This document shows positions 1-64,000 of a stretch of DNA of 64,000 bases, piece by piece. The number at the start of each line of letters is the position of its first letter. The stretch's first letter is position 1. This DNA is from Thalia democratica (taxonomy: Eukaryota), in contig OZ241833.1 in assembly GCA_965202585.1 (NCBI GenBank), positions 24,242,001-24,306,000 of the forward strand, read 5' to 3'. The notes beneath the pieces were generated by a model, which saw only the letters and a list, made by a program, of their open reading frames with translations, ran no database searches and was not told the DNA's origin. The position numbers and the translations under genes were made by a program.

Positions 1-59
1 TTTGATGAAGACATTTTTTTATCTATAAGATAAACTTTTTGTGTCAAATCGAAATTTTA

Positions 60-189
60 CTCCTGAACATGCTAAAGTTCTTAAACATTCCAGGTTTTTT
101 AAGTGATTTTTGTTCAAAATTCTAGGTTTTTCCAGGTTATTTTTCCAAACTTTTCTAATTCCAGGTTTCCAGGTAAAGTTGCAACCCTG
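60..189. mobile_element. Right end of a hAT-like MITE whose left end lies outside the window
   Basis: Ends in GTTGCAACCCTG (178-189; reverse complement CAGGGTTGCAAC), preceded by several subterminal TCCAGGTT motifs. Partner TIR and TSD are not visible. Confidence 0.35.
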
Positions 190-1102
190 ATATATGTAGA
201 ATAAAGTATTTAAAAAATTAGGTTATTATTGCTTTAAGAGGCAGCAGTTGTTAAACAAAACTTTAATTTGTTTTAAGAAATAGTTTATACTAATACATAC
301 TTTTTACATCTAAACCAGGGCTCAAAATAAATTCATTTTGTAAAATAAAAAATTTTTAAATAAAAACTTTCGTTGAATAATTGCTACCTGTTTTATTGAA
401 AATTAGGAACCGGACGGATCTGGATCTTGGATCCGGTAGATCACTAGTAAAAACCAACTGGTAACATCGCTATTAATATTAAACATCGAGACTCGGAGAC
501 TAATTTAGACTAGCAAAAGTCTAATAATGAGTAATGACTGTTTTTTTAAGGATTGGTTTAAAATAAAACAGCGAAGTTTATTATATCGAAGACTGTATTT
601 CTATATAAGCATAAACTAACGCTATAACTATCGAATAGGAGCAATAATTAAATTAAAAAGAAGTTAAATTTCTTAAACAAATAATTTCACAAGTTACGAC
701 AATTTTAATTCTCACAGTAAAACATATTTTGAAGAAGCAGTCATTTAGGACGCATCAAAACGTGCAATTAAAATACTACAGGTATCAAATAAAATGAAAT
801 TTAAATACTTTACAAACATCTCAATAGAAGTAACGACAGGACGCTTTGTATTTTGAAAACCATTCGAAACACTAAGTTTTAGAACGGTTATAATACATAC
901 CTAAAAGTTTCATCAAAAAAATTAAATTGTATTTTTAATATATTGTAAACTTTGATTCAGGTGGCAGTATCAATAGAAAACAAAAACTACTTATTGGTTG
1001 AAATCAAAACATATAGAAAAGTTTGTAGCAAGGAAATGTAGAAAGAGAATGTTTGTAAAATTAAGGGATTAAATAAAAAAAAGTAAGAAAGAAAAAACTT
1101 AC

Positions 1103-4100
1103 GAAAGTTGATGGTGGAAAATGTCGTTCACTATCTGGCCGATGTGCCTGTAAAAAGAAAGCGAAAGAAAAGAAAGTCAGTAGTTTAGAGAAAAGATATA
1201 TAAAAAAAAGTGATAATAATAATTATGGAAAGCACATTTATAAAAGAACAAAAATTTATAATAAATTTGAAAGTATTCATATATCATATTCCTAAAAATG
1301 AACTTAAAGGAACATTTTTTCCATATACTCAAAAATAATAATTTACTCTATTTTCCAAGAAACTTACTTATTTGAGTAGAATCAAGATAATAATGTGACT
1401 TATAATATTATACAATAACAAAATTTAAAATATAAATTTGTTATTACTACATACCATAAACAAAATTAAAACACTATAAACCCTTTGTCAGAAAATACTT
1501 AAATTAGATAACTTCACGCATTTTTTAAACAATCCAAACTCTTACTTTTCATTTTTGCTGCCGTCCTGAGCGAAGAACTCGAAGCTGCTGGAAGGCAAGC
1601 TGTTCATCGGGGTGGTGCTGCTGTTGGTCGAGGGGGTGGGCGGTGGATTGTCACTGCTGCCGTATCTGTGCGCATATAATCCATCGATAAGCAAGTAAAG
1701 TGTACAGAGTCATGTAAAGTTCGCTAAAATATTAATTTAAGTATTATTTCAAATTATTAGTTCTAAGCTAGTACATCTGTTAAAAAGTCAAAACTTGTTG
1801 GGAATAAAAACGCATATAAATTTTAAGCCAGTACGAAATATTTAACTTATAAAAAATACAGCTTTTTCACAAACACTAACTCGGGATGGCTGGCGCTGAA
1901 CGGCATCCGCTGGTGGCCGGCGTACTGAAAAGCCAGCGGGTTGGTGGAGGGCGGCAGGTAGCCGCTGTTGTAGAAATAAAAATTGTTGGGCGGCTCGGAG
2001 TTGGGGGGAAAGTTGACGGAGGAGGAGCTTGCCGAGTGCTGCACGGTCTGCTGCATGTTGGCGGGAACCTGCTGCTGAATGTTGTGCATCTGCATCTGGT
2101 TAATGTTCTGCTGCATGCTGTGCTGCTGGTGCTGCACTGTGGAGGTGTGGAGCGAAGGAACGGACTGCGTGGGATCCCTCTGCTGCAGCGAAGAGCTGGA
2201 GTCGGAGTGGGGGAGGGTGTAGGAGCTGGAACTGGCCACGATCTGAGCCTGAGGCGGTTGCTGGGGCTGATTGCTGGTTGGCGGTGGTTTCTGCGCGTCG
2301 ACGTTTTGGTTCTTCTGGCCGACCTTGTAAAACAAAACAAGAACTTTATCAATTGACTTAATTTTACTTTGCATCAATGTTGCATGAGCTTAAAAATTAA
2401 TTAATTCAAATTTTAAAGTTGAAATTGTTCATTTATATACTATAGTTCAAATACATTTGTGTTTGACAAAAAAGTGTGAAACATGTTTTATTGTAAGTTT
2501 AAGACTCCAGCACTCTATGCAAAATTTAGTTTTAAGTAGTCAGCAAAAAAAGTGCCTTGATATTCATTAAAGTTAGAAAAACATATCACACAACAAAAGT
2601 AAAAAATAGATCTAATTAAAAAAAACTTCGACCAACTTTCACAAAGCTGGAAGAGTGGGCGACGCCGGGCAGCGACGGCAGGTGGAAGTCCAAGTACTCG
2701 AAGCAGTCCCACCTGCCCTTCTTCCTGCTGATGGGTAGGCTGTTGTAGCTGGTGTCCTTCTTGACGAACTTGTAATTCCTCAGGTTCTTCTCCTTCGCCA
2801 CCGGCTGCTGCTTCTCCTGCTGCTGCTGCGCTGCTGAGCTTGAGGCGTTGGTGGTTTTGGAAGGTTGCAGGGGCGGGACGGCGGAAGGGTTGGAGGAGGG
2901 CACCTGCTGGAAGGACTGCCTGCTTTCCAGCGGCTGAGCGGCTTGCTGGGAGTTCTGGTGGTTCGTTGCTGAAGCGTCTGGTTTCTGTGTTAAACGTTGA
3001 GTTTATTCTGGTCCTTAAATTTACAAGCTACTTCTACTACTGGATAAAAAAATTGCTTTAAATAAAAAGTTTTTATCACTATTTTAAAGTTTTAAATTAT
3101 ACCAACAGTTGCTTTACACAAAAAAATAGGATCTAAGAGCTAAAATTTGACTACAGCAATCAGACTTAGTTTTAATTCAATAGTATTTAAGGTAATAGCT
3201 AATTAATAGTTATAAACTTTAATGAGTAAACATAATAAATAAAAACTATTGAAAAAATATATTTTTTGTTACAAAAGTTAACACTTGTGAAACTAAATTT
3301 TAGAAATACTTGAATGAGTATTAACTAACAATTAAAATAATTTTGAATAATGAAAATTACTTCTTGATCAAAACAGTCATATATATTTGAAACTAAATGA
3401 CTTAAGCATACTTTTTTTAAGCAACACTAACAAATAGAAAATGCTGACTTGACTGTTGACATTCCTTCAACTAATACAACTTTCAAAGTAACGTGATACT
3501 TATTTTATCTTATATTTAACTTTAACATTGTTGTCACACGTTTAACCATACACAATGCACAAATCATATAAATTATCAACTGTATAAATTGATGGTATTA
3601 ATCAACTTTAAATAGATTTACAAGTTACTTACAGTAATACACAACAATAGCAGTAATCTGAGCTTGTAGAAAATATAATGCCAACTAGTAAAAACTAAGT
3701 TTAAACAAGTAGTCAACAATCTTAATTTTAATTAAGACTTTTCAATGAGCTAATTAGCTTAGAATAAATGCATCAGCTTGTTGTTTGAATATTAAGTTAG
3801 TGAAGGTGAATTAAAACATAAATACACGAACTTAAAATATTTAATCTTTAAAGAAATAATTCTATTGACTTTCTTTATTAAGAAATAACTTGTACGTAAA
3901 AAACATATTTTCAAAAAAAATATTTTATAAAACTCCGCGTTTAGAATACTTAATATGTATTTTTACATTTTTAGAACTTAAATTTATTATGTTAACAAAC
4001 TTTGTCCTTCTTTCAAAAGTTCCATCAACTCTTTATTTTGATTATTATCATTAGATGTTTTTAATCTAGCAACTTACGTGTTATGGAAACTAAGATAGTT

Positions 4101-7100
4101 ATACAATAACCTAAAATACAACTAAAATAACTTTTTTAACTAAATATTTACTTACAAAAAAAAGACTAAATTAATTTGCTTGAAAATAATAAAAACCGCA
4201 ATAAAATATCATCGTACCTTACTTAAGGTTCAAAATATATAATACACTTATTAAAAGTAGTTTGGTACAATCAATAAACATCTGTTTCTAAATTATCATA
4301 GCTTAGTTAAACTAAGTACTACCTATAGTATTTGAAATATATCTTTAAAAAATGTCTGATAGAAAAACAAAAATACTTTCATTTGAGAAATTATAAAATC
4401 TACATAATAACAACTTCAATAGGGCTCGAACATATTATAATTATTAATTTTAGAATAAAAATCTTTAAATTTCAAAGTATCAAGACTAAACTTAAACTGT
4501 CGAAAAAAATAGATGTATCAAAGAGTGTTTTAATCACAATACACAAGTGGTCTTAAACTTTTCCTTTTTTCTTTTGAAAAGTTTTTGTTTTGGCTTTTCG
4601 GTGGCTTTTGTAAAATAAAAAAATTAAAACAATGATAGTGGTGTATGAGTTTAAAACTTCTGTAGAGACCTTAGCAAGGTACAGTATTAAAAATATATAT
4701 AAATTATACTAAAATTTATGTTGTCAAATATTTAGAAACTTTTTTTGTTTATAAATGAAGTATGTAGCAGAATGAAAAATAAGGTGACTAGAAAATAATT
4801 ATTTTTTAAATAATAAACACTGCTTCAATTTTTAATTTTCAACTTTTATAAGACATACTTTATTAAAACAACTGTTTTAAAAGTTTATAGTTTTTGTATA
4901 AATTAGTTATTGAATGTAAAAATAAATAATATAAACTTAACTATAAAAAAATTATAGTGTGAATGTCCTAAAAACAATTTAAATAGTATAAACTGTATAC
5001 TAATAACTGTAAAGAACATAATGTTAACAAAAAAATTTAAGTTTAATTTTACCATTTGAAGGATTTGGAATTTAATTTAGTAAGTAAATTTCTAGAAAAA
5101 TTTTGTAATTTTAGTTTGACTTTTAAGAATTTTTTGTTAACTTTTTACCATTTTGTAAATTAGAACTAAAAAATTCTGACATTTTGCCATTTTGACCTAA
5201 AAAAACTGACATTTAGCCATTTTAACCTAAAAAACTAGCTTTTGATCATTTTGACCCCAAAAAAATTGACTTATTGTGACCCATGGCAACACTGAAAGCA
5301 CGAGAATGTTATTTATTACAGATATTTAAGTTTAAAAAATTTAGTAAACAATAATCAACTCTTATATGGACTATAATACTAATGTTTATAAACATCTAAT
5401 TTGAATCTTAGAAAAAAAGAAACTTAAACAAAACTTACTTTTTTAAACTTTTCTTTTTCAATCATACTACTTATATAACATGACAGTCTAATTACGCTTT
5501 AAATCATGGTTTTCCAAACTCATTTTCATAATTGGCCCCATGGCAGAAAATTTTAAAATAGTCCCCCACAGAATATCTTATGAAACTTTCAAAATTCTTT
5601 ATTTTTTCTAATAATTTTTTGAAACTACTCCACAAGCTTCTAAATAGAGCTGAGTGATTTATCAGCTGAAACACATTTAATTTTTATTATACTGCTAATG
5701 ATTAAAATTACTACAATTTTGTAAACTCAGACTTTATGATAAGCAATTTTTATTTTGCTAATTTACAGCACAAACAGATATTTAACTTACAATGATTTTA
5801 TCTGTAGGAGCAGCTACAACTTCAGCAGCAACAGTTTTAGCTGGCATTTGATTGGTCACAGAGCTTTCCAACTGCAACATGGCTGTGGCAGTGTCTTCTG
5901 AAGCAGTGCTCTCTTGGTCATGATCAGCATCTGTAGTTCGGGAGTATGACAAGTCAGAGTAGGAGGCGTGTGAGACGTCCATATCATCTGCACTTTCATC
6001 TCCATCGTCTTTCACTCCAGTGATGACAAAAGCTCCTTTTTTCTTTGGTCTAAAAACAAATAAAACTAGATTTTATACCTACATTGTGAAACTATTTAAT
6101 TTGCATTATATATTTTGAAAAAAAATTAATAAAATGTGTAAATGTAAATATATGTTAATATGTATTACCCTTTTAACTACCTTACAAGTACTTATGTATG
6201 TATAATTTTTTAATTATACAATAAAAAACTAAAACATTAAACTTAAATATTCAAAAACGTTTTTGATTAATCTAAGCACTTTCATGGAGCCTAATTATTA
6301 CAAAAGAAAAGTCATTTAAAAACTATGTGGTATGAATTTTTAGAATAGATTTAGAAGTTAGGTAAGTTAAAAAAATTTAAAAGCTACTTTAATAACTGAA
6401 TAATGTTTAGTACTTTTTAATAACTTAGATAAATTTTAACTATAGGTTAAGATTCTTACACACTTTTCAGCTTTATATTTTAATTTTGTTATTCATTTGA
6501 AAAATAAGTTAATTCTTTAATAAACTGATGATGTCATTTTTACTACTAAAATTCTATTGACAATGACATTGATGTAGCTATATTTTAACCTTTATCAAAA
6601 CCTGCAAACTATACTAAAAATTTGTTTGTTTTACTTCACAAAGATAATTCATACTAAAATATTAAAAATTTCATAAAATTGAAAAAATATAAGACTTTAC
6701 TAAAGTCATAGTCAATAAAATGTTTTTTAATCAAATTACATCATAAGTTTTTAGTTGTCATATAAGAAACCAGTTTAATTTTTTTAAAGAATGTCTAAAT
6801 CAAAATAAAGAAATGAAAAAGTCTGCGGGACTGTTTGAAGCAGACCATATGTATTTGAAAAAAAGCTTCAAGTACTCAATTTATTAAACTTAAACATTTT
6901 TGTACAAAGTTACCTACAAGTATAACTGATAACAATAACAATTAAAAGTCTTTATTTACTAACACTCATAATAAACTAACATTGCAGACTCATGAACAGG
7001 GTCAGAAAATGTAACAGTTTGGTTTTTAGATACATTGTTGGGAAGTGGTTTACTTTGAGTTTCTGGAACAACTGGTTGCTTTTGAGAACCATTTTGAGTT

Positions 7101-7141
7101 CCATGGTTGGCTAAAGGATTTTGGTTTGGTAAAGTTTCCAT
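1103..7141 (-). CDS. TSC22D: TSC22 domain family (TSC22D1/2/4, bunched-A-like) long isoform; 5' six coding exons, gene continues left of the window
   Basis: Exons joined with consistent phases and GT-AG sites: 7141-6981, 6049-5791, 2984-2637, 2323-1881, 1665-1546, 1147-1103. The product has KKKGAFVITGV...DESADDMDVSH (like long-isoform motif 1, KKKSGFQITSV) and YKFVKKD...RKKGRWDCFEYLD (like motif 2, FRVVK...KKGRWTCxEFY), followed by a Q/P/S-rich region. The TSC box/leucine zipper is not in the window. Confidence 0.8.
5170..5294. mobile_element. hAT-like MITE terminus in a TSC22D intron
   Basis: CCATGGCAACACTG at 5281-5294 (reverse complement CAGTGTTGCCATGG), preceded by three ~31-bp degenerate subterminal repeats. 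No partner TIR identified. Confidence 0.35.
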
Positions 7142-7661
7142 CTTATTAAAAAGCTTTCATCTTACAATAACCTGACATATGGTATACATTCATTCAAAAG
7201 TTTAAATAAGTTGTATATACAAAACTTATTTAAAAAGGTACACTTAAGTATTAGTTAAATTCAAATTAAAAAAATTGGAGTTATGTGTCTAAATATGCAT
7301 ATAAAAATAAAACAATTGAGAAATTTAAAGCAATGTAAGCTTTTCAAATTATATAAAGGTAAAACAGCTTTGAATATATTTTAAAAAGTACTTCAATATT
7401 TTTTATAAACATTTTGAAATATTACTGATTATTTCAACATGTGGTTGTTAAATAACCATATCTGGGTAACATATCACAGTTATTTGAGAAATAACTGCTA
7501 ATTAAAAAAATATAATAGATACAAGTTCAATATTTTTTAAGGTAAAAAAACATCATTCTTAAACTCAAACCTTTGCAACAATAAACGTTTTTTGGGCAAA
7601 ATTGAAAGTGTTACATCATGTGTAACTTTACTTGCACCATTTATGATTTATTTTAAATTAA

Positions 7662-8340
7662 GGCCACAGTGGATAGTGGAGTCCAACATATTTTTGGAAA
7701 AATAACATTGACTCTTTTGTGAAAGCTTCATATATAAACTAAAAGCCAGTTTTTAGAGAATTTAAATTTTTTTATATAATTTCTGATATATTTTAAACTT
7801 TATAAAAAGTTTTTAATACAAATGTATGAACCACAAAATTTTCAGAATCAGTTTTCCAGGAAATTTGAAAAATCACTAAAAATCTATCTAATCTTTTTGA
7901 GCTAGAGACCTCAAACTCTCAGGAAACATACCTTTTTATAGTTTAAAAGACTTTCATTGTTAAAATTTTAAAAATATATATAAATATAAATTTAGATTAA
8001 AAGTACAAAAAAATAAAGATGTTTGTTTTTAATTATATGCCTAAAAGTTGAAAAAAAACTGTGCATTAAATTGATTTAAATATTAGTAATGGACTTTTTG
8101 CAAAAATTTGAAGAAGATTGATTTAAAAATGAAGGAGAAAATACATTTTTAGTGAAATAGTCTTTTTTGCTATTTTGGTTTGCACCTTCCATTAGGAACC
8201 TATTGAGGTCACTGACTTTGATTGCTCATATCTCAAAAACAACTTTAAAAATTTTTAAGAGTTGAAAAATTATTATAGCTCAGATAATACTATACAAAAC
8301 AAGATCAACTTGTAAAAATCAATGTGGACTCCCTATGGCC
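7662..8340. mobile_element. Putative non-autonomous DNA transposon/MITE with GGCC ends
   Basis: Imperfect inverted ends: GGCCACAGTGGATAGTGGAGTCCA on the left, TGGACTCCCTATGGCC on the right. Flanks are TAA and AAA, so there is no clean TSD. Confidence 0.4.
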
Positions 8341-11300
8341 AAAAACTACTTTTCAATCAATAAAAAACTCATGGTGGTAGATCACTTGAAGAACACCCAC
8401 AAGACTGAAATCTCAACAATTATAACCACCAAGTGTGGGAAAATCATGAAGCTCAAATCTCTAAATAAGTAAGTGGTCACCACAACAAAATATCAGACCA
8501 ACAATCAAACCATATGATCACTGCTACAAGAGTGAACCCACAATGACTTGTTGGCGAAATATAATTAAATAGTGTTATAACAAACACATTAGTCTTTAGA
8601 ACTATTCTTAACAAAGAATTAACCAATTTTAAACAAATATTTTACTGTAATAACATTAACAAAAATTTAAACTATTTATTGTAAACTAAGCTTGAGAATT
8701 CGCAAATATAAACAAAATGAACTAGTATCTAGAAAGTTATTTGTATTTGAAAAGAATGTAATTAAAAAAAAAATGATGTAAATGTCATAAGAACTTGCCT
8801 AGACTTGGAGAAATTATAGACCAGCATGAGTTTTGCAAAAAATAACTCAAACAAATCTGTTTTTTTTTAATAACCTGAAAAAAAAGTCAAAAGACCTACA
8901 TTGGCATGAGTTTTATAAATATTTTAACTAGCCTGAGTGTGAGTAACACTTTAACAATATGTTATGTTTAGAAAATTAAAATGTAATAATTTCAAACTTT
9001 TAATTTATTTTTGTTATTTTCTTTTAATTTTGTTATAATTTTTTAATTTGATCTTGCTATTTAATTGTGAGCCTGACAATACAAATAAAAATCATAACCA
9101 CCCATGATAATTGAAAAGATTATAAGAGATATAAACACTACCACACTAAGTTTACAACTAAGTTTTATCTACAAACTTAGGAAAAGAATGTTTTTTGTTT
9201 TGTTTTAAAATTTAAAAGTCACAAGTTATCTATAAGAAATAAATTTTGTTATGAAAACTTTCCACAACAAGCCAGCTATTGGATTTAGTGTTATAATGTT
9301 TTACATTACAAAAAAAACTCAAGTGAGTGATTTATATTTACTTCTAGGTCTAAAACCTATATATAGCTGTACAACTGTAATTTCTTACTTTTTAAAACAG
9401 AAAAATTTGTATGATTTAGGTTACAAAATATCCCAATCCCCTTTAATTTATTTTAGTGTTACTATTACTAACAAACCACATGATTAGTTTTAACATTTAT
9501 TATTGTTTTCACCTCTTTATTAACTTCTTTAAACCTTAAAATATTTATAATTTATTTTTCCTTGAAAACAACAATTTCAGCATTAGCTTTACAAACTATA
9601 CAGGAAAAAAGAATATAATATAGTTTGAGGTAAAACTTGGAAATATCAGTATCTATATTTTAGAATATTGGCTACTACAAAAAAATTATAACTAGGTTTG
9701 GATTTAACTAATTTCAAAATGTTGAAACTCAAAGCTTGACAATCAAACTATAGTTACAGTTTTCTCCACTTTACTTTTTAACCTTTACTTATCTTTCTTA
9801 TAAGATGGTAATTAAGGCATTTAAAATCATATGTTCTAATATGCAAAATATTTTGGTCAATTTCGCACGGATAAATACTAATACAATTGAATATTTTTAA
9901 TTGTTAAGTAAACAAAAAACAATGTATTTTATAGTTTCAAATAAAAGCTACCAAACTTGAGCTTTGCAATGATCTGTAGGTGTAGGCATATAACTAGAGT
10001 GAACATTTTTATATGAATGAACTTTTCACTAGTATCATTTATTTTTTACTATCAATAAAGGAAAAGTCATGAAACATTTAGAAAATTAGTTCAAGTACAG
10101 AAAAAGCTTTAATTAAAAAAATATTTTTCAAATTTCTTTATAATATCAGATTAAAATTGAAAAATTGTTCCTTTTTAAGGAAACTACTCGTGACGTTTTT
10201 GTAAAAAATCAAATTCAGAAATATTTACAAAGTCAACAATATTTTTCTTAAGTTTGTACTAGTATTGACTAATATTAACTTGTTTTTACTGAACAACTTT
10301 GCAATTTTAAAATCTTTAAAGCATGAAATTAAGGTTCAATACAATACTATTGCTTTACTGTTTTCTTATAAACTACGAATTAACTTTTAGATTAATTAAA
10401 TTGCTATTTCTACAAGATTATACTAACTAAAAAATGCTGAGAGCCTGGTACCAAATATTTTTTTACTAAACAAAATATTTAAAAAACTTATTTATAAATT
10501 AAGTGATTTTTATTGTTTTTAACACTTTTTTATCTTTAGGAATTAAATTGACTTAAAACAACTTATCAATCACAGTTTAAAAAATATAAACTAAGTAATT
10601 CCAATATTGTATAGGTATTTAATTAAAAACAATTTATGTATTCAAAATTACTTTAAATAGGACTACTGCTAAATTTAGCTGTACGAAATTTCAAAAAGGA
10701 TTAATAAGAAGCTCATTGTCTAGTACTTAAGACTAAGATATAAAAACTTACGTAACGTAGTATATAAGACAATAAAACTACAAAACACAGACGAAACAGT
10801 TTTACCTTTAAACATTATATTTGGTTTGATACATTTGATTTCGCAACTTTTTGATCATATCTATACACAAATAAAATGACTTAAAGAAGGAAAAAAGTTA
10901 CAGACAAGTTTGATTTTGTGTAAGACATTAGTTAGTCAAATATATGATAAAAAAATAAATGGTAAAAAATAGACGTCTGCAAAAACTTATATTTTAGCAA
11001 TTTTTATTATAATAGATTTTTTAAATTTTAAACGATACTGATTTGCTTAAATAAAAAATCTACTAAATAAGCTTTTGATTACTTTTATTATTTTTAAGCA
11101 AATTTTAAACAGTGAAAAAACTGTAAAATGTGAAAACCTTTAAAGAATAATTTGGGACACGAAAAAATGTGTAATTACAATAATATGAAACTACTTTAAG
11201 GTGATAATCAAAAAGCATAGTTGGATGGAAGATTTCAAAAGATTAAGAGTTATAATTAATAAAAAAAAATTTGCTTCTTTCAATACAAATTTAATGCTTG

Positions 11301-13425
11301 ATCAATTGTGTGGTGATTTTCTCATAGAAATCTAGTAACTTTGTTATATAAATATTAACCTCAATTGGCTACTTGTTTAACTTCTAGTAAAACAAAAAAA
11401 GGATCTAACTAAAACTTTAAAAGTAAGCGAGAAATAAGTTGTATAAGCGTATCAAACTATCGATGATTAGCTACAGAGGTATTAAATAACCGAAAATTTT
11501 AAATACTTGTATTTGGAAAAGCTATCAAAAAGTATATAGCGAGTAAACAATAAATATGTTTTATTTGTATAAAGGACAAAGGGTAAGAAAGATAATCAAT
11601 TTTTTTAGTTTAGATGGTTAAACTTGAAACTGTTAGGCATACTGGTTCATTTTTTAAATGTTTTATCACTCAGTAAATACTGAAAATTTTATTCTACTTT
11701 TATTCTAATACTAAGTAGTTAATACATAAACTGCATTGCATGTCAGAATTTCACGGATACAAAAATTATTTTTTATTTTATAACAAAATTAGAATGTTAG
11801 CTTAACTATTGCTACAACAAATTTTTGTCTAATTTGATTTGGTAGGAAGTTAGCTTAATTAGTCTTTGGTAACAAAATATATTTTTAAAATGAATTTGGT
11901 ATCTAACAAAATATCTAAATAAATTTAAACTCTAAACACTTTAGTGTGTCTTATAAAGTGATTAACACTCTATCAAATTTTATAGTTTTAACATTTTCGA
12001 GGTTAAGTTAAAGTTCGGTTTGTACATCTTTCTATTGCCCTTTTAAAGTATTATAATTTATTTAACGACAGAAGAAAAAATTACAGTAGTCATAATGGAT
12101 AAACCAGATTTACTTTTATATATTCTTTGTAAAGGTAAGTTAAGAAAGCACCTTATTAGTCTAAAATTATTTTCATGCAAGCTTTTATTTAGATAGTTTT
12201 ATTTTTTTACTTATAAACATTGTAGAATAAACGAGAACAAACATTATACGCAATTATACTAACACTTGAACTTTATTTATTTAAATTGAAAAAAGTTTTA
12301 TTTATTAAAACAAACTTTGTTTAGGTTATTTCAAAACATGGTATAAATATATATATATTACCATATATTATAAAAAAATGTTTTGTTTTATAATAGCCAC
12401 CAATTTATAGTTTTTGTGTACGTTTACTATGTATTTTTCAAATCAAAAATTTATGAGTTACACTTCAAAATATATTTATAGTTGTTGTTTACATTACTGT
12501 GTATTTTTTTAAATGTAAGACTTATGAATTATTTTTCAAAGTAAAAAGTTTAAACGGCTTAGTACACAATAAAAAATATAATTTAGTAATAATAAAATAT
12601 ATATTTATTAACAAAAAAAAATTAAATCATTACTCGGCTTCAAAAACATAAATTTAAACAGAAAAACTTAGATATGAAAATTTTAAAAAAGAAAAAAGTT
12701 TACAAAACAAAACGTAGTAAGCTTGAAAAGTACTCAACAAAGATTTTTAAGTAAAACATCCATTTCAGAACATTTCTAGCGGCAATTAAGATTTAACTTT
12801 ACATTTTATGTCAATTTTCTAAAATTTACTATATTATGAAGCTTAGTATTATGAAAAACATCAAAAAGTTTTAACGGCAAACAAAAGTACAATTACTATA
12901 AGTAATTAAATTTTAATGCTTAATGTAACAGCTTAACCAAAAACTGAGGTATTAAAGAAAGTTTAAACAAAAAATAAGATTGAAATCATTGTACCTCGGT
13001 TTTATACTATTGTTTATAGAACGAGAAAAAAAGCGCTCACAAAATTTTGTCCTAGGACCTGGTGCACGAAAAAACCCATCGGTTACAGAGTCGAACCACA
13101 CTTGGATACCTTTTAAAGTCTTGTCCAGAACATATTATAGTAAATGATAACAATGTAACAAACAAAAGTAATTAGTTAAGTATGTTATCTTGGTCATAAA
13201 GCAGACAAGTTATACTTTTAGAAAATAGCAACCATCAATAACATTGGTAATATTTATAGTTTTAAAGTTTTATACAAATCGTATATAAGATATTATTAGA
13301 AGAGTAAAAAGTATTAATCTAATGTTGTAGAAGTTTTTTTTAATATACAAAAAGGTTAAAAAATAACAAAAGTCTGCTAAAAAGTAATTTTTATATTAAA
13401 TAGGCAGTTTAGTTTACCTTGGAAA

Positions 13426-15918
13426 CTAATCTTCATGTTCTTTGTCTGAAAAGTTTTTATTTTCTATGCTGTCTCTCGTAATATCAATTACACAATCTTC
13501 AATATTCGTTTTGACGGGAGTGACCACGATTTCATTCAAGGTCACGACGCTGTCCGACGAAGCAAAACTAACTCGGTTGTGATTTGGCACTTTTTCATTT
13601 ATCTTCACTCTGCTCTGTTTCGGCGCGAAACATTTGGACGTCTGCCCTCTCTCAAGCTGCTCCCTGAGCTCTCTCAGCGCCACGATGCCGACCAGACGAC
13701 CCAGTTTCGTCACGAACACGTGATGCAGGCTCAGTAAGGAGAAGAGGGAGTGGACCTTGCGCAAGGTGGCCGTTCTGACAATGGTGAACGGCGACTCGTC
13801 AACTGGACACGTGGAAAAGTCTACCATCTCCTCGTGGATTTGAGAAAAGTTGGTGTTTTGTTTTGATGTCTCCGGGTGTTCAAAGTTGTTGTTGTCAGTT
13901 TGCAGCTGACTTACATTGGATAGACTGGTCGTGAACCTGCCGACTTTTCGTTCCTGCAAAACACTCGCAGAGTTATTATCACTTTGTTCTTCTTTCGCAC
14001 TTTCAAAACTGCTCATCAAGTCGTTCAAATCCTCCCTTGCGATCGAGCCGACCAAAACCATGTCGGCTTTGTTCTCGACCAAGGGGTAGCAGAAAAAATC
14101 GTGCTTGAGCAAACTCTTCAGCTCCCTGTACGTCGTTTCCGTCCTCGAAACGGACTTGACGTCATGCACCATGAACTGCTCGACCGTGACGCTGCTTAAG
14201 TACTTGTCGCTCCTCTTCAACTTGGGCAGGTACGGCAGCTCCTTGATCTTAATGATGCTCTCGTAGACGCTCGGCGAAATGAGACGGGCCACGGCGTTCG
14301 AGGCCAGCACCGCCAGCATGACGGGCAGCATGTGCAGCAACTGGCCGGTGACTTCAAAGGCGATGACCGCCGTGGAGATGGTGTGCGTCACCGCACCGCT
14401 GAAGCTGGCCGCCCCGACCACCGCGTACGCTCCCGGCATGACCCGGTGCGCGATCCCGCTCGATTCGTCGACGAAGTCTTGGGGCATCAGAAAAGCGGTG
14501 GTTTCCCCGACCAGGCGGCCGAACGCGGCGCCCAAGAGGAAGACGGGCATGAAGCAGCCGGAGGGCACGGCCAGGATGATGGAGCCGGCCGTCATCAGGA
14601 AGTGGACGACGCAGAAGAGGGAAAGAGTGAAGAAGACGCTCTTTTCGGGGTGGAAGAATCCGTTGTTGAGGAAAGGGGACGTCGCGTTGACGTCGGTGGC
14701 GTTCATGGAAAACCAGGTTCTGTTGTCGAAGAGCTGGGAAAGTGCCTGCTTCATTGTGAAGTCGCTGGCGATGTACTGGCCAATGTGAAACGGGTACGTG
14801 ATTAGCATGGTGGAAACCACGAACAGGATCGGGTATACAACAAAGTTCAGGCTCAGTAACTTTCTGATGATCTTTTTGTTTCTTATCAAGTTGACCAAAA
14901 ACTTATGGTACATGACAAACAAGGATCCGAGAAGACCGCACAGCACTCCAATTACTATCATTATACCAATTTCTTTCAAATCAAACGGAAAGTCGAGCCT
15001 GAAGTTGGTGTTTATGAGCGCGGTGATGGTATTTTCCTTCTTTGTGATAACCGCAAAGACCCTGAAAATAAACGCGCTGCATGTGGCGCAGAAAAACCCG
15101 CGCCAGTAGTCTCTGAGGGCGAAATGCGCCGAAATGACCTCGATGCTGAAGAGGACGCCACCTACCGGCGCAGCGAACGTGCAGGCCACCCCGACCGCGC
15201 ACGCTGCCGACAGGACGTGCACGTTCTTTGATTGGTCTTCGTAGGGGAAGGCGGCGAGCTTGTAGAAGCGGTCGTTGAGGAGGGTGGCCACGATGCTGGA
15301 TATGTGGACGAACGGGCCCTCCTTGCCGATGGGCAGCTTGGACCCGATGGCTGTCACGAGACCGACCACCTTTGCGATCAGCACTTTGAAGCTCAGGTAG
15401 TCGTACAGGTACACGCCGCGGAGGATTGTTTTTATTTCGGGTATTCCCGAGCCGATTGCTTGCGGCGAGACCAGGCTGACGAACTTGGCGCTGAATAAGA
15501 TTAACAGTAAGGGCAGACCGACCCAAACAGATACTGAAAGGAGTTTGTGGTGCAAGCAGTTTAAAAACAGCCAGTTTTGTGCTACGTGGATTGCAGTGAT
15601 GCAATAATCCAGAGCGAAGCTTAAAATTGCCATTAAAAGCCCCAAAATGAACAAAAACAACCACTCAGAAACCATGGAATACATAAAACAGTATTTCAAA
15701 GAAGTTATAGCTTTACTTATTAATCCTCCATCTTCAAGCGTAGTTTTTTGAACTGAAGGTCTGTCCTCCTTTTTGAAACTTGACATTCGTTTGTAAGCTT
15801 TCTTTGCAGCTTCGCTCAAATCTTTTTTGTGCTTGCCATACATCACCGTCTGCTCATACTCCATGCACTTGGCGCTTATTGACAGCGACCTCTGCCTGCT
15901 TTCTTGAAACTCAGCCAT
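13426..15918 (-). CDS. CLCN2: CLC chloride channel, ClC-2/ClC-a-like (channel type), 830 aa, single coding exon
   Basis: Motifs GSGIPE, GKEGP (gating Glu), GGVLFSIEV (Val at the proton-glutamate position, i.e. channel type) and GCFMP, with multiple TM helices and two CBS-like segments. A 3' splice site (...CCAAACAG, AG at 15925-15924) lies 5 nt before the ATG, so an upstream exon probably exists. Confidence 0.93.
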   Translation of the reverse strand: MAEFQESRQRSLSISAKCMEYEQTVMYGKHKKDLSEAAKKAYKRMSSFKKEDRPSVQKTTLEDGGLISKAITSLKYCFMYSMVSEWLFLFILGLLMAILSFALDYCITAIHVAQNWLFLNCLHHKLLSVSVWVGLPLLLILFSAKFVSLVSPQAIGSGIPEIKTILRGVYLYDYLSFKVLIAKVVGLVTAIGSKLPIGKEGPFVHISSIVATLLNDRFYKLAAFPYEDQSKNVHVLSAACAVGVACTFAAPVGGVLFSIEVISAHFALRDYWRGFFCATCSAFIFRVFAVITKKENTITALINTNFRLDFPFDLKEIGIMIVIGVLCGLLGSLFVMYHKFLVNLIRNKKIIRKLLSLNFVVYPILFVVSTMLITYPFHIGQYIASDFTMKQALSQLFDNRTWFSMNATDVNATSPFLNNGFFHPEKSVFFTLSLFCVVHFLMTAGSIILAVPSGCFMPVFLLGAAFGRLVGETTAFLMPQDFVDESSGIAHRVMPGAYAVVGAASFSGAVTHTISTAVIAFEVTGQLLHMLPVMLAVLASNAVARLISPSVYESIIKIKELPYLPKLKRSDKYLSSVTVEQFMVHDVKSVSRTETTYRELKSLLKHDFFCYPLVENKADMVLVGSIAREDLNDLMSSFESAKEEQSDNNSASVLQERKVGRFTTSLSNVSQLQTDNNNFEHPETSKQNTNFSQIHEEMVDFSTCPVDESPFTIVRTATLRKVHSLFSLLSLHHVFVTKLGRLVGIVALRELREQLERGQTSKCFAPKQSRVKINEKVPNHNRVSFASSDSVVTLNEIVVTPVKTNIEDCVIDITRDSIENKNFSDKEHED

Positions 15919-18314
15919 GTCGGCTGTTTGGTTGTGTGAGAAAAAAAGTGTGTTAGATATAATACTATCTAAAAATATTCGGTTCAGTGTAATTTTGGAT
16001 GAAATTTTTATGAAAATAATATTGGATCAAACTATATTGATCGACAACAAAGGTTACACAAAATATTTTTGTTAACATAATTAAAAAAAAGTGTACCTAA
16101 ACTTTAAACTTTTTTCATACAAATAAGTTAAGCGTTTAATGTTATTAAGTTTAAAAGCTTTAATCTACGAGCTATAAAATTTCAGATAACAATTTAAAAC
16201 ATGAGTTCTAAAAAGTTAAATTTCAATTTGTAATCAAGTTAATTTGTACACAAAACCGTTATAACACGTTTAAAATTTATGACTAGAGAAACCCTTTAGC
16301 TTATTCTTTAAAAAGTTTATAAAGTTTAAGACCACTTAGGTTTTACTGCATTTAAAAAAATATACTTTTTAGTCATGACGATTTATTTATAACACTTTAT
16401 CCATACCTTATCGATAGATCATTAAACTCAATAAAGGAAGATTTTTTAAACAATTTCATAACAAAAATGAACTATTTATAACAATTAATTAGACTAGTAA
16501 CAAAAAATTATTAAATAATCACTTAATTATGTAGTTATAAAAGTTTTAAACTTTACATAGTACAATTTTTGTTCAGCTATCATTTTAACTAAATTTTGTA
16601 TATGTATTACAATAAAACAAAGGTTCATCATTACAACACTCAAAATCTACTTTTCTTTGGAAAAACAAAAAAGGTCAAAACAAATAATTAAAAAATACAA
16701 AACTAGTTGAAACAAATAAACTTTAAAATACTATTTAGAACATAGACGACCCAATTTTTTTATATTAAAAAAATTCATAACTTTGCTGCAATACTTACTC
16801 ATTACAGTTTTACTTTTGTGACAATGACTAAAGCATTTAACAACGTGTCAATAATAAGGTGATATAAAATAAATCACAAAAATTGGTTTTAAATGGTAAA
16901 AAAAGTTTAAAATGTTATTTCTTGGTTTTAGTTTAAAAACTAACCTCAATCATACGTACAGATAGAATTGGTAATAATTAAAATATTATACAAAGATAGT
17001 TTACTATAAGTCTTACTTAACAAAGGTATTAACTTTAAACGCTAAAAGGTTTAAACATAATTAATTTCAGTACTTAAGTACTTAAACTTTGTTAAGATAC
17101 GTTTAACAAAATTTTTATTTATACTTTTTTATTAAGTAATATAAAGTGCAAATAAAATTTAAGTACAAAGAAAGTGGTACGATTTTAATTCATTCATTAG
17201 TTATGATATTTTTAATTATTTTAGCAAGTGATATTTTGTATAAGTGTTTGAATTTTTTGTAAATGGATGCATATAAAACAGTAATTATGTTGCTGTTTAT
17301 TTTTTATAAAAGTTATGCAAGCTTCACTATAATAAAGTTCAAACAAAGAAATTTACCCTTATAACGCATAAAAACATATGCTCTATAAAAACAATAATAC
17401 TTGTTAGATATTAAAATAATAAGATTTTATTATACATAATGTTTAGGGTTACGTTCATAACTTACAACACATTTTTTATATACTTTAATAGCTTAATTGA
17501 GGTTTTAAGTAGTTATTAATTCAAGATACTAGATGCCAAAAGAAAAGAATATTCATCTATAAACTGTTTTTAACTAACAAAACATTCTACATTTTTAGCT
17601 TTTTAATATCTTTTTACTGCTAAAAAATATGACTTATCATTAACAAAAGTAAAGTCATAAGCATGTTTAAACTAGTTGAATATTAAAGTAAATGCTTTAT
17701 TAGATAAAACACCAAAATCTTTTTGTACACATAAGTTACAAAATAATACTTCATTAACATTTAAGTGTTTTATTAGCATTATCATTTCTTATTCCTAATT
17801 ATACTATTTAACACATTCAAAGTATTTATAATTAAGTTGATTTATGATTTTGAGTGGAATTTAATAATTGGTTTTAACTATCTCTAACAGTTGTATATTT
17901 TATTTAAAAAATAAATGTTTTAAAATGACTAATTTTATATGTGTGCCCACAATTAAAACACTGTTATTGTTTCATTACACACAAAAGGTCTTATTATAAA
18001 ACTAAAAAAAAATTTCAAAGTGTAATAATAGTACGATCACACTTCGTTTAGTTATTATAGTTCTAAAATCTTAAAAACGTAACTTTTCGAACCTACTTAT
18101 ATCTATAACAATATATATGAGCTGTAAACATACTATCTGTTTTTATATATCCCAAAAACCTTTTAATATAAAATTCAATTTTTAAAACTAGCATTTAAAA
18201 AACTTAAATCATTGTATAATAATATAGGATTTTAATTTTTTAAATATAGGATTACTTTATTCATTACTTTACTTTGCTCTATAATATTAATATAATATAA
18301 TAATAGTTAATATA

Positions 18315-18318
18315 GTGT
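18315..18318. repeat. Target-site duplication GTGT (left)
   Basis: Matches 41018-41021 immediately outside the other LTR. Confidence 0.85.
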
Positions 18319-19111
18319 TATAACCACTGACCGATGGCTCGGTCGTAGTTAGGTTAGGTAATTGCTTATTATTGCTTTTCGCCTTAGTTTGCGACCGCGT
18401 CATGCGTTTTATGTCGTCCATCGATAAGCGTTTGGACGACATGAAATCTTAGTTAAAATATATATATATAATATTAAAACGTTCTAATATATATTCTAAT
18501 ATATATTCTAATATAATTATAAAACGTTCTAATGGAACGATCAATAACTTTAATGTATTGAGCTTATTTATAATCTAGTATCTAGAAAACAACTTTAAGT
18601 GAATGGTGAATTTATATACATTTAAAAACAAAACACGACAATGTGATAAAGTAACGTGATGAAGTTCTACCACAACTGACTCGAGGTTTTCTTAAGCTTA
18701 GTGACTGTACGCTGGTTACAATTTACAAAACTCAAGCAATTCTACTATCCTTTGCAGAGCTTCTATTCCCTTTGCCCAATCCGTCAACAACAACACAACA
18801 ACCCAAAACATCCTTTTAACACACTAAGGAAAACTTATTTATTTTTTTTACTCTCTTCTCTACTTACTACGTCACGCACAAGTCTTTCTGTAATTTTCCA
18901 CTTAAAACTTTGACTCCTTTGATGTAAATTCCACTTAACTTATCTTTGACTCCTTCATTGTACTTCTCGAAACAAGTAGTAAACTACTACTTGTTATACT
19001 ACCCTTCCTACCTTACTTAATTGATTTGTTTTTATCTTCTGAGTGCTAAAATATTTGAAGTTATTTTCTCGTTCTAGCTTTTGAAACAAGTAGAAGCTAC
19101 TACTTGTTATA
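18319..19111 (-). repeat. 3' LTR (793 bp), ends TATAAC...GTTATA
   Basis: Identical by eye to 40225-41017 and abutted by the PPT on its inner side. Confidence 0.95.
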
Positions 19112-19123
19112 CTACCCTTCCCT
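19112..19123 (-). promoter_or_regulatory. Polypurine tract
   Basis: The minus strand reads AGGGAAGGGTAG immediately before the 3' LTR start TATAAC. Confidence 0.85.
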
Positions 19124-19680
19124 AACTTCGTTTTTTTTTTTTTAATAATCTAAATGAGCACTTGTAGTTTGTATTTACTTTTGCTAGGCTAAAACCTCTA
19201 CCCAACTTAAGACACTGCACCCAAAAAAACCTCACTACAGTCGTTAGTAGAACTAAGAAAAAGTTAAATTACGAAATTAATTTTTTACAGGAAACTGTAA
19301 AACTTTACCTTAAAACATGAATTGTTCGAGACTCAAAATATGAGAAAATAAACACGAAAAAATTATGCTAGTATTTAAATTTACTGGAAGTCTCTATCAC
19401 TTCTTAATCTAAGTTTGAACAATGTTAATTTGGTTAAGCATGACAAAATAAAAAGCATTTTCATTGAAATAAAAATAAAATTCTTTAATAAAACAATAGT
19501 TTTCAGATTAATAGTTATTTTTAAATACTAAGAAAAACATTTTTTTGTAGAAATACACTAATAAAGTTTTTTAAAACGATTAAAAAAAATTAATTATAAG
19601 ATGTTAGCAATTACACACAATTTTTAAAACTGAAAAAAAATTAATTAATACCTAAGCTACAATTTGTCTTGTAAGTACGT

Positions 19681-19858
19681 ACACAGCTTCTCGTTGATAG
19701 GAACCTTCCGTTGCTGGAAAAGGAAATCTCTCGGACAAGGGGTTCGTTCTTCTGGGGGAAACTCGTAAAACACAGCTTCTCGTTGATAGGAACCTCCCGT
19801 TGCTGGAAAAGGAAATCTCTCGGACAAGGGGTTCGTTCTTCTGGGGAAAACTCGTAAA
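19681..19858. repeat. 89-bp tandem duplication in the 3' untranslated part of the element
   Basis: ACACAGCTTCTCGTTGATAGG...CTCGTAAA occurs at 19681 and 19770 with few mismatches. Confidence 0.9.
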
Positions 19859-19918
19859 ACCTTGGTGGAAAAGTGCTAGGGACTTAAAACTTAGCTTGAT
19901 TGAGAGGAAAACAGAGTG

Positions 19919-21997
19919 CTACATCGAACTCGGTTTGTCTTGTCCGAAAAACTCTGGTGTATTTAAATTTGTCTCATTTACACAAGGGAACCAATGCGAC
20001 AAATGATCTTCGTTTTTAAACGTTTCTTCTATTTCCGGAAAAGTTTTAGCTTCTTTAGAAACCGATTTCAAGGCCGTTCCCACCTGGAGGCAGTTCGAGA
20101 TTCCGTGCGACTGTTCCATAATCTCGGCTGTCCCATCTCTTTCATCTCCATTTTTCCAAATCTTTGATAATAACCCTCCGTCATTTGCTACTTTCTCTTT
20201 TTCTTTTTTTATAGATGACTTCGAGATTCCGTGCGACTGTTCCATGATCTCGGCTGTCCCATCTCTTTCATCTCCACTTTTCCAAATCTTTGATAATAAC
20301 CCTCCGTCATTTGCTACTTTCTCTTTTTCATTTTTTAAAGATGACTTTTGTTTTTTATTCAATTTTTTACTGTCTGTCTCAATCTCTTCCTTTCCTGTGT
20401 CTCTATATTTCATCTTGATATTTGGTTTATCCTCGGACGCAGTTCTTTTCACGACATTGATATCAATATCTCCACATTGAATAGAAAACAGGTGGTGTAT
20501 ATTTGTTTTTGCTTTGCAAAATCTCTCGAGTCCATCTTGAATGGTCAAGCAACTCATTTTTTCATCTTCTATATTTTTCAGTTTGAGCTCTTTAACTTGT
20601 TGTTTCCATTTGACTATTTCTTTACTATGTTTTTCTTCATGCTCTTTGTTTGCCTGTTTGAGTTCCTTTAACTCTTTCAAGAGATTTGTTATTCTTAGTT
20701 TTTTAGTTCTTAGTTTTTCTTGGATGTTTTCCTTTTTTCTCTTTTGCTTATTTAATCTTTCTTGTAATATTTCAATGGTATTGTTGGCATTAAGTATTTT
20801 GTCACAAAGCTCAGTTCCTTCCTTTCTATAATTTATTTCGTCCTGCCTTAAGTCATTTATAACTTCACTTTTTTTTCTAAGTTCGGCTTTTAACCTTTCT
20901 ACTTCAGTTCCCAAAAATTCCATTGCCCCTTTCACGCTAGAATCATTAAATGATTGTACAGCTTTCTTTATGAGTACTTCTTGTAAAAGTTCCACTAACT
21001 CATTTTCTTGGAGAGTTTCTTCCTCTTCATGTGTAACGTTTGAAAGATTTTTTTCATCCTCAATTACCATAACTTTTGTTGCATCCTTTTCTTTAATAAC
21101 CTCTTTTTGTTTGACCATTTTCTTGACATTTTTTTGGTCGTAGGCAAGGTGAGACTCTTTAGAATTTTTAACAAAACTTCCCACATCTTCGAGGTTGTTA
21201 GATCTTTCCTTTGCAACTTCCATTTCACTTAAAGTGTGCTTTTTTAGCTTAGTTGATGATTCATTTTCCACTCCTTCAGATATCTCCGTCTCTTGCATTT
21301 GAACTTTGCTATTTTCTTTTCGTTTCTCCTCCGTCGTATGTAAAATTTTTACACCAGATTGAGTTCGTACCTTTTGTGGTTTTGTTTCTTGAATCGTACC
21401 ATCTTCTTTTTGCTTTTTGTTAGTTGTCTGGGCTGCCTCTTCGCTAGTTGGCGTTCGTGCTCTTTTCGTTGGCATAGTAACCTGCTTCCCACTATTTCCT
21501 TTTTGTATGTTATTTGTCGAGGAAAATGTCCTATCTCCTGATTGCGTTTCTACTTTTCTTGATCTCGTAGCGCTGATATTTATTTTCATATTACTCTCCT
21601 GAATATTTTTTGATGTTGTCCATGACCCTTCATTAGATTGCCATCGTCTCGATGGCATTGTATTCCTACTCACATTCCTAGTTGGTTCGTATCTTGATTT
21701 GTTGAGTCTCATATCTTCTTCTCTTCTTGGCTGGTTATTTCTTAATGGATAGTTTGATCGTCTATAATATGAGGACCTGGAAGGTGGCGTTCTTCTATTA
21801 TCCCAGCGATAATGACTATTTGTTCGACGTATAATTCTTCTGTTTTCCGTTCTACCGTCATATCTTCTATCTTCAGAATCATATTTGTCTCTTCTGTGAT
21901 CACAATTTTTGTTTCCATCGATTTCTGTTAAACTATCAGTTTCGCTTGCCAACAAAGACACAGCGTCTTCGGATTTGTTCGTGCTGTTACAACTCAT
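19919..21997 (-). CDS. Orphan 692-aa accessory protein of the retroelement (R/S-rich N-terminus, central coiled coil, 2x42-aa C-terminal repeat)
   Basis: 2.08-kb open frame in very AT-rich DNA. It has a K/E-rich heptad region at about aa 360-480, an in-frame 126-bp duplication (20101/20227), and an AAAAATG start with a splice acceptor 20 nt upstream. Confidence 0.85.
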   Translation of the reverse strand: MSCNSTNKSEDAVSLLASETDSLTEIDGNKNCDHRRDKYDSEDRRYDGRTENRRIIRRTNSHYRWDNRRTPPSRSSYYRRSNYPLRNNQPRREEDMRLNKSRYEPTRNVSRNTMPSRRWQSNEGSWTTSKNIQESNMKINISATRSRKVETQSGDRTFSSTNNIQKGNSGKQVTMPTKRARTPTSEEAAQTTNKKQKEDGTIQETKPQKVRTQSGVKILHTTEEKRKENSKVQMQETEISEGVENESSTKLKKHTLSEMEVAKERSNNLEDVGSFVKNSKESHLAYDQKNVKKMVKQKEVIKEKDATKVMVIEDEKNLSNVTHEEEETLQENELVELLQEVLIKKAVQSFNDSSVKGAMEFLGTEVERLKAELRKKSEVINDLRQDEINYRKEGTELCDKILNANNTIEILQERLNKQKRKKENIQEKLRTKKLRITNLLKELKELKQANKEHEEKHSKEIVKWKQQVKELKLKNIEDEKMSCLTIQDGLERFCKAKTNIHHLFSIQCGDIDINVVKRTASEDKPNIKMKYRDTGKEEIETDSKKLNKKQKSSLKNEKEKVANDGGLLSKIWKSGDERDGTAEIMEQSHGISKSSIKKEKEKVANDGGLLSKIWKNGDERDGTAEIMEQSHGISNCLQVGTALKSVSKEAKTFPEIEETFKNEDHLSHWFPCVNETNLNTPEFFGQDKPSSM

Positions 21998-22017
21998 TTT
22001 TAATTAAACCAAAAATG

Positions 22018-22179
22018 CTGTTAAGAAGAATAATTGTTATCCAAACGTTATTATATGTATATTTTATTTATTTATTTATTATTTTTATATTTTTATATTT
22101 TTTAACCAACTCATGTTTTATTTTTTTATTTTTGGATAAATATTATTTTCAGTAAATTTTATAGGTTCATATTACTTAC
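22018..22179 (-). other. Putative 162-bp intron upstream of the 692-aa ORF
   Basis: GTAAGT donor (22179-22174), TTATTCTTCTTAACAG acceptor (AG at 22019-22018) and an extremely AT-rich interior. Confidence 0.55.
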
Positions 22180-22193
22180 TTTACTCTATTGTT

Positions 22194-22400
22194 TCAATGC
22201 ATTCTCAATTTAAGTATACTGTGGCTCTGTTTTTTTTTTTTTTTTTTTTTTTTTTTGAAAGTGATGTGATGAAGAAATAATGTGTTTAATATTATAATAA
22301 TTATCCCTGACCTTGTTGCTAATGAAGGAAAAAGGAAAAACAAAAAAAAAAATAATAAAACCAATATATACATGATCAGTAACGGCCACCTATTTCTCAT
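22194..22400 (-). CDS. Possible small hydrophobic ORF (68 aa) overlapping the env stop codon (ATGA)
   Basis: ATG overlaps the env TGA. A hydrophobic stretch is followed by poly-Lys that derives from an A27 run, so it may be compositional. Confidence 0.2.
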   Translation of the reverse strand: MRNRWPLLIMYILVLLFFFLFFLFPSLATRSGIIIIILNTLFLHHITFKKKKKKKKKQSHSILKLRMH

Positions 22401-24112
22401 TTTTTATCCCCCTCATTTGGTTTTTTTCCACATTTCTCCCTTAGTGTTTGAATAATAACAACAACAATTAAGATTGTTGCTATAATTGTATAAATATGTC
22501 CTAAAAGTCCTAAGATATTCTTAATTTTCTTCCAAATCGAATATTTAATTTTTTCCAGCATGGCCCTCACATTGTTGTAGTCCATAGTATGCGTTTCTGC
22601 CAGTAATTCTTCTATGTTGATTCCATCACTTATATATTCTTCCTTGGTAATTAACAACAAGTTCTTGAGTTGTTGCTGTGTAACATCTTCTTCAGACCAA
22701 GAAACTTCTTGTAAGTCTTCATTTAGGTTTTCCTCTAAGATGTCGAAACTTTTTTCCTCTAGTTCAACATTTTTTATTGTAATCTTTTTCAGTGCTGGTA
22801 TTTGATCGATTAAGGTATTGTTATTATATATTATCAAGCTGTTATTGAAACTAAATGTCTTTCGTTTAGTAGGTGTAACTGTAGAGCTAATTTTTTCCGT
22901 AAGAAATCTTCCTTGGCGTAGTGATGTAAGCTTTGCTTCCGTGCCAGTATAGGCCACAAATAGTGGCCTATCTGACACATGACCTTTATAATATAAATTA
23001 GGCTGCAAAACTGCTTGGACTTTTGAGCACCTCAGTTCTTTTAAAATCCCTCCTGCGAATATAGCCTGTACCTCTCTTTCGAGAAGATAAGACAAGACTT
23101 GAGATGGATTTAGACTTTGACTTCCCATAAGGGCTACTATATTTGCCCGTGCCATTTCACAGGTAACTAATTTAAAATAGTTCCTAAAATTTTCGCTGTT
23201 CAAAAACGATCCATGTGCAATAGATGTCATTGTGGCTTGAATATTTCGTAGTGATGCTGGTATATTATCATCTGCAGTTCCAATTGGCTCAATGTTGCTT
23301 TCCTCAGGAATTTCCAGCACATGATTGGTCATTGTACAAAAAAATTTCGATTTTTTCTTTTGTTTTAGGCAGGCTAATGATTTTGGTGAGCATTTCATCA
23401 GGTTAGATACAATTAAGTTTGTTTCGTCTAGTTCGAATAAGTTTCCTTTTGAAGTTTTATGAATTATTAGAGTTTTATTTTCACTCCTCGGTATAGTTTC
23501 ACAGGTTTTTTCTCTAGGTTCTACATAATTGATTCTCCAGTTTCCTGCTGTGCAAGTTTTGAATTTTCTACTGCAAAACAATTTGCCCAACGATATGTGA
23601 TGTAGTTCTTCTGTCACCACATTTTTTGTAATTGTTAGATAGTTTAATTCAACATTTTTTACTTCTATTAGGTTTCCAAACCATCCATATTCCGGTTCCA
23701 AAATGTTTTTCGTAGTCATGGATCCATCCGCGTTTGGTAAGAGTCTCCCAACCGAAGTGAAGTGTCTTTGTTCCCACAATTCACACTCCCTCTTTGTTAC
23801 TAACTGGTGTTCCGTTCTTATTAAGTTGCAGACATTACTGCCGAAAAGGTAATGTATGCAGTTATAAGTATCTTTTGTCATTCTGCAAGCTTTTGCCCCT
23901 AAGTTATACATTTGGTTAAAAGGTTTAAAAACCCTTACTGGGTATATTTTAGTAGTGTTTCCTTTGTTTATGCATTTCCCAGGGGGTATAATTTTGAACT
24001 GTTGCATTACCTCATTCTTGCAAAGGTCTATATATACCTTCCTTGTTATATCTGAATAGACCATAGCTAAGCAAAGTGTTGTTATCCATAATGTTTTCAT
24101 GACCAGCTTCAT
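22397..24112 (-). CDS. env: Env-like type I membrane glycoprotein, class III fusogen-like (herpes gB / chuvirus G-like), 571 aa
   Basis: Signal peptide at aa 1-20, Cys-rich ectodomain, aromatic loops YLFG (88-91) and YGWFG (142-146), a gB-like block CEMARANIVALMGSQSLNPSQVLSYLLEREVQAIFAGGILKELRCSKV followed by DRPL, N-glycosylation sequons (NTT, NKT, NNS, NNT), a TM at about aa 533-557 and a short basic tail. Confidence 0.88.
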   Translation of the reverse strand: MKLVMKTLWITTLCLAMVYSDITRKVYIDLCKNEVMQQFKIIPPGKCINKGNTTKIYPVRVFKPFNQMYNLGAKACRMTKDTYNCIHYLFGSNVCNLIRTEHQLVTKRECELWEQRHFTSVGRLLPNADGSMTTKNILEPEYGWFGNLIEVKNVELNYLTITKNVVTEELHHISLGKLFCSRKFKTCTAGNWRINYVEPREKTCETIPRSENKTLIIHKTSKGNLFELDETNLIVSNLMKCSPKSLACLKQKKKSKFFCTMTNHVLEIPEESNIEPIGTADDNIPASLRNIQATMTSIAHGSFLNSENFRNYFKLVTCEMARANIVALMGSQSLNPSQVLSYLLEREVQAIFAGGILKELRCSKVQAVLQPNLYYKGHVSDRPLFVAYTGTEAKLTSLRQGRFLTEKISSTVTPTKRKTFSFNNSLIIYNNNTLIDQIPALKKITIKNVELEEKSFDILEENLNEDLQEVSWSEEDVTQQQLKNLLLITKEEYISDGINIEELLAETHTMDYNNVRAMLEKIKYSIWKKIKNILGLLGHIYTIIATILIVVVIIQTLREKCGKKPNEGDKK

Positions 24113-24209
24113 TATACTATCTACCTTCCAGCTTAAATTTTCTTATTTATAACCAAAACGAGAGAGGTGGAGAGAAAAAAAATAGTTCGCCAAAAATTTT
24201 TTTTTTTTT

Positions 24210-24252
<43 letters not shown>

Positions 24253-24464
24253 CCAATCATCTTAGTATTGAGAGCGGAAAAATAACAACATCAAAAATAA
24301 AATTAATAATAAGCAAGTAACTTTAACTTCCACATTAATTACACTTCATATGATACACGGTAATTTTGTGTGACAATTTCAAGTGCTCGAGTTTAAAGTG
24401 ACATGGTTATGGAATTTCTCAAAAAGAATCATTTATCTGATATATACAAAATTAATACGATGGC

Positions 24465-24788
24465 TTAATTGGTCTCTCCCACCATTCCAAAATACGGTTG
24501 GTTATAAATGATGAAATACCTTAATTTCATCTCCAAATTGAATAGTGAAATATCCTGAAAACTTATCATGTGAGTAATTCCTACAAAACCTATTGCGTAC
24601 GAGCATTTCTCACTTACTTCGTTTTCAAAAAGGAAATTAAAATGGGTGCAGAAATTTTTTATCATATTACTGTTTGAACATTCATATAAATGAAAATTTT
24701 TATGTAAGAATTCTTTAAAGTTCTCATTCGAATTTATATAATTATAGAAGTCTTCTCCATATACGGGGTTAATCATAAGTAAGAACAT
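24465..24788 (-). CDS. Possible 107-aa accessory ORF upstream of env
   Basis: Same strand as the other element ORFs, with 3 Cys and non-repetitive sequence. It is short and has no recognisable motif. Confidence 0.35.
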   Translation of the reverse strand: MFLLMINPVYGEDFYNYINSNENFKEFLHKNFHLYECSNSNMIKNFCTHFNFLFENEVSEKCSYAIGFVGITHMISFQDISLFNLEMKLRYFIIYNQPYFGMVGETN

Positions 24789-24874
24789 TACAATTTTATC
24801 TAAAATAGTTATAATTTTTAGGGTGATTACTAATCAATATGCCTACAATAAATTTTACTTTGCTAAATTAGCTC

Positions 24875-27800
24875 AATTAAATTGAAGATGTAAAAATAAA
24901 AAAATAAAAAATTAGTGAGGGATGGAATAAAAATATGGCTAAAAAAAATACAAAACAAAACATATTCTGAGGTAAAACTACTTAATTAATTCAGTAATTC
25001 ATAAAAAAACTATAAACTTGTGTTTCGTAATTATAAATATAGACAATCATATTTAAACATACATTTTTATTATTAATTATATCTGCTTATTTGCTATTTA
25101 AATCTAAAAAAAAAATAACAGATATTATGATATTGAAATTCAATATTATTTAAAGTTAAGTAATTAGAAAAATTACATAAAAAAAACAAAAAACTTATAA
25201 CAAAACCTAAATATTGTTTTTTCAATTTTGTAATAAACTTGATATCCGTTTTTCCATGACCCTTTCAACTTCGACGTTTTTTTTTCTGACAGATGTCTCG
25301 TGGAATTGTCAAGCAAAAAGGTATATTCTTGTCTTCATCATGGACGTTTGAATTTAAAAGCAAAGTTTCTTTCGTAGAAACATCATCATAAAAAAATATT
25401 TCATTTGGAGTATCTTTTTCCAAATATTTTCGAGCAGTTTAGCTCGGAATGTTTTCATAGTTCAACTATCTTTATAAAATAATAAATATTTTTATTTCTA
25501 TTTAAGAAGTTTAATTAATTTCTATTTAGGTGAGTTCCCTCTCAACTTATTCATCCCCACATATCTTCCATATCAACTTATTCGTCTCCACACATATTCC
25601 ATATTAACTTTTTCGTCTCCACACTTCTTCCATATCAACTTATTCGTCTCCACACATATTCCATATCAACTTATTCGTCTCCACACATATTCCATATCAA
25701 CTTATTCGTCTCCACACTTCTTCCATATCAACTTATTCGTCCCCACACATATTCCATATTAACTTATTCGTCTCCACACATATTCCATATCAACTTATTC
25801 GTCCCCACACATATTCCATATCAACTTATTCGTCCCCACACAACGACTATCTTTCAGTTAATATTACTGGAGCTGATTACCCTTCCAAACTTAAAAAAAA
25901 AATTTTACCTCACATAAAATGATAAATATTTCTGAGTTCAGCCAACGAAGTTCGTTTAAAATATTGACAAATTGATAAGTTTCACTATGTAGTGTCACGG
26001 GAATAGAATTGCGTCCTCCAGACTACTAACTTTTAGTTTTTTATTTGTTTAAAGTTTATTTATTAAATGTTTTTTTTTTTTTTTTTATGTTTAACATAAT
26101 GTCATGATTTGACAACTTTAAAACACTTGATTTGCGGTTATTCTACTGGCTTAAAAAAAACTATATTTATATTATTTTTATGATATACGATGCACTAAGA
26201 TTAATATAATTAAGTGAATACTTAAATTCACTGTTAACATGCCATGCGAGGTTGTTTACGAGTTAAGTAGTTAAACTAGCAATTAAAAAAAAAAAAAAAA
26301 AAAAAAAAAGACCAGAACTTTGCGCTTTTAAAAAAAAAACAAAATTTCTTCATCATAAATGAATAACATCAACAATATATATATACAAGAAAAAAAAAAT
26401 AAGATAAATTAATATGAAAAACTACAACAGGCAGACTATACATATAGTAACTATAAATCATAATATATTTCTAAGCATGACATATTGAGAATAAACTTAA
26501 TAAGTAATTTGTAGTTTAAGACAATGAAATTTCTACATCGATGCTCAAACCCATAAAATGCCTTATGCATAATATCAACATTACTGTTACCTAAACAAAT
26601 CACAACCGCTTGTGAAGCTATAATCAAAAGTTTATATACCTATTTTTTATACACTTTTTAAGCAAACATTAGTGGAATTTTTTTAGACATTAAGTAAGAT
26701 TGTTAAAAAATAGATAAAGCTACTCAAACTTTATATTTTTTTATAATTCATTTTAATAAACTTAATTAATAAGTTATTAAAGCAAAATATTTATTATATT
26801 ATTTAGATAATTTAATGAAAATAATTAAATGATAATAGTTTTTTTAATCTAAATTCACAGAAATATGTTTGATAGTTATTGTATCATTATAGCAATCAAT
26901 AGTTAAATATTAAATGTATTAATTAACTTTTTACTAAATTATCATTATAACTTTATCAATAGATAATAATCACTTTAAGTTATCAAAATAGCTTTAACCC
27001 TACAGAGAAAACTAATTATTAAACTAGAAGTTTGCCGTACAATGTGACGTAATATATCAACAAATTGAGTTAAGTATTTCTTTTAAAATTATGTTACAAG
27101 AGACTAATAAGACAATTAGTTAATAAAATTAAGTGTTTTGGTAAGAAAAACTTCATAGTACTTTTAGGTTCTGTTTTGTTATCGATTTAAAGTCAAACGC
27201 CATACTAAATAAATTAAAGCCAGATGTTATGAAAATTTAACAATTGTTATTTACTCCTAACGTTTTAGATTTTATCGATAAGAAAATAAAATCCGAGTGA
27301 AATTTAAATTGATAAGAAAGTTTAACTTTTACGACAGTAACTATAAAAAATTATCAGATGCTTGTAAAACGAAAATAGCAAGTTTTATTTTGTTATTGTT
27401 TGAAAAATTTATTTTTAACAATTTTTTATGTGAAAATTTACAAAAACTGTCAATCATTATTCCTATTTGTTTATGATTAAAGTACATTTTTACTGCTGTA
27501 ACTTTATCTTAAAAAAATTCGATTTTTTATACGACGGGAATTTTATCACAAACAGGTGCGGTTAAATAATTTAAACTCCTTCCGTTGTGTTAACAATCTT
27601 TAAAACATTGTTAAAAAAGATTTAAAGTTAGGCTATAAGATCGTATTGTAATAATTTAAAGTTTGAAAATAAATATTCTTAAAGTTATTAAGTATTGTAT
27701 AGTTATTATACACAAATTGTAATTAGAATATACTAAAACATTCTAAACTTCTTATATTTTTAATGAAAATCACACTAACAAAAATAATAGCGACATAATT

Positions 27801-27918
27801 ATACACATGACATAGTTAAATAGTTAAATGTAAACAACAAAACTTTTTTATTTTTTTTTATTAAATAATATTTGCAACTTTTTTATGTTTTTTTTATCTT
27901 TTAATTTTATATTTTTCT
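24875..27918. repeat. Internal duplicated module, copy 1
   Basis: Blocks 24875-25240, 25845-26030, 26095-26425 and 27367-27918 recur in the same order at 28340-28760, 30048-30215, 31070-31674 and 31675-32226. Confidence 0.85.
25543..25841. repeat. 31-bp tandem array A (~10 copies)
   Basis: Unit approximately CAACTTATTCGTCTCCACACATATTCCATAT. Confidence 0.92.
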
Positions 27919-28339
27919 AAATTTAGTCTCTTACCTTACCTCTCTATTTTGTCTTCATTTTAAGATTTTTGTTTTTAATTCTATTTCTGTCTAGTATCAG
28001 TTTCTATCAATATTTTTATACTTAAGATTGTTATATCAACATTACCTTTTAATGTATCAATAATCATTTACGTCTATCATTCAGTACCTGTACCCACAAA
28101 CTCCTTCCGAAACCATTGGTAGAATAAAAAAAGATAAAAGATAAAAAAACAAGTAAATAGAAAAAAAATTGTACATAAGTTAATTATTTAACAAGAATAT
28201 GGTATTTTTAATTACATGTGTATATACTTTTCTTAATTAAAAATAATTAATTAAGTCAGTAATTCATAGTTTAAACAAAATTATAATTTTGAAATTAAAA
28301 AACTGTAAATTGTTGTTGGTGCTTAAAATATAAAATTTA

Positions 28340-31300
28340 ATTGAAATGTTAATAAAAAGTTAGTGAGTAATGGATTAAAAACACGGCAAAAAATTACAAA
28401 CCATAACAAAACATTTTCTAAAGTAAAACTAATTAATTGATTCAGTAATTCATAATTTGTAAGAATTAAGTTTGGTGTTACAAAAACTATAAACATAGAC
28501 AATCATTGTTTAACATACATATTACAATTAATTTTTTTATTTGCCTGTTTGCAGAGCAGGAGTTATGTAAGTAAAAGTGTATGTAGAATTAAAAGTCTTA
28601 TTTTAAGCTAATTAAATCTTAAAAAAACTGATGTTTATGTTACTTTAAAAATTGAATGTTATTTAAAGTTAAGTAATTAAAAAAATTACATAAAAAAACT
28701 TATAACAAAACCTAAATATTGTTTTTTTTTTTCATTTTTTTGATGCAATAAACTCAATGTAAGTTTTTTTTTTGTGAACTCCTCGTCAACTTCTTCGTCT
28801 CCACCCATCATCTTCCATATCAACTTATTCGTCTCCACACATCATCTTCCATGTCAACTTATTCGTCTCAACACGTCTTCCATATCATCTTATTCGTCTC
28901 CACACATCTTCCATGTCAACTTATTCGTCTCCACACATCTTCCATATCAACTTATTCGTCTCCACACATCTTCCATGTCAACTTATTCGTCTCCACACAT
29001 CTTCCATGTCAACTTATTCGTCTCCACACATCTTCCATGTCAACTTATTCGTCTCCACACATCTTCCATATCAACTTATTCGTCTCCACACATCTTCCAT
29101 GTCAACTTATTCGTCTCCACACATCTTCCAATCAACTTATTCGTCTCCACACATCTTCCATGTCAACTTATTCGTCTCCACACATCTTCCATATCAACTT
29201 ATTCGTCTCCACACATCTTCCATGTCAACTTATTCGTCTCCACACATCTTCCATATCAACTTATTTGTCTCCACACATCTTCCATGTCAACTTATTCGTC
29301 TCCACACATCTTCCATGTCAACTTATTCGTCTCCACACATCTTCCATGTCAACTTATTCGTCTCCACACATCTTCCATATCAACTTATTCGTCTCCACAC
29401 ATCTTCCATATCAACTTATTCGTCTCCACACATCTTCCATGTCAACATATTCGTCTCCACACATCTTCCATATCAACTTATTCGTCTCCACACATATTCC
29501 ATGTCAACTTATTCGTCACCACACATCTTCCATGTCAACTTATTCGTCTCCACACATCTTCCATATCAACTTATTTGTCTCCACACATCTTCCATGTCAA
29601 CTTCTTTGTCTCCACACATCATCTTCCATATCAACTTATTCGTCTCCACACATCTTCCATGTCAACTTCTTTGTCTCCACACATCATCTTCCATCTCAAC
29701 TTCTTCTTTTTTGATTTATTTTGATTTTCAGTTAATTTAGTTTGTTGCTTGAGCCGTTTTCTTCGTGATTCTTGAACTTAAATATCTTTAATCACTCATA
29801 TTTTTAAAATATCTTTATTAGAACTTGTTCTGACTTATAACAATGATAATGAATTATTCTTAGTATATATTTATAAAAAGGGTTATTTCATTTCTTTTAA
29901 ATAAAATACTGTTAAGAAATTTAAAAATAAAATTGAACTTTAGCAGACAGCAGGCTATATCATTAAACATAAGTTTAAATTTCTATATACAAGTTGTGCT
30001 TCTTAAAAAGTTACTTTTTTTGTGTTAGTATTTAGACATAAGTAGCTCGACTATCTTTCAGTTAATATTACTGGAGATGTTTACCCTTCCAAACTTTAAA
30101 AAAAATATTTTCCTCATATAAAATAATAAATATTTCTGAGTTCAGCCAACGAAGTTCGTATAAAATATTGATAAATTGAGAAGTTTCATTGTGTAGTGTC
30201 ACGGGAATAGAATGCGTGTTCGTTCAACGACTTTTATGTTATGGCACAGGATTGATAACTACGTAACTTTGACGTGAACATTTCGTTTTCTTTGTTTGGT
30301 GACACTGGAGTAGTAGGTGATTTCTGATCACAAAATTAATAATGTGTATCCCACAATTACTGAATAAAATAAAATTAATGAAAAACTCTCGCAATAACAA
30401 GTTAAATATTAAAAATGCTGCTGACCCTAAAATTTGCATGTCTTTTATGCGAAAAGAAAGTACACTTATTATAGTTTTGAACAAAGTATTTTCGATCTCC
30501 AGACTTTTTTAAAAACGGTATTAGAATAGCACTCATCTTTGGTCGTTTAATAACTTATAGTTTGTTATTTGTTTAAAGTTTAACTTATTCAATAATTTTT
30601 GTGAAAACAAGCCTGCTGCTGATAAATGGCTGATTTTGAAATAATAGTACCAAAAAGTATATTATTTTACCTGATTATATTTGAAAAATTATACACACAA
30701 TTGCTTGTCATAAAACGTTAAGTTTTTTATTTGAAAATAAGAGTTTTTAAAGTTAGGAATTCAAAATAATATAGTTTCTAACTTATTACTACTAAATTAC
30801 TTGACAAATTACTACTTTTAAAACACTTCTGTATGTTTTATTAACTAATAATTAATTATCTTTTATGAGCCTTAGCACTTGAAGTTAAATTTTTTTTTTT
30901 ATAATTAAAGTTATATAAGACTGAATGTAGATTACAATCTTAAACTATTTATGTTTCATTAGTTGAATATTTGCAATGTTTTAGAATAAGTTCACTTATA
31001 ATTTGATATAGTAACAATGAAATAGAGTAACTCGGATGTTAATTTACTGTTATAATATATCATATTTAACTTAATGTCATGACTTGACAACTTTTATACA
31101 CTTGATTTGTGGTTATTCTACTGGCTTAAAAAAAAACTATTTTTATATTATTTATATGATATACAATGCATTAAGATTAATATAATTAAATAAATACTGA
31201 AACTTTTTTATTTTTTATAGTTTTATTATATTTACTTACAAATACATTTTTTAATGTAGAAAGTGTGTTTGCCGTTCGTAAGTTAATTTTTGTAATATAA

Positions 31301-32226
31301 AACATTTTTAAAGACAAAAGCAGGTAATGCTTTAACCTAAACAATCAAAAGTTTTAGGAATCATTACATACTTATAAATTCTCTAAAGGAAAACTTTTAA
31401 ACGTAATTATATAATTGAACTTGATTGACATTGACTTTGAAAACAAAGATTTATGATTCATTTTTGCCATTTTACGAGCATTTAGAGAAGCTGAAAATTC
31501 ACTGTTAAGATGCCATGCGAAGTTGCTTACGAGTTAAGTAGTTAAACTATCAATTTAAATAGGACCAGAATTTTGCGCTTTTTTAAAAACCAAAATTTCT
31601 ATATTATAAAACCAAATAATATCAACAATATATATACAAGAAAAAAAAAAAAAATAAATTAATATGAAAACTACAAACGAAAATAGCAAGTTTTATTTTG
31701 TTATTGTTTGAAAAATTTATTTTTAACAATTTTTTATGTGAAAATTTACAAAAACTGTCAATCATTATTCCTATTTGTTTATGATTAAAGTACATTTTTA
31801 CTGCTGTAACTTTATCTTAAAAAAATTCGATTTTTTATACGACGGGAATTTTATCACAAACAGGTGCGGTTAAATAATTTAAACTCCTTCCGTTGTGTTA
31901 ACAATCTTTAAAACATTGTTAAAAAAGATTTAAAGTTAGGCTATAAGATCGTATTGTAATAATTTAAAGTTTGAAAATAAATATTCTTAAAGTTATTAAG
32001 TATTGTATAGTTATTATACACAAATTGTAATTAGAATATACTAAAACATTCTAAACTTCTTATATTTTTAATGAAAATCACACTAACAAAAATAATAGCG
32101 ACATAATTATACACATGACATAGTTAAATAGTTAAATGTAAACAACAAAACTTTTTTATTTTTTTTTATTAAATAATATTTGCAACTTTTTTATGTTTTT
32201 TTTATCTTTTAATTTTATATTTTTCT
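28340..32226. repeat. Internal duplicated module, copy 2
   Basis: Diverged copy of 24875-27918 with insertions (e.g. about 31200-31495) and a deletion of about 940 bp. Block 31675-32226 is identical by eye to 27367-27918. Confidence 0.85.
28787..29703. repeat. 31-bp tandem array B (~29 copies)
   Basis: Unit CAACTTATTCGTCTCCACACATCTTCCAT(G/A)T; period 31 (e.g. 28921 and 28952), with a few 34-bp and shorter units. Confidence 0.95.
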
Positions 32227-33128
32227 TATTTATTCTTTATTTTACCAACTAAACAATTGAAAATAAAATAACTTAAAATTTAGTATATTGAGTAACAAAA
32301 AACATTTAAATGTTTTGATTATTTTGAACAAAATGAATCTAATAAATATTAGTTTGCACTTAAGCAAAATCGAAGTTACCTAACTATACATTATGTCAAA
32401 ATTATATAAAAAATCATTTTATAAATATTATCACTTTTCTGTTTAATTATTATCATCTCTAATATCTCGTATCAATATTTTATAGTTACGGTGTTAAACA
32501 TAACAACACATCAAAAAATAAAAAAAATTCCTATTTTTAAGAATTGAAGTCTATATTGATAACAATAATTATTGAGTGAAGTCATAACTGTTAATATTAT
32601 TCGTAAAGTAATTTGTTTTAAAACGCAGGATAACGTTAGATGTGTCTAAATGTGTTTCTAATAATGTTCCTCTATTTTTTTAAATGAAAGTATTCAATTT
32701 TAATTAACCCACATACTACAATAACATATAAGCTTAAACTTTGGATAATAAATTATAATTTAAGCAATCATATATTTGTTTAATAATATAAAATTTCAAC
32801 ATCTCTACTTATTGTTTATTTAATTATAATACCAAGTAGTAATAATAAAAAATATATAAAAAAAAAATTATCTAAATAATGAAAAAATAAAATAGTTACT
32901 ATCAGTTTAATTGATTTCTTCCGAATGAGCTGAATTATGTAGAAACAAGATTTCTTCAAAACTGGTCTAAAAGTTATTCCTATTCGTCTGCATCGTGACC
33001 TTCCTTTCATATTCCCTCACGCGCAGAATCAATAAGTATCCTAGATGTTGTCCTGCTTCCTGTCGATCGCTTAAATTTTCCTAAATGTTTCATAATCGAC
33101 TATTTAACACTATTTCCCGCTAAGTCTA

Positions 33129-33372
33129 CTGTGGCTCTGCATAATTTTTAGTTTCCATGTTCTAACTTAGGTCCAACGATAAGAAAAAGTAATGTATTTG
33201 ACCTTTCCCAATTTCTAGAATAGATTTTCTAAAAATAGTGTTAAGCTCTGCTGTGGCTCTGCATAATTTTTAGTTTCCATGTTCACTTAGGTCCAACGAT
33301 AAGAAAAGTAATGTATTTGACCTCTCCCAATTTCTAGAATAGATTTTCTAAAAATAGTGTAAAGCTCTGCTG
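33129..33372. repeat. 122-bp tandem duplication, with a third partial copy at about 33440-33487
   Basis: CTGTGGCTCTGCATAATTTTTAGTTTCCATG... occurs at 33129 and 33251. Confidence 0.88.
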
Positions 33373-35200
33373 ACCATTTTCTATACTTCATAAAGCTTCA
33401 TATGGCCAACAAACAAATACTTAAAAAATGTTTATCCACCAAAATTTTGTTTTCCATGTTCTCCTTTTAGGCCCAACGATAAGAAAGGATAAAAGTTAAT
33501 ATAAAAGTAAAAACTACTGCCTTATTGAAGTATGAAACTGACGTGTTGTAAAACAACGCGTACTTTATTAATTGATTATTATTCGCAACTCAAGAATTTA
33601 AATTATGGTACTATAATTTATCATAGATTAAAACAATTTTAAAATCATTAATAATTAAGTTAACATAAGTAGTGAGATTTCCTTACAAATATGTAATAAT
33701 ATAAAAAAAAAATAATATAATAATATTTAACTCTTAACTATTATAATACATATTTAACAAAACACAAAAAAAATCTCAGTATGCTACATATAATTCTAAT
33801 GTAACTAAAAAAAATTTTGAAGTCTGAGCTTTCCTTTCAGTTGATTTTTTTTATAAATGTTTCTTGAAAAGCAGATATATATGATCACAACAAAAGAAAA
33901 AAATCTTAAATATCTTCTATCAAAATTGTAACTACTTGATAAAAATTTAATTATCTTCAGTTTCTTGTTCAATTGAATTCCCCTGACTCCTATACTTGAA
34001 ATAATTCAATTTTGAATAAGTTGAAAAGTTTAACTTAATAAAAGCACTCAAGTTTTCTTAGCTTCTTAAATGATCCAAGTGCTGGCAAAATAAATTTATG
34101 CCACAACTTTTTAAATATTTTAATTTAAAAAGTTTTGTGTAAACATTTTCATTAATCTAACAATTTCTAATTTTAAGTATCGCGTTTTTTTTTTTTTTTT
34201 TTTTTTTATTATTTTTTATTTATCTAAATAGTTACAAATATTAATCAATTATTCGCCGACAAGCTAAAAATTTATACTAAATAATATCAGCTGGGAATAT
34301 TATTACAAAATAAAACAAAATAAAAACATTTATTTTTCAAAATCCTACAAAAAATTTAAAAAATTTGTTTCACTAATTATATTCCCATGTTAATTAAATG
34401 TCACAATTTCGAATACAAATCCTTTGTGTATAACATCGCATATTAAAAAATTAAAATATTCGTTTGCACTTATTAACAAAATTTATTTAAAAACAAATTT
34501 TTATTCAAAAGCTAATTTTTATTCTCATGCTTTACTAATTTCTATTGACAAAAAGTTTCATATTATATTACAAAGTTGTTAAATGAATGCTATAGCATCT
34601 TATGCATTTATATAATATGTTAAATAAAATCTGAAACAATATTTATTTACTCACCCATCGATACTTTATACTCGTAACATCGATACAAGATTTATAAATA
34701 CTGTTAATACATAATATAATACATTATTCTAAAATTAATAGTTTATAATATTAATTATTCAAAAATTTTTTATAAGTTTTATGATTTTTGGAAATTTTTG
34801 GAAATTTTTATTATTTTTTATATTTTTTATTTTTATTTTATTTTTATTTTATTTTTATTTTATTTTTATTTTATTTTTATTAAAATTTTTTTATTATTAT
34901 ATTATGGACAAAATAAAAAGAATTAATTACATGCAATAAGATGAAAAAGTAACACAACAAGTTGATTACCATCGCTTGTTTAAGCTTAAACAGGCCTTAC
35001 TAAATTAACACAAAAAAAAAAATCTTAATAAATAAGTATTTCGCACCCAATTGCTTATTGTAACGAATCACACAGCTATGCTTTAATATTAAAACTATTT
35101 TTATATATCATGCTAACTAAAACAATATTGTACGAATAAAATATTTTGAACATGTCAATCTGATTAATGTTAATTCCTACTCTCAATTCAAAACTTACTT

Positions 35201-38200
35201 TTAATCGGATTCATCGTATGTGGTAGTGTCTATATCTGCGTAGTTTAGTTCAATATTTCTTTCCCTCAAATTGTATGCAGCCGTAGGTCCCAATTTGTTA
35301 CCCTCCGCGTCGAGTTCCTCACGAGGGAAATACCCTTTTACGTTTCTTAATGAGACTTTTATCGGTTTACCATTTTTTTCTATGATCATGGAGTGATCGG
35401 AATAAGAAAGTATTGGGTACGGGCCGTGATATTGTGCACTCAGATGTGATTTATTCTTTTTTCGAATCCACACTTTCTCACAGTCAAAAAGACCAGGCTC
35501 ATAATAAGTATGCTTTTCTGTGTAGCATTTATGTTTTCTATATGCATTCGACATTGTATGAAGGAAGAAATTTGTTTCATAAGTGTCAATCTCCTTATGG
35601 TTGTTGCTGACCTTGTTGAAAAATATCCTACCACTTATATTTGTGCACGTTCCTAATGCTAATTGCGACGGAGTAAACAGATTCCCTTCAACAAACGAGT
35701 TGTTAATGGATGTAGTTATCAGAGGTAAGAGCATAGACCATTTTTCTTTATCGACTAACGTTCTTAATGCAACATTAATACTTCTGTGTTGTCTTTCAAC
35801 AAAACCATTACTTTCCGGACTATAAGGTGGTACGTATCGATGGTCTATACCTAATTGTTGGAATACTTCCTTGAGAAGGCTATTATTAAACTCACATCCA
35901 TTGTCTGTGACAATAACTTGTGGTACTCCAAAAATCCCGCACCACGATTGTATCAGCGCATTTTTTACTGTCTGAGCTTTCTTATTAGGTAAAGGTGTAG
36001 TAACCAAAAATCCGGTACCTCTGTCTTTGATAGTCATAATATATTTGTTATCATCTGAAATTACATTCATTGGACCAATAAGATCCACATGAATAAATTG
36101 GAAACGTTCTGTATTCTTTGGATACAGACCTATTTTAGGTCTATTGTGTCTAAAAGTTTTAGTAGCTTGGCACTCGGCACAGCTCTTACACCAATATTTT
36201 ATGTCAGTCTTCAAAGTTGGCCACCAGTAATCCTTTGCAGTCGCTATTATAGATCTTTCTACTCCCAAATGTAGATATCCGTGAGCTAATTCAAATGCTG
36301 TCAAACGTAATATCGAGGGTAAGATTATACGTTGGTTATCTCCTTCTTGGATTACTGCTAAGTCCTCCGATCCCACATATTTTATTTCCTTTTTTAATTC
36401 TTTGGCTTTCTTTAATAATAAAGGTTCGTTTTTTTGAAGTTGGGCTATTTCTAACTTATTTAATGATGCCGCTGTTATTAACTCTTCTTCATTTTCAGTC
36501 AGATCATCATCTGTGTCAGAACAGCTCAAATCTGTGTTTGAGTTATGAACATAGTCTGGATCGTTATCTTGTAGGGCTATGTGCATGGATGTGCTATGAG
36601 GTGGTCTGCTTAATATATCGGCTACTATGTTATCGGCACCAGCTATATGTTTTATAAAAGGGTTAAACTCCTTGATTGCCGCGATGTAACGTTGTTCCAT
36701 TGGTGACTGATCTTTAATTGGATTTGTGATTGCTTTTTCTACTGACTGACTGTCGGTCCTAATAATAAGTTCACGACCAATTATCCTACTTTGAAAATGT
36801 TTCAAACTTAAATACAGAGCCCTTAGTTCTTTATAAAAAGTAGATCTATATCTCTTAAGGCTAGGAAGTTTTTTCGAAAAGAACGCAAGAGGCCTTTTAT
36901 TTCCATCTATTCCTTCCTGCTCCAACACCGCCCCCACATGAGTTTCGGATGCGTCTGAGTATAATATTAATGGCTTATTGTGATCTTCATAAGCTAAGGT
37001 TGCTGCCTTTGCCAACACCTTCAATGTATCCTTATATGCATTAATTTGGAATTGATTTAGTTTTAGTGGTTTTTTGTTAGTAGCTTTGGGTCCTCCAGAC
37101 AATTCGTTAAGTGGTGCTATGATTTCAGATAATCTTGGAATGTGATGGTAATAATAATTGACTAAACCGATGAATCTTTTTAGTTCCTTTCTATTTGTTG
37201 GCCTCGGTAAATTAATAATTGCTTCTACTTTGCTATCCATGACACCTATACCATCGGCTCCAATTGAATGTCCTAAAAAGTCTACTTTTGATTCTGCTAT
37301 TATACACTTCTTAGCGTTCAAATACAGTCCACTATCTTGTAATGTTTGAAGCACCTTTCTAAGATGCAATTCGTGATCTTTTTTAGATTCACTAAAAACA
37401 AGTATGTCATCCAGATAAACATAAACAAAACCTGTGCAAGGAGTCAAAATATCTTCCATCATCATCTGAAAACGCATCGGCGCATTCATGAGGCCAAATG
37501 TTGTGCGATGAGGGATAAACACACCATGATGAGCAATTATAGCAGCATATTTTTGAGAGTTTGGGTGAATTGGAAGACTGTAGTACGCTTCTTTTAAGTC
37601 AAGACAGGAAAAAATTTTTGACCCATTTGGAATAAACTCAGGAAGCTCATCAATGCGAGGCAATGGGTATGAGATTGGGTTTGTGTGGGCATTTAAGGTT
37701 GTATAATCTATGCAGATTCTTATATTTCCATCCTTTTTTGGTACCATCGTAATTGGTGATACATATATTGCTTCTTGTCCTCTTGACATTGCCCCTCTTA
37801 TTATTAAATCGTTAAAATTTTCCTCAACTATTTTACGTCTCATTCCGTTGCATTTACGTGCTTTAATCATTCTTGGTACTAGATTATTTACTTTTATCTC
37901 AAGTGAATGTCCATGTTTAACTGGTTTATTGTAATCTGGTTCCATCGTAAGTTCTTTGAATTCCTCAAGTATGCTTTTTATATTGTTTTTGTCATCTGAT
38001 TTCTCTTGGTAACTAGTTATTTTGAGTTTTTTACATGGTCCCTCAGCAGCTGTGGTTAATTCCCCAGCTGTATATAGTCTGGCTTTACGATTTAAATTGT
38101 ATTCAAGAATTTCGGAAGTGTGAGGTGAAATAATTAGTTTGTTAGCTTTGAGTATATCCAATCCAATAATTCCATAGTCCCCCGATTCCTTGGTAACCCA

Positions 38201-40348
38201 AAATGTGGCTTTTTTTAAAAGCATATTTCCAATGCTGAGATCCACATCTACACTCCCTATTGGATAAATGGTTGAGTTTCCCAAACCCTTTATTGTTTTA
38301 CTTTTTGGCTGGAAATATTGATTTATTCCATTAGTTAACATTTTCGGTAAGATAGACACTTCACTACCTGAATCGATTAATAACAAGACTCCCGATTTTT
38401 TTTCCAGTGCGAATAGGAGGTTTTTAGGAAGATTTTTTATATCGGTTGTTTCTGTTTTATTTTCTAAAACTGAGCATTGTTTAACCGGAACATTACTTTT
38501 GTCCAAAACCAATTCGTTTATCTTTTTCAAAATATTTTCTAGATTGTTGTTTATTTGATCTGTATTTCCCGAACATGTAGGCATTGTACTTTCATGAATA
38601 TCATTCTCTTTCGTTCCTTTCATGCTTACAGTTAATGAGCTCTTTTGATTTACAAAACTATTTTCTGTGTTATCCACTGGTATTGCTTTGTAACTGCAGT
38701 TTTTATTATCTTCGTCGTATAACTTAGTTTCCTTGTCCTTTGTTAAGTCTGTTTGCATAACAGCAACGTTGCAACTTTTCTGTTGTTGGTGATTCGCAAT
38801 TAGATGATTCATCTTACAATCTTTCCTATTGCAAGAGTAAGCCTCTTTTCCGTATCGCCAATGTTGATAGCATAAGTCACCCTGGTTTGTAAACGGATTT
38901 TGTTTTGCACTAGTTTGTTGGTAGTTCCAATTATTGTTATTGTTTTTATTGTGTGAGTAAAAATCTGGAATTTGATGATTTCGATACGGTCTAAAATTTC
39001 CGTTGTTGTTATTGTTGTAATTAAAATTATTGTTTTTATGTCCGATATTTCGATTGTTATACCTTCTAGGATTTGTACTATAAATTTGATTAGTTCGTGG
39101 CGTTCTATCATAATTTACCGGATTGGAAGGTATATTTTCCTCTTGACAATTCCAAATACCTTGTGTCCTTCTCTTGAAGATATCATAGTTTTCATTAAAG
39201 TTTTCTCTGATTTTTGTTTTCAATGAAAGTGGACTTAAGTAGTAGCAGAAAAATTTTATGCGGTCAACTTTGCTGCTTTCTGCGAATTTAGTTGCATCTG
39301 CGAGGAATACACCAAACGGGGTAGAAGCATCATATTGTGGTACTTTACTGAGAATATCGCTCAGAGAGTCGTCCCTATTAACACAAAAATCACAGAATGA
39401 TTCGAAGTTTCGATGTTCCCTGTCCACTAATCTATAAAAATTCGAAACATCCTCAGTTGGCCATTTTTCGATAAGTATGTTATACTTCACGTAATCATCA
39501 CGTATGTTAAGTCGATGAAATTCTTCCTGGAAATACCCCAATACATCTCTAGGATTTTTTACTTTCTCTATTCTGTTGAATTTTTTTATTAATCTGTCCA
39601 TTTCCATATATTTTCCATATACTGTATGGTTTGAGTTAATATTATCAAAATTTCTATTATAAATATTTTGGTTCTGCATATAATCTTCGTCGCAAAAGTT
39701 GTTTTTATTTGCATACATGTTATTACTGATGTGATGCGTCATGTTATTATCTGTATGTATAAAGTTTTGACTTGTGATCAGATTTTCCAGTTTATTATTA
39801 TTTTCACAAATTTTCTCCCTTATTTTACGAATTTCTTCTTCCGCCTGTTGTCTTCTAAGGTTTTCTTCGCTTATCTTAAGTAATTTATTCATTTCTTCTA
39901 TTTGTATTTCATAGTCTGTTTTCTTAATAATGTTTAAATTATCCTGGGTCGAAATATTATTCTGTTGAAAAAAATTTTTTTGATCATTTTCTAACTTCGT
40001 CGAAGGTATTTTATCCATTTCTGTTTTTTTATTTGCCTGTATAATTCGATCATTAAATAAAGTTCTAGCTTCGTCATAAGTAGGTGTATTGACCTGAAAA
40101 GTTAATCCTTCTGTATCAGTTTTTTTACCTTCTTCGCCCTTATTTTCAACATTTCTATCATTCGGTCCGCTATTCGCTGTTTCATCGAAAGGTGGTACAT
40201 CTGTGCTTGTAGGGAGGACGCCATTATAACCACTGACCGATGGCTCGGTCGTAGTTAGGTTAGGTAATTGCTTATTATTGCTTTTCGCCTTAGTTTGCGA
40301 CCGCGTCATGCGTTTTATGTCGTCCATCGATAAGCGTTTGGACGACAT
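35201..40348 (-). CDS. gag-pol: Gag-Pol polyprotein (Gag with CHCC knuckle, aspartic protease, RT, RNase H, integrase), 1715 aa, single frame
   Basis: CYQHWRYGKEAYSCNRKDC; LLIDSGS; RICIDY...LPRI...LDLKEAY...FGLMNAP...YLDD; SDAS...KELRA...RTDS; H..HLG...WW...C..C; VDL/TDNG/VER catalytic triad; HGPY. The PR-RT-RH-IN order is Ty3/Gypsy. Confidence 0.97.
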   Translation of the reverse strand: MSSKRLSMDDIKRMTRSQTKAKSNNKQLPNLTTTEPSVSGYNGVLPTSTDVPPFDETANSGPNDRNVENKGEEGKKTDTEGLTFQVNTPTYDEARTLFNDRIIQANKKTEMDKIPSTKLENDQKNFFQQNNISTQDNLNIIKKTDYEIQIEEMNKLLKISEENLRRQQAEEEIRKIREKICENNNKLENLITSQNFIHTDNNMTHHISNNMYANKNNFCDEDYMQNQNIYNRNFDNINSNHTVYGKYMEMDRLIKKFNRIEKVKNPRDVLGYFQEEFHRLNIRDDYVKYNILIEKWPTEDVSNFYRLVDREHRNFESFCDFCVNRDDSLSDILSKVPQYDASTPFGVFLADATKFAESSKVDRIKFFCYYLSPLSLKTKIRENFNENYDIFKRRTQGIWNCQEENIPSNPVNYDRTPRTNQIYSTNPRRYNNRNIGHKNNNFNYNNNNNGNFRPYRNHQIPDFYSHNKNNNNNWNYQQTSAKQNPFTNQGDLCYQHWRYGKEAYSCNRKDCKMNHLIANHQQQKSCNVAVMQTDLTKDKETKLYDEDNKNCSYKAIPVDNTENSFVNQKSSLTVSMKGTKENDIHESTMPTCSGNTDQINNNLENILKKINELVLDKSNVPVKQCSVLENKTETTDIKNLPKNLLFALEKKSGVLLLIDSGSEVSILPKMLTNGINQYFQPKSKTIKGLGNSTIYPIGSVDVDLSIGNMLLKKATFWVTKESGDYGIIGLDILKANKLIISPHTSEILEYNLNRKARLYTAGELTTAAEGPCKKLKITSYQEKSDDKNNIKSILEEFKELTMEPDYNKPVKHGHSLEIKVNNLVPRMIKARKCNGMRRKIVEENFNDLIIRGAMSRGQEAIYVSPITMVPKKDGNIRICIDYTTLNAHTNPISYPLPRIDELPEFIPNGSKIFSCLDLKEAYYSLPIHPNSQKYAAIIAHHGVFIPHRTTFGLMNAPMRFQMMMEDILTPCTGFVYVYLDDILVFSESKKDHELHLRKVLQTLQDSGLYLNAKKCIIAESKVDFLGHSIGADGIGVMDSKVEAIINLPRPTNRKELKRFIGLVNYYYHHIPRLSEIIAPLNELSGGPKATNKKPLKLNQFQINAYKDTLKVLAKAATLAYEDHNKPLILYSDASETHVGAVLEQEGIDGNKRPLAFFSKKLPSLKRYRSTFYKELRALYLSLKHFQSRIIGRELIIRTDSQSVEKAITNPIKDQSPMEQRYIAAIKEFNPFIKHIAGADNIVADILSRPPHSTSMHIALQDNDPDYVHNSNTDLSCSDTDDDLTENEEELITAASLNKLEIAQLQKNEPLLLKKAKELKKEIKYVGSEDLAVIQEGDNQRIILPSILRLTAFELAHGYLHLGVERSIIATAKDYWWPTLKTDIKYWCKSCAECQATKTFRHNRPKIGLYPKNTERFQFIHVDLIGPMNVISDDNKYIMTIKDRGTGFLVTTPLPNKKAQTVKNALIQSWCGIFGVPQVIVTDNGCEFNNSLLKEVFQQLGIDHRYVPPYSPESNGFVERQHRSINVALRTLVDKEKWSMLLPLITTSINNSFVEGNLFTPSQLALGTCTNISGRIFFNKVSNNHKEIDTYETNFFLHTMSNAYRKHKCYTEKHTYYEPGLFDCEKVWIRKKNKSHLSAQYHGPYPILSYSDHSMIIEKNGKPIKVSLRNVKGYFPREELDAEGNKLGPTAAYNLRERNIELNYADIDTTTYDESD
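40211..40223 (-). promoter_or_regulatory. Primer binding site (TGGCGTCCTCCCT), 1 nt inside the 5' LTR end and within the gag frame
   Basis: TGG (complement of tRNA CCA) directly follows the LTR end GTTATA plus one A. It predicts a primer ending ...GGAGGACG-CCA; tRNA identity (possibly Asn) is not verified. Confidence 0.75.
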
Positions 40349-41017
40349 GAAATCTTAGTTAAAATATATATATATAATATTAAAACGTTCTAATATATAT
40401 TCTAATATATATTCTAATATAATTATAAAACGTTCTAATGGAACGATCAATAACTTTAATGTATTGAGCTTATTTATAATCTAGTATCTAGAAAACAACT
40501 TTAAGTGAATGGTGAATTTATATACATTTAAAAACAAAACACGACAATGTGATAAAGTAACGTGATGAAGTTCTACCACAACTGACTCGAGGTTTTCTTA
40601 AGCTTAGTGACTGTACGCTGGTTACAATTTACAAAACTCAAGCAATTCTACTATCCTTTGCAGAGCTTCTATTCCCTTTGCCCAATCCGTCAACAACAAC
40701 ACAACAACCCAAAACATCCTTTTAACACACTAAGGAAAACTTATTTATTTTTTTTACTCTCTTCTCTACTTACTACGTCACGCACAAGTCTTTCTGTAAT
40801 TTTCCACTTAAAACTTTGACTCCTTTGATGTAAATTCCACTTAACTTATCTTTGACTCCTTCATTGTACTTCTCGAAACAAGTAGTAAACTACTACTTGT
40901 TATACTACCCTTCCTACCTTACTTAATTGATTTGTTTTTATCTTCTGAGTGCTAAAATATTTGAAGTTATTTTCTCGTTCTAGCTTTTGAAACAAGTAGA
41001 AGCTACTACTTGTTATA
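40225..41017 (-). repeat. 5' LTR (793 bp); contains a candidate TATA box (TTATAAATAAG, 40479-40469) and the gag ATG
   Basis: Identical by eye to 18319-19111 and abutted by the PBS on its inner side. Confidence 0.95.
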
Positions 41018-41021
41018 GTGT
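41018..41021. repeat. Target-site duplication GTGT (right)
   Basis: Matches 18315-18318. Confidence 0.85.
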
Positions 41022-42497
41022 TTTAGTAAAAGTTTCATAAGTAAACAATGCTAAATATCCTAATTAAGCTAAAAGTTACCAAAAATTATAATATTTAAAA
41101 TATAAGAATAGTTCTTACAAGATTACAAAAATTGATTCTCGTTTAATACGTATTATTTTTATAGTTTAAAGTTAGCATAAATACGGGGTTATATATAGTT
41201 GTTGACTTAAAATTTTCATAACCTTTACTATTTGTATAGTTTTATTTCATTTAAATAATTTTATACCATTACTTTTCTTTGTTTTGTATAAGAAAAATAA
41301 CGTGAATGGCATTTAACTTTATACGTATAAAAGCAATTAAAGTAGTTAACTAAAAATTTATGTATGAATTCTTTTAGTTTTTACATGCATACAATACCAA
41401 GTAGTTTTAAATACAAAACAATAAACGCTTTAACAAGACGGAATAATTTGTTCTTCTATTTTTAAGTATGCTGTGTATAGCTTTTCATTTTATTTGTTGC
41501 CGATATTTCTTTTAAAAATTTAAGTATCGACTAGGCTGACTATTTGCTTAGTTTAATTTCTAATCGACCTTTGACTAAATGCTTTTCAAAAGTAAATAAC
41601 AAATTATGTTTGCTTTTTTCACTTCTTTGTTTGGTTAAATAACAACTGCGTAGACTTATTCAGCAATTTTGAGACTTTCTAAACAAAGAATTTTTTTTAG
41701 GCAATTATGTTTATAGCTCAACAACAGTTAGCTAAAGTCAACTGATGCATTTTCAAATGCGTACAGTCTACAAACTCTTGAAAACAGAATAAAATTATTT
41801 TTAAGAAGGAAAAAGAGTAGATGCACTTATTAGAAAAAGTAATTAAAACATTAATAGAGATATACTCAGTTTATTTATAAACCATTGTTATTTAACAAAA
41901 CTTTAACTGTAAAATACTATAAAATTTTCATTGTAGACATGTTGTATTTTAGCTATAGACTTATATTATCTTATATACTAGAAGTAATTTCTATTTTTTG
42001 GAAAAAAAGGTAGTTTTTAATTAAAAAACTTATATAGTTATCATCTTGTTTATTTATAGAATAGATATACTTTATCAAGCATAACTTTATAAAATACTCA
42101 ATTCATAGTAGAGGTGAACAACTTCTTAAGTCGGCGAACGAAATGTGACTGCCTTTTTTAGATAAAAGTTTATTAATTTGTTTTTATAGTACCATCTTTA
42201 TGATTAAAAACAAGTTGCAGATCGTATGATGGTCAAAAATAATTTGAAGTATTGCTACGATAACAATATTTTACCCCTAATAAAGAGGTTTTTTATTTAT
42301 AAAATTGACTAAAAACAAAAATGTAAAATTTCTCACTTAAAACTACTTTTTATTTAAAAAAAATCATGGAAAACATAGCATAAACGACAAATATAACTTT
42401 TAATTTTAGATAAACAGTTAAATGAGTTCATATTTAAACAGTTACATACCTACAATATTTAATTACTTAAAACCTATCACAGCACTTTTTATTAAAA

Positions 42498-43175
42498 ATG
42501 CCCGTTGAGCTGCAATACTGGAACATCCGGGGCAACGCGGAGCCCATCCGGCTGATGATGGAGTATTTGGGCGAGGAGTACGAGGACGTGAGGATGAAGC
42601 AGCTCGCCCCCGACTTCTTCCCCAAGTGGCTCGAGAAGAAGAGCAAGCTGGAGATGGAGCACCCCACGCTGCCGTACATAGTGGACGGCGACGTTAAACT
42701 GTCCATGACCCTGGCCATCATGAAGTACCTGGCGAGGAAGCACGGGAAGCTGCTGCCCACCGACGAGGCGCAGGAGATGAGGTGCGACCAGGGGGAAGGG
42801 GTTTTCGTGGACCTGCGCTTCGTCTTCGCCCTCAACGCGTACAACCCCGGGTTCAGGGAGAACACGAGGAAGTGCTACGACGACATGATGGACAAGCTGC
42901 AGGTGCTGGACAGGGCGATGCGGGGCAGAGAGTGGATGGCCGGGGACCAGCTGACCTACATAGATTTTGGCTTCTTCGAGATTCTCGACCACTTCGAGAT
43001 GTGCTTTCCGAGGTGTTTCGAAGACGGCCGCGTGGTGGCGCTGGGCGAATACAAGAGGAGGTTCGAGGGGATTCCCGCAATTAGAAAGTACAGGGCATCC
43101 GGGAGGTTCGTGGCGATGCCGGTTTACAGCAAGGTGGCCGCGTGGGGCGCATATGAGATCCGCAAGCTCAACTAG
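42498..43175 (+). CDS. GSTM: Glutathione S-transferase, Mu class, 225 aa, single coding exon
   Basis: LQYWNIRGNAEPIRLMMEY (catalytic Tyr7), APDF..W..KK.KL...HPTLPYIVDGDVKL, AIMKYLARKH, and the C-domain N-capping box W.AGDQLTYIDF. Confidence 0.93.
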   Translation: MPVELQYWNIRGNAEPIRLMMEYLGEEYEDVRMKQLAPDFFPKWLEKKSKLEMEHPTLPYIVDGDVKLSMTLAIMKYLARKHGKLLPTDEAQEMRCDQGEGVFVDLRFVFALNAYNPGFRENTRKCYDDMMDKLQVLDRAMRGREWMAGDQLTYIDFGFFEILDHFEMCFPRCFEDGRVVALGEYKRRFEGIPAIRKYRASGRFVAMPVYSKVAAWGAYEIRKLN

Positions 43176-44572
43176 ATTTGTTTTTGAACATAGTTTTTTC
43201 GGAATTGTTTATTTTAATCAATTTTTTTTAAACTTTATATCATGATATATTATTTTTTATTATAAAAAGTTGTTTTTTTAAATATCTTTATTGTCTTTTT
43301 TTTTGTTGTTTGTGACTTGTTGAAAAATTAATTATTCAATATAATTCACCTATACCATTTATATTTTTTAAATTATTAAAATAGTGTTAACTGTTAAGTA
43401 ATAAATATTTGACCACGTTTAAATCTGTACTGTTTTATATTCATTATGTTATCTTTTAAGTTTGATTTTCAAAACTATATTAGAATTCGGGTTTTATATT
43501 TGTTTTTATAAATAAGCAAGATTTGGTAAATATACATGCTAATATGTTGTTTGAAAAATTAGTCTTTATAAAAGCCTTACATAAAATTTTGGAAAACTTT
43601 TTGGTTTTAGTTATTGTGTACAGATAATGCTTCAAAATTACAACAAACTTCAACAAGCTTAATCCGGTTCAGTCTTATTTTTTTATAATACAGCTTTGAT
43701 TTAAACGAAATTGATTATTTTTTAAGGTTTTTAACAGCTGTTCAAGAAAAGAGTAAGCGCAGCATAATTTGATATTTTACTCATTTTCACTTGTCGACAA
43801 CAAACGAATTCTATTGAAATGAAACTACAGACAAACTTAAAGTTGATTTGCTTAGATTCTTAATTTCTAAGTAGTCATGTAGTATACTGATAATACTATT
43901 GGCGAAAGAAAAAGTCCTCAAACAAATTTAAGTTTTTGAACGTTTTTTTAACGATTTAAGTTATTTTAACTATTTTTAAATGTGTTACAATTTTTTTTTA
44001 TCAACGCAGAAAGATTTTAAAATTTTATAATTATTTAACTCATAACACAAACTATGACAAACTTTAAAAATAAACAATAAAAAATAGTATTTTTGGTGTT
44101 TTTTGTTTAGTTAACTTTACATTCTTTTTTTTAGTTCTGTACAAACATTTTAATGTTTTTTCAGTAAACAAAACTATATCAAAAACTAATTGCTAGTTTA
44201 CTTTTTAGTCTACAATATTTATAATAAACTAATATCACCCGTAACAAGTTCTCATGTTAAAAAAAATTAAAATTTTTAGTAAGCAAGTATAATCTTAAGG
44301 TTATGCTTTTCAAAAAGAGTTTTACAATACATTTATACAGTTTTGTAGAACAGTAGTTGTTTTGAAAAATATAGGTAAATCATTTACTAAGTGTAAAAAA
44401 ATAGACTTTTGAATTTTTCTGTTTAAAAAGAAATGGAGCGTGCAGTGTTTTTTTTTTGCATAAAAAACCCATAAAATAATAAAACTTGAAACAGTGTCCA
44501 GTGCGCAGTTTATTTACAACAAGGCTATTTACAACAAGCTATTTACAACAAGGCTACTATCATTCAACATTC

Positions 44573-48417
<3,845 letters not shown>

Positions 48418-49823
48418 TGTATTTTGAAATATGTAAAGTTTTTACAACAAACTAAAGCGAATTTTTAAGCGAGCTTCAGAATAACTGTCCCCTAAAAAAA
48501 TTCATTTCGCTTATATAGGATAATTTTTAACTGATTATTGTTTAAAGTCGTTTAATATAGCGTTATTTTCTCTACAGTGATCTTACATGTACTGCTCAAG
48601 TTTATTGTGTTATGCCACAGAGAGCAAATTATAAACACTCGAAACTTGTGTAGGCGTCTCAACTTTTAATTAAAAACATCAAGTTCAGACACGACGATCG
48701 ATTTTTTAATAATTTCTTACAAACTGCTTCAATACATAAAACGGTTTACTAAATTTGATTATCTATTATTTATCATTGAACGAGTTTAAAACTTATAACT
48801 ATAAAATACAGCTTATAAAACGTTTACTGTTTTTACTTTATACTTTTTAATGCTTTTATTTTGTTTTAACAACCATAAAAAACAAAAATCTAAAATATTA
48901 AAAAACTAATGAAGATATTAACACTATAATCTAACATACATCACACACATAAATTTCATTTCGCATAAAATTGTTTAGTTGGGTTAAAACTTTCTTAAAC
49001 AACCGCTAACTCGTACTTACTACGTAAATGTTTTTTAGCTAAGCTAAGTCTCAAAAAAAAGTAAAAAAATAAAGATAACATAAATTTTCAAGGTAAAATC
49101 ACAATTTTAAAATTAAGAAAAACATACAAAGTATTTGCCAAATAAATCTAATAAAATTAGTAGTGTAATTGCACTTTAAGAGCCTTAAATCTTAATTTTT
49201 ATAATTTTTTTTTTTGAAAAAGATAAAGCATAAGATTTACAAATATTGTTTTAGCTTTTTGAATTTTTCAAATTACTTTTTAAGTTGAGTTCTATTTTAA
49301 AATTAAACTTGTAACCTAGCAAATTTAAGAGGTTACTACAACTTTTGATTTTTAGTAATTTATAATAGAAATAATTACATAGAAAATTTTATTTTCTTTA
49401 TATTATTACAAGTTTAAAACCAGTTTAACTTCAACAAAACAAAGATAATCACCAAAAAATTGCTTTTACTAGAACATTTTTACTATTCTATGTATACTGC
49501 AGAAAACCAAGTAAATTTAAGTCAAAAGAAAACTAACTTGAGGGTTTTGATTTAAGTTATTTAATAATAAATTACTTTTATTGTAGTCATCTTTTAAAAT
49601 CTGTACTAAATTTAAATACTTTAAAATTATTAAACTAATATTACGTTATAAAGCAATTGTTGTAACATTGCAACATTTTGAAAGCAAAATAATTTTATTA
49701 ATGTATAAAAATTGTTGGTTGTTTTAAATAGCATTTGGCAATACTTTTCATTGTTTTAAAAACGCTTACCTTACAATGTTGGGTACACAAATGTTCTAAT
49801 TTATAAAATGATATACTACGCAC

Positions 49824-64000: not shown

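Follow-up and report, generated by a model that had tools for sequence, protein, structure and literature searches.

A giant envelope-carrying Ty3/gypsy element with an 11-kb spacer and an orphan fourth gene in a marine metazoan genome

Organization of the Locus

The window, i.e., the whole 64-kb stretch of DNA that was analyzed, contains a retroelement of 22.7 kb, which occupies the minus strand of an intergenic region in a marine metazoan genome. A single LTR pair encloses gag, pol, and env, all uninterrupted and in the same orientation. The features are listed below from the 5' to the 3' end of the element, with positions counted from the first nucleotide of the window; labels of the type L001 denote copies and relatives of the element.

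41018..41021: TSD GTGT (plus-strand letters), 5' side of the element
40225..41017, minus strand: 5' LTR, 793 nt, termini TATAAC...GTTATA
40212..40223, minus strand: PBS-like site, a 12-mer with TGG start, 1 base past the 5' LTR
35201..40348, minus strand: gag-pol, a single unbroken ORF of 1715 aa
39104..39607, minus strand: Gag core, kept in relatives (42-43% identity to L001 and L020)
38816..38872, minus strand: Gag knuckle C-x2-H-x9-C-x4-C, with a similar motif in L019
38147..38386, minus strand: aspartic protease (DSGS), weak Pfam match
37262..37744, minus strand: reverse transcriptase (RVT_1, YLDD), Pfam match
36665..37048, minus strand: RNase H-like domain, Pfam match
35816..36319, minus strand: integrase, H2C2 zinc domain and catalytic core, Pfam match
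24113..35200, minus strand: spacer from pol to env, 11,088 nt
33121..33372: 119-nt tandem repeat, 2.1 copies
28785..32246: spacer duplication unit B (31-nt satellite, then X, Y, Z)
28785-29706: satellite of unit B, 29 copies of 31 nt
31675-32246: segment Z of unit B
25535..27940: spacer duplication unit A (31-nt satellite, then X, Y, Z)
27367-27940: segment Z of unit A
25535-25842: satellite of unit A, 10 copies of 31 nt
25268..25435, minus strand: 56-codon sense-strand relic, matching a ~40-aa motif of L020
24197..24250, minus strand: poly(A) tract on the sense strand, A39 TT A13, 85 nt before the ATG of env
22397..24112, minus strand: env, 571 aa
22230..22256, minus strand: sense-strand A27 tract, 141 nt past the env stop
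19919..21997, minus strand: ORF692, 692 aa, orphan gene downstream of env
20507-20941, minus strand: predicted long helix of ORF692, 145 residues
20094-20347, minus strand: 126-nt tandem duplication inside ORF692
19681..19860: 89-nt tandem repeat, 2 copies, 3' untranslated region
19112..19123, minus strand: polypurine tract (PPT)-like purine run touching the 3' LTR, with an A13 run before it
18319..19111, minus strand: 3' LTR, 793 nt, same sequence as the 5' LTR
18315..18318: TSD GTGT, 3' side of the element

The LTRs are 100% identical (0 mismatches over 793 nt); the exact match comprises 794 nt because one base adjoining the LTRs agrees by chance. Their termini form a 6-nt inverted repeat in place of the usual, though not strictly defining, TG...CA. 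In the relative L020, the LTR likewise ends in ...GTTATA, and the PBS behind it has the same start. TATA-like boxes are present in the 5' LTR, and a second copy of the PPT together with the LTR terminus lies inside the LTR (positions 98-143). A 4-nt TSD match alone has a chance of approximately 1/256; the 793-nt perfect repeat with matching TSD far exceeds a chance origin. The 64-kb window holds neither a tRNA gene with which the PBS-like site could be compared nor a second copy of the element. It is free of N, and the element is flanked by ordinary host genes.

The internal region (19112-40224) amounts to 21,113 nt, only 42% of which is coding; a single non-coding block between pol and env accounts for the excess. 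With 21.1 kb it exceeds the 20-kb threshold that defines giant LTR retrotransposons (PMC6431247). The initial annotation had described an intact, giant, env-bearing Ty3/gypsy element with identical LTRs, a GTGT TSD, PBS- and PPT-like sites at the inner junctions, an unbroken gag-pol, a spacer of ~11 kb, a fusogen-like gene, and a large orphan gene, all co-oriented; this description holds throughout.

The gag-pol and env Genes

The gag-pol frame is open already within the 5' LTR and continues through the PBS-like site. Protease, reverse transcriptase, RNase H, and integrase follow each other at protein positions 655-734, 869-1029, 1101-1228, and 1344-1511, and Pfam finds RVT_1, RT_RNaseH, Integrase_H2C2, and rve, i.e., the gypsy order. 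The top PDB match is Ty3 Gag-Pol of yeast (7q5b, 4.7e-74), followed by a caulimovirus and foamy viruses at 1e-35 or weaker, and named database matches are gypsy-type (transposon 412, K02A2.6-like). Judged by these matches, reverse transcriptase and integrase appear nearer to Ty3/gypsy than to Bel/Pao, Copia, or retroviruses. The CHCC type earlier ascribed to Gag corresponds to the knuckle. The dN/dS ratio of gag-pol is 0.23.

In the env product, a signal peptide at the N-terminus precedes a cysteine-rich ectodomain, which is followed by a C-terminal membrane anchor and a short tail; the hydrophobic N-terminus and the anchor were read straight off the sequence. With a dN/dS of 0.09, env is under strong purifying selection. 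In a Foldseek comparison of the structural model with the PDB, the best 50 of 117 matches (E <= 0.001) are all class III fusogens, among them gB, VSV/rabies G, and Thogoto Gp, the best at 2e-9. In BFVD, the model matches gB and glycoproteins from chu-, rhabdo-, nya-, and orthomyxo-like viruses, the best at 7.5e-11. The model is confident for residues ~40-280 only, with a mean pLDDT of 53 and TM-scores of ~0.2, and a sequence-level search of the PDB with env gave no match. Pfam Glycoprotein_B (PF00606) scores 16.9 bits, below its gathering cut-off of 43; a weak sub-threshold match to this family is seen in 7/12 env family members, while the rhabdovirus fusion domain is matched instead in 3/12 env relatives. 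By predicted fold, env is a class III (gB/G-type) viral fusion glycoprotein, with confidence confined to the N-terminal half of the model and a score below the threshold for gB proper. The earlier label "gB-like" was thus right as to the class and too specific beyond it, because negative-strand RNA virus glycoproteins match about as well and the Pfam gB score falls short of its cut-off. Similar to the A27 tract past the env stop, relatives carry runs of A12-15 approximately 110-130 nt after theirs.

The Fourth Gene

ORF692 has an N-terminus rich in Arg, Ser, and Asn that is disordered, and disorder is predicted for most of the protein. A search of 1.84 billion representative proteins gave no homologue beyond its own copies, so that the large gene noted before is a true orphan. 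Its reading frame is open in two copies, at 692 and 630 aa; two diverged copies contain one frame change each, and fragments with identities as low as 57% were found. Ratios of dN/dS of 0.43 (p = 2.5e-4) and 0.51 (p = 0.04) reveal moderate purifying selection. A pyrimidine tract followed by CAG upstream of ORF692 is kept in L022, which is 84% identical. Splice-donor-like hexamers occur in the element at the frequency given by chance.

The Spacer

No sense ORF of more than 107 aa is found in the spacer. Outside the tandem arrays its GC content is ~20-24%, its base composition equals that of host intergenic DNA (21-25% GC), and strand skew is absent. The spacer shows no similarity to the 41 kb of window flanks, and searches within it for foreign elements revealed neither TSDs nor terminal inverted repeats nor coding remnants. 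All 5 homopolymer runs of at least 15 nt in the window lie inside the element, as do 6 strong tandem arrays; the flanks contain 2 such arrays over 1.8 times the length.

Units A and B are identical over 552 nt of segment Z and 78-92% alike in X, Y, and the satellite. The copies of this perfect direct repeat are 4.3 kb apart, with one boundary sharp and one fuzzy. In age the repeat matches the LTR pair, and it could have originated in place. In L020, the ~40-aa motif matched by the 56-codon relic occurs as four tandem repeats in the gag-protease linker.

Copies in Ocean Metagenomes, and More Distant Relatives

Diverged copies of gag-pol, env, and ORF692 are present in ocean metagenomes. L018 is 97.3% identical over gag-pol and 226 nt of spacer, L017 is 93.7% identical over env and 128 nt of upstream spacer, and ORF692 is found in L016 (98%), L021 (90%), and L022 (84%). 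Sharing of the spacer with other copies is limited to these two ends, 226 nt on the pol side and 128 nt on the env side. The separate parts recur, but among the metagenome copies no contig joins pol, spacer, env, ORF692, and LTR, and 72 nt are missing between the env contigs and the ORF692 contigs.

More distant relatives are compact. L001/L002 (pol 61%, env ~37-40% identical) and the permuted L019 show a pol-env gap of 750 nt or a compact gag-pol-env layout. As to the concern that other copies might lack the env/ORF692 region, ORF692 is found in L016, L021, and L022 and is absent from these more distant relatives, which keep env. In L004 and L006, which are nearer relatives by env, env is preceded by several kb of non-pol sequence, and other unknown ORFs are located upstream of env in the nearer env relatives.

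Comparison with Known Elements

Ty3/gypsy elements with an HSV/gB-type ENV, termed ancient errantiviruses, have been published across metazoans (Chary & Hayashi, eLife 2026, PMC13524379). In common with these, our element has the gag-pol-env order between LTRs and a tRNA-type PBS (here PBS-like), an ENV with signal peptide, ectodomain, C-terminal anchor, class III fold, and conserved cysteines, and intact ORFs in young copies; their hosts include marine invertebrates as well. That survey was limited to pol-env gaps of up to 1 kb, extended to 3-5 kb, and to regions of up to 10 kb (PMC13524379). The present gap of 11,088 nt, the gag-to-env distance of ~18 kb, and the element size of 22.7 kb fall outside these limits, and a fourth gene is added after env.

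The Tor elements of Oikopleura dioica include the class Tor4b, which is Ty3/gypsy-like and env-bearing, and whose env is transcribed from a promoter in the pol-env space (Henriet et al. 2015, PMC4402516). A systematic pol-env space is common to both, although such a promoter is only a model in our case. TSDs of 4-5 nt and near-identical LTRs are shared as well, and Tor also resides in a marine planktonic animal. By description only, Tor spaces are not reported as 11 kb long or satellite-rich, and no gene is described after env (PMC4402516).

Among giant elements, Burro of planarians is a gypsy element with env homology to mononegavirus-type glycoproteins, and the capture of ORFs downstream of env is a listed phenomenon (PMC6431247). 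Ogre-type elements of plants seed satellite DNA from their untranslated regions (PMC7004042). An internal region of more than 20 kb, tandem repeats, and accessory ORFs are common to Burro, Ogre, and our element (PMC6431247). However, Burro owes its size to a polyprotein of ~5000 aa, in which env lies in frame between gag and pol, and Ogre partly to LTRs of 2-6 kb (PMC6431247), whereas the excess observed here is a single non-coding pol-env block.

Lineage-specific accessory genes near the 3' end are also known from Cer1 of C. elegans, where the gene is non-enzymatic (PMC10309623), and from bdelloid LTR elements, whose ORF3s, in contrast, are mostly enzymes (PMC5408684). The Cer1 protein CERV is made from spliced RNA and needed to export unspliced genomic RNA (Sun et al. 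2023, PMC10309623). The likeness of ORF692 to CERV is one of position and kind of gene; moreover, CERV is presented as an extra gene, and no functional env is described in Cer1 (PMC10309623).

Gypsy elements with a gB-type Env, giant env-homologous gypsy elements such as Burro, a pol-env space as in Tor4b, and ORFs after env are therefore all published, and the view that their combination had no recognizable precedent is not sustained as such. The 11-kb spacer together with an orphan fourth gene is still unusual.

Origin and Expression of the Element

We regard the locus as probably the result of a single recent insertion of a full-length, envelope-carrying Ty3/gypsy retroelement of the errantivirus or endogenous-retrovirus type in the broad sense (Chary & Hayashi). 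Genomic RNA driven by the 5' LTR would be translated into Gag-Pol, while subgenomic RNAs would yield Env and ORF692. The latter RNAs might arise by splicing at the pyrimidine-tract/AG sites that closely precede each ATG or, by analogy to Oikopleura Tor4b, from a promoter within the spacer. ORF692 would most likely be a regulatory or RNA-handling accessory protein, like Cer1 CERV or retroviral Rev/Rex, as suggested by its arginine-rich disordered N-terminus, the long helix, and the acceptor-like site upstream. The functional basis within the protein consists only of composition (the arginine-rich disordered N-terminus) and one helix.

The spacer would be non-coding sequence carried by the element itself. 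Its growth may have proceeded via template switching and slippage of reverse transcriptase, giving rise to the segmental duplication, the satellite arrays, the homopolymer runs, and a piece from a related element, with the latest 4.3-kb duplication or homogenization possibly having occurred in place. Retroviral reverse transcription tends to delete repeats of this kind, and the perfect 552-nt direct repeat counts against a spacer carried through this step. Very recent reverse transcription of the whole 22-kb RNA, as concluded in the initial annotation, is still the simplest reading, but the equally young spacer repeat could be an in-place product.

A possible, though not favored, explanation is that a genuine element is mobile in its entirety, with ORF692 and spacer as passengers without a role and ORF692 a transduced or newly arisen gene in slow decay. 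The lack of homologues beyond its own copies among 1.84 billion representative proteins, the predicted disorder, a constraint (dN/dS 0.43-0.51) far weaker than that on env, the single frame changes in two diverged copies, and the absence from more distant relatives all fit such a passenger. Nevertheless, dN/dS lies significantly under 1 (p = 2.5e-4), two copies retain an open frame of 692 and 630 aa, the acceptor-like site is kept, and fragments down to 57% identity indicate that ORF692 persisted through substantial divergence.

It is less likely that a compact gag-pol-env(-ORF692) unit inserted and grew later, most of the 11 kb being made in place by nested non-coding insertions, segmental duplication, and satellite expansion; the mobile unit would then be much shorter than 22.7 kb. 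The compact layout of more distant relatives, a spacer GC content like that of host intergenic DNA without strand skew, and the old duplication (units A and B, 78-92%) are in agreement with in-place growth, and the perfect 552-nt repeat with its sharp and fuzzy boundaries resembles a recent in-place duplication or gene conversion. However, the 793-nt LTRs show 0 differences, and therefore little time was available for ~10 kb of growth within a ~750-nt target. Furthermore, the spacer is unlike the 41 kb of flanking DNA, no TSD, terminal inverted repeat, or coding remnant of a foreign element was found in it, both of its ends are common to independent copies, and several kb of non-pol sequence also precede env in L004 and L006.

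Returning to a full-length insertion, a far-reaching version of it, which we consider improbable, would place the element in a lineage of "complex" giant errantiviruses in a marine animal. The ~22-kb genomic RNA would be the true replicating unit, ORF692 a dedicated RNA export or packaging regulator whose role evolved independently of Rev, Rex, and CERV, and the 11-kb spacer with its 40 copies of the 31-nt unit a functional regulatory module that acts as internal promoter, as insulator-like binding array, or as small-RNA decoy. If so, surveys capping the pol-env distance would systematically overlook complex giant errantiviruses.

Finally, an assembly artefact, in which a partial gag-pol copy and a partial env-ORF692 copy were joined via repeats such that no single 22.7-kb molecule exists, is highly improbable: satellites, homopolymers, and the 552-nt perfect repeat in the spacer are typical misjoin sites, but the window is gap-free, exactly two LTRs in the same orientation are bounded by matching 4-nt TSDs, the PBS-like and PPT-like sites each lie at the right inner junction, and ordinary host genes occupy the flanks.

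Architecture and boundaries of the element

The 22.7-kb Ty3/gypsy copy (the element) is complete: it resembles a provirus of the gypsy type and includes a fusogen gene under constraint. It lies on the minus strand in the order gag-pol, spacer, env, and ORF692, the last being a 692-aa orphan fourth gene 3' of env.

Features of the element and of its host neighbours (window coordinates)
13426-15918, minus strand: ClC-2-type chloride channel, 830 aa, single uninterrupted ORF (2e-190 to ClC-2)
18315-18318 and 41018-41021: TSD GTGT, flanking both LTRs
18319-19111 and 40225-41017, minus strand: LTRs, 793 nt each, from direct repeat and TSD
19919-21997: ORF692, no Pfam match
22397-24112, minus strand: env, 571 aa
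24113-35200: spacer between pol and env, 11,088 nt, approximately 20-24% GC outside tandem arrays, no strand skew
35201-40348, minus strand: gag-pol, one ORF, 1715 aa
42498-43175, plus strand: mu-class GST, 225 aa, single uninterrupted ORF (4e-45)

The initial annotation had described identical LTRs, GTGT, a PBS and a PPT, and every item proved correct when the window was re-examined. The direct repeat is identical over 794 nt (18318-19111 and 40224-41017), one base of which is a chance match. Read in element sense, the LTRs start with TATAAC and end with GTTATA, not with the usual TG...CA. A PBS-like 12-mer starting with TGG is found one base past the 5' LTR, and a PPT-like purine run adjoins the 3' LTR. 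The metagenome contig L020 carries an LTR with a matching end, and the start of its PBS matches likewise. The 64-kb window contains no N and no second element copy, and scans of its whole length for Rfam families and tRNAs gave no match.

LTR positions 98-143 (window 40875-40920, and the equivalent place in the 3' LTR) hold a second copy of the PPT plus LTR 5' terminus, 91% alike over 47 nt, which suggests that the PPT/U3 junction was duplicated long ago. A sigma-70 promoter scan of the LTR was discarded, being inapplicable to a eukaryote and scoring at shuffle level.

Gag-Pol and Env

By Pfam, gag-pol shows the gypsy order of protease (weak), RVT_1, two RNase H-like models, integrase zinc domain, and integrase core. 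Among solved structures, the pol part comes closest to yeast Ty3 Gag-Pol (7q5b, 4.7e-74) and next to Ty3 RT; a caulimovirus and foamy viruses are much weaker. Gag itself matches nothing in PDB or Pfam; its core shares 42-43% of residues with the Gag proteins of relatives, and it contains the knuckle C-x2-H-x9-C-x4-C. The gag-pol frame is open from an ATG within the 5' LTR and through the PBS (window 40224-40348), residue 111 being the first Met after the PBS.

Env has a hydrophobic N-terminus, 14 family-invariant cysteines, and a C-terminal anchor, after which about 15 residues remain as a tail. It had initially been called gB-like. Against herpesvirus gB, Pfam gives a sub-threshold score only (16.9 bits versus a cut-off of 43), and across the 12 env family members gB is touched by seven and the rhabdovirus fusion domain by three. 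Searches of PDB by sequence, with the single sequence or with a profile, returned nothing credible. The AlphaFold model has a mean pLDDT of 53 and is confident for residues ~40-280 only, and among the 50 PDB matches listed by Foldseek there are class III fusion glycoproteins only (best 2e-9), namely gB of EBV, HCMV, and HSV, G of VSV and rabies, and Thogoto Gp. A viral structure library adds glycoproteins of chu-, rhabdo-, nya-, and orthomyxo-like viruses together with gB (best 7.5e-11). Thus the structural part of the claim holds at the level of the class, whereas gB in particular is not singled out: as modelled, Env can safely be called a class III fusogen, for which the gB and G types are indistinguishable here.

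Relatives and selection

All relatives stem from ENA marine metagenomes, mostly Tara Oceans, and fall into 12 env clusters (37-96% identity) and approximately 27 pol clusters (38-97%). The closest named proteins in annotated genomes reach 25-28% identity only. Neither the JGI metagenomes, queried with ORF692 and the env alignment, nor IMG/VR, queried with env, yielded a relative; exact look-ups of the window's ClC and env proteins and of eight small spacer ORFs yielded no match. In Tara Oceans metagenomes the element family is both common and varied, and annotated protein sets contain essentially no named relatives of it; consequently a common planktonic host bears a largely undescribed clade.

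Closely similar copies of the element genes were found on separate contigs. Gag-pol is 97.3% identical in L018, which extends 226 nt into the spacer; env is 93.7% identical in L017, a contig that also covers 128 nt of the spacer on the upstream side and 95 nt beyond env; and ORF692 is 98.3% identical in L016, where it is intact with 630 aa and lacks one 126-nt repeat. Two further contigs, L021 (90%) and L022 (84%), hold diverged ORF692 copies with one frame change apiece. No second copy could be traced LTR to LTR, since the metagenome contigs are short and broken at homopolymers.

Nei-Gojobori estimates of dN/dS are 0.09 for env, 0.23 for gag-pol, and 0.51 (p = 0.04) and 0.43 (p = 2.5e-4) for ORF692. 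With 0.09 versus 0.43-0.51, env is strongly constrained, while ORF692, judged by its sequence, is a real but loosely constrained gene that has been kept through divergence.

The relatives differ in gene content. The distant L001 and L002 (pol 61%, env ~37-40% identical) are compact gag-pol-env elements with a 750-nt gap and without ORF692, and L019, with the order env-LTR-gag-pol, is a permuted compact element. The nearer L004/L005 and L006 (env 56-58%) have other conserved unknown ORFs 5' of env and lack pol over a distance of 4.8 kb. Since these ORFs are unrelated to both ORF692 and the spacer, the clade seems to try out varied accessory genes. They number two, of approximately 525 and 150 aa, and are conserved upstream of env in L004 (1669-4337), L005, and L006 (1-1852) and are 54-64% identical between lineages.

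ORF692

With ORF692 as query, word-free HMMER picked out seven of 1.84 billion representative proteins, all of them copies or fragments at identities of at least 57%. In the structure model, residues 1-230 are disordered and rich in Arg, Ser, and Asn, residues 353-497 form a confident helix, and the remainder is of low confidence. Pfam gave nothing above noise for ORF692, the spacer ORF107, or the extra ORFs of the relatives, and neither ORF692 and the 525-aa ORF of L004 nor ORF107 and the 154-aa ORF of L004 are similar. ORF692 joins, as a candidate, the very short list of invertebrate retrovirus-like accessory genes. The idea that it might handle RNA as an accessory protein draws on analogy with CERV, the accessory protein of C. 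elegans Cer1 (PMC10309623), and on nothing more.

The spacer

No sense ORF of the spacer exceeds 107 aa. It shows no resemblance to the 41 kb of window flanks and no remnants of the element's own proteins. Its architecture is that of an old duplication with unit A at 25535-27940 and unit B at 28785-32246, each headed by a 31-nt satellite (10 copies in A, 29 in B) and continuing with segments X, Y, and Z. Comparing the two units gives 78-92% similarity for X, Y, and the satellite; for Z there is a 552-nt stretch of complete identity that is sharply bounded on one side and fuzzily on the other, and no TSD accompanies it. A 119-nt repeat is present in two copies. Strong tandem arrays number six in the element versus two in the flanks, although the latter are longer. 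Long perfect direct repeats are unstable in reverse transcription; hence, the final duplication or homogenisation may have taken place at or after integration. The spacer as such would be element-borne sequence, moulded by template switching and slippage of the reverse transcriptase.

The 552-nt pair was also considered as the LTRs of a nested element, a reading rejected as unproven in view of the missing TSD and TG/CA ends, the fuzzy boundary, and the lack of an ORF in between. Inverted repeats in the spacer are merely A/T-rich low-complexity pairs. On the plus strand, the 31-nt satellite yields three antisense ORFs that overlap one another (275-316 aa; 28774-29740) and were rejected as genes, being artefacts of the repeat. 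That untranslated regions of retrotransposons give rise to satellites is known from Ogre (PMC7004042).

All five A/T runs of at least 15 nt in the 64-kb window are inside the element, four of them as sense poly(A). Such runs bracket env, with A39 plus A13 (24197-24250) 85 nt before it and A27 (22230-22256) 141 nt after it. A run of A12-15 approximately 110-130 nt past the env stop recurs in relatives with 56-58% env identity (L004, L007, L009, L014, L015). The tracts around env could be module junctions or slippage. Several metagenome contigs terminate at poly(A) runs near env.

A 56-codon sense segment at 25268-25435 has its match (4e-10) in a motif, about 40 aa long, from the linker that joins gag and protease in L020. 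There, the motif occurs four times in tandem and in frame between gag and protease (3531-4022); the window spacer has one copy.

Comparison with known elements

The combination of features had been annotated as unrecognised. Env of the gB type on gypsy elements is, however, published for most animal phyla (Chary and Hayashi, eLife 2026; PMC13524379). What remains unusual is that non-coding sequence makes up 58% of the 21.1-kb internal region of an animal errantivirus-like element, and that an orphan fourth gene is present. The published survey allowed pol and env to be no more than 1 kb apart (3-5 kb on extension) and capped regions at 10 kb (PMC13524379); because of these limits it was incapable of finding an architecture with an 11-kb gap, and thus has a blind spot for long-spacer copies. 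Among giant gypsy-like elements (PMC6431247), the excess length of planarian Burro is coding and plant Ogre owes its length partly to long LTRs, whereas the excess of the window element is mostly non-coding. Should the full 22.7 kb transpose as one unit, its RNA would rank with the longest that a gypsy-type reverse transcriptase is known to copy in an animal.

Expression

Genomic RNA would start from the 5' LTR and give Gag-Pol, and subgenomic RNAs would be required for Env and ORF692. Pyrimidine tracts ending in AG are located approximately 30 nt 5' of the env ATG and 24 nt 5' of the ORF692 ATG, the latter being kept in L022. Splice-donor hexamers were dismissed as evidence: nine were found, including one just past the pol stop, versus about 11 expected by chance. 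With donor-like hexamers at chance level, splicing and an internal promoter are indistinguishable. In the Oikopleura dioica class Tor4b, env is expressed from an internal promoter in the pol-env space (PMC4402516).

Host surroundings

The flanking ClC-2-type channel and mu-class GST mark the host as an animal, and together with the Tara sources they lead as far as a marine metazoan. GC3 amounts to 0.69 in the ClC channel and 0.89 in the GST gene, compared to 0.31 in the element genes, so that element and host genes differ widely in codon usage; the DNA around the host genes has 21-25% GC. A 15-nt tandem repeat at 50177-50499 (approximately 21 copies) can be read through in several frames on either strand, with nothing found by Pfam. 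On the minus strand, an ORF fragment at 44822-45175 contains a tubulin C-terminal domain (1.4e-13) and probably comes from a host tubulin gene as one of its exons.

Follow-up and report, generated by a model that had tools for sequence, protein, structure and literature searches.

Env-carrying Gypsy elements of invertebrates are usually treated as three-gene elements (gag-pol-env). Complex retroviruses carry 3' accessory genes in addition, among them HTLV pX Tax/Rex, foamy virus Tas/Bet, HIV Nef, and walleye Orf-A/B. Extra open reading frames (ORFs) in LTR elements, including ORFs downstream of env, are already known, and gene capture at that position has been acknowledged in a review; extra ORFs include ORF3 of bdelloids, which is of a coiled-coil type (PMC5408684), the plant aORFs and Ogre, sORF1/sORF2 of MDG1 (PMC11952523), and Burro (PMC6431247). 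Cer1 of C. elegans produces CERV from a spliced RNA, and passages of that study describe CERV as needed for export of the genomic RNA (PMC10309623). Passages on Oikopleura Tor, a Gypsy-like element of a marine animal, attribute expression of its env to an internal promoter or to splicing (PMC4402516). The gB-type errantiviruses, as described in their survey (Chary and Hayashi, PMC13524379), combine the Ty3/Gypsy PR-RT-RH-IN domain order with gag-pol-env genes, a class III env, and recent multicopy insertion in invertebrate genomes.

The window analyzed here, a stretch of 64,000 nucleotides from Thalia democratica, contains a Gypsy LTR retrotransposon (18319-41017, 22.7 kb, minus-strand genes) that shares these traits of the gB-type errantiviruses (Table 1). 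Its gene order is gag-pol, about 11 kb of mostly non-coding DNA, env, a 399-nt spacer that follows the env stop, the post-env ORF, about 800 nt, and the 3' LTR. The domain order of pol, the paired LTRs, the target-site duplication, and the polypurine tract place the element in Ty3/Gypsy; a stretch starting TGG, a candidate primer-binding site, follows the 5' LTR. The identical LTRs, with their flanking 4-bp duplication, indicate that the insertion is recent. It differs from the gB-type errantiviruses of PMC13524379 in its large fourth gene 3' of env, in a gap of several kb to 11 kb between pol and env, and in its length of 18-23 kb. The first filter of that survey admitted regions of at most 10 kb with pol-env gaps of at most 0.5-1 kb, later extended by 3-5 kb, and because of these limits it would probably miss this element.

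Table 1. Features of the element and its post-env ORF in the window.
Feature	Position	Strand	Remarks
Target-site duplication, 4 bp	18315-18318 and 41018-41021		flanks both LTRs
5' LTR	40225..41017	-	793 bp, 100% identical to 3' LTR
gag-pol, 1715 aa	35201..40348	-	domain order PR-RT-RH-IN (Pfam)
pol-env region, 11 kb, largely non-coding	24113..35200	-	31-bp tandem arrays and internal duplication
env, 571 aa	22397..24112	-	class III (gB-like) fusogen; N-terminal signal-like and C-terminal membrane helices
A27 tract in env-ORF spacer	22230..22256	-	
Splice-acceptor-like block	22018..22046	-	pyrimidine tract ending ACAG, 20 nt before ATG
Post-env accessory ORF, 692 aa	21997..19919	-	uninterrupted from ATG to TAG
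N-terminal acidic-hydrophobic motif, residues 10-23	21929..21970	-	common to the sister family B post-env ORF
Arg/Tyr-rich disordered block, residues 31-125	21623..21907	-	candidate RNA-binding arm
SUMO-interaction-like (SIM-like) motif, residues 309-315	21053..21073	-	putative; a run of four hydrophobic residues followed by acidic ones
Coiled coil, residues 359 to ~480	20558..20923	-	14 regular heptads
Tandem duplication, 126 nt (42 aa)	20094..20345	-	1-3 units across copies
C-terminal tail, residues 635-692	19922..20095	-	weak purifying signal
Polypurine tract	~19112-19123	-	precedes 3' LTR
3' LTR	18319..19111	-	793 bp

The gag-pol start codon lies inside the 5' LTR, and the first gag codons are therefore repeated in each 3' LTR; the gag start apparently falls within the LTR in every family examined (in family A, to which the window copy belongs, at window 40225-40348 and 18319-18442, and also in families B-H). 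Other full-length family A copies are about 18 kb long, counted from the outer end of one LTR to that of the other, and the distance from RT to env is 12.5 kb in the window copy versus about 8 kb in three other copies. The window copy is about 4 kb longer than its siblings because of 31-bp tandem arrays (25411-25958 and 28692-29706) and an internal duplication spaced by about 4.3 kb (27367-27940 and 31675-32246). A 107-aa ORF upstream of env (24468-24788, minus strand), open in all three other copies checked, shows 9 synonymous and 11 non-synonymous codon differences and is possibly an exon or a chance frame.

By its modeled structure, env is a class III fusogen located 3' of pol, as in a gB-type errantivirus. 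A Foldseek search with the model returned 197 viral matches at E <= 0.001, headed by gB and rhabdo/chu-like glycoproteins, and structural comparison with HSV-1 gB gave Z 9.7 and rmsd 7.5 with 220 aligned; the match to Pfam Glycoprotein_B (E 0.0047) lies below the cut-off of that family. The env profile had no match among PDB sequences, and no env locus emerged when metagenome and viral contigs were scanned with it. Env relatives from outside this genome, in related species, are 56-64% identical (P0004, 64%).

The intact large ORF that the first-pass annotation had noted behind env is confirmed, and we add that it is on the minus strand. Of the Arg/Ser/Tyr-rich N-terminus described there, the Arg (25%) and Tyr (7%) enrichment of residues 31-125 stands, and the Ser content, at 12%, hardly exceeds the 10% of the following linker. 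In agreement with the probable disorder proposed for this arm, pLDDT is below 50 across nearly all of residues 1-256 in an AlphaFold model made from the single sequence. The same model contains a single helix at 355-500 (pLDDT 91-97 over about 371-470), and the heptads counted from residue 359 (n=14) carry a hydrophobic residue 10 times at position a, 9 times at d, and at most twice at any other position, with K+E at 37%, all as expected of the roughly 120-aa K/E coiled coil noted earlier. The in-frame 42-aa duplication was also correctly called recent: its two 126-nt units differ at 4 nt, and the number of units is polymorphic (one in 12 of 26 aligned copies, two in 13, three in 1).

Searching the genome (802 Mb) with the ORF, by a method that works exon by exon, gave 87 matches, with 64 of 125 candidates scored. 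Of 36 loci fetched, 25 were near-complete and entered an alignment with the window copy, giving 26 copies; we set aside nine partial or very diverged loci (L022, L028, L031-L037) and two near-duplicates (L071, L073). The order env-spacer-ORF is kept in all 25 near-complete copies; a further family A copy, L085, has lost both env and the ORF. A frame broken in most copies, with dN/dS near 1, had been named in advance as a sign against a functional gene, and at face value this nearly applies: the frame is open in 11 of the 26 copies and broken in 15, and pairwise dN/dS against the window copy is 0.63-1.32. Counting broken copies is too crude a measure, since 13 of these 26 copies also have a broken env (it is open in the other 13).

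Accordingly, we separated private from shared changes, the former having arisen mostly after insertion and the latter having passed through active elements; the count used 25 rows (L026 was dropped as the sister of a dead copy) and scored stops on whole codons. Stops shared by at least two copies number 1 versus 10.5 expected (P 0.0003), and none is shared by at least three versus 7.0 expected (P 0.0009); four indels of more than 1 nt are shared, and each of them preserves the frame. Residues 1-125 have a shared dN/dS of 0.42 and 0.34 (changes in at least two and at least three copies; p 0.005 and 0.003) versus 1.44-1.49 for private changes, with values of 0.25-0.30 in residues 1-30 and 0.40-0.48 in residues 31-125. 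In the same order, the ratios are 1.06 and 0.74 for residues 126-330, 1.08 and 1.10 for 331-500, 1.12 and 1.62 for 501-634, and 0.31 (p 0.033) and 0.35 (p 0.14) for the C-terminal tail; a single-region p of 0.02-0.06 is weak because seven sub-regions were tested. For the whole gene the shared ratio, 0.76 (p 0.09) and 0.72 (p 0.08), does not depart significantly from 1, versus 0.17 and 0.13 for env, and the ORF evolves much faster than env. Among the 19 youngest rows alone, an earlier count gave shared and private ratios for the ORF, 0.86 and 0.99, that do not differ. In the aligned copies, then, the reading frame and the N-terminal part are maintained by selection, and the middle of the gene drifts.

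An env search of the genome (76 of 262 candidates scored) led us to examine 22 loci outside family A. Family B, whose env is 50% identical to that of A and forms a clade with it on the env tree (support 99/99), carries a post-env ORF of 393-428 aa (3 loci, 4 ORFs) that combines a disordered N-terminal half with a coiled coil and a tail of variable repeats and is open in all four full-length occurrences. Between two intact copies this ORF has a dN/dS of 0.47 (p 2.5e-4), with 0.32 in the coiled coil and 0.15 in env. The A and B ORFs have no significant homology to each other (BLASTP best E 0.11; profile comparison probability 2%), and B lacks a comparably Arg-rich block; the 14-residue N-terminal motif that they share reaches a score attained by 34 and 10 of 5000 shuffles, for a segment chosen after the match had been seen. 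Families C (3/3 loci) and D (5/5) have an unrelated ORF of 79-120 aa that contains an RSRS stretch and ends in a hydrophobic tail (dN/dS 0.52-0.92, not significant), and in families E-H (11 loci) there is no comparable ORF between env and the LTR-borne gag start. Since the A/B and C/D ORFs are unrelated and E-H lack one, the post-env slot, judged from these sequences, was filled at least twice, or filled once and then replaced. Within a single genome, and against a resolved env tree, the slot is occupied by a large fourth gene in some families, by a small one in others, and by none in the rest, which offers a natural comparison for the origin of accessory genes. The small C/D ORFs were observed at L041-L046, L056, L057, and L082, the last of which is env-deleted and retains an intact ORF.

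Several features point to how these genes may be expressed. The acceptor-like block before the A ORF is present in 27 of 28 family A copies, and in nine older copies its 25-nt bin has an identity of 0.95 versus 0.33 and 0.50 in the two bins upstream; bins near the env stop are also highly identical (0.84-0.91). A similar site lies 33 nt before the ATG in all four family B ORFs. The pattern is not rare, occurring 18 times in the 22.7 kb of the element. Env and the small C/D ORFs are instead preceded by a T-tract and TATA-like sequences. Contigs of one marine metatranscriptome include four pieces of the ORF at depth 4-11 and no splice junction, from a library in which DNA is possible.

Searches for homologs returned only the family itself. 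Pfam assigned no family to the ORF; a word-index protein search gave two matches (90% and 81% identity) and none outside the family, and HMMER against 1.84 billion representative proteins gave eight, all pieces of the same family. The best ESM Atlas scores, 0.78 for the A ORF and 0.86 for the B ORF, are leads only. The structure search suggested in the first-pass annotation gave no fold match in the PDB, using a single-sequence model of low confidence outside the helix. Two viral Foldseek matches (E <= 0.001) were rejected as long-helix artifacts with a TM of about 0.1. Thus the description as an orphan accessory gene of the element is supported by its family-wide presence, its selected frame, its positional counterpart in a sister family, and the lack of any outside homolog in these searches; on the sequence evidence, it is a real and selected gene in an unusual four-gene, 18-23-kb errantivirus-like family.

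Compared with the 3' accessory genes of retroviruses, the ORF shares the position between env and the 3' LTR, probable splicing, and a disordered, motif-driven character, and differs in belonging to a Gypsy element rather than to vertebrate Retroviridae, in having no detected homology to them, and in being larger than most. Like the other extra ORFs of LTR elements cited above it is a family-specific orphan, and unlike them it has been added to an intact class III env and has sister families with two unrelated gene types in the same slot. The element resembles Tor in being an env-carrying Gypsy-like element of a marine animal with, here, a T-tract and TATA-like sequence before env, and differs in that the passages on Tor (PMC4402516) contain no post-env gene. 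CERV (PMC10309623) is likewise lineage-restricted and fast-diverging, with a coiled coil, basic stretches, and a spliced RNA, the last of these putative for the ORF described here. As described in that study, some exons of CERV are common to gag, and the protein contains a Cys loop and two folded domains, M and G. The post-env ORF starts at a separate ATG downstream of env, its single-sequence model, of low confidence, contains no globular domain, and no sequence or fold match to CERV was found. Membership in the CERV family by descent was rejected on the grounds of the separate ATG, the absence of any BLASTP match to gag-pol at E <= 1, and the same low-confidence model without a globular domain.

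For invertebrate Gypsy elements with a gB-type env, a large gene on the 3' side of env is a new form of these known additions; we found no report of one in literature that consisted mostly of journals open without subscription. In seven supplements of PMC13524379 no mention of an accessory or additional ORF or of ORF4 was found, and one mention of an "accessory ORF" in a longer version may bear on novelty.

As for function, we tentatively prefer, without regarding it as established or even probable, that the post-env ORF encodes a nuclear adaptor that helps in the production and export of long genomic RNA bearing splice sites. The protein would be translated from a spliced sub-genomic RNA, as the conserved acceptor-like site suggests, and would form a soluble coiled-coil oligomer with disordered arms, located in the nucleus. 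The Arg-rich block could bind the element's own long RNA, and the acidic-hydrophobic and SIM-like motifs could dock host nuclear partners; the length and heptads of the coiled coil would matter more than its sequence. The need for such a protein would arise from a genomic RNA of 18-23 kb that still carries splice sites, as for Rev/Rex and for CERV of Cer1. The motifs lean toward a nuclear regulatory role. One candidate leucine-rich NES-like match lies at 334-343, and basic NLS-like matches are present but uninformative in a Lys-rich protein. The position of the ORF, its presence across the family, the depletion of stops, the N-terminal constraint, the family B counterpart with its similar N-terminal motif, SIM-like motif, and acceptor-like site, the heptads, the absence of a membrane segment, the element-like GC3, and the precedent of CERV all favor the nuclear adaptor. 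Against it, families E-H and L085 do without the gene, which is thus not needed by every relative, and the linker, coiled coil, and repeat region have dN/dS of 0.74-1.62. The non-significant whole-gene ratio, the shared single-base frameshifts, the lack of significant homology between the A and B ORFs, the missing Arg-rich block in B, motif patterns written post hoc, and the commonness of the acceptor-like pattern also count against it.

Unlikely, in our view, is an anti-silencing role in which the protein is a multivalent SUMO-binding decoy acting against SIM-bearing repressors (SetDB1/Windei, Daxx) at element chromatin, with host conflict driving its rapid change. SIMs are loose motifs whose core of four hydrophobic residues is followed by acidic or Ser residues, according to passages of PMC12751080, and residues 309-315 fit this definition (hydrophobic four-residue core, acidic/Ser flank, disordered region) by a pattern written post hoc. 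At least three of the four hydrophobic positions and two acidic residues are kept in 26 of 26 family A copies; P0002 and one old copy carry the motif in degraded form. There are two such motifs in each of the A and B proteins (in A, with hydrophobic cores at residues 13-16 and 309-312) and none in six control proteins, again by a pattern written after the sequences had been seen. Passages on piRNA- and KAP1-guided silencing describe SUMO-SIM contacts in both (10.1101/533091, PMC10144533), and the much faster evolution of the ORF than of env would suit a host conflict. The consensus, however, is loose, no region has a dN/dS significantly above 1 or another sign of positive selection, and the best-constrained long block is the Arg-rich one, for which a decoy has no need. 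In family B the motif falls within an invariant run, which is also true of 36 out of 167 linker windows, and SUMO-attachment sites are no more frequent than in shuffled sequences. When residues 288-330 were modeled in complex with a divergent host SUMO-like protein, the score of 0.25 (mark 0.34, without controls) spoke neither for nor against binding. Divergent intronless SUMO-like genes occur at L097, L098, and L100, and the same search returned many ubiquitin-like match arrays. No retrotransposon protein that binds SUMO to counter silencing turned up in the literature, again mostly in journals open without subscription. If either RNA export or a block of SUMO silencing is correct, the gene would be a testable example of how the RNA of an 18-23-kb retroelement evades host surveillance.

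Equally unlikely is a role in the cytoplasm, where the protein would act as a scaffold for assembly or form condensates, packaging the long RNA or joining capsid to Env, in the manner of a matrix protein or of LINE-1 ORF1p. A disordered Arg/Tyr-rich arm joined to a long coiled coil would be suited to this, and ORF length is greatest in the family with the longest elements (A, 692 aa; B, about 400; C and D, 79-120; none in E-H). The matrix-like role proposed in the first-pass annotation gains no support here, since the ORF has no membrane segment (maximum 19-residue hydropathy 0.51 versus 2.68 for env), no signal peptide, and no N-myristoyl Gly-2. Neither a LINE-1 ORF1p-like RRM/CTD nor a capsid fold was matched in Pfam or by fold, in a model that is low-confidence outside the helix, and the env families that lack the gene keep multiple intact env copies.

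A broader and rather improbable proposal is that this lineage independently became a "complex retrovirus," with the post-env slot as a hot spot and the A/B gene as a multivalent SUMO- and RNA-binding counter-defense against SUMO-dependent silencing; if so, an animal retrotransposon would carry its own suppressor of nuclear silencing.

We consider it quite improbable that the ORF is a once-useful or near-neutral passenger, now drifting, whose frame survives mainly because the active copies are young. The whole-gene ratio of 0.72-0.76 is not significant and the middle of the gene is near 1; the nucleotide identity of old copies approaches that of the 3' UTR and LTR (in L023, 80% versus 80-84%). 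Three single-base frameshifts, each found in three copies, point the same way; they all fall in A runs, where repeated slippage or errors of assembly may account for them, and env has no shared indel. Drift is opposed by the depletion of shared stops (P <= 0.0009), the shared long indels that stay in frame, the constraint on the N-terminus, and the purifying selection on the family B counterpart. Very improbable, and already largely refuted, is a recently captured host or viral gene confined to the window copy, as the first-pass annotation had considered: uptake of host sequence is possible, as in the H2B-like fragment of a family B derivative, but the ORF is in all 25 near-complete copies aligned (from a genome search that scored 64 of 125 candidates, exon by exon), UTR, LTR, or env sequence of the element is also matched by three of the most diverged loci fetched, L022, L035, and L036 (a fourth, L037, is a fragment full of stops), all eight HMMER matches are pieces of the family, and its codon use is element-like, its GC3 of 0.31 matching that of gag-pol (0.31) and env (0.32) and not those of two host genes in the window (0.69 and 0.89).

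Other rearrangements were observed around the slot in the sister families. At L039:1101-3365 the 3' end of env and the family B ORF are tandemly duplicated, giving two intact, diverged ORFs in one element. Family B also has an extra ORF upstream of env, of 130 aa (L038:9362-9751) or, in an env-deleted copy, 240 aa (L078:4680-5399), with no Pfam match. The fragment in the family B derivative (L081:3272-3592), which we take to be histone H2B-like, takes the place of env and the extra ORF, with pol on one side and the LTR on the other. In env-deleted family D copies a 123-aa acidic ORF replaces env (L082:2848-3216, L083:2624-2992). In the window itself, host genes for a ClC chloride channel (13426-15918, minus strand) and a glutathione S-transferase (42498-43175, plus strand) are intronless in very AT-rich surroundings, and the 3' UTR of the element contains an 89-bp tandem duplication (19681-19858) with 1-3 units across copies.
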